From Amoebophrya sp. A120 (Eukaryota; Protista; Dinoflagellata), in contig CAJINV010000001.1 in assembly GCA_905178155.1 (NCBI GenBank), positions 8,339,599 to 8,403,598 of the forward strand: 64,000 nucleotides of DNA, read 5' to 3'. The notes under the pieces are model-generated. The model did no database searches and was not told the origin of the DNA. It saw only the letters and a list, made by a program, of their open reading frames with translations. A program made the translations under genes and the position numbers. Positions 1 through 64,000 of this stretch are shown piece by piece. Every line of letters begins with the position of its first letter. Within the stretch, counting starts at the first letter, position 1.

Positions 1-1904
1 ACCTTCATTATCCCGTCCGGAAAGTGCCGGGGCCCGTTCCCCGAAACCACGCGGCCGTACTTCGCCAATGCGGCCATCTGGTACGCGGCGTCAAACATGC
101 CGCAGTTCGCCGCGTCCCAAATGGCCACGAACCCGGTGGAGCCACAGGACCGAATCACCTGCTCCCGCCGCAGGCAGTCCAGCACGTAGGCTTTTTGCGT
201 TTCGGCGTCCGAGGTTTTTCCGCTGGACAGCACGCCGCTGATTCTTTCCAAGAACGGCTTCACGCGCGCGACGTAGATCGGCGACCCGTCCCGCGCGCGA
301 AGGATATTCACGCTGGTGGTAGGCGCTCCAGTTCTTTCGCCGCTTGTTTTACTCGCAGTTGTACTATCGACAGGAACAAGTTCGGGTCTTGCCTGGAGAC
401 CGCGGTTCTTCGGGCTCGTGCGCTGGTGCTGCCGCAGGTAGAGACCCGGGGACAGTGCAACTGCCGCGCTCTCTGTGTCGGCGTCATCCTCCTCTTTTTT
501 CCCCTGCCGCAGCTTGTAGAAAGTCGATTTTCCAGGGGAAGAAGGCGTCGACTGCTCCCCGGCAGGGGGTCGTGTGCAGTCTAAATCATGCCTCGGAGTA
601 GACGAAACGGGACACGACTTCTGGTGAAAGATCCCGTGGGGAAAGATATGCTCCCGAGCTAGCCGGTCCGCGTCGGCGTCACTGAGAATCTCCAGGTCCA
701 TGCTGTACCCACAGGAGCCGCTCGAAGTTGATGTACTGTTCGGGATGATCATCGGAGAGGACCCATCTTCCGCTCCCAAGTGCTCCGCTTTATTCTGGTG
801 CAAAATTTGCTGCTTGTACCACGAGAGAAGAGCTCCTTTCTTCTTTTTCTTGTTTTGCCCCCCGCCTCTGGGGCTGCTCACTTCCTTTGTCCGACCCAGT
901 TGCTCCGCGAAGACCGCCGCCCGGAATAGCACGGTCCCCGCCATCTTTTCCAGGACAAAGGTTACCCCGGAACCTAAGCTCGTGCTTTCCATCTTCCGGC
1001 ACTCCTTGAAATGCACACGAAGATAGCGGTAGGCGCACACGTCCGGGCCGGAAAAGGCCTCGAAGAATTCTTCCACCATCAGGTCCACAAGTAATTGCAG
1101 ATTTTTCGCGTCTTTCGCATAGTTGGGAATCAAGTCCTCCTTCACGAATTCCTTCAGCGACGGCCACCCGGGATTCGTCTGTTCCTCGCGGTCCACGAGA
1201 GTCTTTTCCGCTAGGTCAACATTTTTCCCTTCTCGATTTCTCGTTTGCATGGACCCGACCACTTCCGTCGCGCGGTGCTGCAGCTTTTTTGTTTTATTCA
1301 GAGGGCCGTTGTTCGCATCGATCTCCTCGCGCAACATCGAATGAAGGCGTCTCTCCCGCACCATTTTCTCGAGGAGTTCCGAAACAAGCGGCTCCAGCTT
1401 CATCTCTCCCATCCGGGTTTTCAACTTCTCGCCAACCGGCTTTGCCAAACGAGAAAACCACGAGCTGGTGTTTTTCGTGGTGCTAGTTGTTCTCCTACTA
1501 GTCGTGTCCACCGCCAGCTTCGCAGCGACCGCAGAGAGCTGCGACATCTCCGGCTGGAGCAACGCGCTGTTTTTGTCTTTTTCATTGGACGTCGTCGTGC
1601 GCGTTGCCGTTGATGCGGTGCCGCGTTCTTGTTGCGCGGTGTTGTCCACAAGTTTCTGGTCCACCGTAAAGCACGAACTGTCGACGTCCCTTGGGGACCC
1701 CATGGTGCTACCCGACGCACCGCCAGCCAAAGTCCCGCCGTCACTGTCCGATCGGGATAGGTTGTGCTGAAACTGCAGCTCGATCTCCGTGAGCTCCTCG
1801 TTCGTGTTGTTCCGCTTCCCACCCTCGCCGCCCGGAGGACTGCCGGCGCAGCAAGGGTCCGCATGGTGTGGCGGCTCACAACTGCGAAGAATATCGTTGC
1901 CCAT
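1..1904 (-). CDS. Hypothetical protein, >=634 aa, runs off the window start
   Basis: Manual translation from ATG 1904 (MGNDILRSCEPP...GPRHFPDGIMK) stays open to base 1. Absent from the ORF track because there is no stop in the window. No recognisable domain. Confidence 0.75.
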   Translation of the reverse strand, partial: MGNDILRSCEPPHHADPCCAGSPPGGEGGKRNNTNEELTEIELQFQHNLSRSDSDGGTLAGGASGSTMGSPRDVDSSCFTVDQKLVDNTAQQERGTASTATRTTTSNEKDKNSALLQPEMSQLSAVAAKLAVDTTSRRTTSTTKNTSSWFSRLAKPVGEKLKTRMGEMKLEPLVSELLEKMVRERRLHSMLREEIDANNGPLNKTKKLQHRATEVVGSMQTRNREGKNVDLAEKTLVDREEQTNPGWPSLKEFVKEDLIPNYAKDAKNLQLLVDLMVEEFFEAFSGPDVCAYRYLRVHFKECRKMESTSLGSGVTFVLEKMAGTVLFRAAVFAEQLGRTKEVSSPRGGGQNKKKKKGALLSWYKQQILHQNKAEHLGAEDGSSPMIIPNSTSTSSGSCGYSMDLEILSDADADRLAREHIFPHGIFHQKSCPVSSTPRHDLDCTRPPAGEQSTPSSPGKSTFYKLRQGKKEEDDADTESAAVALSPGLYLRQHQRTSPKNRGLQARPELVPVDSTTASKTSGERTGAPTTSVNILRARDGSPIYVARVKPFLERISGVLSSGKTSDAETQKAYVLDCLRREQVIRSCGSTGFVAIWDAANCGMFDAAYQMAALAKYGRVVSGNGPRHFPDGIMK

Positions 1905-2926
1905 GATCTATTGACGCCTAGCCCCCAGTTTTTTTTGACGTTTTGACGGGTTGCGCCCGTTCGTAAGTTCCGCACTTCTGATGGTGCCGCTCGAGCTTGT
2001 CTTGATGTAGCTCAATGAAGGTCCTGAAGGTTCACCTTTGCGTCATCTTCCCCCCGCCTTCGTGGACAAGCCTCACTGATGCTGTGGTACTCCAGTCTGA
2101 TGTAGGGTGAAAACAGATGCCGAGTGTCAATGTATGCCGTCTTCATCGTACATCAAATTTAATCTTCAAGGGGATTAGGACGCGACTTTCGAAAAAAAAA
2201 AGCGCTTCAAACAAATTTCAAAAAAAACACAAACAAACTATACTGAGGGACGGTCCAGGTAACGGACAGATCAGATGAATAAGTGGGGCAGCACGAAACA
2301 TAAGTGAAGGAAAAATGGGTACAGCACAGAGGCGGGCTCAGACTGGCGAGTTGGTTGGGTCATTTAGAAAATTTTCCCGCCACGACAGCACCACAGAGAC
2401 AGAATTGCAAAACAATAAACACATCGATCTAATTAGCAGCACGACCGAGCAACATGAAAGTTGTGGGGGCCTTTAAACCGATAAATAGACAGACTCTTCC
2501 GCCTCTTGATGACGACTGTATCTTAACCGATGTTTCAGTTATCTTGACGAAGCTCACCGACTCCAGCGGGTAGACAATTCCAAAGTTAGTAGTCACTGAT
2601 TCCCTTGTAACATACAGCCACAGCAGGGGTACAATGTTGTACGGGCTTTGCTTCCCCCGAATAGATACTAAAGGCCAAGTATTTTCGCTGCAAAAAAAGG
2701 ACAGTGCAGGAATTCGTGCGCGTATGCTTTTCGGGTCGCTTTGAGGAGGGCAGTGGTACATTTAGTACACCATCTTTTCACATGAACTTGGTTGCAAGCT
2801 CCGAAACATTTTTTTCTCCACCCAGATGGAGCAAGAGAAATCAAAGAGAGCTCATCATGTAGGCATTTACAAGATTGTCGGTCCAGCACGACCAAGTTCG
2901 AAAAACCATCTTTGTCCTCAGAATAC

Positions 2927-4348
2927 TCATGCGCCAGCAAATCTGGCTCTCGTTGGCGTTGCGACCACCGGGGCACGGATTTCCGGTCGGCGTTCCTGCG
3001 CTTGACCGATCTGTTGGTCCCGATCATCTTCATTCGGTAGAACTACAGCAGCATCTCCTCTCCTGCCACCTTCTGGTTCTGTTGCTGGTCCGGCAACATT
3101 ATCTTCCTCCCCCGAGTTAATCTCCTCTCCTGAGGCCGCTTTTGGCGAGGCAACGGTCGTCGGCGTGCTGTCCCTGGTATCCGCGCAAGAAGTCTTTCCG
3201 GCAGTGGAGCTGCAGCTCGAGGCCCGGCTTGCAGAAACCCCCGCTTTCGTCGGCGTTTGCCGTAATTGCTCCGTCGACGTCACTGGCTGAATAGTATTTT
3301 TACCATCCTTGTTCTGGGAAGAAGTGCTTGCGAGCATATGTGAACTGGAGGTAGCACTGCCGCTTTGAGCCGCGGAGTGCTGATCCGCTTCTTGTAGAAT
3401 TGCGGCAACAGCAGAGCGAAGGTGTTCCCCGCCTTCCGTGAGCATGGTGCTCTTCTTGTTCGCTGCAAAAACTGGGCTGCCGCCGGAAGCTCTTTCCAGT
3501 ACTGTACCGCTGCTTGCTGTCAGCGGCGCTGCACCTCCCGCCAAGAGCAAGGTTTCCGCGCGGCAGCGCTTCTCGTAAGCCTCTTCCATAATGTCTTTGA
3601 ACAGATCGCCGCGAGCGGTCGCGTTGTACATGTAAGCGCACTGAAAGGCGTCGACTGCCATGCCGCCGCTCTTCACCAGGTCTGTTTTCCGGTTGGGGTC
3701 CGCTCCGCCCTCGACAATCAACGTCGCAACGTGGTCCAGCTCGAACCTGTTTTTCCCCCGCAAACCCTCCATGGCCGCGTGCAAGGGCGTCTCTCCCGAG
3801 TCGTTCATGGCGACGCACTGCAGACTGTGCCACGGCTTCGTGGTCGGTTTATTCCCATTCTGGTCGGAGGTTGTCGTGACGACCACCGGTGGACTAACGA
3901 ACTTCTTCTCCAAATGCAGCAACCGCTTGATGATCTTATTGTTCCCCTCCGATGCGGCAATGTGCATGGGAACCTCCCCATCCGACGCCTTCGCGACCAG
4001 TAAAAGCCGAAAGAAGAGCTTCTTGGCGGTCAAATTTTCGTCCGCGTTGTTGTTCGACATCATTTCTGCTCGGACTTTATTCACATGCTCCGCCTTCACC
4101 AGGTAGTTCTTCGGCAGCGGGCGGATTTGCCCGCTGCTGGTCACGGTGAGGGACACGAGCACATCAAGGCACTTCACGGCGTTGTACCCCGCAAGGTAGT
4201 GCATCACCGTCCACCCAAACATACCGGTCGACGTCATCTCCCGGAAATCGGACAGAATCGTCGGGCATAGTCGCTGCATCATCTCCGGGTCGTCCGCCTC
4301 CATCGCCTTGGCGAATTGCGGCTCTGCCTGGTCCAAATCCGCTGGCAT
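2927..4348 (-). CDS. Ankyrin-repeat protein with Ser/Thr-rich tail
   Basis: Ankyrin motifs GWTVMHYLAGYN, GEVPMHIAASEGN and GETPLHAAMEG...GGADPN. Likely start is MPADLD at 4348. Confidence 0.85.
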   Translation of the reverse strand: MPADLDQAEPQFAKAMEADDPEMMQRLCPTILSDFREMTSTGMFGWTVMHYLAGYNAVKCLDVLVSLTVTSSGQIRPLPKNYLVKAEHVNKVRAEMMSNNNADENLTAKKLFFRLLLVAKASDGEVPMHIAASEGNNKIIKRLLHLEKKFVSPPVVVTTTSDQNGNKPTTKPWHSLQCVAMNDSGETPLHAAMEGLRGKNRFELDHVATLIVEGGADPNRKTDLVKSGGMAVDAFQCAYMYNATARGDLFKDIMEEAYEKRCRAETLLLAGGAAPLTASSGTVLERASGGSPVFAANKKSTMLTEGGEHLRSAVAAILQEADQHSAAQSGSATSSSHMLASTSSQNKDGKNTIQPVTSTEQLRQTPTKAGVSASRASSCSSTAGKTSCADTRDSTPTTVASPKAASGEEINSGEEDNVAGPATEPEGGRRGDAAVVLPNEDDRDQQIGQAQERRPEIRAPVVATPTRARFAGA

Positions 4349-5411
4349 GGTTTGTCTTTGTCCGGCAAAAGGGTCGTGGGTATAAGAAGTAGTTTCAGTT
4401 CTGTATGATGCTACGAAAAGCATTTATCAAACTCAAATCAATAGCACGCTCAAAAAGGACTGTTACACGGCTTTAATTCAAACCTTTGGTATTTGATGAT
4501 AAATCGCTAAAAACAGTAGCGACAAAGAGATCGTGGAGAGTCGCTTTAAATAAAGGTATCTTTTACAGCACCCGAACCAATCAATGCGGCCTGTCGTCAA
4601 TGAAAAAGCTGAACCTTTTGAACATCCAGAAAGTCGGTGCTAAAAAAAGCCGAGAATCGAGCCACGGAGGAAAAAAATTTGAATTTTTGGATAGGATCTT
4701 CGTCGATCATCTTCAGACCATTCTCAGCCTGCTGTCACAGATCATACAAAACCTTTTTACAGCACACTGATCGCTATCTTGGAAAGCAAGATCTACTTTT
4801 GAAAACTACTCAGCACAAATTTTGTTGCATGTATTCTTTCGCGTGGTGTGGTTTACCGAAAAGGGATCCAAAACGCCATCGACACAAATTTTAGCCTGAA
4901 GATCCTCGTCGCACATCGTCGACGCACTAGCGGAATAATTTCCATCCCTGTGATTGACCTAGAGCTTTTTGAACAATCGTTTTCTACGTAAGACGTGCTT
5001 GCTACTTCAGCGAGAAAAGAGGCCTATTCCGGGAGAGGGACCAGCCAGAAGCTAGTGCTACCAGCTCCAGTGGTTTTTTTCGTGAAATCCAGTGCGCAGG
5101 TCCTGAATGACACAAGTTGTACTCTACATGTATTCTCAGAAGAAGAAGTCAGCACTTACGATGTTGATTCACAACATTTCGCTAGCTCCAACCTGGTCAT
5201 GAAGACCAGGACTTGGCTCGACTACCACTTTTCAGAATCCATGTAGATCGACGGTGAGACTACTTTACGATATGTACTCATCTCTTCGCGAATAGGTTCA
5301 AGCACCCTATAATTATCGAAGAAGGAGCACCAGCATGTCTACAAGTCTTCCTTGCAAAACTACTGTGCGATTTAAGTAGCGGATCTCTCCATTCGTCCCT
5401 TAACACGCCCT

Positions 5412-8400
5412 TCAGCAGACTACGTCCTTGCCGTCGACCAGTTCGTAGGACACGACAGCGCCACCTTCGCCACTAACCACCACCTTGCACTTTCCGCTGT
5501 TTTTTGCAACTTCCGCCGCGTATTGCTGTGCCGTGAAAGAGGTGAGTGCCGCGGTCAAAGCAACCTTGTCCGCCTCACTTTTTGCCTTGAACCCGCTAGT
5601 CAACTTGGGTTTTCGCGGGCAGATGAAGGCTTCGAACTTCGCCTTGCTTCCTTCCAGGTCGACGCAGTCCTTTGCGACAACTAAGCGATCCGTCGGCGCA
5701 CACTCCAGGAGGGTAAGCTTCCTTCGCAGCAATTTGTCGACGTACCTGGCAAAAGGTTTTTGATAATACATCGATCGTCATCATCCATAGTAGTGCGCAG
5801 AGCAACAATGCACTTCGTGAACCAGCCACGCAGGATCCTCTACTAGTCCGATTTTTTTAGCTGCAAAAACAACTGCGTTGTAAACCTAACTTTATGCAAA
5901 ATCCTAACGCCAGAAATAAACGTAAACACAAATACTCATTTTTCGCCAGCAGGGCGGATTTTAGTGTCGGTCCGTGGGCGACACCGAAGATGTCAACCAC
6001 GTCGTGCGGTCGGAGGTTTGCTTCCTTGCACAGCTTCTGGATGTGGTTGGCTACCTCCCGGCCCGCCGCCATCTGCAACAATTCTGGATCCGGGGTGAAG
6101 TCCAACAAGACGAGGTTCTTGTTGTCGTCGTAGTCAAAAGCCAAGTCTGCTTTTGCGCCCGCCTGGCCGACGGTGATATCCCTGGCGATGTCCAGATCGT
6201 TCTTGTCAAACATCAAGCCCAGGATTTCGCACTGTTCGTTGTTCGCCTGGTACTGTTCGATGTCCTTCACGCCCCAGGTATCCAGCACCGCCTGCACGTC
6301 CTTCATCTCTATCTTCGCCTTCTTGCACTTCTTCTGCGTGCTGGCTTTTTTCGTCTTCAGATTGGCGACGAGCGAGACCTTCACGTCGGTGGCGGTTTTT
6401 TGCGGTAGCACCGTGAGCTCCATCACGTTCACTTCGTCCTTGATGTACTCCTGGAGTTCGAGCAGCTGCGCGACATCGCCCTCTTTCTCGTCGTCGACGA
6501 TCACCCGCATGGACTTCAAGGGTGTTTTCACGCCGATCTTTTTCCTCGCGCGCAGTTGCCGTGCGGTCTCGATCAGATTCTGCATCAGCTTCACGGACTT
6601 CTCGATCTCCTCGTTGATCAACCGGGGGTTAAACCGCGGCCGCATCACGAAGTGCACGCACTCCGCCTTTTTCGGATGATTTTCCGGCAACGCACGTTGC
6701 AGGTTTTCGTAGATGAAATCGGCGATGAAGGGGGTGACGGGCGCGAAAAGAATGGTCACGTCGAGGATCACGGAGTACAACACGGTCAAACTCGTTTTCG
6801 CTTCCTCCTGCCCATTTTCTCCGCGCATGCGCTGGCGGTTCAGGCGGATGTACCAGTTGGTCAGCTGTTCCCAGAACCCGGCGAGGAGCGGGACGACGGC
6901 GTAGAGTTTGTAATTGTCCATTTCCGTCTCCACCGTGCGCAGCAGGTTGTTGCACGCGGCGAGAATCCACCGGTCGGTGAGATTCCTCGTCGACTCGAGG
7001 AGCGCGAAATCGGGCTGGAACGGGCTGTCGGTCTTACCCTCTAATCGGTAGGACTCCATCACCAAAAAGCGGTACGCGTTGTACCACGGCAGGAAGATGT
7101 CTTTCACCTGTTGGGATAAAGTCATGAGAACGGTCAAATTTAAATCTTTACGGCTGAACGTAAAAGAAACTACTGGCGTAGTGATGTTCGAGAGTACTGA
7201 TGATGCGAGGGCATCAAAATAAAGCAGAAGAAACACTAAACTTCGGTTGGCAACTCAATATACCACGTCATTCACGTGGGCCTCCTTGAACCGCAAGGGT
7301 TCCGCGCGGACCGCGGGCGAGTTGCACATGTACATTCGGACGGCGTCGGCGCCGTATTTTTCCGTCATCAGGAGCGGATCCGGGTAGTTTTTCAGGGACT
7401 TGGACATCTTCTTCCCGTCCTCGGCGAGGATCAGACCGTTGCAGATCAGATTCAGAAATGGCGGTTTGTCGAACAAATGGGTGGACAGAACCATCAAGGT
7501 GTAGAACCTGTTGATTGTATGTGTAAAAAGATCTAAGTTGAATACCAGAAACAATGGTGCAGCATGATTTGGTTTTCTTGAAAATGGGTGCGCATCATGG
7601 AGGCCCAGATGATCTTCATAATGTTGCGCCGTTTAGAACTATCACGCAAATAAAAATCAGGTACTATCAAAAAATACCATCCCCTCGTCTGATCCAAGCC
7701 TTCGGCGATAAATTGCGCCGGAAACCCGCCGTTCTCCATCAGTTCCTTGTTTTCGAAGGGGTAGTGCATCTGTCCGTATGGCATGGACCCGGATTCGAAC
7801 CAGCAGTCGAATACTTCCTCGATGCGCTTCAGCATGCCCTTGCCCTTCTTGGACGGAATTTTGATGTCGTCGATGAAGTGGCGGTGGATGTCCGTGATTT
7901 TCCTCCCCGCATACTCCTCCAGCTCCTTGACGGACCCGATACACACCACCTCTTCGAAATCGTCCGACACCCACAGCGGGATCGGGGTGCCCCAGAACCG
8001 GCTGCGGGAGATGCACCAGTCCCGGGCCTCGGCGAGCCAGTTGTGGAACCGCTTCTCCTGGACGAAGGTCGGCACCCACCGGGTCTGCTCGTTGTTCTTG
8101 ATCAACTTCTCCCGAATCTCCTCCACCTTCACGAACCAGGAGGGCATGGCCTTGTAGATCAGCGGCGTCTGCGACCGCCAGCAGTGCGGGTAGCTGTGCT
8201 CGATTTGGGACGAGGCGGCCAGCAGCTTGCGGTCCTTCAGGTTCTTTTTGATCAGGGGGTCGGCTTCTACTTTCGCGTTCAACCCCTTGAAGTCCACCAC
8301 GTCGTCGACGAACTTGCCGTCGTCGTTCACGAACATGGGCATGCCGTCGCCCTGCTTGTTGATCAGTCCGTGGTTCACACAGACCCGGAAATCGTCGTCA

Positions 8401-11400
8401 CCGTGCTGCGGGGCCTGGTGGACGATCATGGTACCGGCCTCGGTCCCCACGTACTCATCCACGAAGACGGACCAGGCCTTGTCCAGGTTCACTTTCGTTC
8501 TCGCGTAGTCGAAGAGCGGCTTGTACCGGAGGCCGCCGAGCTCCTTTCCCGGGACGGTTTTCACGATTTTGCAGCTGTCCTTAGCAACCTTCGTCTTCCC
8601 GAAATACCCGAAGTTGTTCATTTCGGACAACACCCACTCAAACCGTTCCTTTCCGACAATGATCGTCTCGGTTTTGTTCGTTTCCGCGTTCGGGGGGAGC
8701 TCAACGTAGAAATACGTGTGCGTCGGGTGGACGCAGAGCGCTAAGTTGGAAGGCAGCGTCCAGTATCAAATGCAAAAATGTCTGGGTCTGGAAAGTCGTA
8801 ATGCTAAAAGTGGATGATAGCCGGACTGCAATACGCAGCCAAGCATGACAAATTTTTGAGCGGCTACGTGTTGCGTATTCCGCATGAGAAACNTTTCCAG
8901 ACCCAGACATTTTTACAATCCATACCTCAGAAGCGGTTGCAATGGTACTGCCCATAAACTCCTGCAGCGCCGCGCGGCCGAAGAGAGCGACGATCCAATA
9001 TCGCAATGACAAATCCCCCCTCCCCATATTGACGCGGTAGGTTTTCGCAAATTTGCGTTGCTGATATGTGACCACAAATCGTGTCTGTGTTGCAAGACGG
9101 CAACTCCACCGGCTCCGCTGCATTATGCAGGCGGTTTGTCAACATGCTGTTAAGCGCTACAGCACGGACGTTTTTCATGCTAAAAAGCGCCTAGATTAAA
9201 GCCTCTCTACTCAGGCTTGATATGGGTCATCTGCAGTCCTGTCCAGCAAGACAAATCTGACTTGTGTACTCAAATCCAGCATCAGAAACTTCGTTTTCAT
9301 ATGGGGAGAAGGGATTTTTCCTTTTGATATCAAAGCCTTGACCGCCACGCCGGTTTCGTGTTCCAATAAATCCGCGACGCCGAGCGCCCGGAGGTGTTCC
9401 GCGGTTCCGCCGAGAAATTTGCTGGCCCCGACCCGGGCGTGAATAATCAGCGCCTCCGCGACGGTGTGGAGGTTCAGATTGGCCTTCGCCTTGTCAATCG
9501 CGCCGGAGTACAGGGCTTGTCGTGCCGCGAACCGACCGATTTCTTCCAAAACGGTAATGTTCGCGTCGGGCGTGACCTGTTTGTCATCGGCAATACCGTC
9601 CTTCGGAAACATCGGGTCCGTCCCCTGCACCTGCGCGGCACCTTCGGCCGCCGCGACAACCGACGCGGCGCCGGACCGGGATAGTAAGTCCGCAAGCCTT
9701 TCGTGCGTTTGGAACTTCTCACCAAGAACTCCCGCGATGCAGTGCTCCGCGATCCCCTCGGAGGCGAGGCGGAAATCCGGTTTGGAAGCCATGTCCTTGG
9801 TCCGCAGAGCCTTGGACAGCTTGAAGTTCGTCACATTGTTGGAGGTGGTCGGCTTCATGACCTTACAATGCCGGGCGATGTCCGTGTCTTCCAACGGCGT
9901 TTTGTACTGCAACTTGCTCAACCCGGCGCCGGTTAAACCCGCGCCCAGAATCTGCTCATTGGACATTCCCATCGACTCCATCGCGTTTTCAATATTTTCC
10001 TGCTCCTCCCCCCGCAGCTGCGCCATCCGTTCCGGCTCGATCAAACGAAAGCTCGCGTCGGGCACGTAGGTCACGTCCGCCGCTTGGTACAGTGCGGATA
10101 GCTTTTATGCAATACAAATATGCCCCCACACGACCCAGTTTTTGTCATGCAAGAAGTACTTCAGCATTGTCTCCTCTGATGCGAAATTTGCAAGGCTGCC
10201 TTCGCTGAGACCAAGACGCACTATCAAAATCTTGAATCAATTTGTCTTGCGACCCGTGCATCTGCTTATCCTTTCCAGAGGCTGCTTTTTGCAATACAAA
10301 TTTCTGAGTCAGAAGGCATAATTGCTTTGCATAACTTCCCGTCCCCGAAGACATCAGAAGAACGACTCGGCTTGTAGAAGTTATCGATGGAATTGTCCTA
10401 TGCATTGCAAAAGTATCGTACTCGTACTACTTGCGTTTCTGCATTACAAATCTTTTTATCAAGGCAAATCCGCATTACAGCTTCAGTTTGTAGTGCTAGG
10501 TGAATTTGTAATGCATTTATACGAGTACGATGCTTTTGCAGTTCATATGTCCTGGGCGTGTTTGTCCTTTTCGGTCAAAAACGCAACTTCGTCCCGGGAG
10601 TGGTCGGACTCGATCACCATCACGTCGCCGAGTTCCGGGTCGACAATCATGTGGCAGAGGCACTCTAAAAGCCTATCATCCCGGTCCATCTCGTGCTCCA
10701 TCACGAGCAGTTGCTCCGCATCTTTTAGGAATCCGGTGCAGCATAAAATGTCGACAATCCCACCCTCATCAAGTGTCATGATATCGTCCATGTGGATCAT
10801 CACGATTTTCATCTGCTCGTGAATCGTCCCATCGTTATCTTTCTCCGGGCCCAGTAAGTCCAACGCGTCCTCAATGTCGCAGAACGAGGAAAACATTTCC
10901 AACAAATCCCTCGTTTTACTAACTTTCGTCTCGTCCGGGATCACCATGACAATGTCCCGTCGCGTCCGGTGCGGCTCCGTCCCGGGGACCCGGGGCAAAT
11001 GCCGGTCCTGACTCATGCCGACCACTTCTAACAACTGTGTCCGATCCCCCGCCACCTGCACGATCGTGTGGTTGTCGCGAGATTGCAAGATCGAGACCTT
11101 CGCGGGGGGGGAGTTCTGCTCCTTCTCCATGTCCCCCATGTTGTCCGCGCCGATTTCTCCGGTGGCGAGATATCGCGCTTCCGCGGGTAGTTTATCCCCA
11201 CGCGTGCACGAAATGTCGGTTTGCGACTGCTTGGCCGCGCGGCCCATGAGGTCTTGCAACAAGGCGGAGTCTTGTGGTTGCCCGGACAGGTTGTCGTTTT
11301 TCATTTTTTCGTCCCTTTTCCTCCTTTGCTCCGGGTCGATGTCCATCTCGACCCCCGGCATGAGTTCGATCGACCCCCAGAGTTGCGCCCCTTTTACCCG

Positions 11401-14138
11401 CAGTTGCATCCCCAACTCCTGCACGAACTCGTTCTGCCAGGAACTGTTCAACAATAACGCGTCGCGGATGTGCAACCGTCTCACTCTTTCCTCCAGCATG
11501 TTGCCGAAATGCATCAGGATTCATCAAATGCAAAAGTGTCTGGGTCTGGAAACTTGTGATGCTGGGTGGCGTCTCATGATGAGGCCACAAATGCTGGCTT
11601 AGCATGACAAGTTTCTGAGTTTCTAGGTGTTGCCTATTCTGCATGACAAACTGCGTTTCTGCATCACAGAAAAATGGAGCTCTTGGGTAACGTGCATGAC
11701 AGATTTAAGAGCCATGCCAGACAAGCATGACAAATCTCGCAATCTTCCAGACCCAGACATTTTTACAGTTGATAGGATTTCGCTCGCCACAATCTCCGGG
11801 TTGGGGACCAGTTGCATTTGCGGCTGCTCTATCAAATGCAAAAATGTCTGGGTCTGGAAAGTTGTAATGCTAAAAGTGGATGATAGCCGGACTGCAATAC
11901 GCAGCCAAGCATGACAAATTTTTGAGCGGCTACGTGTTGCGTATTCCGCATGAGAAACTGCGTTTTTGCATGACAGATAGGAGAGCCGGTTCGTTCCCAC
12001 GCATTACAGATTCTCGAGTCATGTCAGACATGCATGACAAGTCGCAGAATCTTCCAGACCCAGACATTTTTACATTTGATATCCAGGGTGTGGTCGTCCA
12101 CGCTAAAATGGTCAGGTCCGCCTGGTTATGAAATGCAAAAATGTCTGGGTCTGGAAGAATGCAACTTGTGATGCTGTATTTGGAAGCCAAAAAAATCTGT
12201 ATTGCATGAGTAGCAAACAGAATGCAATTTTTGCTAAGCTGAGAAGGCATTTGTCATGCGGAATAGGCATCAAGAAGCCCTCAAAAAATCTCTATTGCTA
12301 GGGTATGCATCACAGACATCATGGCTCATGCAAAACGTGCATGATATGTTTCAGAATCTTCCAGACCCAGACATTTTTACAGTTGATACTGGTCGACAAC
12401 TTCGAACCGCGCAATGACGGAGGGGTCCTTATCCAAGAAAAAAACACCATCACAGTCACACTTGGGAGGTTTTGCATCAGAAATTCTTCTCGCATGACAA
12501 ACTTTTCTTGTATTGCAAAAACACAAAGGGAAATCGGCTATAAGTGTTGACTGTGATGCATTTTTGCGCATGACAAAAATTTTTGTATTGCAAAAATGTG
12601 CAAAAGTGATTGTGATCGTGTTTTTTTCTTGGATAGTCTTTCACGTCCTTGTAGTTCTGGGACACTTCGAAATTGGACAGGGCGGTCTTATCAAATGTAA
12701 AAATGTCTGGGTCTGGAAGAATGCATGTTTGTCATGCTTGTCTGGCATGACTCTTAAATCTGTCATGCACATTGCCCAAGAGACGTTTTTTTCTGTCATG
12801 CGGAGACGCAGTTTGTCATGCAGAATAGGCACCACCTACAAGCTCAGAAATTCGTCATGCTAAGCCAGCACTTGTGGCCTCCTTATGCTACGCCACTCAG
12901 CATCACAAGTTTCCAGACCCATACATTTTTACCCTTGATAGGTCTGGCAGGCGAACGAATACGGCATCACGCGGAGCGCCCGGTAGACCATACCTGTTGA
13001 GAGATTTATTTTGTGGACTATAGGATTTGCATTTGACAATCTTCAGTTCTCATGCCCCTACCTTGTGCAGGAGCATATTAAGACCGGAAATAATTCCATG
13101 TACGTGTACTAAGGGAAGTCATGCAAAAATACCAAGTACCTTTCTCGAAGAGTTGCTTGAAGACCCACCAGATGGATTCCATGAAGTTTACGTCCATCGT
13201 TTTGTAATCGTTGTCCATATCAATCCACCTTCCGTATCTTTCCACGGTTTTTCTCCAGTCCTGGGCGTACCGTTGCACCTGTTTATTAGAGCGACGATTG
13301 TATTGTGATCATTCGTGTCCGATTCATTGTGGAAATCGAACTATGAAAAAGCGCTCTGTGTGCATAACCAGACAAAGCAACATGGAAGGTCATGTGATCC
13401 AGAACGGATGAAAAAGGTTCAGTACGATGCTGCGGCACTGCTCGTTGTATGCTGCTATCCCCATGTCGTAAACGTCTTTACGTTCTTTGATGCCCAACTT
13501 CTTGTCGATCTCGTTCTCTACTGGAAGTCTGTGTTTTGTCGGAATCAAAGGATTTTATTCATCCGTCATTCTCATTTTATCCAAGATTCTTGCACCAGAC
13601 GCTCACAAAATTGCGCTAGCTACAATCATGATCATGTCAATCCACATCGATAATGCTGCACGCAAACATCATGAAACCGTACCCGTGGCAATCCCAGCCC
13701 CATCGCCGCAAGACCTGCTTTCCGTTCTGGTGCTGATACCTACAGACGACATCTTTTATCGTTCCCGCTAGGATGTGCCCGTAGTGCGGCAACCCGGTCG
13801 CGAATGGGGGTCCATCGTAGAAAATGTAGGCCGGTTTATCTGCAGTATCGGTTTGAGAACAGTTGCGTAAGTATTTGTTGTAAATTTTTCCAATGAAACG
13901 CAAAACTAAAGTCGATTCATCTGCTCTTCGTCCTTCGAGGGTACTGCGTGTGAAGAACTGGCCGGCAATCATAACCAGGCGCTCAACTTCTACCTGAGTG
14001 AATGAAAATAATACCTTTGCTCTGCTCCATGCATTGTGCGAAAGCCTTAATTTCCCGCCATTTTTTCAGCACTTTCTCCTCCTCTTCCGGGAAGCAGGGT
14101 CGCTCCGGAATCTCCTTAAAGGTTGACGCGACCACCAT
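5412..14138 (-). CDS. IARS1: Isoleucyl-tRNA synthetase, cytosolic type, multi-exon
   Basis: [75 protein letters not shown] and KMSKS can all be reconstructed. About 7 canonical GT-AG introns plus 4 TIR-element introns. Confidence 0.97.
8764..8924. mobile_element. Family A TIR element broken by an N gap at 8893
   Basis: Starts TATCAAATGCAAAAATGTCTGGGTCTGGAA with left flank TCCAG. 8764-8892 differs by 1 nt from 11830-11958. After the N is a right TIR ending ...AATCCATA with a non-matching flank (CCTCA). Confidence 0.85.
9211..11829 (-). CDS. Hypothetical protein (about 660 aa, probably 5'-truncated) lying inside an IleRS intron
   Basis: Removing three TIR elements gives one frame: [10 protein letters not shown]...SEILMHFGN...HAQDNSIDNF...[16 protein letters not shown]...DDPYQA*. 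No recognisable domain. Confidence 0.8.
10106..10333. mobile_element. TIR introner (family H), 228 bp
   Basis: IR TATGCAATACAAATATGCC / GGCATAATTGCTTTGCATA. Decayed TSD GCTTT/ACTTC. Removal restores the frame GDGKLS. Confidence 0.75.
10399..10547. mobile_element. TIR introner (family G), 149 bp
   Basis: IR TATGCATTGCAAAAGTATCGTACTCGTA / TACGAGTACGATGCTTTTGCAGTTCATA. Perfect TSD TGTCC. Confidence 0.9.
11522..11774. mobile_element. TIR introner (family A1), 253 bp
   Basis: About 30-bp IR, perfect TSD GGATT. Highly similar to 33624-33875. Removal gives SEILMHF. Confidence 0.93.
11830..12081. mobile_element. TIR introner (family A3), 252 bp, discordant flanks
   Basis: Left flank is TGCTC and right flank is TCCAG. 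The matching TCCAG lies at 8759-8763. Confidence 0.9.
12127..12388. mobile_element. TIR introner (family A2), 262 bp, in IleRS
   Basis: Perfect TSD CTGGT. Removal gives [13 protein letters not shown]. Similar to 48551-48813. Confidence 0.93.
12430..12635. mobile_element. TIR introner (family B), 206 bp, in IleRS
   Basis: IR TATCCAAGAAAAAAACAC / GTGTTTTTTTCTTGGATA. TSD GTCCT/GTCTT. Removal gives YKDVKDPSV. Confidence 0.92.
12689..12940. mobile_element. TIR introner (family A1, inverted orientation), 252 bp, in IleRS
   Basis: Perfect TSD GGTCT. Interior is the reverse complement of the 11522 and 33624 copies. Removal gives CQTALSNFE. Confidence 0.93.
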
Positions 14139-14713
14139 TTTGCGGAGGGGGTGTTTGTTTTGCGCTGCCGTAGACAGACTGGTCTTCGCCAACGGCAGGG
14201 GAAATAGTCGCCGCTTCGTGGTCGTTGAGGCAATTTTTGGAAAACGTTCTTCAAAAATGAAACTTAGTCAAAAAATAACAATTATGAAGATGATATATTT
14301 TTGCGTGCAGAGCCAAAATTTGTGGTATGTGGTCGTTAAGAATAAGAAAACTTTGTTTGGGATAAGGAATATTCTAGCAGAACCTGTCCATAGAAAAGAA
14401 GTCAGGAATTGGGAGACAAAAAAGTGCCACATGATCGTCACGACAGAATCGATCTCACGAGAATGGATCTTTCCTTCCATAGCATATTTGCAAGAAGATT
14501 AATGAAGCCTTGACTCAGATCAATAACCAGTTTCGATCGCCACCTCCTTTCAGAACCAACACGTTGGTTTCAAGTGGAACTTGACAATATCATGTACTCA
14601 AGCTGATCGATCGCCTCATGTAAGTACTCAAGCTGTGCGGTTCTTTTGATCTCGTACTTGTAGTCGCAGTTACACAGCGCCAGTTTCTTCGAAAGATGCA
14701 AAAAATATGATCT

Positions 14714-15418
14714 TTGGCCAGAACACATCGTGGAAGTGCAGGCGGCACTAGCGACGTCGTATCACGAAAATACAGCGCGAAGCAGGTTGCGAAAGTGAAT
14801 GATTTCTGGGACTTTATATGGGGACTCGGGAAAGCTGTTGTTGATGAAGACTTTGATTTATTATCTCAGGCCATTTGTAGCTGGCAAGACAGGCGGGGCA
14901 ATGTTGACTATGCTGAAATCAGACGCTCCTGTTTTCTAGAAACCAACCGGACTTTTTTGCAAATGCAGCTCGGCACCGCGTTCATCTTGAAAAGAAACAC
15001 TTTTCGTGCAGATGATGACGCGATGCGGCTTAGGTGTCGGCTGGCCCATCTGTGGGACTATATTATGCCACCGACCTGTCGTACCGGTACTGGTTTTCAA
15101 TTGCGCCTTTCTTTGCATAAAAAAATGGAGATGCTACAGTACAGGGGGACTTGTGAAGTGGAAAGGGTACGGGTAACCGTGCTTAAATCGGGTAAAAATT
15201 ATAACAGCACGAGTGCTATTAATTTATATCGGAAAACGGGGGCTTTGAAGGGAGGAAAATTCCGCAGCGTTTACATCGGTAAAGAACTCTCCGACGACAA
15301 CGCTTCGGCTTGGGGCTCTTGGGCTAAACAAAAAAATAAAGAATCGAGGTCGAACGGGATACAAATAAGTATCGGAAAAGCACAAAAGCGTCACAGCCGC
15401 TCCCGCTCGAGTCCTTGA
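14714..15418 (+). CDS. Possible hypothetical protein; only credible plus-strand ORF
   Basis: 234-codon uninterrupted ORF that does not shadow a minus-strand gene. TTG start, no recognised domain. Confidence 0.4.
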   Translation: MARTHRGSAGGTSDVVSRKYSAKQVAKVNDFWDFIWGLGKAVVDEDFDLLSQAICSWQDRRGNVDYAEIRRSCFLETNRTFLQMQLGTAFILKRNTFRADDDAMRLRCRLAHLWDYIMPPTCRTGTGFQLRLSLHKKMEMLQYRGTCEVERVRVTVLKSGKNYNSTSAINLYRKTGALKGGKFRSVYIGKELSDDNASAWGSWAKQKNKESRSNGIQISIGKAQKRHSRSRSSP

Positions 15419-15511
15419 TTCTCATTTGACATGCAAAGAAAAAAATGCGAGAAGTGCGTTCGTGTAAAAAAATGTAAACTGTGTGTGAAATGCGAACTAT
15501 TATTAGAAAAT

Positions 15512-15582
15512 GAAAATGTAAACTGTTACTAGAAAATGCAAACTGTTACTAGAAAATGTAAACTGTTACTAGAAAATGTAAA
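15512..15582. repeat. 20-bp tandem repeat, about 3.5 copies
   Basis: GAAAATG(T/C)AAACTGTTACTA x3 plus a partial copy. Confidence 0.9.
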
Positions 15583-16392
15583 TTTGAGCATGAGCTTCTG
15601 AGTGTAATATGAGCCTACTGTAAACTTTGACTGAGTCTTCTTGAAAAACGCACTACTCGTTTAAAAAACCGAAAACAAAAAAAAAACTTTTCGACGAACA
15701 CAGGAATCCGCTTACTCACTGTACCCGCTGAGCGAGTGCCCGACGATGAAATCACCGATCCACTTTTCCCGAGCAAAGTTCGACGGCTTTGGCGCCCCCC
15801 CGCAGCAGCACGGGCCGGGCTTGTTGACTTCCGCACTGCACCCCTGCCGAGCGGCGATAGAAGTCTTCAGGTCGCGAAAGTTGTCTACGCTCTTGTTCGG
15901 TTCTCGCTTCTTGTTGCCGGACTCGACCGCAGCGACAAAATTCACTTCGGTGGGCCTCAGGTACCAAGCCTCGCCCGGCAAAACCTGGCAAGTTTTTGTG
16001 TGTCAGTGATGCGTTTCGTTTCAGAAACAAAGAAAAAAATTATTTTTGTTCCGTGGAAAAACCCAAAAATTAGGTAAAAAAATGACTATGAAACTTCAGG
16101 CAGCTTTATGGAACTTGATAGGTGATTCATACCTGGAAGACTTCAATTTTCGACCCATTTTTGCGCTTCGATGATGCCCACACCAGCTGCCCATCCACCT
16201 GCTCGGTCTCGCACAACACGATACGAAAACCTGAAAGTTTTAATTTTTGGTTTTTTACCATGCACATGGGATAGATACTTCTCCTCATTCGGACAAACAT
16301 TCAAGAAGCTATGCGTATCAGGAGTTGCTACGTCGAGTAGGTACTTCTAGAGAAAAAAAAGTTGTATGGCTGGTCGCAGCACACGATATTGT

Positions 16393-17682
16393 TCAAAACA
16401 TTTCTATACAGTGCGCTTCGCAAATCGCCTCCGTCGCAAAGTCTAGGAGTGCCTCGCGCAGCTCGTTTCGCACGGGCAACGCGATGCCGTACGGCAGGTT
16501 TTTCTTCCCGGTTTCCGCGTAGGCCAGAATGGTGCCCCGGTCCTCCGGCTTCCTTTCGTAGTACTGCAGCCAGAGCATCTCCTTGTTGGCGATCATGGTT
16601 CGAACCAGGTAGAGTCCCGTGCCCATCTCCTGTACCTGGCCACTCCACCAGGTCGGCACCGCTAGCCGCTTCTCCCGGTTGTCTGCGCGGTTCCCGGACT
16701 TTCGGGAAGATGCGGTCGTCGAGGTGCCGCTGTTCTCGCCGACCTTGGAGGTGGAGGACTTCTTGTTCGTTGGGGCTGCTTCATCGGAGGCGTTGTCTTT
16801 CAGCAGCGTCTCCCGCCCCTCCGACTGCTTCCGCGTCCGCGAGGAGGCGCGGGAACGAGCACCCCCAGCGGCGGCCTCCACGGGGATGGCGGCGGCGGTC
16901 AGGGCGTCCGTCAACCGCTTTTTCGCCGTGGCGGTTTTCGCCGACTTGTTGAACCAGTTGAAAAAGGCGCGGAGAACCAGCAAGACCACAAAAGCAATCA
17001 CCAAATACCCGAGGAACGTGAGCAGGACGGCGAACTCGGGCAAATTTTCCTCCAAAATGGGGAACTTGGACTTCAGCAGGTTGTAGTTCTGCTCGGCTGT
17101 GGCGTACAAATTGTTCACGAGCAACTTCGCCCGGTCGACATACGGCTGGACAAGGACTTGCACTTTTTCGACGTACGGCTGGAGTGCGACACTGATGTCC
17201 TCGATCACCTTCGTCGTTTTCTCCGACAACTGCAACGCGAGTTTCTTCACTTCCTCGCCGACCACCGCGATTTTCGCCTCCACCTTCGCGACCGCCTCCG
17301 GAATGCCGCTGCTGTAGTAGTACCAATTGGCCAGGTTCGTCGTGTAGAGATCGTACAATTCCATCATTCTCGCGGAATAGTAGATGGTCAGCTCCTCCAA
17401 TTTCAGCCAACTGCGGATCACGAACGCCTCCAGCGCCGCCAGGCGTTCGCTGATTTTCAGCGCGGTGGCAATCTGCTCCAGTTTCTGCTGGTACGCTGCG
17501 TAGGCATTGCGGAAGAAATCGGGGATCGTATAGAACAAAATGTCGTACACGCCGAGCTTCTGCAGGTACGCCATCGCGGAATCCTGCAGCAAAATCAACT
17601 GCTGAAGCAACCACTGCCAGAACAGCTCCAGCTGCATCTGCGCGGTCGCCAGCCGGGCCTGAACCTGGGTGAGCACGGACAT
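16393..17682 (-). CDS. Predicted membrane protein: helical N-region, one TM helix, globular C-terminus
   Basis: Long GC3-rich ORF from MSVLTQ. Hydrophobic segment FAVLLTFLGYLVIAFVVLLVL. The 3' end may splice. Confidence 0.8.
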   Translation of the reverse strand: MSVLTQVQARLATAQMQLELFWQWLLQQLILLQDSAMAYLQKLGVYDILFYTIPDFFRNAYAAYQQKLEQIATALKISERLAALEAFVIRSWLKLEELTIYYSARMMELYDLYTTNLANWYYYSSGIPEAVAKVEAKIAVVGEEVKKLALQLSEKTTKVIEDISVALQPYVEKVQVLVQPYVDRAKLLVNNLYATAEQNYNLLKSKFPILEENLPEFAVLLTFLGYLVIAFVVLLVLRAFFNWFNKSAKTATAKKRLTDALTAAAIPVEAAAGGARSRASSRTRKQSEGRETLLKDNASDEAAPTNKKSSTSKVGENSGTSTTASSRKSGNRADNREKRLAVPTWWSGQVQEMGTGLYLVRTMIANKEMLWLQYYERKPEDRGTILAYAETGKKNLPYGIALPVRNELREALLDFATEAICEAHCIEMF

Positions 17683-18431
17683 GGTCCTCGAGGTTGCGTT
17701 TTTATTAATGAAATGTACTTGATGCTTCTGAGGTGAGTTGTTGAATGATGTAAAATGTTCGAAAGGATGAAAAGGGAAGAAAAGGAGGAACCACGACCAA
17801 GAATTGGACCGTGGATCGGACTGTTGTTGAAATGGAAAGTTGGGAAGATTCAAAACTGGAATCAACGACGTTAACATAACTTCACAATTATTTTTCACGA
17901 AGACGGGACGAGAACGCACGGGAGAAACCTGCCGTATGAACGATGACACCGACTACGAGAATAAGCAACTGCGTACGTAATCTGCAGCACAGTGTGAACG
18001 ACAGTTTTTCACGAATGGACGAATTCCAGCTGTTCGTGGACGAAGTTTAAACGTTACTGTGATATAAAACTTGAACGATGCCCCAGACGACGCTTACGAA
18101 AAAATCTAGCACTTCTTTTCATCATCCGCGTTCATGGAATACAGGAAATGCATTTGCATGCGTTTTTAACACGAGCAAGCTATGTAAGCCTACTTTTGTT
18201 TTACCTTGCAGGATTATGGTTACATGCATGCAGGCCGAGTTCAGAGGGCTGCTTCGTGACACATCCTAGCCGTATTCTCAAGCATCACAACTTCAAACAC
18301 AATTGTCTCGCAAGTACAGTGGTGAAGAACATCTCACTTTCTGCATTTTTTGATGAAATAAACTACACAAGTTGCAAGCGATCTTGTCCCTTTTTACCGC
18401 CGAGATGTTGAAACACGACTGCGCGCTACTC

Positions 18432-21400
18432 TCACATGAGGAAGGAGGTGGCTTTCGTGCCGAACCGAAGCAGGTCGCGCAACGCACCGTCGAGGAATGC
18501 GATGCGGTTCCCCCATGTGGCGTGCTGCCTCAGTGTGAGGTCGACGTGGTGCATGATGTTGATGGATGGGTCGAGCTCGTACTGCCACCCTTCAAGAGTG
18601 ATGGTGGATACCTGACAATGTGTAAATGCAATTTTCCTTGTCTTCATCCAGTTGCAGCTTCTCCTAAACTGACGACAGGACGGCGCGAGATGGAAATGGT
18701 ATAAGAACCGATGGAATTAATTATTGCAAAAGCTTCAAAAGCACACGCCAAACAACAATCAATAGCTGTGAAGATGATTTAAGTACCACAGCGACCAGTA
18801 TCGTCGGGTGCAATTCCAGCGTGTGCCTCCTGCAGCAATCCAGAACGTCCTTGATAATGTCCCGCGACCGCGACGTTTTGTACAACGCGGGATCCTGTCG
18901 GATGCGGCGCCAGATGTGGCCCTTGGCGGACAACTCCTCGATGAACGAAGCCCGGTTGCTGGCGTTCAGACTGCCGAGATTCGCCGCGGACAGAGCGAGG
19001 ATTTCCTCCGCTAATTTTTTCCCGTCGTACTCCAGCATCGCCTGGAAAAAGCCACGGACGTTCTGCCCAAGCGAAGGCTCAATGTGGGCGGACAGACCTG
19101 GGAGATTTTTCCAAGAGTCGGCTTTTAGCAACCTCCGATGTTGCAGCTCTTTTAGTGGCTATCGCTATAGATGCAAAATAAACCAGCAAGAACTACAAGA
19201 AGTCTTGTTTTATGAGCACCGAAAATTTGATACCTGCGTCCAAGAAGCAGACGTCCGGCAGCTGGGTTACGTCCGTCCCGAGCCCCAAAATCCAGGACTG
19301 CAGGTTCTGACGCATCTTGGTCAAAAACCCGCCCTTCTGCTCATAATGCCGGACGAAAACGTTCCCGGGATGCAGATCCGCGTGGATAAAATTGTCGACG
19401 ATGATCATTTTGAGCAGGGCCATGAGTCCAATCGTGCCCAGCCGCTCGACCAACTCGCCGTGCAGCTGGTCCGCGCTGTACTCGACATCGGAAGACGACG
19501 AATTGCTTCTGTCCGAGGCGGAGATGGTGGCGGGAGAAGATGTTGACGAGGAACTTTTATTTTTAGAAGAAGGATTTGATGAACTCGAAGAACCTTTATT
19601 TCCGGCGTCCTTTTTCTCCCCCTCCAATCCGTGGATAGCCAACCGGTCCGCGACGAAGTTCTCGTCGACCCCCTTCTCCAGCAGCTCTTTCCGTCGCTTT
19701 TCTCTATCGCGGTCCTGCTGCTTCAGCTTGATGAATTGCGAAATCGACGCACCGGGCTCGAAGGACTCGATCAGCACTTCTGGGGTAGACACCGACGCCT
19801 TGGGAAAACTCACGTTTCCCCAACCCTCGAAGTTGCTGCGAAACTGGCGGAGATTCGCCGCTTCCAGATCGAAGTCCAGCTGGTCGCCCATGTGCGCGCG
19901 AAACTGCTTCAGCATGCGGTTCAAGCGATAGCTGGACTCGAAATACCTAGAAAGTATTTTTTGCAAAACGCGCATGCGGAAAACTCATTGAAGCAGATGA
20001 AACGAGAACATTTCAGTGCAAAGAAGGCGGGTTCTTCCAGCCTCCGTCCGTCTCCGAAGAAAAAAACTATACCAGTTGCAGACCGTGTCCGTGAACCTCG
20101 ATAATTTCTCCAAGATCGCGAAATCCAGATCCATCACGCGCTCCAGCCGAGGATGCTGTACTTTCACCGCTACATTCACCACGTAGTTGCGATCTACCAC
20201 CGGCGCGCCACTGGTTTTTTCGGTTGTTGTCGCTAGCTGGTGCTTTGTCTCGCCTAGTACTACACTTTCTGTCCCACCAGCGCCCTTGAACCCGGCGTTC
20301 TCTAGCCCAGCCTGCACCTGTTTTGAGCGGTACTCGCCGACCCTGACCTGGGCACGGTACACCTGCCCGATGCTCCCACTCGCCACCGGCTCGGGCTCGA
20401 GCTGCAGGTACTCGAGCACGTTGTTCCCAAAATTCCGTTTCAAAATTTCCTCCGTCTCTGCCATGGTGTGCGCGGGGGAGTTTTGCGTCAAGCGATTTAG
20501 CTCGTCGCACAGCTCCACGGGGAACAGGTCATACCTGGTGGATGCCCACTGACCCCATTTGATGAACACAGGGCCGGCTTGCTCGAGCGCCGCCCGCAGC
20601 CTTTTGCACCACTGCAGCCGGCGCTCCTGGTTCCGCTGCAGGTCAGACTCGGACAGCCGGCTTTTCGGGTCTTTCAGACGCGGTTTGGCGAGCTGCGCGA
20701 CCTCCTCAGCGGTCGGGGCTTCGCTGCGAGCTACGGAGGTCGTGGTCGGGGTGTCGAGGATTTCGACCTTCCCTGTTTCCTTGTCGTACAGCAGTTTCCT
20801 TTCCTGGGGGTCCTGGATGTACTCCACCTGGCAAGGTGCGAGGTACCACCACGGCACCCACAGCGCGACGACGGGCAGGAAAATCCTCCCGAGCGTCCAG
20901 ATTCGCTGGCACAGTTCGAAAAAGTTCAGGTGCTTCACGCGCCGGTCCAGAAAGCCCGTGGATATGTCAGCGTCCTCAGTTGGGGGCGCGGCTGGTTGTA
21001 CTGTCGCAGCAGAAGCGGTGCTAGAATCCGATGCTGCACCGCTGGTGCCGGTCTTGTTCTCTCGACGTTTTGATGATGGCGCTTTGTTTTTCTGCCCGGT
21101 ATCATCAACATCACTGGTGGCGCCTTCGCTTTTCTGTCCCGGTGTCGTGTCCTTTGTAGTTGAGCCACTTATGGCCCCCCCTACTGGCACTTGGTTCCTT
21201 CTCGATGAATTCGTTCGAAGCACAACTGGCTGCAGCACTTCCGCCACCTCGTCGACGTCGCTGCTGTATTTTTGCCGCGCGTAGACCTCGTAGAAGACCG
21301 TGCCACCGAGCGCAAGCACACTAGCGGAGGTGACGCCGAACGCGCCGCGTTTGATCAGGCGAAACCGGCTCGCACTCGGGTCTGCGCTCGAGGAAACGCT

Positions 21401-21520
21401 GCCGCCGATTTGCTCGCTGCCGGTCTGCAGGCCACGGCGAAATATGGCTGAGTAGTTCTGGTTGCCGCCTGCACGTTGGCAACGCTCGAGCAGCTGCGGG
21501 ATCCGGCGGGGAAACAGCAT
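18432..21520 (-). CDS. ABC1/UbiB/ADCK atypical kinase (ADCK2-like), 4 exons
   Basis: GPVFIKWGQWASTRYDLFP, PVASGSIGQVYRA, VAVKVQHP, IHADLHPGN and FLDAG. Three GT-AG introns. Confidence 0.93.
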
Positions 21521-22342
21521 GTTCGTGCTGCTCCTGGTCCAGAGTAGGCTGTTCCGGCAGGAGGCTGAAAGGTCGACGCAGGCAGGTGGACGAAAAATCA
21601 AAAGAGGCTTGCATTCTAAGAACTAAGCGTGATTGTACAAGATCAAACTTTTTTTGCAAAAGTAATTCAACACAAGAGAGGTAAGTAAATAGCGGTACAT
21701 TTTCAATTGATTTGTAAACAACTAGAATGAAATAGAGGAATGGAGGATCACGTTTTGCACGACCATGAAAATTGAACGGAGACCACGACTACCGAGTCAT
21801 ACTACTAAACAAAAAAAAGTGCGCACTGAAGAAAGTTGTGTAGAGTTTTGTGTCATGACAAAAAGATGCGTTGCCGCCAAAAATTGCTTGACAGTTCGTT
21901 TTCTCTCAGAAACTTACGACAAGTCAAGAACAAGGTTCTCAAAAGTCATTGGCCTCTTCCTCTCCGTGCTCGCGCGTGACAAAAGCAAAAGATCATCAAC
22001 ACTTGGCGATGTGACGCTTGTATTTTTGTTGTGCATTGGCGGCGCATAGGAATTTATAGGGATTATAATTTCAAATCAGAATTGGCACACAGTGACAGTT
22101 GAGAAGTTCATATATCACCTTATCATTTGCATCGATTTGAAACGGTTAGCTTTGATTCCGGCGTGTAGAAGCACATCTACTTCGCCTTCGGAGTCGATTC
22201 CATATAATGTAACTTTGGGTGCGCCGAGCACCGAAAGAACCTCCCCTTCGTGCAATACATCAAAACTGAAAGACTGGTTTATACACACGGATCGGGTCCA
22301 GAACAACATTCTGCGCCGCCACTGTCAGCACCCACAAGCACC

Positions 22343-24071
22343 CTAGGTTCTAGCAGCAGGTGCGAACCTCATTTTTTCCGTGTTCTTTCCGCGCAGCAGC
22401 CTGTCCACCTTCTTCACGCCCACATCCCGCGGACTTGTTCCAGCGAAGTTGGTGCTCGTGGTACTTGCGCCCGCCGCCGTGTACGCACGCCCTTTCTTGC
22501 TCGCACTCCGCGGCGGCTCTCTGTTGAAACTCCTCTCCGCTCTTGACTGCGATTCGGATCGCCGCTGGGCTACAGCATGACCACTCGTGTTGCTGCTGCC
22601 CAAGAGCTGGCCGCCACTGTACGTCGTCCGATTGTTGGTTCGCGAAGACATCCACTGCCGGGACGTGTTATTCACCTTCGCCTTCCGGCTCGAATTCTGC
22701 AGCAACTGTTGCCCGCTCGAGTTCGACGTTGCAGCCAAGGAAGGCGACCCGGCAAACCGCTGACTCTTCGCACTGGTCGCCAGACTGGTGGCTTGGTCGG
22801 CGTCCCGCGGCGTGCTGATCTTCTCCGCGTTCTTCTGGTAGTAGTGATTTTTGGAAAACTTCGCCCAGGTCGACCAGTGCCGGCCCGCGTTTTCCGGCGT
22901 CCTGGTTTCGTACCGCAAAAGGTAGTTCTGCGTCGTGCGCGAAAGGTGCGCCCCAAGCGCGCCACCGCCGCCCCCGTAACTCGCCGCTGCGGCTGCGGCG
23001 CCGCTCCCGGGCCTCGCGAGTTTGGTGTTCGAGTTCGCATTTACACCCCCGCCGGACGAGTGTGCTGAATTACTGATACTTGCCGAATTGTTGTTTTCCG
23101 CTACACTCCTTTGCTCCTGATAACTGTTGTTCGAAGATCTTGTACTGGACTGCACGGGCCGCGGCCCGACGCTCGGCGGTCGCTGATTTGCACTTGGCCG
23201 CGAGAACTTCTGGTCCGTGGAAGCACTTATCACCGACGGCGCAGGCGCAGCACCACCAACCACAGCTGCGGGATGAACCATGTTGCCAGCAGTGTTAGTA
23301 TGCTGCGAAGTTGTGCCAGTCGTGAGGCGGACCGGCGTGAAAAAGTTCGGAATGCCGATTCGCGTCGACGGCGTCTGAAACTGCGGGGCCTGGTCCAGTT
23401 TCAAGAGTTGATTCGTCAGTCGGGACGGCGGCGGGTGCGCGACGGAGGTCGACGTCCCAGGGTTCAACACAACGGACGGCTGCTGCACCAAAGCTGTCGG
23501 GGGTTCCTGTGCGGAATTCGAGGCAGATCCGTTCGTGTGCAGCTGCAAGAACTGCCGTGCAGTGGACGTGGAACTCGAGGACATTTTCGTCAGTCTCGGG
23601 TTGTTGTTCTGTGCTTTAGGATTCATTTTCTCGCTGCCTTGCAGCCCCGTGGTACTGTTATTCGTCGACCGTCCGACCGTGCTGTTCTTCGTGGACCCGC
23701 GCGACGTAACGCTGGTTTTGCTCCCTCGCCGACTTCCCTGCGTCGACGAACTCGACCCTTGCGGCGCGGGCACGCTCGCCCGCCCGGGATAGTTGCTGTG
23801 GTGTTCCACCCCTCGGGGGCTTCGGCGACTGCGGGTGTGGGACTGCTGGGGGTTGCTTTGGAAACTCGCATCAGACGCCTTACTGGCACTGCGCTCTTTC
23901 GACGGAACGCGCCGCACGATATCGCCGGATTCCCAGTAGACCGGCCTCTTGCCACCGACAATGCGGTCGTCCTCATCGCGGACCGGGCGGGCCGACATGC
24001 ACCGCCGCTTCGAAAAGGACTCTCGCCGCTGGTGCTTCTGCTGCTGACCCGTGATGGGATTACGGAGAACC
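22343..24071 (-). CDS. Ser/Thr/Asn-rich low-complexity protein (large terminal exon; upstream exons unresolved)
   Basis: 551-aa ORF that extends upstream in frame to an acceptor (tttcag) near 24072. Confidence 0.7.
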
Positions 24072-25883
24072 CTGAAACGTTTCTACAGATTGAACTTACG
24101 TTTGCTCGTGAAGTAGACCGTGCTCGCCAACATTAAGTCTCCTTCATCGCAAAAAGCGGACGATAAAAATGGATAAGAATCGATAAAGAGCGACCTCCTG
24201 CGACAACAGACAGTCCTCTAGTACTTACCATCCAGCATCATCGGGCGGCGCGTCGAAGGGACTAGCCGGGGGCTCTAGGTGGGTGATCTTCGACGCTACA
24301 CCCCTTGCAGATTGCGGAACCCGTTGCTCGAAATAATTTGGCTTTTGACTGCCGCGATCTGTTTTGTGTCGTTGCGCGATTGATTGAATTTGATCTCCAC
24401 TCATGAAATACCTGTGGCCATGTCGTCCTAATTGAAAAACTTGACTATTTCTATTTCAACAAGCTGCGCATATACTCGATTTCTTGGACGATGCTCGTGC
24501 GGTGGACACTCCAATTTCGGGTGGCTCCGCCGCCCATGCCAGGCCGGACTGCGTGGACGCACTCGCGCCGGCTCTGCGGCTATGAAAGCGCAGATTCACA
24601 TCCAGCGTGTTCCGCGCCGGGGTCAAATGCGGTTCGCTTGGACGAGGGGACACTTCCCGGTGGAAGCGCGCGTAGTCCTCGACACACTTGCTAGATTGGT
24701 GACTCGGGGCGCGAACGTGCAGTCGTGAAGATGGCCGGGCGTCCGCACCGGTGCATGAGGCCTGATAGGTTAATAATCATGGGTACTTAAGTCTTTGAGG
24801 AGGTGAAAGACTGAGTATCTGCCGCCTATGCATGCACCATGCGAGAACAAACCTCAGACATTAATATTAGATGCAACTTCGCATTTTACCGTAGCGTCCC
24901 CCTCTGCTTGCCAACGGTAGGGTGCTTTCTCAGCGATATTGCGGCTACTCCTGGTATGGAAAGATTTTCGTCCGACGAGACTCGGACCGGCTTCATACCT
25001 TCGATTTGGTTGTGACGTTCTCGAGTAATTAGCTCAGGTCGACAACCTGATAGCATAGCACAGCACGGGGTTTGGCGTGTCGGAACTTTAAGAGTGCAGC
25101 CTGACCTTCTAATCAATTGCTTCAAGAATGAATAAGTCGAATCATGTCTAATCGCATCAGTGTTGTATCTAAAAGATGCAACCTAGCAGCGTCCTTTGCC
25201 AGCCGGGACTCGTCCCTAGTTCCAAAGCCGTCTATACGACTTGGTGCAGCCGCGCGCCCCGTTGGTCTCTCCACATTGCAATTGATGGCCCCGGTGCCGC
25301 AGAGAGAATCCCGAAATTTCTTATCCGGGAACTGGGCTCGGCCGCTGTGGGGCGCAACGTCATCGCTTCGGAAGAACATCTTTGAAAACGAACGCAAAAG
25401 CAAAAGCTGCTAGTCTACAAGGGGACTGGCAGTGACAAAAAAGTTTTCCAGAAACACGCACAACGGAATGAAAATCAGCTTTGAAATCGATCGCGACTTT
25501 TACCTTTGCCGTTTTGTGGTGTTTCATGCTTGCCGACTTACACGACTTTGCAAAGACCTTCTGTATCTGCACTTGACCAAATCACGCATAAGACTGTGCG
25601 AAAACAAACTACAACGAAAGTGAACAGTACTACCAGTGATCTCGCCACGGAAAAAAAATCCAAATCTTCGGGTTCATGTCACCCAGTGTGATGTACTCAC
25701 TAGAGCTATTATTGTCGTCTTCGCTTGTAAGAAAGCACTTTTCAGATTGCTTCAACAATTCTTCTTTGTCAGTCGGGGCTTCCGATGAAGATAAATTCCA
25801 TGTTCGTTCATAATATATCCGTCGTGTTAGTACTACAAAACGTTCATTTTTAAGGGTCTATTTCGACGAGACCACTCCGAGAG

Positions 25884-27551
25884 CTATCTGCGCAATGCCG
25901 AGGATGAGCTGGAGGCAGCGAGGTTGCGCTGATTCGGGTCCTTATCGGAAGAAGCGAAGATGCTCTGCTTCTGCAGGTTCGACTTGATAAACCCCTTTTG
26001 TTTGGTGTTTTTCTGGCAGAACTTTTGCCACCCGTTCGCTTTCTTGAAGGCGTCCTGCTCCTGCTTCTCGTCCTTTTGTTGCTGCTTCACGTGGTGAATC
26101 TTGCGCTTCTTCTTTGCTTTTACCTGAAGTGCGATTTGCATGTTGAATTATGAAATCTGGCTCGAATGCAATAAGTATGCCATTTGAAAATTACGCATGC
26201 AGCAGCAAGAAGAGTCAGTTCGGTTCAGAAGACAGAAGCACGGAAATAATGTAGCAGGTCCTGTTTTATTGAAGTCGAGTAGTACCTCGTCGGTGTCCTC
26301 AGGCTTCACCATGAAGTGCTCGGGAATCACGTAGCCGCCTGGTGTTATTATCTCCTTCGCAGGTCGCTTTCCGGCGGCAGCTGTTCGTATTTTTTTCCGA
26401 CAATTTCACTTCAAGGGCAGAAATCAGCCCCTTTCCCTGAAAATACTTTTCCAAAGTCGTGAGACACGTCGTAGCGATCAAGATCTATCAAGAAAAACAC
26501 AAATCACTTACCGGCAGCTCCGCCTAGCGTTTTTGCAATCTTCTGCCTGACTTGGTCAAATTTCACTTCGTCCTTGGTATTGTAGTCCGTAAAGCGCACT
26601 ATGTAGCCCCGATCGGTGTGTTCTTCCACAACGCAGTCGTACCAAAGCCCGTCAATCACCGATATTGCCTGCAGCTTCGTGCCGGGGAGACAGGCGGCCG
26701 GTGGAAGAGCGCGGAGCATCTTCAGTTCGGAAAGTTTAACCTCCTTCCGCTCCCGCTCGCCAAAAACGGTCAGCATGGCGCGGTCAACCCCCCGCTCGTC
26801 GCGACGAATGTTGAATACCTCTGCGTTGTACCTGTTTTGTGAAAGAAATGGAAGTTCAAATTGCGAAAGAAAGCGCATTCAAAAAACAAAAAGAGAAAAT
26901 TGAGTGCAAAACTAAGCGTTGTAAAGCATGTACAGAAAAGGCTGTATCTCATGGATGAATTTATCAACAAAAAACAGCCTTATACCAGCCGTTGAGCGAG
27001 CCGGGGAGATGTACTTCGCAGCTTCTGCCTATGAGTTCATGTCCCCGGCCTCGGTGCTGCGCCGGTCGGTCGTCGTCCGGCAGCAACTTTCCTTGTTGTC
27101 TCGCCTGCAGCGCTTCCGGGGCCTTCTGGACGACCTCTTTTTCCATGACCACCACCTCCTCGAGCAGCTTGATGACATCCTGCAAGTCCTGTCGCGCTTC
27201 CTTCAGCGCCTCGTAACTTATCACACAGAAAAAAACTGGCAGGGCATATTTGTAATGCAAAAATAAATACACAAAAAAATAAATCTGTATTGCATATCCG
27301 AAGCAGTATGCTATGGGGCCACCCATGACAAGTTTTTGTGTGTATTTATTTTTGCATTACAAACATGCCCTGCCAGCTTTTTTCTCTGGGATATAACTGG
27401 GGTCCGTGTCCGGGGTCACCGCGAGGGTTTCGTCCACGACCTGGAGCTGCTCGCGGTACTCCTTGAGCTGCTGCTGCTTGTCCTTCTCCTCCTCCGGAGG
27501 ATAGTTGTCATCCTCGTCGTCGTGCGGAAGATCCGACGGACGGTTCGACAT
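25884..27551 (-). CDS. SMNDC1: Tudor-domain splicing factor SPF30/SMNDC1-like
   Basis: N-terminal LKEYREQLQVV...DLQDVIKL, Tudor AISVIDGLWYDCVV...VRFTDYNTKDEV, and C-terminal KANGWQKF...KQSIFAS. GT-AG introns plus one TIR element. Confidence 0.85.
27219..27393. mobile_element. TIR introner (family E), 175 bp, about 58-bp IR
   Basis: TATCACACAGAAAAAAACTGGCAGGGCAT... / ...ATGCCCTGCCAGCTTTTTTCTCTGGGATA. Perfect TSD TAACT. Removal gives DPSYEALKE. Confidence 0.93.
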
Positions 27552-28401
27552 GTTGATGGCGTGCTTTCTATGTTGTCACGTGGCTTTGTATTCTCAGAAT
27601 GTAACGGAATCGATTTACTTGAGACAATTTGCTTTGGAAAATACGCCCAAATTGACGAATCATGAAACGAAATTTGTTCAACAAGTTCTATGTTCCAACG
27701 AATTCAGTGTTATTTCTATCGCAGTGGCTGAAAAACGTAGCAGGGAAGGAGGACGACGCGTGCTCCAAAAGATGCTGATCATTCGCGCGGGCTGGGTGGA
27801 AATAGAATCGAAGTCCTGACTTGCAAGCGGAATGGTGTCGGCTATGGACATACTTACTACTTTGTTCTCGTTGATGTGAGAGAGCAGATATGGATCTTTT
27901 TCATTTGCTTGATTTGTTTTTTTTTTTTCCTGTCGTAGTTTCCATTTCAGAGGTTTCTATTCCAATTTTTGATCCGAGTGAAAGATGAGTAGAGTGGAGA
28001 GAAAGTTTGTTAGTATCCGGATCTATTCTGCTCTGATCCTCCTGTGACAACGACGCTTTTAATTTGGCTGAGGTCGCTGTCGCGGCCGAACATCTGCTTT
28101 ACAGGAGATTTCATGAAAATCTCGGCTTTGCATCAAAAGGCGCTTCAAGCCCTGCAGACACACTGCTAGCTTTGACAATCAGAAAAAGGATTCTTAAATG
28201 GAGATTGGTGATGCCTTTTCGTCTCTCGTGATGAAAGAAACAATATCATATGTATAATATGCCATTCAAATTGCACATAACAACACGCAAATTGAACGGA
28301 CACTATTCGAATTCGTGATCCTCGTGTGGATCTCCCCTTTTTAGATGCGGAATGGTGACAAATTTATATTTAATGCCGGCGCGGAGGCATGTTGTTTAGC
28401 A

Positions 28402-30281
28402 TTATTCTCCTCTGTGTTCTGTGTCTACACTCGATCTTTTTTGCCTTTTCTTCCTCGGCTTGAACGCGAAAAGACCATTCCCAGGCTCTTCCCATGACGA
28501 AATCTGTGGTCGCTTCGGAGACTGAGATGACGAAGACGACGGCGCGGAAGAAATTGCTCCAGTAAAACATGGGGGTGACGTGGCAGCTTCACGCACCTTC
28601 ACAGCATGGCCGTGACCCGAAGTAGTAGGTACAGACGCTGAGGTAGCAGTAGCAGACGTGGTGATACTAATCGGATAAAGAAGGCTTGTGAAGGATTCAG
28701 CTTTTGAGTCTGGTGCTGCGGCGACCACAAAAGGAGCATCGCCAACAGAAGAAGCGTCCTCGGCCATCTGTTTGTCGATACCGTCATTGCGAAATACGGA
28801 TGTTACGCGTCTGTGGGCGATTATTCTCTGGTGGAGCATCTTCACGCTTGGCCAAAACGACAGAACATGTCCCATTGTGTATAGAAATGCCAGCGCATGA
28901 AACTGCGTCTTCTGCTGTGAGCTCAGCCATGGCATGTTCTTTCCCGCCCATTCATACAAGGTCCAACACAAGTCTAGCCTTTTCTGCCCGAGCTCTGCAT
29001 TCCATGAGTCGCCCGCAGCCCTCTGCTCGTCCTTGAGGTCCGCACGGTAGTCTTTGCAGAGCTCCCGTCGCATCTCTTCGCTGAAAGTCAAGGCGATCTG
29101 CTCTACCCTTTGTTCTACGACTTCCCTCGCCTCTGCATGACGGGCGGCAGCGCTCCTCATTTTCTGCTCGACTTCCTCTGCCACAACAAAATGCCGCTCC
29201 AGATGCTTGAGCATATTTCCCACAAACTGAATTTGACAGCATATTGCGCTCCAGTTTATTGTGGGCTTGTGGAGCCGAAAACATTCGAGCAATCCTTCCC
29301 CAACTGCTCCAGAACGACGCAGAACCTCCTCCATATCGACACAAGCAATCTCAGTCCCGAGCCCACTTATCTCGTCGCCGCTGGTGTCAATCTCTGCATG
29401 TACGTCCATCACTGTGCGCATCTTGTCATGAAAGCGCTCTTCCTGTTGGCGCTCTTTATCGGCATATGCGAACCAGTCGCCCCATGTGAAAAAAACCCGG
29501 TCGGCACAAATTCCGGCGCGGAAGAATCAACACTCTTGGTAAGCTGTAGCGGTAGTAGCAGCTTCTTCACATCATTGTGGATATGATGGAACCTTCCTCC
29601 AACGGAGTCGAGCACAGCACGAAAATCGAGGAGACCCTGAAGGATCCGGTACGCATAGGCATAGTGGAAGATCGAATAAGATCGTCCTTCGCGATCAGGG
29701 CACCATTCCGTCGTAGACCACGTACAGGAGTCATCACCCAGTTGCTTTTGCGTTTCGAACAATTCCTGTGATATCCGATTTATCTGTGCCAGTTTCTGTG
29801 TCAATAACGGGTAACAATGGGGATATCGATCTAACAACCTCCGTAAACAAGCCATCGATCCACCACGAAGAGCGACGTCCACGTCCCACAAAGCGCGCAT
29901 CTCAGCAGGCGAATATTGGTATCGCGCCGCGACTACGTGATGGTATGCATCGCGGACCTGCTCAAGGGCAGCAGTGCTGCAGCATCCGAGAAATTCCAGC
30001 GGCGGGAAAACCGGTGGGGGAAGAGCAGCTTGCAAGTCTTTCCAGTCGGGACCGGATTGAGTCGGATCCATATTAGAGTGTTTGTATACATCATACACAA
30101 CGTGTATTAAAGATACGAGTTCCGCCAAACCCGGAAGCCAATTGGCGTGCTTTGAGTTGCAGTTGGATGACATGCGGGACTCCATCGTTACCCACGGATC
30201 AGTTACGATGATGAAGTTGGCTTCCATCCGGCCCCGTCCTTGGTTGTCCACACGGTCTATGCGAATCTTCCCATGGGTCAC
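28402..30281 (-). CDS. Hypothetical helical protein split by an apparent frameshift (or pseudogene)
   Basis: 290-aa and 339-aa ORFs whose open frames overlap about 29409-29525, spanning a T7 run at 29489-29495. Confidence 0.5.
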
Positions 30282-30887
30282 GTGGCATCTTGTTCATGCA
30301 CATGCTGCTACGACAATATACATTTACATGCACTTACAATACCCGAGTCGACAGGTCACGTTGACAACGAGAACGAAAAGAATCATAGTCATACCTTGAA
30401 AATGAAAGCATCTGTACGTAGTCTTGACAAGATACTAGCCTAAGGAATCGCTGCTAAAAAAGAAAAAAGGTTTACAATCCTTCTTTCCGTTAGACAGGCA
30501 AACTCTGCATCAAACCCGGGATCTTCTTCGCCGCCAATATTGACCATATTCCCATCGGTAAAGTAGCTGAAATAAATGACCTGTCGCAAAAGTTTTTGTG
30601 GTCTCGTGCTCTGAACAACGGCGCTGTCGTATGTAAATTCACCCTATGAGGGTAGGTCAAGACCTAATCACTGCGAGGCTAATCACTAAGATAATCAGGG
30701 GACTGATATTCGTGGTTCGTGTTTTAGTGTTGTCATGCTTGGCATAGAACGTCATCACTTTATTAGGTCCTTGATCGCTCTCGTCATTTCTTGTCCTCAT
30801 CATGAGTTGCTAACTTTATGCCGAGTAGTGTCTTGGTGTGACCGATAGGTCCACAGTTTTGAAATTGAACTATCTCGAACTTCGTGA

Positions 30888-31391
30888 TCAGCGGCGCGTA
30901 CTTACGTGTTTACTGACATAGAAGAAGTAGTTCGAGAACAGAGATTGGCAGTACATCGGATATTTAGCGAGCCAGCGCTTTAGAACTGAGCACGGTGTCC
31001 GTCCCGACAAAGAAAAAACCTCATCTGTCATAGAGCAGGACACGCCAGCGTGATGCCGTGCGGCTTTTTTGTCTGTTAATCTCTTCATTCCAGGTATTCT
31101 GTATCTGTTTCGCAAATTCGTGAAAAATATGGGTCCACCACAAGGAGTCAGAGCAAGAATGAGTTCTAGGACGATCATGGATCTATATTCCCAATGAGTG
31201 AAGCGACACCTGTTGTGCCTTGTGTTACCAGTGTCTACTGATAATCTTGACCAATATCGTTTATTTAGCCTGGCGTCTTCTAAGCATTTATTTCCATCAA
31301 GCTGTATTCTCATCAAGTTCAAGAAAATCCTAAAATCATCTTCGTCGTGTAACTGCAACACGTGTCGAAAAAGGAATGGACAGTTACTCAT
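30888..31391 (-). CDS. Possible hypothetical protein or exon, AT-rich
   Basis: 167-codon ORF only; no motif. Confidence 0.3.
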   Translation of the reverse strand: MSNCPFLFRHVLQLHDEDDFRIFLNLMRIQLDGNKCLEDARLNKRYWSRLSVDTGNTRHNRCRFTHWEYRSMIVLELILALTPCGGPIFFTNLRNRYRIPGMKRLTDKKAARHHAGVSCSMTDEVFSLSGRTPCSVLKRWLAKYPMYCQSLFSNYFFYVSKHVSTRR

Positions 31392-31783
31392 GTCTTGTAT
31401 CCAAAAATGATGCGCTCATCGTCATCCTCATCTACAACCTTCCTGTTGTCCATAACTAATTTTGCGCATACCCAGACTAGGCCTGACATCTTGCATAATT
31501 TTGCCCCGCGAGGTGCTAAATTGCGCAGTATCCTGTTGCCGTACAGCAGGTGCTTTTTTTACCTTATCGAGCCAGCTCGTCCCAAAATTTTTGCGCTGGG
31601 CGGTTTTAACAAAAGCAACAAGTCGGAGAATGCGTCAGAAAAAAAAAGCATTCGATTGTGAAAAATGAAAAGAACAAAATTGTAGCAACAGCGCGCTGCA
31701 GCTTTCTACATGATTGACATAAGTACGCAAAAGTCCTCGGAGCAAGCCCAGACAACGGAGTAAATCAAATGACTCCACTCGCT

Positions 31784-34195
31784 TTACTGCGCCGGCATCG
31801 ATGCCTCTTCTTCGAACACTGGGTACACGCGGACCCCCGGTGTCGGGTCCGCCGTGGTGGTGGTCGGAACAGCTGCAGATGTGGAAGCGGTACTAGCTGT
31901 GGCAGCAGGCCACTCGACACTGCGGGCCTTGTGGAGCAAGTTCTTCACGCCCGTCTTGGCCTTGCCGTACAAATTAGTCAACGTGCTCTTCGGCGTGCAG
32001 GCGGAAATCGCAGTTTGCGCAGCCTCCGGGTAGTCCCGGAGCATGTTGTTGACCTGCTCGTAGCAGTTCATTTGGACCTTCGCCATGGAATAAGAGGGCG
32101 TACAGTACGAGGAGTTCTCGGAATTGGACATGCAGCTCTCGTACATCTTGTCCCGCGCGTATTCGTAGCCCTGGAGAGATTTTCATTAAAGTTATAAAGG
32201 GTTGGGGAAAAAATGTCAACATTTTTTGTGGTATCTGAGGCGGCAGGCATCGTGCGCACTACAAGGGGAATCGCTAAAGCTCGGATTTCCTTTTTACCCT
32301 TTTGCTGTGGATCGCAGATATCCAGCATTCAAATCACGACCCAACGGCACGAATCGAAGATGAAGATGATGTTGATGTCGAGTGTGAAACACACTGAAGA
32401 TCCATGAAGATGATCAATCGATGAGTACTACCAATGTTCCATTTCCCGATGCTATGAGCATCGTCAGAGCTTTACAAGCCCTGTACAAGCTTCCACATGC
32501 GGAAGTCAATCCGCATGGTATGATACGGACTCATTCTGAATCTTTCCCTACAGGTTTGTAGTGTTACCCCAGTAACACGAAGGAAGAAAGGAACTACATG
32601 GACTATAGCACCCGCATTCACACAAGCACGATGTAGCCCTGACGTTGTTCCACCCTCGTTACACGTAGTAAGATCGTTACTCGGTTGGGTTTCGTGAGTG
32701 CTGACCTTTTCGGTCTTACATTTGCACACAAAGAATGATGTCAAAGCTCCTGCTGAAATGCAATCTGGCGCAACCTTCTTCGGTACTGTAATAGCTACCA
32801 ATTTTTGCATCAACATCAACTCGACAACGAGCTCACGGAAAAGCTATTAAACAAACCTTCTGAAGCAAATCAGTGGGCTGACAAACTCCCTGGGCGTCCG
32901 TAGGCACGTTCTCCTGGCAGTATTGGTGCATTGTTTGCGGCACTCGCTCCGTAATAGTCTCCACGGGGTTGCAGAAGACCTGGAAGAAGTCAAGAAACAA
33001 GCGCAATTGCATAGTGCTCAACGTACTGAAAATTTCGTAGCTAATTGAGACGGGTCATGTAGGTCCTCAGCGTACATGCTGACAAGGGCGAAAGGAGCCT
33101 GGCATTAATTCATGACGCTGAGCGACGCAAAGAAAAAATCGTATTAGGACTACAAAATTACTCCGCCATAATTTCCTCCCAGCGTGTCGGCTGCGGACGT
33201 GGCCCCGAGCATGCACTGGTCGTGCGCACTTTGAGCAAATCGAGTGCAAATATGTCTGGGTCATCTGGATTCATGCATATATATTTTGTTTGACCCAGGA
33301 TGCCTGTGCTGTATGCCCAAGCATCACAGATTTTCTGAGTGCTTCTCGAGGCTGATGCCTCTCCCGCATGCAAAATGACCTCTCCGCGTTGCAAAAAACG
33401 GACTACTCATACGCTTGCTGCTTAGGCAATACAGATTTTTCGTTTCAGATTCCAAGAGCAGCATCACAAGTTTCACTCCTTCCGACCCCGAGGACACATT
33501 TGCAATGCATAGAGCAGCGTCCTGGATTTCCTTCTGGAATTCCTCCTTGATCGCCTGGTAGCCGAGGAAGCACACGCAAGCCGTCTGTAAAATAGAAATT
33601 GAAATTTGTCTTGCGAGTCAAGCTATCAAAAGTAAAAATGTCTGGGTCTGGAAACATGTGATGCTGGGTGGCGTCTCATGATGAGGCTGCAGATGCTGGC
33701 TCAGCATGACAAGTTTCTGAGCTCCTAGGTGTTGCCTATTCTGCATGACAAACTGCGCTTCTGCATCACAGAAAAGCGGACCTCTTGGGTAACGTGCATG
33801 ACAGATTTAAGAGTCATGCCAGACAAGCATGACAAACATGAAGTCTTCCAGACCCAGACATTTTTACAGTTGATACAAGCCGTCTACACATGTAATGCTG
33901 GAGCAATCAACGTATCATTGAATGCGCGAAAAAGTACACGCAGCAAGGCTGCAGAGCCAGAGGCACAGCCTCTCGATCAAGATTGTATCGCGCTAAGCTT
34001 TCCTAGCTGCGGCTGCTCCCACTCTGAGTAAGATAGTAATCAACTTTGACTTACATTGATTCGCCCAATACGACGCGCCAAGTTCCATCCCTTCCGCACC
34101 ACCGCTTTCCCGCACCGCACGGGCTTCCTCACCAAGAAGGACGCCAGGGCGGCATCCTGCGCCAAAAAAGACAGGACAAGCAGCTTCTTCAACAT
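31784..34195 (-). CDS. Putative secreted Cys-containing protein, multi-exon
   Basis: Signal-like MLKKLLVLSFLAQDAALA. Exons joined by GT-AG sites (IN|TACV, GG|VFCN, QK|GYEY) and one TIR element (QDAAQSAH). Confidence 0.7.
33238..33511. mobile_element. Degenerate family A-related TIR introner, 274 bp
   Basis: AATCGAGTGCAAATATGTCTGGGTC...GACACATTTGCAATGCATA. Perfect TSD GAGCA. Removal restores the frame. Confidence 0.8.
33624..33875. mobile_element. Family A1 TIR element, 252 bp, inside a canonical intron
   Basis: Perfect TSD CAAGC. Lies within the GT-AG intron 33585-34054. Confidence 0.92.
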
Positions 34196-34770
34196 GATGG
34201 TGGCTCGCTGGTTTTGTCTAGTTAGTCACGATGATGATGCCGAAAGGAGGTGGCTCGAAGAAAGACCAATGGGCGATGGAGATTTGCGTAGTAGAGACTA
34301 TGACTAACGCTGTAGATCTGTCCTGTAAAGTATCAAGCAGATTGATTGAATGTATCAATCTGTTTCATGTCACATTCATAAAGAAAAAGCAAAACGTGGA
34401 ACTACATCTCTATCCAACAATAAAGGGATCAAGGATCTGCCACGAAGTGCGCCGCACGAAAACTCGACGCACAAGGCATCAAAATACCCAACAAAGCAGG
34501 ATCTTGCAGAAAGCGCGAACGTAAAGAATCCATGTTTGCACCAAGCTGGTACTTAGAGTACGTTTTGATGGATCTTAGCGTCCACAAGCCCGCCTCGAAA
34601 GGTTCCTGCAACCAGGGATCTTCTTTGGATCCAGAAAAGGTACGTGCTTCAGATGCAGAGAACACGAGCACCAACACATCGTTTTGCATCGGAGAGACCC
34701 TATCTACAGGGAAACTCACTGAGCGAGCACGAAAATCAAGTCGCCGCACTAGGTACCGTGAGAACCGCCT

Positions 34771-36024
34771 CTAGCCGTAAATCATTTCAATGGTTGCGGT
34801 TTCTACCTCTTCATAGGGAGGTATCAGCTCCCACAGATTTCTCGTGACTTTTTCGAGTGCATCTTTTAGGTTTGCCGAAGCGTCCCGTGGTGCTCCAAAT
34901 CCTTGCTCTGCAACATCTTTGTTATTCTCCGCCATCTCATTTCCAGTCATCGCCGTTGAGCGACCACTTCCTGCTCCCATGTCCAACCATGCACACGCCT
35001 GCCCTCGTTTCTCCCACGCACCCTTGTAGCCGAAGTCGCTGGGGCCCAGCCAGGGAAGGAACGGCGGCACGAACTCCGGATAGTCATTTCTGTTCGTGAC
35101 ATGCAGATGCAGATACGGCACACTTGCCTTGACGCCCCACCATCCACTGTAATGGGTGTTGTGGACGCAGAAATAAAGCGGTTCCACCTTGTCGCTGACA
35201 ATTTGGCGCTGCCTTCTCGCGTAGTCCGTCGCGTTCGTGTTGTTTCTGCTCGGAATCAGCTCGCTCTCGACGAATCTGTCCCAAATAGTTGGTTGCGCCG
35301 TTGGGCTTGTTCTGCCATTCGGGATATCTTTCAGGTAGAAATACGCAAATCCGGAGACCACCATGTCGTGCAGAACAGAGATTTTCCCGCAGTCCTGCTT
35401 CAACTCCTCCAGGGTCTCAAAGTACCCCGGTTTCGCCAGAATGCTCAAACTCGCGTTGCTGCTTTCCGTACTGAAAAGCGAAAACAGTTTCAACGGGTTG
35501 AAACTCGCTAGCGCTGCCCAGAGTGTCGCGAACAGTTTCTTCAGTAACGTTGTGAGTTTCCACTCCAGCGTCTTGCCGGCGGGGTTCCACATACTGATAA
35601 TGCGATTGCCGGCTTGCAGGTAGCGCTGGAAGGCGGCGGGAATGGGCGGCGGAAATGACGGAGGAGTTAGTTCTCTAATATTCTCGTCGAAAACTCCTGC
35701 ACGTTCGGCCGCTGCGTGAGAGGATGTTGCGTCTCCCGGTCTCACAGCACCTCCTGTCTTCCAAGTTTCCAGAAAGTCTTCCGGGTACACCAGTCCGACG
35801 TGCCTGGCGCATCGCTCCCGGTTCTCAACAGTTGGTATCGGACCCCAATCACCATACGAAGCGAAGCACTGTGCGCCTTTGTTGTAGTGGGAAAAATCGG
35901 CTGGCAGGTCGCGTTTGCAAACAGGTGCGTCAGTGCGGGTGTCTGCGGCATCAATTGAAGACGCGTAGTACAGCAGTAGGTGGAGCACCACCCACGGAGT
36001 CCGCGAGGAGAACGCTGCCTTCAT
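34771..36024 (-). CDS. Putative secreted protein with HIT-like motif, single exon
   Basis: 417-aa ORF with a hydrophobic N-terminus and SVPYLHLHV. Confidence 0.75.
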   Translation of the reverse strand: MKAAFSSRTPWVVLHLLLYYASSIDAADTRTDAPVCKRDLPADFSHYNKGAQCFASYGDWGPIPTVENRERCARHVGLVYPEDFLETWKTGGAVRPGDATSSHAAAERAGVFDENIRELTPPSFPPPIPAAFQRYLQAGNRIISMWNPAGKTLEWKLTTLLKKLFATLWAALASFNPLKLFSLFSTESSNASLSILAKPGYFETLEELKQDCGKISVLHDMVVSGFAYFYLKDIPNGRTSPTAQPTIWDRFVESELIPSRNNTNATDYARRQRQIVSDKVEPLYFCVHNTHYSGWWGVKASVPYLHLHVTNRNDYPEFVPPFLPWLGPSDFGYKGAWEKRGQACAWLDMGAGSGRSTAMTGNEMAENNKDVAEQGFGAPRDASANLKDALEKVTRNLWELIPPYEEVETATIEMIYG

Positions 36025-36443
36025 CGGATCTCAGTTGGAGGTCAAAACGGTAAGGAGAGGCGTACTAGATGAAGATCGGTAGTGATTAGGCTAACCTACT
36101 TACTCGTGTCGAGCTCGTGAGTTGATCGCAGTGCTTTTTTGGATTACAATACAGTGACCGTGAAGCCATGCGCCAACTCTGAGATGCTCTCGCATGGGCA
36201 TGCCGTAGATTTGTACAAGAACATTGAAATTCATCCAAGCGAAGGAGTTGAATTCACTGTTTTACAGCGTTCTTGGTGAGGAAGTTCAAAATGAGATTTT
36301 TTTTTTGATCATGGGTCACTTTTCACTTCACGGTAGTTTTTCTGTTCATCACCCCACTGCCCCAATGCGAACCTCTGCTGTTTGCCAGCAAAAGTCTACA
36401 TTCCGTTTAGCATCTTCCTCAATTCCGAAATTGATCATCTGTC

Positions 36444-38711
36444 TCAAATTTTTTCGTTTTCGATGTGAAACTTGGCAATGTCCAGACAAAACGCACAGAG
36501 TGGCACTTTGTCATAGGTTCCCGTTTTTTCGTAGTCCATATTCAGAAGCACCTCGTCTTCGCAGCGAGACAGAAAATCCGCCCGAAGCTTTTCCACCCGA
36601 GTGTGCGTAATCCGCGTCGGCAAGTTCTCCTCGCTAAACTCGAGCTCGCACAGGCCGCACCGCAGTCGTCGGTTGCGCTTATTCGATTGCTGCATGGCGG
36701 CAGAATCGCCATCCAGGACGTCCTGCGGATCCGGAATGTGTGCCGTGGTCGCCGTCAGCTCCTTCCAAACAGCATCCACTGCTGGAAGCACCGGTGCGAG
36801 TTTCGCGTTCTTCGCGCGCTTCGACTCGTTGGCAGTCTCGGTTGACCTTGGTAAAATGAAGTTGTGAAAATAGCTTTTGCACTTCCATTTCGATACAAAG
36901 AAATCAAAAACTTATAACTGCAGAAACGCAACAATACACAACCAACCAAAGAACAGTGTATACTGCAAGGCGACGGCCGCCGCTCCGCCGAACTGTAGGT
37001 TCATCAGGTCGGTCGGAGAAATTTGATCTGCTGCGTCTTCGTCTCCCTCGTACTCTGGTGGCTTCGCTAAGAATTTCTTCGACTTAAACAATGCTTCCTT
37101 CATCCTCTCGTACCGGTGCTTCAGGCTGAGATATCGCTTCTGCGCAAAACTGAAATTTTTCCGCCTGGCTGCGGTGGCGCGCTTCTTCTTTGCCGTTATG
37201 GCGTTTAAGTTCTGCTGGTGCTGCGCCACTTCGTCGGACACGGATTGCTCGTGTGGACCACTTCCGGTCGTAGCTCCAGGACCTCCTGGCTCGGTGGTTG
37301 CCACCAGCATCAGGTTCGCATTTGTTGCGCGACTTGGGTCTTGGTCGGCGTTAATATCCTCTAGATGAGGAGCGTGTGCACCATTTCCCTCCTCCTCGAC
37401 ACTTTCTTGCTCGTCCTTTTTCGCACACTGTCTCTTCCGGTCTACTTTTTCGAGTCGCAGCTGCTCTGCCTCGGCTAAGCGGCTGCTGACCTCTTCCTCT
37501 TTTCTGCGAATGCGTTCCGCGAGCGTGCGTTCGCGCGCTGCAAGCATCTCCGCGCGCCGCTGCTGCACCTCGAGGATGTGGCGATGTGCTTTTGAAACCG
37601 CTTTTTCGTTGCTGTTTTCTCGATTTTTCCTTCCACCCCCGACTTCATTGTCTTCGCTACCGGCGTTTGGAACGCCGGTACTGTTCTTGTCAAGAAGCGC
37701 TGCTGCAGCAGTGGTGTTCACTCCCCCGAGAAAAGCGTCGACGCTGTCGTCATCATCGTCAAACTTCGTAATCTCGTACAGTTTACTCGTGTCGTAGTGG
37801 TTGCTTTCCTCCATACTTTGTTTCTTCGCGGCCTCAGCGGCCAGCGCCTGCTGCCGCAGCTGCTCTAGGCGCTGCTTTTTTTTCCTTTTCCGCAGCCGGC
37901 TCGCCTTTCGTCGCATCTGCTCCAACTGTTCAAGCCGCAGCTCCGATTTCTCCTGCTTGGCCTCCAACTTCCGGCGCCGCTCCGCCGAGGCCTCTCTGGT
38001 TCTCTGTTTCCACTCGGCCCGTTTGACCTCGAGAAACGCAGCCCGACACTCCGCTTCGTATCGCCGCTGCTGCTCCTCTTCCTCGGCCTGTCTGCGACGC
38101 TCTGCGATTGCGAGTTGATTCGAGCAGCCCGCCGAGGTCTTGGCTTTGGTGACGCACAGCGCGAACTCCTTTTCGTCGTACAGCGCGAGCGCCTTCTGCG
38201 AGTTGTTATTGCTTCCAGACGCTGGTGCACCTGCGTAGGGCACAATCGCGCTGCTTTCCTCGCGATCGGTAATTTGCAGCAGCGACGGAAGTAGAGACGA
38301 AGATGCCAACCCATCTTCGATTGCCAGGGCGCGTCTGTTTTTCTCGGTCGGGGAACTTCGGACCGACAGCGCGGGTGCGACGGGCACCAGATCGTGACAA
38401 GTCGCTTGCGTAGTACCTCGATTGGTGTTTCGTGCAAACCTTGCGGCCTCGTCAGACACAACAGCACGCACCGACCGCCCCGCCCCCCTCGTGCTGCTGC
38501 CACTGCGCACGTGTTTTGCAGCGAGCTGCAGCTTCCGCGCTTCGGCCGCTTTCTTGCGGTTCTCTTCTCGCCGTGCCTCTGCCTCTCGCTGTTTTTGCTC
38601 CGCCTGGTACTGCTCCCGCGCCAAGATGATTTCCCGCTCGAGCCGCGCGCGCTGGATCTTCTCCAGCCGACGGAAGCCAGGGAACATGATCCTTGCATAA
38701 GCACGTAACAA
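36444..38711 (-). CDS. Coiled-coil protein with C-terminal CxxC...CxxC (start uncertain)
   Basis: 599-aa E/R/K/Q-rich ORF spliced (GT-AG) to an exon with CGLC...LCAFC. Confidence 0.75.
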
Positions 38712-39140
38712 GTACTTTTAGTTTTCAAGGTCGTCGAGTCAGGTTCTTCCCTCACTTTCTCTGTCTCTCTCTGACGTTTTCGAGTCTCCTGCCTATTTGC
38801 CATTGCGTAAGAGCTACTTAGTTGACAGCTTCCTAGTTTTCGGGGCTCTTCAGCTCATATCCAAAGCATTGCACCCCCGCCTGCCGTGGTGGGGAGTCGA
38901 ACAGCAGCGCTGTCTGATTTGTTTCATTCTGAGCTGCCAATTCGTTTTCACTTTTCTCCATTTCTCTTCTACAGATTCCACATTAGGCATCAAACTTAAA
39001 GGTTCATTCGGGAAAAAACAACATGATATAAGCTGCAACGTCTCAAGGTGAGATTTGGATAACCAAACCGCAGGAATGATCCAAAGGGCGTGATCATCTA
39101 CTTACTAACTCACCCGAGGACAGCAGCACGAGCAGCTCGA

Positions 39141-40239
39141 TCAAACAGCACCTTTCATCGCCCCCGCACTCCCCACTGCGCTTCCACTCATTTGCGGCAC
39201 GCCACACGGCTTCGAGCCTGGGACTGCATCGCAGCCCGGTGCGTTGAGGTGGATGGGCTGCGCCTTCAGGTAGATGCAACTCGTCGTCAATGCGGGTGCG
39301 GAGATGGTCAATTTGGAAAAGGACGCGAGTCCAAGTGTTTTCGCGGTGTCCCCGAGGCACGTGTTGAAAGCGTCAATGCCGGTACAGGTCTCGTACGGAC
39401 AGGCGCCAGTTTTGGTCACGCACCTGCACCCGTTGGGCGACACTTTTTCGGACAGCCCCTCGGCGAACCCACCAATGAAAGCCCTGTTGGGGTTTTGATA
39501 CGGAGACGTGAGGAGAAGTTCCGACGTCAAAAGAACGCGTTCTAGAAAAAAGCAGGACTGCACTGTGTCATACAGGTACAGCATGGTAGCAGGGACCATC
39601 AAATTCAAACGCTTTTGTCAATAAGGACTCTGCGTTCTCTCCTACATACCGATATTCCGTGCACGAGACCCCGGCGTCCGGAAAGTCCTTCGTGGCCTTC
39701 TCTCCCAGCTGGGCACAAACGTCATCCGGCGAAGCCACCGCACTTCCCGCGGCAGATCCCGACCCCGCACCCGCGCCGCTGAGCGACTGTTCGTAGACAG
39801 CCAGCGCTTTGTCGTAGGAAATCGGCGGTGTCGGCCCTAATTCCGGAAAGGGTTCGGAGAAACTTCCCGGCGCACTAAAACTTCCCCAGCTGCCGACGCT
39901 ACCCATACTGCCGATGCTGCCCATGCTCCCAACACTCCCCAGGCTGCCCAAGCTTCCGACACTGCCGACCGCGCTGCCGAAGCTGCCCATACTTCCGACA
40001 CTGCCGGCACTGCCTGTAGAGCCAGCAGCTGCGGTGGAAGCTGCGGCTGCGGCCGCCGGCTCCTGCTTTTCCTGCCCACGAAAAGATTTCCCGCGTGCAT
40101 TCTTCAAAAGCAGGAACGCATCGGTTGTTTGGACGTCGACGAGAAAAAGCCCAGACAGGCAAAACAAGCGAACGAAAACCCAGTTCTCGTGCCTCCGCCG
40201 CCGTGGAGGCGGGAAGGGGGCGCCGAAGCCCACGTCCAT
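39141..40239 (-). CDS. Putative secreted or surface protein with GSx repeats and Cys-rich C-terminus
   Basis: Two ORFs needing one short intron near 39543-39600. Hydrophobic N-region and about 16 GSx tripeptides. Confidence 0.65.
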
Positions 40240-40765
40240 AATTTGTGATAATCTTGACTCGCAAGAAATTCAAACCGTTTGGACCAGTTTCCATCCAAGA
40301 TGCTTCATGCCGCTCATCAAGCCACTCGCCTTTGTCTAGCTCACTCGTCTCGCTCCCGAGCAGTGGGTAGATCTACTTTCCCGCCCGTTCTCACTCGTGC
40401 TCGATTCGCTAAACCAGTCGGTCTACTCAGTAAAGCAACAGCAGAGACGAGGGCTTCCAGTGGAGAAAAACCATACACGGAAGCATGTGGAAGGAACACT
40501 TGTTATGAACAATCTATGTTTTCCCGGAGGAGATAGAACAGCCAGTGCGCTACTCTTGCTAGATTTCGTCGCTTTGAAAGAAGAAATTGTCGCTGCCAGT
40601 TGATGATTCGGTAGTTAACCTCAATCACAGAAGTGGGTTCTGCGCGATTCCAAGCAAAGTAAAAATTCGTCACAGTGAAAAATACTCTACCTAGTAAACA
40701 CGGCAGAAGCTGCATCTGGAAACAGAACTCAACGAATGCATTCTGTCCTGCACGTATTTCCCTTC

Positions 40766-42033
40766 TCACTGCTGCGGCATCTGGATGCTCGGATTGGTCG
40801 CGCGCAAATTCGTTCTTTGCCGAAACTGGCGCACCGCGTCGTCGTCGGTTGCTTCCTTGCTCCGCTCGTTCTTCGGCACGTAATCCGCCTGGAACCGGTT
40901 TCCGTACACTTGTCCCACGAGCTTCTGCGTGTTCGGGTTCAGATTTGCCTGCCGCATGCGGGCCTCCCGATGCGCCTGGGCGGCCATTTTCTCGAGCACC
41001 TTCTTCTTCGCCTCCTCGGCGGCAATCATGTTCTGCACGCGTAACTCCGTCGAGACCTCCACTTCGGCCAGCCCCTGAGTCCAGTTCATGTTCTTCTCGC
41101 TGTCGTCGAGCTGCATGCCGCCCTGGATCTTCAAGTGCTCTGGAATCGCGAACAGTTGCGCCTCCGCGCTCTCCTTCGCATCCTCGGGCTTCTTCGCGGC
41201 ATCGGCGTTCGGATCCGGAACCGCTTCCCCGCGTTCCTCCGCCAGTTTTGCGGCAATGAAGGCCTCCATGTGCTCTTGCTCGCGGGATTTCTGGTTCGCC
41301 CGCTCGTCCTTTGCGAACGCCAGTTCGACGTGCGCTTTTTTCGCTGCTTTTTCGTTTTCGTTCTCCTATCCTGAGTAAAAACGTCCCCACCCCATAGTTG
41401 TAATGCTAAAGGAATTGCAGCACACTTTGCCCCCCCCTCTGCCCCAGGCCGCAGATGGCTTGACACGCAGGGGGGGTAGGTCAGGCGGACACCGAAGTGC
41501 CATCACCATCATCTCCCGGCCACTTGTAATGCAGATTTGCGGTTACAGGAAGATTTGTAATGCGCATCCCCATGAGAAACATTGCCAATCGTGTTCTGGA
41601 CTTTGTAATGCTGTAAACAGGATGAGTAGATGGATTTGTATTGCGGCTGTACTTGCTAAACTGCACTACAATACAAAGAGGACTTTGTCATGCTTGGCTC
41701 CCACAACTTCCCACTTTGTGATGCGAGATCCCCATTTTGACTCTGGGGTGGGGACGTTTTCACACTGGATATCTCCTCCTCCGACTTCTTCTCCTCCATT
41801 TCGTCGTGCTTTCTTTTCGAGGTCCCGTCGGCGCGGACGCCCACGCGAAGCCTTCGGGCCTTCTGGATCTCCTTCATGTCGACCACGTCTGCTGTGCCCT
41901 CCGCATTGTAGTTCCCGTCCTCGTCGCTGCCCGCCTTCGCGTCCTCCGCTGCAGGCTTCGCGAGAACGTCCTCCGGGTCACTCTCCACACCCTGCCGCTT
42001 GCCCGTGTCGACTCGCCGCTTCTTGCGAAACAT
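40766..42033 (-). CDS. TLS1/C9orf78 (HCA59 family) spliceosome-associated protein
   Basis: HMEAFIAAKL, LFAIPEHLK, GLAEVEVSTELRVQNMIAAEEAKK and ATDDDAVRQFR match my recollection of the family. One TIR-element intron. Confidence 0.8.
41367..41771. mobile_element. TIR introner (family C), 405 bp
   Basis: IR TATCCTGAGTAAAAACGTCCCCACCCCA / TGGGGTGGGGACGTTTTCACACTGGATA. Perfect TSD TCTCC. Removal gives SEEENENEK. Confidence 0.93.
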
Positions 42034-42882
42034 GGTGAAAGGTTAGGTTTTTCTGGTGGTAGTGGTAATACAAAGTAGTAGTAGGAGAGGAGAATGGAAA
42101 AAATTCGACTTTACAACGTCTGTGCCCGGCTCGTCGAGGGCAGGAAAATATGTTGAGACGAAGACGTGATGTTGCTAAAATTGCTGATGCTACTTTGACC
42201 TGTCAACAAATCTCCTTCGCTCAAATTCTGTTGTGGAACGCTGTGTGGTGATATTATCGGAGAAATTTTGTTTTCGTAGTTCTGCTCGTGAGGTTTCTTC
42301 GCAATAAATCCGGTGGAGATCTGGCTACTGTCTACAACGAATCCGAGGGCGTAGTGTCCTGCCGATTCCACAAGTCGATTGCGAAGCTTTTTCGATCGAA
42401 GTTTCGGTGCTGTCCTCGGGCGATCGATAATTTTGGGGTGGGGTAAAGTGGTAGGAGTGGGTGCGAGCATTTTTGATCGAAATATTTTCTGCGGTCGGCA
42501 AAAACGTGGGCGGAAAAATTTTGCTTGAACAGGGGTGTGTGGAAGATGAAGCATATGGGTGTAGTATATATAAAAGAAGTGGGATCTGTCGATTTTGAAG
42601 CTTAGAAAAATCTCGATTCTGACCGAAACGAAAGGAAGAGTCGGAGACAAGTACTTTCGCTTTAATACAGCATCAGAACAGTTTCCTTCCCTCACATCGT
42701 ACCGATTTTTTCTGCCTGTCGTGGCAACAGATTCGATTTTGAAATCGTTGGCGTGACTTTCTTTTTTTTGAGACATCCTGCAATTTCAATAAGAAACCGA
42801 CTACTAGGAAGGAAATTTACTAATTTGGCCAAGTGCTAGTAATAGTACCGGTGAAGTTTCTCCGCCACGCAAGAAAATTTTC

Positions 42883-42954
42883 TAAAATCACCCCGCACAA
42901 GCTCTAAAAACTGCGTGCTGCGTCCTTGAGAGCTTAAGCAAAGATCACTGTTAA
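42883..42954 (-). promoter_or_regulatory. Candidate SECIS element
   Basis: Minus strand GUGAU-CUUUGCUUAAGCUCU-cAA...AGAGCUUGUGCGGGG-UGAU: quartet, about 14-bp helix and apical AA. The helix is slightly longer than canonical. Confidence 0.4.
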
Positions 42955-43214
42955 TGATTCGAAGCCGTGATAAAATCGGAAACTACGAACTGCATCACCC
43001 AAGCATCAACATACGGCAAGAACCAGCGAGGCAAAACTTCCCGAAACTTCTGCAGCCATCCTTTTTCAAAAAGTGAAAAGAAAAAACGGATAGGAATGAT
43101 GCCCCCCTCCCGGTATTGGCACAGCACAATTCACAACTGATTCCCTCTCCTGTCGCCCCAGTGAATTGCAACGGGATCCTGGTTACTTACGAGGACAGCA
43201 CCAAGATCATCAAG

Positions 43215-44164
43215 CTAGTGTCAGGTAGCACAATCTTTGACCAGTGGCATCCCTTGCTCTTGCTCTTCCCCGGTAGAATTCTTCTGCGCGTCTTCCCCAG
43301 CCACGTTTCGCTTCGCCTCCTGGTACAAACTGGAGAACTTCCCGACAATGTCCATGTGGATCGCCGTGGAGACCGCGAGAAGAACCGTGCCCAAAGTGGT
43401 GTAGTATTGGATCAGCTTGCTGGTCAGAAGCGGGTTGAAGCTGATATCGAGCACCATCTCAATCGTCTGATCCACCTGCCCCGCCATCTTGTATGACTGC
43501 ATGCAGATCTGTAGAGTAGGACATACCCCATGGAAGGAGACCTCATGAGTTTCTGAAGTTTGAGTTTGTTGCTGTTCCCGGAAACAATCGTACATCCAAA
43601 ATGAACTTTTTCTTTTCTATCAGGCACGAGGAAAACATGTTCAAATTCTTCTATTACCGCAAAACACATGTTGCGCATGGGTCCGATGACGAGACAGACC
43701 GTGGCGAGGGCCATCAGCACTGCGGCAGTCCTATCCTTCGGATTGTACACGTACTGCGTCAAATTTGTCAGCAAGGCCAGCATCAGTGCCGCTTGGAACA
43801 CGTAGCTTGCCTCTAGTGATTCCTTGGAGACCGCGAACCCCAAGAGCGATCCCGCGAGCGCGGGCCAACATCAGTGTGCGACGCACATCGGAAACGCGAG
43901 CAGGGCCGTCCCGGCCGGGCCGAGGGTGCCGAACCAACCGCTATTTTTCTGTGGGGTCTGGTCTGGCATGGTGCCGGTGGCATCTTCAACGGCCGCTTTT
44001 TCCAGGTCTCGGCCGCTCGCCGAGGAGGAGGAACTCTGATCCCTGCCTAATTCTTGTGCAGTCGACCTGGTGGAGCTGCTACAGGAGGCAGGCTGCAGCT
44101 GTCCGTCACTTACTCCTAACGCTGCGGCAGTGCGGCCGGCCGCCTCGCCCCGCTGAGAAACCAT
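43215..44164 (-). CDS. Multi-TM membrane selenoprotein (MSP-like) with two in-frame TGA codons
   Basis: The frame continues across TGA 43871-43873 (MCVAH-U-CWPAL) and TGA 43221-43223 (DCAT-U-H-TAG). One GT-AG intron at 43509-43657. Confidence 0.75.
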
Positions 44165-44732
44165 GCCGGTCTGAATCGAAAACGTTGCAGCTACATCTTG
44201 TGAAAGTAGTTGTCTACAGGCATTTGTGGACTCACTGAAGATCGCCTCGCATGACAAAACTGCAGGGTTCAGCGAATTTCCACCTCTTCAGTGACGCCCC
44301 GCTTCAACAACTCTCAGTCGTCGCTTTGCATACATTTACCCAACATGGAACGTGTCCCTCAAAGTTTGTAGTTTCTACGTTGGCGCTCTACGTACTACAC
44401 TCTCCCCCACTGCACTGCAAAACCACAAAACAGAATATTACGAAGCAAACAGAATGGCACCCGACGCGAACACGAACACGATTCTCGACCACTGGAGACC
44501 TGAGGTTCAACAAAATGAAAAGTGGCCCAGTCGCCGCTTTCGTGTCGAAAGCATTTACTTTTTACTTATCTTGTCGCCGAAGATCTGTATCAAGAATCCA
44601 ATGCGTGTACTACAGAATGTGTCGCTAGTGTCAACATATGTTCCCAAGACAAATGTAGTAGACATCTTTGGTCTTTGTCGCATGAATGTGGTCGTGGTGG
44701 TTGTGAGCAGCAAAGCTATGTTGCGGAAAAAC

Positions 44733-46361
44733 CTAGTACGCAATCCCGATTTTCCCCCGGAGTTCCTCCACCCCGGACGTTCTTCGGTTGCCGCCCTCCA
44801 GCGCCGATTTGCGCTCCTCTTTGCGCTCTGCTTTGCGCTTCTTCCACTTCTCCCACTGCTCTTCGCAATTATTGAAAATTCCGTCCAATGGCGTTTTGCA
44901 CTCCGGACATTTTTTTGACTTCGCCCAGTTCTTCATGGCGCAACTCTCGCAGAAGTAGTGCTTGCAATTCGTCACTATCGGCGGACTTTTGTTGTCTGCC
45001 CACCTCTTTTTGCAGGTCGCGCAAATTTCTGGCATCTTCAGCTTGGCGTCTGTTTAAGTGGTTCAGCATTCATTTGTTCACTAAAAACTTCATTTTTGCA
45101 CGAAAGGAGAAGATCAAGATGCAAGAACCAGGAGGACATTCATCATTCAACATAGCAGTAGAAAATATCGCATCAAGATCTTCAAAGTACAACAACTGTG
45201 CACCAATCTAATATCTTTACCTTCTGCCGTGAGATTTTTCTCATCATCCGAGTCGTCTTCGCTGGTGCTGATATCCTCTCCCGCGTCGACTCGTCGGCAG
45301 CGCTCCATGCGTTTTTGCAGTTTTTCCTGCTTCTTCTTCTGCTCCTCCTCCCACTGCTTGTCTAACTTCCAGCCGCCGGTGTGCTCTATTCTGGTGTGCA
45401 TGAAGATGCAGGCGTCTCCGTACCCACAGAACCCGGTCTGCATGTACTCCTTGCACACACCACCGTCGCCACTCATACCCCAGTAGTCGAACCGGGTGAT
45501 GCTCCGCGCGGTGGTGCTTGCTCGCACGGGGCCCATGTTATCCTGAGTAAAAACGTCCCCGCACCAGAGTTAAGATGTTGGGAAATCCGCTAGACAAATC
45601 CATAAGCTTTGGCTGTTTCGCATGACAAATTTGGACGCGTAGTGTAGTGCTGTTTGAGCTAGTTCAGCAGCATTACAGATCTAGTATCTCATGCTGATTG
45701 GACCATGACAAATTTCCAAACCGCATTAGAAAATGCTTCTCATGGGGCTCCGCATGAGAAACATTTTAAACATGCAGAGCTGCATGACAACTATGGTGTG
45801 GGGACGTTTTTACACAGAATACATGTTCCCGGTGATTTTGTTTTTCGACAGTGCCCCCTCGCTCTTCCCGATGTACTCCTTGCGCGCGTTCTGCCCGCGG
45901 TAGATGCCCGCGTCGAGGTTGCCCTCGTCTAGTGCGGACTTGATTTTCATGTTGCGCTCGTGAATGGACCGCTGATCCTGGTTGATGTCGGTGTCAATCT
46001 TGATATTCCTCGTAGCAAAGTCCTTCCCCGTGAGCTGCTGGCTGATCCCGAACTCGCTGGTCACGGAGTAGATATCTCCCGCCGCCTCCACCAGCGCACT
46101 GCCGGCGTCGCCCTGCTTCCATTTGGTGCTGCTTGCACTGCCGCCGAACTGGTTCTGCTTCACTGCGTTACTCGATTCTGGGTTTTTCAAGTTTCCCGTC
46201 GCGCGGCCCAGTGCCTGTCTTTTCGCCGCGTGCACGATCACGGTCTCGTCGCTGTCTGGTTTGTTGATGTTGTTGTTGGTACCCGCTTCTTCAGGCGCCG
46301 CAGCGGCGGCGTCCTGCTCTTGTTTCGCGGGCCCGGTCGGCCCCTTACGCTTCTTGAACAT
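44733..46361 (-). CDS. CWC24: CWC24/RNF113A splicing factor (CCCH + RING)
   Basis: GPVRA...RFDY...CKEYMQTGFCGYGDACIFMH...GWKLDKQW and RING CATC...IVTNCKHYFCESCA...CPEC. One TIR element and one GT-AG intron. Confidence 0.92.
45539..45821. mobile_element. TIR introner (family C, opposite orientation to 41367), 283 bp
   Basis: Perfect TSD CATGT. Removal gives TGNMGPVRA. Confidence 0.93.
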
Positions 46362-47176
46362 GAGCTTTACTACTATACTTCTTTCAGGAACTGATAGAGC
46401 AACGAGCAGGATGGCCAGATGAAGTGTGTGTGTGGGTGGGGGTAATGGTCTGTAGTTGTACCGTCAGTACAATATACTTTTTCTTCAGAAACAAAAACTG
46501 AGTCGAGTAGCCAAGTTGTATGTTAGAATCAAGGAGACCTGTGAATTTTGATTGCCATTACAACAAGATATTAGTCTGTCTTCGAAAGTCAAAGTGCCAC
46601 GATCCGTTATTGAGTTTACGATCGATTTCGTCCAGGCCCAGTAAATTTGCGTTCGCCAAGACGACCTCTTCCATTTTCGAGTACAGCAACATTTAAAGCT
46701 CGGATCTCATCTGTATCTCCTCACGATCAGACTTCATCACGATTTGCCACGCATTTGATCTTCGTTGAAAACTCGTGTCTTTTAAAAATCCCGGTGTTTG
46801 TTCTCACTTCAGAAACAAAACAAATCAGATCGTTGCTCGAACAGCCTTGGAACAATCAGGTGCCTTGTTTCGGTCTTAAATAGACAGTCAGAGTGTGTTT
46901 CCATCGCGAAAAAAAATGAGGTAGTACTCGTGTGACTTTATTCTATGTTCACCTCAACATGTTTGTATGAAAAAGTCGCCAACGAGTTCTCTATTTGTGT
47001 TCGTTTCTGCAGCCAGCAGAAGGCACATCAGGATCGTGCCCGTGCCACTTTCATGCTTGTTATTTCATCATGAGGCGTATGCTATGTCAACATCTTCCGA
47101 TCTGCTATGTATGTTGTGCAACGGAACCACTCATCCCGACATCCTTGCAAAAGTCCGAACAACTACAGGAGCACTA

Positions 47177-49216
47177 TTAACTGTCGCTGACGACACCGAC
47201 CGCCTCTTCGGCCTCGTTTGCTTCGCGGGCTACGGGCTGCAGGGTTTTCACCGAGCAGAGTAGCTCGGCGCTGACGTCCAGCACCCCCGCGGCGTTGTCG
47301 TACTCCCCGAAATAGTTGGGGGCCGAGAAAATCGTGATCAACGAGCGTCCGGCGAAGAATTCGTACCCGTCCTGCACCACCTGGTGGGCCCGGCACACGA
47401 GATCCAGGTCGTGCTTCTGCACGAAGTTTATCGCACGAAAAAAGTGTTACAGTTACACATTTGTTGTCAATTCAGCAACACAAATTTCTCTGCATGAGAG
47501 AGAAAACTTGCAATGCAGAAATCCCACGGGAAAATACCTGCGAAAGGAGGCTCCTACGCATATCCGGCATGACAGTGCTTGTCTGTCTTGCTTGGCCTGC
47601 AACCCAATGTGTAACTGTAACACTTTTTTCTCAGGATAAAGTTCCGCACGATGTCACTGCCGAACGCGTAGCTGATCCCGCGGTCACTCGGACGGATATT
47701 ACAGTGGAAAATGCCCCCACCCCAAAAGTCGCAAAAACTTGTGATGCGAAGTTTCCAAATGAAAACTTTTTGTCATGCATGAAAGAAATATGAATCTTTC
47801 TGATGCAGAGTCTAGGCGTGTATCGCATCGCTTGCATGACAAGCGCCACTCTTGCTGAGTTCTTTTGCAATACAAATTTTTGCTATTCACGATTGGAACT
47901 CTGTGATGCTGATAGATGCAAGAGGGCGAATGTTTCATTTGGAAGTTTTTGCAATACAAATGCTCCCAAGTTCGGGGGTGGGGGCATTTTTCACTTTGAT
48001 AACGAAACCCCGAGGTTCGCGCATCGGGGTCCGCCCACAACAGGTCGGCCAGCAGGCCGCTGTCCGAACACTCACACGGACGCTGCAACTCGCGGATCGG
48101 GTCCAGCGACTCCATGATCGTAGGGGAGATACCTCCGTGCATGCACAGAATTCGCTTGCCCACCAGAGCCGCGGGGGGCATACAGTTAAATACGTCCACG
48201 AAGCGCCGCCAGAGCTTCACGCCGGACCTGTGGAGCGGTTTTATCTTATATTTTGCTAGTTTCTGGTTGATCTGTACGTTCCCTTCTGAAGAAAGAAGAT
48301 GGTAGTTTCGCACAATGACAATCCGCAGACTTTTATATATCATAATATCGCGGCCATTGCGTGACGCATCTGCAAGTGCTGGCCAGCAGCTGCAGCAACA
48401 AATATATATGGGCACACTAAAACAAACGAGCTATACCGTCGCTTGACTTCGTCGAAGAAGCCGTAACATCTGGATGTGGCCGCGGTTTCGTGGTTGCCGC
48501 GCAGGAGAAACATGTTGTAGGGGTACTGGACCTTGTAGCAGAACAAGGTCTATCAAATGCAAAAATGTCTGGGTCTGGAAGAATGTAACTTGTGATGCTG
48601 CGTTTGGAATCCCAAAAAATCTGTATTGCACGAGCAGCAAAGGGAAGGCAACATTTGCTTCGCGGAGAGGGTATTTGTCATGCGCAATAGGCATTAAGAA
48701 GGCCTCAAAAAATCTGTGATGCTAGGGCAGGCATCACAGACATCATGGCTCCTGCAAAATGTGCACGACAAACTCCCCAAGTCTTCCAGACCCAGACATA
48801 TTTGCAATGCATAAGGTCGCGACCACGTCCAGGGAGTTTTTCCCCCGATCCACGTAGTCTCCGAGGAAGAGAAAGTTTTTCGTGCCGGGGTACCCGACCA
48901 GCTCGAAGAGCCTCAACAAATCGTGAAACTGCCCATGCGTGTCGCCCATGATGGTGACCGGCGCGGCGAGCTCGAGTAAGGACGGTTGGGACAGGAAGAG
49001 CGCGCGCACGAGGTGGAGCATCCACTCCATGTCCTGCTCCAGAAACGGTAACCATGTTCCCGCGACTTGCGACTGCAGGGCGAGAAACGACTGCAGTAAC
49101 CTTTCGACACTGGGTCGCACCGGTGCGTGGCGCGTCGACGAATCCGTCGCAGTCGCGGTGTTGGTTCTCTCTTTACAAATGGAAAGCCCCGGCGCGCGAC
49201 GCGCATCGTTCCTCAT
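47177..49216 (-). CDS. PP1-like Ser/Thr protein phosphatase catalytic subunit
   Basis: GDTHGQ, GDYVDRG, LRGNHE, MHGG, DLLWADP, RAHQ and FSAPNY. Three TIR elements and one GT-AG intron (48228-48436). Confidence 0.95.
47429..47638. mobile_element. TIR introner (family F), 210 bp
   Basis: IR TATCGCACGAAAAAAGTGTTACAGTTACACATT / AATGTGTAACTGTAACACTTTTTTCTCAGGATA. Perfect TSD AAGTT. Removal gives [12 protein letters not shown]. Confidence 0.93.
47697..48001. mobile_element. TIR introner (family D, C-related), 305 bp
   Basis: IR TATTACAGTGGAAAATGCCCCCACCCC / GGGGTGGGGGCATTTTTCACTTTGATA. TSD ACGGA/ACGAA. Removal gives [11 protein letters not shown]. Confidence 0.9.
48551..48813. mobile_element. TIR introner (family A2), 263 bp
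   Basis: Perfect TSD AGGTC. Removal gives VATLFCYK. Confidence 0.93.
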
Positions 49217-49861
49217 GCACAGAACTGAGCTGTGCAGCTGAGACAGCTGACACTACTTCACTTGCTGAGCGCCCCATACAGCAAGAAAAGTAGTGATACA
49301 GAAGTACCAAAATGTTTGTAGTGTCTACGTATCAAATCATCTCTTGTTGTGCTGACCACACTAGCAAACTTAGGAAGATGGACGGAAGTATCATCTTCGG
49401 TACTGGATACATGGTAGCCAGGCAAAAATGGCCGTAGGTAACTACGACTACCGTGGTAGCGCGAATGGAGTCGGAGGCACAAAGTAGTTGTCGTGAAAAT
49501 AAAATGGAAACAAACTTATGCCGACGGCATCAAAGTGCGGCTTTCATGTGAAAACATGTTTTTTCGTAGTAATAACTACGACGCTAGCTACCCTAGACCT
49601 ACACACAAGCGACCTGCCTCTGAAAATTTAGTTTGAAGAAAATTGGTTAGCGCGTAGATAGCTGCATAAATCTAAATCCTATTTGCGCGTAGATTTCTTG
49701 TACATTTCTCGATATTCTTACTTCCTCATATTTTTGGATCTTCCCCGGGTCTTTGAAATATCTCAGTACTAGATGTTGTGTTCTACCTGTAGTTGTAAAT
49801 CGAATTCTCGCCACTACTAGGGTGACTTCGCTATTTTTTTTTGGTACTACTGCAGCGATGC

Positions 49862-50212
49862 TCATACAACGCCAGCACTAGCTTTACGACATGACAAACG
49901 CAAAGAGAGCGCACGTGCCGGGGAACTTTGTATCTGCATAATGCTTCCGGAATTGGAGTCCAGGGCGATGAGAATGCGTTTTCCTCTGCCGGGGGACGCG
50001 TAGGAATCTTCGCTGTCGACATGTGAGGGCTCGGCCGGTAGCTGTCGTGGCGTCGGGTGCGGCGTTTCCTTATTCTCGGCCGTCCTTTTCGGCGACGTCA
50101 GCGTACTATCAGTACTCGGCTGCGCGACACTCTGCCTCCGAGGCGACCCTCGGGGCGATGTCTGCGGGCTCTTCGGTTTGGCCCCTTCGGGGGAGTTTTT
50201 TTCCGCCGGCAT
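49862..50212 (-). CDS. Small Ser/Pro-rich hypothetical protein or exon
   Basis: 116-aa GC-rich ORF preceded by a GT-AG intron-like segment. Confidence 0.45.
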   Translation of the reverse strand: MPAEKNSPEGAKPKSPQTSPRGSPRRQSVAQPSTDSTLTSPKRTAENKETPHPTPRQLPAEPSHVDSEDSYASPGRGKRILIALDSNSGSIMQIQSSPARALSLRLSCRKASAGVV

Positions 50213-51272
50213 CGAGACAACCCTGCAGCTTGGTGGCTTTGTAGCGTTGTTGGAGAAAGCCTTCCAGAAGATAAGTACTCACCGCCTTCCGATTGGGCTG
50301 ACACTGGTAATGCGTGCAGTTTCTCTCCGCACCATGCTCCCGTGTCTTAAGCTTGTTCCAAGCCGCCGTTGCCAAAGTGTAACAAAAGGAGGTCTGACAG
50401 GCTAACTTATTTTCGTCGTCTTATTGTAAGCACATAATTATGAATCACGTTCACGACCAAAGAAACAGCATTGAGGATATCAGAATCTGGGTAGTGCTGG
50501 TTGTGTGTTGAAGCTGTCAACTGCAAACTGGCATATTGTAGAAAAAGCAAGAATGAAGAGCAGTATCTTATTTCCCAGTTCCAAACGAGTCGGTGCTCCA
50601 AGTGGGCCAAGAAATCTTTGGAGGACGATGGTCTATATACCGCCGTGTACGTCGCGGTCTTCAGTGCACGTTGCAGAATTAGGACGCATACGGCGAATAA
50701 AGCTGCACGAAACCGAGCAATCTTTACAATCATCAGAATTACCGATGCAAGTAGGGAGTACTCACCAGTGTTGGTACCAAAAATCGCGCACGAACGAGTC
50801 TGACGAGGCAACGACCGATGCTTTTTCGTGATGAAACAGCTGAGCTACTGGCTACCGCTAGAAGGTAGAGACTGACCGATAAGAAAGAATAAGTTGAAGT
50901 ACCAATTTCTGACCGAGCTTCAGCACTATCAACATAAGTAAATGAGGCCATTTCGTCCACACCGATTCTGAGGTTCTGCTGCAAGAAAACATACAGTAAA
51001 ATTCGGAAACACAAACAGGCACAAGTGCACTTCTGCCATGCACTGTCCGTCTTCACTGTATTAACCGCGAAGCTATCACGGCAACTGAGCTAACGTGAAA
51101 ATTCTATCACTTGAGTATGCGTATGCGTGTGTTCAAGCTTTAGCTTGTGAAAAAAATGCAGAAAAAAACATCGAAATTCAGGTATCTATGTATAGCGCGC
51201 TGGTCCTTCGTGTGTGAAAAAGAGCTGCACACTGGACAACAGCAAAAGGTTTAAGTATTGCTGCTCGCCTTC

Positions 51273-52565
51273 TTACCCTACACGCGAACGTTTGTTTGGT
51301 ACCGAGGACGAGCGGGCCGCCGCGCGGGTGAAGCTTGCTCCGGGCGCGTTGGCGCTATTGGGAATTTCGCCCGTGGCCTCCGACCCCACACCGGGCAGGT
51401 CGCAAATCAGCCGCCGCTGAATCTCTTCGTCCCGGCTCTCCTTGGCAATTTGCACCGCCGCCTCGTTGGCCCACGCCCGGTAGCCCTGCCTGTCCGCCGC
51501 CCCGCGATGCCTTGTGTCCGCCAGCGCCTTGGTGTACTTGTCAGTCGTGTCATTGCACAGCGAGGGAAAAATCTGCGCGTGCGTTTTGGAAATCAACTCC
51601 AGCCCCACCAGGTCCGCCTGGGCGAAGGGGCCTACCTGGTTGTAGCGGCGCCCGAAACCGTAGGTGACCGTATCGTCCACGTCTCCCGCCGAGCAAACGC
51701 CGTCGTGCACCAGCGCGATGCACTCCCGGAGCAGGCACGCCTGCAACCGGGCGTGCACGAAGCCGGCCACCTCCTTCTTCATCAAAATCGGCTTTTTTCC
51801 ACACCTCTCGAGCAGCTTTTTCACGACGTGTATCCTAGTAGTTGCCGCCGTTGTTGTTCCACCCAGCAGCCGGTCCGAGTACAACTCGACGACCGGCATG
51901 TAGAGCGCTGGGCCGACGAAGTGCGCGATGGTGAGGTCCAGTTTCTCGTATGCTTTTCCCAGCTTCGCCCGCAGATCCTTCAATAAAAGCGAACTGGTGT
52001 TGGAACAAACGGGCACTTTTCCCTCCTTCACCGCGGGGAGCGCGTCCGCCAGCTGCCTGTACACATGGCACTTTACCTCGATGTCTTCAAAAACCGCCTC
52101 GAAAATGACGTCGAACGACTCGGTAGTCGCGCTGTTGTAGTTGTTCCCAGCACCTCGCGAGGACTTCTTCGGTTTCTGCTTACTGCTCGTGCCCGTCTGC
52201 TGCTGCGCGGTCGTTAATGTTTTGGCCTGCAAGTAGTCCCCGGGCAGGCAGTGCACGCCTTCCATCAGCATGTCCACGGCGGGGTGCGCCCCCCGACTGG
52301 GGTCCTTAGTGGGACTGTTGAACAGCGAGGCGAGATCCTCCTCCAGGTGGTTCATGTTGGTTTTGGAAACGAAATCTTCCACCGTCTCCCGCATGTTGGT
52401 ATTCACCATGTGATCCAGGAATTCCAGCCCGCGGGCGTCAAACAAGTGCACCTCGTGCCCATACACCAGCAGACTGTTTGCAATGCCCTGTCCCATGAAC
52501 CCGCAGCCCACGACCAAGATCCGCTTCTGGTCCGGGTTCCAGTGGAGAGAACCTTTCGGCTCCAT
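51273..52565 (-). CDS. 3-hydroxyacyl-CoA dehydrogenase family protein, single exon
   Basis: VVGCGFMGQGIA Rossmann motif, EAVFEDIEVK, SNTSSL, AHFVGP...VVE, GFVHARLQ and GPFAQADLVGL. Confidence 0.92.
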   Translation of the reverse strand: MEPKGSLHWNPDQKRILVVGCGFMGQGIANSLLVYGHEVHLFDARGLEFLDHMVNTNMRETVEDFVSKTNMNHLEEDLASLFNSPTKDPSRGAHPAVDMLMEGVHCLPGDYLQAKTLTTAQQQTGTSSKQKPKKSSRGAGNNYNSATTESFDVIFEAVFEDIEVKCHVYRQLADALPAVKEGKVPVCSNTSSLLLKDLRAKLGKAYEKLDLTIAHFVGPALYMPVVELYSDRLLGGTTTAATTRIHVVKKLLERCGKKPILMKKEVAGFVHARLQACLLRECIALVHDGVCSAGDVDDTVTYGFGRRYNQVGPFAQADLVGLELISKTHAQIFPSLCNDTTDKYTKALADTRHRGAADRQGYRAWANEAAVQIAKESRDEEIQRRLICDLPGVGSEATGEIPNSANAPGASFTRAAARSSSVPNKRSRVG

Positions 52566-53043
52566 TTTTTGTAGTCGTGCTTTTGAGGGCAACTACAACT
52601 TGCTCTTCTAGAACCTTGTGTATTGCAAACACGCCTCAGCGGGCGTGTCTACTTGTCGACTCGTACACGACATTGACTTGCTCCAGCACTCTCCCGCATA
52701 GCACCTCAGAACGCGAAATGGCATGATTCACGAAAAAAAGTACTAGCTACGATGCGCCGCTCTTTTGACATTTTGAGACCTCCGTTCTCCCCCGAGAGAA
52801 AAGAAAATTTCACCGCTCCATCGGATATTGCAACTGAGACTGTCGCACGTATCTCTACCCCCTACAGATGACGCGCGCCCGTGCGACAGAACCAAGTTTT
52901 CACGTGATGGTCCTGAGACGCAGATTTGACGTCCTTTCGATCGTAGCAATTTGCCCCGATTCGGGGAGATTACTCTTGCACACACTCACAAATATAACGG
53001 CTTTGGTTTTGTTCTTGCTCTTGCGAAAAATTTGGCTTGATTG

Positions 53044-53703
53044 CTATCTTTGTGGATTCTTGTTTTTCTTAAGTATGCCTGCCTCCTCGAGAACCACTGA
53101 CAAGGCGTCACGGACGAGCGCGGCATTGGGCGGCGGTCTCGCGATGGCCTTAAACTCGTTAAAGTCATTTCTTTTCGTCTTTGAAATCGCTTCTTTAGCA
53201 TCAGAAAAAGCGTTCAAGACGCCCTTTATATCAGCCTCAACATCGTCCGATTTTTCCGCTTCTGTGCATCGCTCCTGCAGGGTCTCCAGCACTTTTTCCA
53301 GCGCGGGTGCCGGATCCTCATTCGTAAAACCGCCCCGCTCTTTTTTACTCAGCAGCAACAACAGGTACACCGCGTGCAGCCACAACGCGATCGCCGGGAA
53401 GGCGCCGGGCGAAAACCCTTCCAGGCGCTTGAAAAACTCGCTACTTCGCTCGGTCGATATTGCAAGTGGGGTACCTCCTGGCGATCTAGCCACGTCTGTG
53501 TTTATTCCTTCCCGTTCTTCACCCTTGTTGTTGTTCTCTTCGTCCAGTACAAAAAAGGGTTGCAGCCGCTCCAGACATGGGTCTGGGTTCGAAAGCCACA
53601 CGCCGGGAACTTCCTGCACTTGTTGGTAAAAGCGCGGGAATTCTACCACTGGAATAGTTTCCGCGGCGCCGCCACAAAAACCTTCAGGCTCGTCGTCAGT
53701 CAT
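53044..53703 (-). CDS. Hypothetical protein or exon with dynein microtubule-binding-domain-like segments
   Basis: AKEAISKTKRNDFNEFKAIARPPPNAALVRDALSVVL and AIALWLHAVY resemble dynein stalk-head motifs. Confidence 0.5.
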   Translation of the reverse strand: MTDDEPEGFCGGAAETIPVVEFPRFYQQVQEVPGVWLSNPDPCLERLQPFFVLDEENNNKGEEREGINTDVARSPGGTPLAISTERSSEFFKRLEGFSPGAFPAIALWLHAVYLLLLLSKKERGGFTNEDPAPALEKVLETLQERCTEAEKSDDVEADIKGVLNAFSDAKEAISKTKRNDFNEFKAIARPPPNAALVRDALSVVLEEAGILKKNKNPQR

Positions 53704-54401
53704 CTTGATGCTCTATCTATTTGCATACCTCGCTTTCGCTTTGCTGAGATTCAGCATACAGATCCCAAAACGTTGCATACATTATTAATCCATCGCGATG
53801 GCAAAGCTCGCCGGTTTGCTTGAAGATCCTCACGCCCATTTCGAAATACGCCACACTGCGAAACTCCAGACACTGCGGAACCGCATTTCGAAATACGCAG
53901 CACTCTCCGCTGCATATTCATACTTCATTCGTACACGGAAGATTATTTGCACTTCACTGCATGAAAACCTCATACTGTACAAGCGTTTTTGTATGTGTAC
54001 AAAGGGTGTTCCCTTGCCTGCTCATCTGCCCCGACTTTGCAAAAAGTAGTGTATGACTCATTTCCCCGGTGATCAAAATCTCAATGTTGTTTTACTTGTA
54101 TCTATGTGTACTTTCACAAAAAAAAAAACAGAACCGTCATGAATGTTTTGCAGCAAAAGAGAAGAAACAAAAACGAATGCTCGAACTTTACAAAAAAACG
54201 CATGTGAAAAATCTTCGAAACTGCTAAAAAATGGAAACCAACTAGCTAAATTCTAATTTTTTTCGTATTACAACCATCAAACGCGCTAAGGCTAACACAA
54301 ACTCCCATCGCCAACCAAATACTTATATTGCTGTCGACCTCACGAAGTAATAGATTCCTTGGCTGAGTCTAGCTGTCCCAGAATAAAGTTCCGAATACTT
54401 C

Positions 54402-57400
54402 CTACGTCTCCGGACGGAAGATGTTGTGCCGCATGACGACCGGTTGCGCCGCTAGACGAGGGTCGGGCACCCAGGCACCGCGCGAGTCGATCAATTTGAT
54501 AGCCCGCTCTGAGAGCACGGGAAACGCCCGCATGCCCCGAGAGATGTCCGGTGGGGAAAGGGAGCGAACGATGGCGCGCTCGGTCGTGTGGAGTGTGGGC
54601 GGCTTTTGCGAAAGGGTGGATTTGTTCGCGACCAAAGTACTGCTTGGTGACACCGGACTGGGTGCAAGTGCTGCAGTTGGAGGTCCGGACTTCGTTCCGG
54701 CGCCAGTGGGTTTCAACATCCGGGAAGAAAGGGTCCTTGGCGATGCTGCAAGGACGCCAGCAGTTGTGGTTTGCGTTTTCACAGCGAGAGGCGCGCGCGT
54801 GGGAGAAGACGAGGACGAGGAAGACGAAGACTTCAATGGTTTTGCATGACAACTTCCGTCAGGACGGTTCTTTTCGGGAGCGACGGAGTTGTGTACGCTG
54901 GTTGTGTCCTCCACAATGATGCTCGGAGCAGAAGGAAGATCCACTTGCAGCATTGTCGCTGTAATCTTCGAGGATGCAGGTAGCGTGTTCGCTTTTTGTT
55001 TTTCAACTTTCATCTCGGTCAAGCTCTTTGGTGATGCAACTTTAGTTGATGGAAGCGGAAGGATGACTCGCGGCCCAGCCTGTTTGAAAACGCCAGACTT
55101 TGTCGCCTCCAGCAGTCGCGGAGACAGGACCGGCTGACAAACTTCCAGTGGCGACTTCGATTTGCCTTGACTTTCTTCTCCACTTTTGTTGCTTTCATTC
55201 GCCTTTTCCGTTTTACACAGCTGCTGCTCGTCACCAGAGGGTGTTGCTTTAACTTCTACCACTTTGCTGCTGCCACGGGCTTTTTTGCTTTTCTCATCCT
55301 TTACGGGTGACGTTTTCGCCGGTCGCATCATGTTGATCTGTGTACTCTGATCAGACTGCGGCCCTTTGGCTTTTTCCTGCTGCAAACAACTTTTTGCCTC
55401 GGCGCTACTTTTTTTCGGTTCGTTCTTCTTTAGTTCCGGATCCTTTTTTATCCACTTCCGAGTGGATCCCGTGGGATGATGCTGCTGTGGTTTTTTTTCT
55501 CCTGCTTTCGTTGTGTGGTATTCGGCGTTTTTATCCCGCTTCTTTTTCCTAGCTTTGTCGTCTTTTGCAGCACGTCGCGCGTTTGCTTCTTCACGCGCCA
55601 ACGCGACATGGTTCGTTTTCGCCTTGCTCTTTTCTTCACTCGCGGTGGCAGCAGTCAACGCCGTTTCCATTCGAGTAGTGTCGCTTAGCGCAGCGGAGAC
55701 ACGACCCGCTTGCGGCGATTCGCTTTTATCTTCCAGTGAACCGCCGCAGCTAATGACGCCTCCTGTACTTCTTGACTGTCGTTCGACTTCTTTCACGGAA
55801 ACAAGTAATTCGCCTGTGTTTTCTTCTACGACCGGCGTGGCTTTCGAAGAATGTGTTTCGTAGTTCACGACATCCGATTCCTCAGCCGAAGCTGATAATT
55901 GTACTTGCTGGTCGTCGGTTGTCCGGAAGTACTCATCCAGCAAATCCACTACGTCCCCGCGGGTCGAGAGGATTTCCGAATTTATTGAACTAGTATTACA
56001 ATTATTGTTCTTCCACGGTTTATTACTTCCCCCCTTTTCAGACGACTGCTGCAGCTCTAGTTGATGAACACTAGTGAGTAGTACAGCACTGTCCTCTCCG
56101 CCATGTCGGCTTTTCTCCGCACAAGGAGCGGCTGCTGCTGCACCAGCGAGAGAATGCGTCGTGTCCTCGGACGTGGAGATCTGAAACGTCACGGACACGT
56201 CCTCTAGATTGATCTGCTGGTGTTGATGACCCAGGGTCGGATGCTCCTCCTCCTGCAGCTGCCGCATTGTATCAACACAACTCTCTTGTTGTTCAAACAG
56301 ACGCGCAACGCGAGCCTCTGCTTCTTCTTCTTTCGGCGTGCGGGGTAGAAGTTCTTCCACCAGCACGTAGTTGTTTTCGACGGATTTAATATTTCGCTCA
56401 TCGCACTGAAACGTGTCCTGGCCAGGTTGTCCGTCGTTCTTGCTGATGTGATCCTCGTTCTTCTCCTGATCTCTAGTATCAGTGATGTTGTTCATGCTGG
56501 TGCCAGCAATTTCCGCCAGTGTTTTCGTACCCGTGTCCTCCAACCTCGCACCCTTCTTTCGCAATCTTTTCTTCCCGTCTCGCACGACCCGCCCTCGGGG
56601 AGAGCAGGATGACCGCTTTGGTGGACTCGTGGACTTGTTGTCACCGCGTCGGCGTGGACTTGGTGTTTCCGCATCATTTCTAATTTTCTCTACTGCAGCT
56701 CCCGAAGATTTGTTCCGCAAGATGACCTTTGCGAAGCTCTTCTGGCTCGCTACCAGGACTGACTCGTGCTCAAAACGTTCTGCTTCTGTTATGTCCACTG
56801 CGTTCAAAAACCCCACTCGCGGGGGCAGAACATCCCGACTAGCGGCGGTACTCTTTGTTCGACTGCTCGTCTTCGCGCGGCTGGTCAGCAGCCGCTCGCG
56901 GTGCTTCTTCACGGACGCGTCCCGGTTTCGCTTGACCGCGGGCGAGAGCTTGTTGCGCGACGGCGAGGAAGTCAGAGTGTGGCTTGCTTGCGGCTGGGAA
57001 GGATGATCCGGACTGGCATTACTGATCGTCTGCTGGGAACTTGTTGGAAAAGCGCCTTCGCTTTGCTGCGTCGCGGAGACAAAAAGCGCAAAGTCGATCG
57101 CGTCACGAGCGCTCGACGCTTGTGGTTCTTCTAGAAGCTGGGGGACTGCGGCAGGACCGCTTGCTGTTCCAACAATCTGCTCATCCGGCGCGTTTGAAGA
57201 TTTTTCGTCATGCACCGCCAAATTTCCGCACTGCAGCGAAGTTGTATGAGTCAACCGTTCGTCACGGGCTCGCTCATCAACATTTGGTCGTGCCGACTTC
57301 TCATCAACAGGACAAGCTGAATCTGTATGATTGCCTTGTTCTTTCTTCTCGCCGGCAAGTACAGCGGCATCCGTACTATCTTCAGCGACAAGAGCCTGCT

Positions 57401-59486
57401 CTTCCACTACCGGCGCAGTCGTCCCGGAAGCCGTCAGCATCTGCAAGGCAGTCCCGCCGATATTAGCACCGACCGGTAATAGCATTGCCATGCTGCGCGT
57501 CAATGCTGTTTGGTCGCGCAGCAGCATCATCTTGTTGCTGTACGCCGCAGCGAAGGGGCCAGAAAGGTTGGCTGTTTTATCGTGTTCATCCGAAGATGAG
57601 GTCTTTATTTTACCGAACGGATTTTTTTGCCGGTGCTGGAACAAGCTGTTCGCGGGCTGTATGAGCCCGCGCTGCGGCCCCTGGCCAAGCTGCAACACGC
57701 GCGGCTTCTCCAACATTCGACTCGGAGTCAACGGAGACTCCGGCTTGCCTTGCGAATACTGGCGCCGAGAAGGGCTGGCGGTCGGGGACGAAGGCGAAGC
57801 TTGTTCAGGCGGTCTATTTTCCGACCTTTCGAATACTTCGTCGGCACGCGAACTTTCGACGGAACCGCGCTGTTCAGAATGCACAGTGCCAATAAAATCT
57901 TTCGGGGCCTCGCTGCCGACTGCTGCAACAGGTGGGTTGCCCTGATCCTCCGAGCGCTTTTGGCTGTTCCGCGCGAAACTACTCTGCAGCCCGTTACGGT
58001 TCAACTGAATGAAATTCTTCCCACCGGCGCCCCTCCGGACTGACGAGCTGCGAGACCGAAGATGAACCGCTCGCTTCTTAGTGAATGACGGGGGAGAAGC
58101 AGGACCTTTTTCCTCGTCACACTTCACCGGAACGCAAGTTGTCAACCGTGAGGGGAAATACACCTTCCGCATGGGCGGCGACCATAGATCAGTGTGGTCT
58201 GCGCTTTTATTCCTCTCTTCACTAGCATTCTTCATCCCAGACGGTCCGCCCTGAAAGTACTGCTTTCGCACAGATGTTGCAGTCGGAGACGTCGCGTTCT
58301 TTGAGGACCCGCCAACCAAAATGGATTTGCTCGGACTCCCAGGCGTGGAAGTAATAGACCCAGAGACCTTATCCGCAAACGCGGCGGCCTGTTTCAAACT
58401 GGGCGACAGGGGCGTCGGAGATGCGCTAGTACGGTGGGCGGATGCGTCACGCACTTTCAGTCCTGGGCTGCCGCTCCTAGTGCGGCTGCGTCCTCGCCCG
58501 GACCACTTGGGGCTACGACCACTGCTCCGCGCTCCGCTGCGGTCGCGGGAGGGGGTGGGGGAAAATGCGTACTGGTTGTGCTGCAGACCGTTGGGGGATG
58601 TCGTTCCGTAAACAATACTGTTCTCCAGCTTTTCGTAGCTTTTCTTCCAAACATTTTCGAAATTCTCTTCCCGCGCCGGCTTGCTCGCAGAAGATGTGGT
58701 CTCTTGATCATTCTTGCTAAGTGAGAGGACCAGGCTTTTATTTTTGACGCTGCTAGTACTTTTCGTCAGAAGAGCTTTACTGTTCACTTTCATCTTCGCA
58801 GAAAATGTGCTCGATTTTGCAAACAGGTCTTTGATCGGGGTGGTCAAAAGGTCCTTCGCGGTGAGATGATGGCTTACCGCCACACTATTGCTGGTCAACA
58901 GGGTCGGAAAAAGTGTGGCGCTCGCCTGCCGGCCTTCGTCTGCACAGTAACCTTGCTCTGCGGATTCTGTTCCAGCCCATGTACTGCGTTCTTCGTTCTG
59001 CGCGACGCTGGGAACTACAACAGGCAGTGGATTCTCGATAACGACGCTGCTAACGACGTCCTTTGCGATCAAACTATCTGCCGAGAGAATTTTCGTGCCG
59101 TTCTCAGCCGAGTAGCGAAACGGGACGGAAACCGATGCTGCCGGAACGTTGACACCTACTCCAGTGACCCCGTCGTTCCGCCCGGAAGACACGGCGGTTT
59201 GCTGATCCGACTCGTAGTCTTCCGCATCGCTTTTCACGTCCGGGTACTTTTCGCGGAGCATCAAGAGACCCTCGCTCTCCACGCGCACCACCAACTCGGT
59301 TGGAACGAACACGCTGCTGCTGTTGGCGGACACGTAGGAGTGCGCGCTTGCACTCCGTACCGAGGCGACCGATGCCGGGCATTCCTGGAAGCTGTCTTCG
59401 CTTGCGAGTAGCGTGTGCTCGGGTGGGGCCGCGCCAGCCGTAGCAGCTGTCGCTTCACGCAGGAAGTCGACGGGAGGTCGTAGCAT
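54402..59486 (-). CDS. Very large (about 1690 aa) Ser/Lys/Glu-rich disordered protein, uninterrupted ORF
   Basis: 5.1-kb open frame of low complexity with many SP motifs. Confidence 0.85.
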   Translation of the reverse strand: MLRPPVDFLREATAATAGAAPPEHTLLASEDSFQECPASVASVRSASAHSYVSANSSSVFVPTELVVRVESEGLLMLREKYPDVKSDAEDYESDQQTAVSSGRNDGVTGVGVNVPAASVSVPFRYSAENGTKILSADSLIAKDVVSSVVIENPLPVVVPSVAQNEERSTWAGTESAEQGYCADEGRQASATLFPTLLTSNSVAVSHHLTAKDLLTTPIKDLFAKSSTFSAKMKVNSKALLTKSTSSVKNKSLVLSLSKNDQETTSSASKPAREENFENVWKKSYEKLENSIVYGTTSPNGLQHNQYAFSPTPSRDRSGARSSGRSPKWSGRGRSRTRSGSPGLKVRDASAHRTSASPTPLSPSLKQAAAFADKVSGSITSTPGSPSKSILVGGSSKNATSPTATSVRKQYFQGGPSGMKNASEERNKSADHTDLWSPPMRKVYFPSRLTTCVPVKCDEEKGPASPPSFTKKRAVHLRSRSSSVRRGAGGKNFIQLNRNGLQSSFARNSQKRSEDQGNPPVAAVGSEAPKDFIGTVHSEQRGSVESSRADEVFERSENRPPEQASPSSPTASPSRRQYSQGKPESPLTPSRMLEKPRVLQLGQGPQRGLIQPANSLFQHRQKNPFGKIKTSSSDEHDKTANLSGPFAAAYSNKMMLLRDQTALTRSMAMLLPVGANIGGTALQMLTASGTTAPVVEEQALVAEDSTDAAVLAGEKKEQGNHTDSACPVDEKSARPNVDERARDERLTHTTSLQCGNLAVHDEKSSNAPDEQIVGTASGPAAVPQLLEEPQASSARDAIDFALFVSATQQSEGAFPTSSQQTISNASPDHPSQPQASHTLTSSPSRNKLSPAVKRNRDASVKKHRERLLTSRAKTSSRTKSTAASRDVLPPRVGFLNAVDITEAERFEHESVLVASQKSFAKVILRNKSSGAAVEKIRNDAETPSPRRRGDNKSTSPPKRSSCSPRGRVVRDGKKRLRKKGARLEDTGTKTLAEIAGTSMNNITDTRDQEKNEDHISKNDGQPGQDTFQCDERNIKSVENNYVLVEELLPRTPKEEEAEARVARLFEQQESCVDTMRQLQEEEHPTLGHQHQQINLEDVSVTFQISTSEDTTHSLAGAAAAAPCAEKSRHGGEDSAVLLTSVHQLELQQSSEKGGSNKPWKNNNCNTSSINSEILSTRGDVVDLLDEYFRTTDDQQVQLSASAEESDVVNYETHSSKATPVVEENTGELLVSVKEVERQSRSTGGVISCGGSLEDKSESPQAGRVSAALSDTTRMETALTAATASEEKSKAKTNHVALAREEANARRAAKDDKARKKKRDKNAEYHTTKAGEKKPQQHHPTGSTRKWIKKDPELKKNEPKKSSAEAKSCLQQEKAKGPQSDQSTQINMMRPAKTSPVKDEKSKKARGSSKVVEVKATPSGDEQQLCKTEKANESNKSGEESQGKSKSPLEVCQPVLSPRLLEATKSGVFKQAGPRVILPLPSTKVASPKSLTEMKVEKQKANTLPASSKITATMLQVDLPSAPSIIVEDTTSVHNSVAPEKNRPDGSCHAKPLKSSSSSSSSSPTRAPLAVKTQTTTAGVLAASPRTLSSRMLKPTGAGTKSGPPTAALAPSPVSPSSTLVANKSTLSQKPPTLHTTERAIVRSLSPPDISRGMRAFPVLSERAIKLIDSRGAWVPDPRLAAQPVVMRHNIFRPET

Positions 59487-60165
59487 TTCTCTTCTTAAGG
59501 AGGAGCACAATGGAATGGGGGCTATTTTTTCTGTTGAAACTCAAACTGGTGGAAAAACTTGCAGCGCTAATTTAGCTGGGCCGTCAACATTATTTTCCTG
59601 TTCGAGCAAAATCCAATCCGTTCAATGCTTGAATACACGGGTCACGACCCTAAACTCCAGGACGCACAAAAAAACGAAGATGACGCTTTACACAAAAATC
59701 TGAAAAAGGAAAAAAAAACGAGTGGGTCAAAAAACAAGCTATCAAACAGCAGGCAAAGGGATCAAGCGAAAAAAAAAACGAAAAAAAATGTTGAAAAAAG
59801 CAATGACGATCAAAGATTGCCAAGATATCACAATTCAAGCGAGCGTTATAGGTGTTCGGAACTTCATCTTTCGAGCTTACTACACTTTGCTACATGGAAC
59901 TCTTACTTTCTTGTTCTCTGTTCTTCGTATGAGAACTACCGTGAGTGCACACCGCATGGGCACGCAACACTAGTCGCTGTTCCACTTCATTTCCTTGTGT
60001 TGAGTCGCTTTTTTTTTCTTTTTGCTTCAATTTTACATCAACCTTAGATTTTCCGAGGCATCTTCATGCGCACCATCGCTAAAATGTCGTCGTTTATTCT
60101 TTTCCACCCGCGGCTTTTTTGGCAGCACGTGTGTCTGGTAGGATCTACTCCTGTCCTCTCCCTTC

Positions 60166-63100
60166 CTACTTCACTTCCTCAGCGAAAAACTGCTTCAAAA
60201 TTTCCCCGTACTCCATGTTCTCCAGCCTGCCCACCATGTCGCTGATCTGGTCGTCTAGGGCCTGTTTGGAGATGAAACTGTGCTGGATCTCAAACTCGCG
60301 GAACAGGCTCCACAGCTGCGCCACGGACTCCACCAGCGACACGTGGATCGGGCGGAACAACACGTGAAAGGTGCTGAAGTTCTGACTCGCCGCGTGGCTG
60401 TCAAACCCGTCCTCATTCGCTTCGAAGCGATTGGTCAGGTATATCCGCATCTTCGCACACAAAAGCGGGACTTTACTGGTCACAGACTGCAGGAAATCCG
60501 CATTCAGCTTCTCCAGTGCAGCTGGCTGCAAGAAGGATTTGCTCTTGGCAGCGGCCTGAAGTAGAATGATCGCAACAAATTATAATCTGGATTCGTCAAA
60601 AAAAAGTGACTCATTCATTGTCACTGGATTCCTCTGAAGTAAAACGAATGGAAAAGAAAAGTCTTGTACTTGACACATCAGCCAAGAAATAAACCAGCCT
60701 TATCCATGTAACATACCACTTGCTCCCGTGTCTCGGTGCCGTAGCTACCCATCTCCTCGGTGACGCGCGCGTTGAATTCCACCAGAGGCAGCGCTATGCT
60801 TTGAATTTGCTCTTGAATCAGCACCTCACACGCGTTCCGCAACTCTGTTTCCATGTCCTTCTTGCTGTCGATTCTTGTTTCCGTCAACTTTGGCGTGAGA
60901 ATGCGGAACAACTTCCCCGAGACGCGCAGAACGCCCCGGTCGTTCGCGGCGCGCGAAACCGTCGACGCGAGAGAACTGCTAATGGTATCCTTGGAGCTTG
61001 GGGTGCGGATCTCCGCAAACGCGTCTTTTACGTTACCGTAGATTGCTGCGAAATCGAAGAACTTCTCCTTGCAGACCAAGTCGCATTCGAAAGACACAAC
61101 TTGTTCCCGCAACACGAGTAGGTGCTTGATCAGAAACAGCTGCCCATCCATGTTGCTCTTGATCTTCGTGCTGTAGTACTTCAGGGTCCCGATGCAGGCA
61201 TCCACTGATTCCTGCGCTAAACCCTGGAACGTCGAAATTTCCAAAACGCGAAAAATTTTTGACAGCACCAGGAGCGTGCGCTCGAGTGTGACGAAATTGC
61301 CCTTCGAGCTGCCTTTCGCCAGGTAGTACTCCATGTCCGCGAGCGTTTCGTTCGGCTTGTCGAAGTTGCGAAAGAGCATCGCGGGGTATGAGAGTTGCCT
61401 TTCGTCCTGGAGCACGAAGCCCTTAATTTCGTCACGGATGTACATCTGCACACGAAAAATTAGCCGTTCCTGTACGTCGCGATAGAGCCGGAGAACGATA
61501 CCCAGCAGCGCAACCAGGTCGTGTTCTGTATGGAAAAAAAAAGAGATAGAGAATCAAAATGATGCTTCTAGTATACCGGAGAATTGAATCTTTTCTTCGG
61601 ACCTCTATAGCAGTCATAAAGTGATCATGCTGCTCGATTGATAGAAGAGCACCGGTCGGTTAACAATTTTTAATCATAACATGGAGTAATATAATAAACA
61701 TGTCTGTTTTTCGGCAGTCAATATCACATTTCTCTGACCTGATTTCCCGCTCGCCACGTCGGACTGGTGCGGCTGTAGAATGTCGAGCTGCTATCCAGTG
61801 CAAAAGTATGAGTATCGTACTAGAAGTATAAATCGCATGACAAATTTCCTCAGCATGAGAAATGAAATTTGGAATGCGGATTTAACTTGACAAAAAAACC
61901 TGTACTGCATAAATGCGATTAGTACGAGTACGATACTTTTGCAATGCATAGCTGCAATGCGTCCGCAATTTCCCGAAGCACGTCGATGTATCCTGAGAAA
62001 AAAAGCTTACAGTTAAAAACCCTGCTGCAAGACAAGCGAGGCAAAATGCGACTGCCTGCCAGGCTCATAATAATTTCATGCATATTCATGCGTGTTTCTG
62101 TTTTCCATAAATAATCTTTAGAATTTTTCTTTGCCATGTAGAGCAAGTTTCCGTTGCTGAAGTTCCAACAGATGTGCAAGTAACTGTAACACATTTTTTC
62201 ATCCTGGATACGATGTCATCGAACGAGAGTATCAAAGGCCGGATGAGATCGTAAAGCAGAGTCCCGAAGTGCTTGATCAGACCGTCAAGCGAGTCCTGCG
62301 GGTGTCGCGCGTCGAAGTAGGCCAGGAAAGTTTGTTTCTCTAAAATACAGAGTTTCAACACGTAGGTGGAGATCTGTCGGATGCAGGCGCTGGGGTCTTC
62401 TTGGAAGTTCACCATCACGTTTTGCATGTGCTGCTGCAAGGGACCGGACACCAAGCGAATGCGCATCTGCACGAAAAAGTTTTCCAGCTCGTCCAGCGCC
62501 TGGCCGTAGATGTCCGCGCCGTCGCGTCTGCGGTAGAGCTGCTGCGCCAGCGGCTTCATGTGGGTCGCCGCAGCGCGGAACCGCACGTAGAAAACTGACG
62601 TCTCGTACCTGTAGTTGTTATTTGAGAGAACGACTCGAATTCCGATTGGAACAAGTCTTGTACTAGCGGCCAGGGGCCCAGGGGCCAGGGGAGAAGTTTT
62701 CTCGATTTTATTCATCAATCACAATGAACAAATTCTTTCTCCTCTTCTTCCCGATACCCGCTTTTCCCGCCCGCCGCGGACTCGACTTGTTCCAAAACCT
62801 GCTCTAGTGTCCGCTCCAAGTTCCTACAGACCTGCGTCTTGAGCATCTGGCACGCACGGCGGCGCATTTGGTCGTAGTCGCGCAGATACTGCTTCGAGTC
62901 GTAGTACTCCGGATGCCTTTCCAGAAACGCTATGCCGTCGTCCAACGCATCCAAACACCGCTCGAATTCGTCCGTCGGAGCCGAGTGGGGGCCGCGGTCG
63001 AGGATCCGCTGCAGGTCCACCACACGGTCGAACTTCTCCAGCCTCTCGCTGATCGACTTCGTGTACTCTTCCAGGACGTGTTGTTCTTTCAACAAGTGTT

Positions 63101-63861
63101 CGCACTGGTGGTGTAGCACGTCGTATCCAGTGTAGAAACGGACCCACCCCAATTCTGCATGCCCAGTATAATGTGTGTCATGCGGCACTCCATGAAGATG
63201 AGAGGCAGTTTCTAGTGATGCTTGGAACAAATCTGTCGTGCGCTAAACAGGTCAAGACAGTGGATTTGTATTTATGCGTTTGAATTAGCTAGACACGACT
63301 ACACTGCATAACCAAGTTTGTCATACGTGAGCCGGACAAGTTCTTCACGATTTGTCTTGCAAAACTTCCATCTTGACTCTGGGATGGGGACGTTTTTACA
63401 CAGGATACGTCGCATTTGTGCGAGACTTCGCGCCGAAAATGCTCCACCTGCTCCAATTTTTCAAAAGCGAGCGCAAGGGAATCGCAGACCTGAGAGGCGA
63501 ATAAGGAGGATGAGTATGTTAGAGAACTTTAGAACATTGGTCTGCTTCTTGTGGAACTGCGCCCTACGTGCAGCTGAGGAGGTCTCACAGCATTTACAAC
63601 AAGAACAGCATGCCAGGCAAAAATCATCGAATGAAGCCGCACCTCGTGACAAAGTTGCTGGTGGTGGAAAATCCAGCCCCAGTTCGTCAGATAGGCCAGC
63701 GACTCCGTTTCCTCTTCGTATTGCCGCTCCATTTTCTGGAAGAACCGGTAAAAGTCCTCCTCCTTTACCGGTTTGGAACTTGAGGAAGAGGACGACGCCG
63801 TCGCCACCATGGCTGAAACATCCTCCAGCAGTGCCTGCTGCCTCTGCGTCAGGTTCGCCAT
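60166..63861 (-). CDS. COG3: Conserved oligomeric Golgi complex subunit 3 (Sec34)
   Basis: LHHQCEHLLKEQ, LYDLIRPLI, DVQERLIFRVQ, LERTLLVLSK, FQGLAQE, DGQLFLIKHLLVLREQ and DSKKDME. GT-AG introns plus 3 TIR elements. Confidence 0.93.
61792..61950. mobile_element. TIR introner (family G), 159 bp
   Basis: TATCCAGTGCAAAAGTAT... / ...ATACTTTTGCAATGCATA. Perfect TSD GCTGC. Removal gives DALQLDIL. Confidence 0.9.
61989..62210. mobile_element. TIR introner (family F), 222 bp
   Basis: Perfect TSD CGATG. Removal gives FDDIDVLRE. Confidence 0.9.
63124..63407. mobile_element. TIR introner (family C), 284 bp
   Basis: Perfect TSD CGTCG. Removal gives SHKCDVLHHQC. Confidence 0.92.
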
Positions 63862-64000
63862 ATTGTCCTTTGCTCGTCGCGCGCAGAAGTTTTCTGCGCT
63901 GCAGCAAGGAGTGCTGATGGAGAAAAATCAATAACGTATCATTTTGCAGGGCATACAGTCTTCAGTAGACGTAGCCTGATGTAGTTGGGAGGTAGAACAT

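What the first reader, a model, noticed from the sequence alone, without database searches (positions are those of the whole stretch)
8764..63407. Multi-family system of TAT...ATA inverted-repeat elements with 5-bp TSDs acting as introns with no GT-AG
Seen: 18 complete elements from about 8 TIR families have TAT...ATA ends (two with one decayed base), an A-rich tract roughly 9-15 nt inside each end, and 5-bp direct repeats. The repeats are perfect in 14 elements, imperfect in 3 and discordant in 1. Seventeen interrupt coding sequence, including conserved motifs of essential genes (IleRS, PP1, COG3, CWC24), and removing element plus one repeat restores the frame. Sliding the junction through each TSD never yields GT-AG. 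Sense TSDs AACTT (47429), AATCC (11522), TGCTC (33238) and CTGGA (8764/12081) give neither GT nor AG in any register. The same genes also carry ordinary GT-AG introns. Known: IR/DR-type non-canonical introners are described in Amoebophrya, and to my knowledge their excision mechanism is unresolved. Inference: a second, dinucleotide-independent splicing route defined by the terminal hairpin coexists with the major spliceosome.
Basis: partly seen in the sequence, partly recalled or inferred. Interest (0 to 1): 0.92.

Follow-up and report, generated by a model that had tools for sequence, protein, structure and literature searches.

The report
Known Amoebophrya introner elements, confirmed
Small transposon-like DNA elements, already described in the marine parasite Amoebophrya A120, sit inside essential genes and are cut out cleanly where RNA could be checked, although they lack the usual splice signals; how they are removed is still unknown, most likely by an adapted form of the normal splicing machine.

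Summary
The window holds 18 contiguous TAT...ATA inverted-repeat elements with 5-bp direct repeats (14 perfect, 3 with one mismatch, 1 with two), plus one split across an assembly gap (8764/12081). Window exons match public Amoebophrya A120 IleRS and COG3 letter for letter, with element+5 nt removed at 7 of 7 junctions. RNA-like contigs show one exact junction and two exact edges. Farhat 2021 described these A120 introners: TAT, 7 nt, AAA; 3-5-nt repeats; RNA-supported; mechanism open.

New here, from over 200 related elements: the repeat is 5 bp; GT-AG occurs at chance level; insertion is in both orientations; the A-tract is not universal; positions 4-10 of the arms pair no better than shuffled partners. 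The first T of the sense 5' end is kept while the 3' terminal A decays (0 vs 8, post hoc). This fits a strand-specific N|UAY donor, like the local GTAY donors, better than a purely hairpin-defined route. I put an adapted spliceosome at 0.5 and a separate route at 0.3. The scan noted look-alike introns in other genomes.

The parts
5415..14138 (-). Cytoplasmic isoleucyl-tRNA synthetase gene, host of 3 elements plus the split one, and of GT-AG introns
   Evidence: Exons identical to P0001 (Amoebophrya sp. A120); Pfam
8764..8924 (-). Element stub with an N at 8893; left flank TCCAG pairs with the right flank of 12081; probable assembly join
   Evidence: P0001 joins 12083 to 8759 (3323 = 3318+5) inside WTTTPW|TLPSN
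8925..11829 (-). Open-ended piece of an unknown gene (641 codons, no stop, after removing 4 elements +5 each) lying inside the IleRS gap
   Evidence: no close relative found
8999..9329 (-). Element, 331 nt, sense repeats TTTGA/TTGGA
10106..10333 (-). Element, 228 nt, sense repeats GAAGT/AAAGC (2 mismatches, both synonymous); the GT-AG option of n+6 breaks the frame
10399..10547 (-). Element, 149 nt, repeat GGACA
11522..11774 (-). Element, 253 nt, repeat AATCC, sense 3' terminal base decayed
11830..12081 (-). Element, 252 nt, with non-matching flanks; its left 129 nt are near-identical to the 8764 stub
12127..12388 (-). Element in IleRS, 262 nt, repeat ACCAG, 267 nt removed
12430..12635 (-). 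Element in IleRS, 206 nt, repeats AAGAC/AGGAC, 211 nt removed
12689..12940 (-). Element in IleRS, 252 nt, repeat AGACC, 257 nt removed; opposite orientation to family members 11522 and 33624
27219..27393 (-). Element, 175 nt, repeat AGTTA, in a gene with a weak Tudor match downstream
33238..33511 (-). Element, 274 nt, repeat TGCTC, diverged arms, sense 3' terminal base decayed
33624..33875 (-). Element, 252 nt, repeat GCTTG, nested in the GT-AG intron 34054-33585
41367..41771 (-). Element, 405 nt, repeat GGAGA, upstream of a Hep_59 domain; an RNA-like contig skips exactly 410 nt
   Evidence: (X1 record 4)
45539..45821 (-).
47429..47638 (-). Element in PP1, 210 nt, repeat AACTT
47697..48001 (-). 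Element in PP1, 305 nt, repeats TTCGT/TCCGT
48551..48813 (-). Element in PP1, 263 nt, repeat GACCT
60169..63861 (-). COG3 gene, host of 3 elements and 4 GT-AG introns
   Evidence: Exons identical to P0121 (A120)
61792..61950 (-). Element in COG3, 159 nt, repeat GCAGC, 164 nt removed
61989..62210 (-). Element in COG3, 222 nt, repeat CATCG, arms offset by an indel, 227 nt removed
63124..63407 (-). Element in COG3, 284 nt, repeat CGACG, 289 nt removed

Best explanation
These are the published introner elements of Amoebophrya A120: short inverted-repeat elements flanked by 5-bp repeats, likely spread as non-autonomous DNA transposons, removed from RNA as element plus 5 nt where RNA could be checked, and most likely excised by an adapted U2-type spliceosome rather than by a separate machine. 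Shown: the anatomy, the 5-bp rule, the frame restoration, exact loss in RNA-like contigs at three sites, insertion in both orientations, and no selection of target sites for GT or AG. Inferred: an unknown transposase inserts them with a 5-nt staggered cut and little sequence preference. Because both ends carry the same terminal repeat, either orientation presents a usable 5' end. The spliceosome would read N|UAY: it would cut one base upstream of the element, so that the element's first U is intron +2, as in the local GTAY donors with +1 relaxed. The 3' cut would fall 4 nt past the element, set by distance from the terminal repeat or stem and not by AG. The direct repeat then rebuilds the original exon. 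An element-specific adaptor or an altered U2AF or U1 function is required and is not identified.
For: Identity: P0001 and P0121 (A120) match window exons exactly, with n+5 removed at 7 of 7 element junctions and no indel against orthologues. PP1 is colinear with PDB 3e7a across 47697 and 47429 (residues 216 + 18 = 234, next exon starts at 235). RNA: X1 record 4 skips 41362-41771 (410 = 405+5) with 0 other letters, and X1 pieces begin at 45822 and 48813, as predicted for exact removal. X1 also has a loose end that fits loss of the GT-AG intron 32980-33161. X5 contigs, which keep the elements, run unbroken from exon into element. Related elements: perfect 5-nt repeat in 170 of 208 chosen blind to flanks, 0 of 208 at 6 nt. 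Removal of +5 gives the best coding frame in 170 of 226. GT-AG is possible in 9 of 141 coding sites (3.6% expected, p=0.11) and neither GT nor AG in 44 of 141 (32% expected). Orientations are 10:8, 6:6 and 9:6 in the three largest families. For the spliceosome reading: changes at TIR position 1 are 0 at sense 5' ends and 6 at 3' ends among 142 coding elements, plus 2 more at 3' ends in the window (0:8, p=0.008; 1:12 with weak strand calls). The 5' changes in coding elements are TAC twice and TTT once. Local donors are GTA in 10 of 12 and GTAY in 8 of 12. In that register, first A with last C occurs 20 times vs 10.9 expected, and AT-AC 7 vs 3.1 (antisense 1) among 163. Precedent: Fritillaria uses its spliceosome for TIR-derived non-canonical introns (PMC11282704, PMC13326754, passages). 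Farhat found 83 of 89 spliceosomal proteins and no U1 snRNA (PMC7789003 sections 10, 36).
Against: No lariat, branch point or factor was tested. All 12 local canonical acceptors are CAG, so the same spliceosome would have to be strict on one class of intron and blind on another. The 5'/3' asymmetry was noticed post hoc, rests on 8-13 events and on strand calls from a codon model, and one coding 5' end has TTT. The A..C excess is one of 16 cells, uncorrected. GT-AG in that register is 5 vs 3.9 expected, so there is no excess. Repeat mismatches are synonymous in 19 of 31, above the 41-49% ceiling for a fixed register (p 0.016-0.11), which hints at a variable cut. All 19 folded elements pair their ends (15-30 of the first 30 nt, against 0-10 in 10 canonical introns), which would hide donor-like signals and suits a structure-guided route. 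RNA evidence is contigs from one run whose RNA status the tool calls a guess, and only 15 of 267 joints were displayed. Farhat reported no transposase in A120 (section 16).
Confidence: 0.5

Rival explanations
1. One reading: a second, non-spliceosomal route recognises the terminal stem (by a protein endonuclease plus ligase, or by euglenid-like circularisation) and cuts at fixed offsets regardless of sequence.
For: No dinucleotide selection and both orientations. Strong end-to-end folding (z -7.2 and -5.3). Canonical acceptors are strictly CAG, 12 of 12. Euglena non-conventional introns have inverted ends and are excised as circles by unknown machinery (PMC12501133, PMC11282704, passages). [quoted passage not shown]
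Against: Arm positions 4-10 pair no better than shuffled partners (5.3 vs 5.2 matches; 59 of 300 shuffles reach the observed value; 83 elements). The terminal pair is lost on the 3' side only (0:8). Elements with poor arms (33238: 15 of 25; 10106: 16 of 25) still restore the frame. Inverted ends are expected from transposition alone. A strand-biased enzyme could still give the asymmetry, so this model is weakened, not excluded.
Confidence: 0.3
2. The cut register floats within the direct repeat (either machine, or a repeat-guided rejoining), so both repeat copies reach the mRNA.
For: 19 of 31 repeat mismatches are synonymous (4 of 5 in the window), above a fixed-register ceiling. Farhat's Fig. 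3 legend calls the splice sites variable relative to the hairpin.
Against: p rises to 0.07-0.11 at the transition bias observed (22 of 31 transitions). 12 of 31 mismatches change the amino acid. The legend's variability may only reflect alignment ambiguity in the repeat.
Confidence: 0.13
3. The elements are not spliced: the loci are pseudogenes or disrupted alleles, nearby GT-AG sites are used, or the elements excise from DNA.
For: Element-containing contigs exist in X1 at depth about 10. In-frame GT-AG alternatives exist within 24 nt for 16 of 18 coding junctions. No whole genome was available to look for second copies.
Against: Those alternatives change 1-13 codons, yet the proteins show no indel. 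Spliced contigs match the window exons with 0 other letters. X5 unitigs cross the junctions unbranched at single-copy depth of about 45. Farhat counted 66,565 RNA-supported introns in A120, over 60% non-canonical.
Confidence: 0.04

Closest known systems
Introner elements (IEs) of Amoebophrya sp. A120 (Farhat et al. 2021, PMC7789003)
   Same: Same strain by protein identity. IR starts with TAT, then 7 variable nt, then at least 3 A. Direct repeats of 3-5 nt (5 bp in the Fig. S19 legend). Hairpin. Genes with both intron types. RNA support. An alternative splicing mechanism is proposed and unresolved.
   Different: Nothing in kind. This work sharpens the repeat to 5 bp and adds orientation independence, chance-level GT-AG, A-tract-less classes and a 5'/3' asymmetry, which I did not see in the sections read. 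The figures themselves were not visible.
Non-canonical introns of Fritillaria borealis (PMC11282704, PMC13326754; Henriet 2019 seen only as cited)
   Same: TIR- and TSD-bearing, MITE-derived introns without GT-AG, removed by an adapted spliceosome.
   Different: They have preferred ends (AG-AC, AG-AT) and duplicated U2AF subunits. Here no end dinucleotide is preferred and no factor is known.
Non-conventional introns of euglenids (PMC12501133, PMC11282704)
   Same: Inverted ends set a few nt inside the intron, direct repeats blur the junction, they coexist with GT-AG introns, and the machinery is unknown.
   Different: CAG/CTG motifs, excision as circles without lariats, and an unrelated lineage. 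The excised form is untested here.
Spliceosomal introners of Micromonas and Aureococcus, and MITEs (PMC11282704, PMC12130899)
   Same: Non-autonomous TIR elements with target duplication that create introns on insertion.
   Different: Those carry or co-opt canonical splice dinucleotides. These show no such selection and have a 5-bp duplication (3 nt in Micromonas).

Membership tests
Amoebophrya A120 introner elements | Host is A120 or identical in sequence | tested here: met
   IleRS and COG3 exons identical to proteins named Amoebophrya sp. A120
Amoebophrya A120 introner elements | IR begins TAT + 7 variable nt + at least 3 A | tested here: met
   End profile: TAT at 1-3 (required by the search), A 0.97-0.99 at 11-13 (set filtered for an A-tract); window ends
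Amoebophrya A120 introner elements | 3-5-nt direct repeat at the exon/intron boundary | tested here: met
   14 of 18 perfect 5-mers in the window; 170 of 208 in related loci
Amoebophrya A120 introner elements | Repeated in families | tested here: met
   13 of 18 window elements tested (11830 included, 61989 not) cluster with others at 80% or more; 5 are singletons
Amoebophrya A120 introner elements | Non-canonical intron supported by RNA | tested here: met
   One full junction and two edges in X1 contigs; the other elements were not seen in RNA
U2-type spliceosomal intron | GT/GC donor and AG acceptor at the cut | tested here: not met
   0 of 18 in the window; chance level in 141 related sites
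U2-type spliceosomal intron | Lariat with 2'-5' branch; snRNP dependence | not testable with these tools
   Needs lariat sequencing or inhibition
U12-type (AT-AC) intron | AT-AC ends and a minor spliceosome | tested here: not met
   AT-AC possible in 7 of 163; Farhat found no U11/U12/U4atac/U6atac
Euglenid-type non-conventional intron | End-pairing structure | tested here: met
Euglenid-type non-conventional intron | CAG/CTG terminal motifs | tested here: not met
   Ends are TAT/ATA
Euglenid-type non-conventional intron | Excised as a full-length circle, no lariat | not testable with these tools
   Needs RNase R or debranching assays
MITE (non-autonomous TIR DNA transposon) | Short, TIRs, fixed-length TSD, many copies | tested here: met
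   149-405 nt in the window
MITE (non-autonomous TIR DNA transposon) | Cognate transposase with the same termini | not tested
   No genome held; the 148 loci were not searched for a transposase; Farhat reports none in A120
Self-splicing or other Rfam RNA | Match to a curated RNA family | tested here: not met
   0 Rfam hits at gathering score over the window

The most novel reading that the evidence does not exclude
A120 removes tens of thousands of nuclear pre-mRNA introns by a non-spliceosomal machine that recognises a transposon's terminal repeat in either orientation and rejoins the exons through the 5-nt repeat. A transposon would then carry a universal licence to insert at any coding site without harm.
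Probability: 0.3. Interest if true: 0.85.

Novelty: already known. Interest (0 to 1): 0.3.

Why it matters
The class is published, so the discovery value is low. The mechanism is still open: four literature searches returned the 2021 paper, reviews and introner surveys, and no study that fixes the cut register or the excised form in Amoebophrya. Most subscription papers are outside that library. The sharper rules found here (fixed 5-bp repeat, any target, either orientation, a kept 5' U) turn the question into cheap tests on existing RNA data. Either answer matters: a spliceosome that needs no AG and relaxes +1 G, or a new nuclear splicing machine. In practice, gene finders must allow element+5 junctions, and near-identical copies can mis-join assemblies, as probably happened in IleRS here.

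Tried and rejected
No whole genome is held for this window, so there was no search for second gene copies, a transposase, RtcB or snRNAs. The run search listed no holder on record as RNA. Including X5 swamped the joint table (15 of 267 rows shown, all X5). RNA across the IleRS cluster (8500-13150) was not obtained, so the mismatched repeats 8999, 10106 and 12430 and the 8764/12081 join have no read evidence. Proteins cannot fix the register: 4 of 5 window mismatches are synonymous. The TIR pattern gave 0 hits in viral contigs. The gene piece 8925-11829 had no relative among longer proteins, 4 weak representatives and no Pfam match. A GT-AG reading of 10106 (n+6) is rejected: 9 stops. A TCC/GGA target preference seen by eye in the window is not borne out by per-position composition in 163 sites. 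The T depletion at repeat position 4 (9 of 112) faded in the larger set (22 of 163, p 0.11-0.18). AT/GC polarity of mismatches did not fix the register. One search's TAT decay rate was inflated by register-shift artefacts and was redone; three dubious candidates were dropped, and 29 of 274 with repeat match under 3 of 5 before the count. One search returned nothing at too strict a threshold and was not repeated.
Full report
Observation. Looser and gap-tolerant scans added 10106, 33238 and 61989. The window has 18 contiguous elements of 149-405 nt: 14 with perfect 5-bp repeats, 3 with one mismatch and 1 with two. With the two pieces at 8764 and 11830 they cover 7.7% of the window. The 8764/12081 pair is not one intact element. 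It spans an N at 8893 and a stop-free 641-codon piece of another gene that is open at both ends, and 8764-8892 differs from 11830-11958 at 1 of 129 bases. A mis-join through near-identical copies is the simplest reading (inference); a real rearrangement is not excluded.

Host and frames. Pfam identifies IleRS, a PP1-type phosphatase, COG3, a Hep_59 protein and a CCCH finger protein, all on the minus strand. The best IleRS and COG3 hits are named Amoebophrya sp. A120 and match the window exon by exon. At 7 of 7 element junctions the net removal is element+5 (257, 211, 267, 3323, 289, 227, 164 nt), with no indel against A25 and other orthologues. These public models are annotation, not independent reads. 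PP1 is colinear with PDB chain 3e7a across two elements. Six more elements (8999, 10106, 10399, 11522, 27219, 33238) rest on open frames only. Element 33624 lies in a GT-AG intron. In-frame GT-AG alternatives within 24 nt exist for 16 of 18 coding junctions but would change 1-13 codons.

RNA and DNA. Four runs were laid on 33000-50500. X1 (RNA is the tool's guess) has a contig that skips 41362-41771, exactly 405+5, with no other letters. Two more X1 pieces start at 45822 and 48813, the bases predicted for exact removal. A loose end at 33160 fits loss of a canonical intron, so X1 holds spliced RNA. X1 also holds element-containing contigs at depth about 10. X5 contigs run unbroken from exons into elements at depth about 45. 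X8 and X9 hardly map. Four of the seven elements in that stretch had no junction shown, and there is no read evidence for the IleRS cluster.

More copies. Whether they are the same strain was not tested. Of 208 elements chosen without looking at flanks, 170 have a perfect 5-nt repeat, 2 a 4-nt and 0 a 6-nt one. With a codon model trained on window ORFs, removal of +5 gives the best frame in 170 of 226. Among 141 confidently coding sites, GT-AG is possible in 9 (3.6% expected) and neither GT nor AG in 44 (32% expected): targets look like random coding 5-mers. The largest families sit in both orientations relative to the gene (10:8, 6:6, 9:6). Twenty of 246 lack the A-tract at both ends, 11 of them in coding calls.

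Mechanism. Folding pairs the ends of all 19 elements folded and not those of 10 canonical introns, but inverted ends follow from transposition alone. At positions 4-10 the arms match no better than shuffled partners (59 of 300 shuffles reach the observed value). Changes at the first TIR base occur at 0 sense 5' ends and 6 sense 3' ends among 142 coding elements, and both window cases are 3' (0:8, p=0.008). The 5' variants in coding elements are TAC twice and TTT once. Transposition is blind to the host strand, so the asymmetry should come from RNA-level selection (inference; post hoc and small). Local canonical donors are GTAY in 8 of 12 and acceptors CAG in 12 of 12. This suggests a cut one base before the element (N|UAY) and 4 nt after it. 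That register shows a weak A..C excess (20 vs 10.9) and would make the commonest phase phase 0 (repeat starts at codon position 3 in 75 of 163, p=0.003). The phase bias could equally come from target preference. Against a fixed cut, 19 of 31 repeat mismatches are synonymous (p 0.016-0.11). I give an adapted spliceosome 0.5, a separate structure-guided route 0.3, a floating register 0.13 and no true splicing 0.04.

What is known. PMC7789003 (abstract, sections 10, 11, 12, 16, 32, 36 and supplement legends read; figures not visible) reports 66,565 RNA-supported introns in A120, over 60% non-canonical, and 29,850 repeated ones covering 17% of the assembly. Their IRs start TAT + 7 nt + at least 3 A, with 3-5-nt repeats. 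No U1 snRNA and no A120 transposase were found, and an alternative splicing mechanism is suggested. Passages only were read from PMC12130899, PMC12005148 (another Amoebophrya has GT-AG introns and U1), PMC12501133, PMC11282704, PMC13326754 and PMC12787238 (U1-70K homologue in A25). Henriet 2019 and Guminska 2021 were seen only as cited. Searches showed no paper that resolves the Amoebophrya mechanism. The scan's own notes list four look-alike hairpin or TSD introns in other genomes; they are unchecked leads and did not change my reading.

Verdict. Interest 0.3, for the open mechanism and the testable register.

Noticed in passing
window 8764-12081: IleRS is split by an N and a 2.9-kb open-ended piece of an unknown gene; the public model treats it as a 3323-nt intron. 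Probably an assembly mis-join through near-identical elements.
   Followed up: partly
window 33585-34054: An element is nested inside an ordinary GT-AG intron (470 nt; 213 without element+5). Whether it is spliced separately is unknown.
   Followed up: partly
L007:3566-3881, L017:2486-2792, L017:2891-3130, L035:737-952, L049:126-361 and others: TAT...ATA element classes with 5-bp repeats but no A-tract (20 of 246), so the published A120 motif is not universal.
   Followed up: partly
window and loci L001-L148: The repeat starts at codon position 3 in 75 of 163 coding insertions (11 of 18 in the window); the centre base of the repeat is more A/T-rich than its neighbours. Cause unexplained.
   Followed up: partly
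window 12991-13138: The public IleRS model has one extra residue at this canonical intron compared with orthologues, and the gap does not resolve as GT-AG at the implied length; possibly an annotation slip.
   Followed up: no
window 54405-59540 (-): A 1712-codon stop-free frame with no Pfam match and no element inside; several other long ORFs (3-1907, 22346-24082, 36915-38717) are also unmatched.
   Followed up: no
whole window: All genes with clear Pfam matches lie on the minus strand, in line with the unidirectional clusters reported for Amoebophrya.
   Followed up: no
window 33000-50500, runs X8 and X9: Raw RNA runs under the same species label lay almost no reads at 95% likeness, only on element ends; they seem to come from a much diverged strain or hold little parasite RNA.
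   Followed up: no
L042:571-1051, L021:2314-2770, L067:317-820: Long elements (457-504 nt) that may be nested or composite copies.
   Followed up: no
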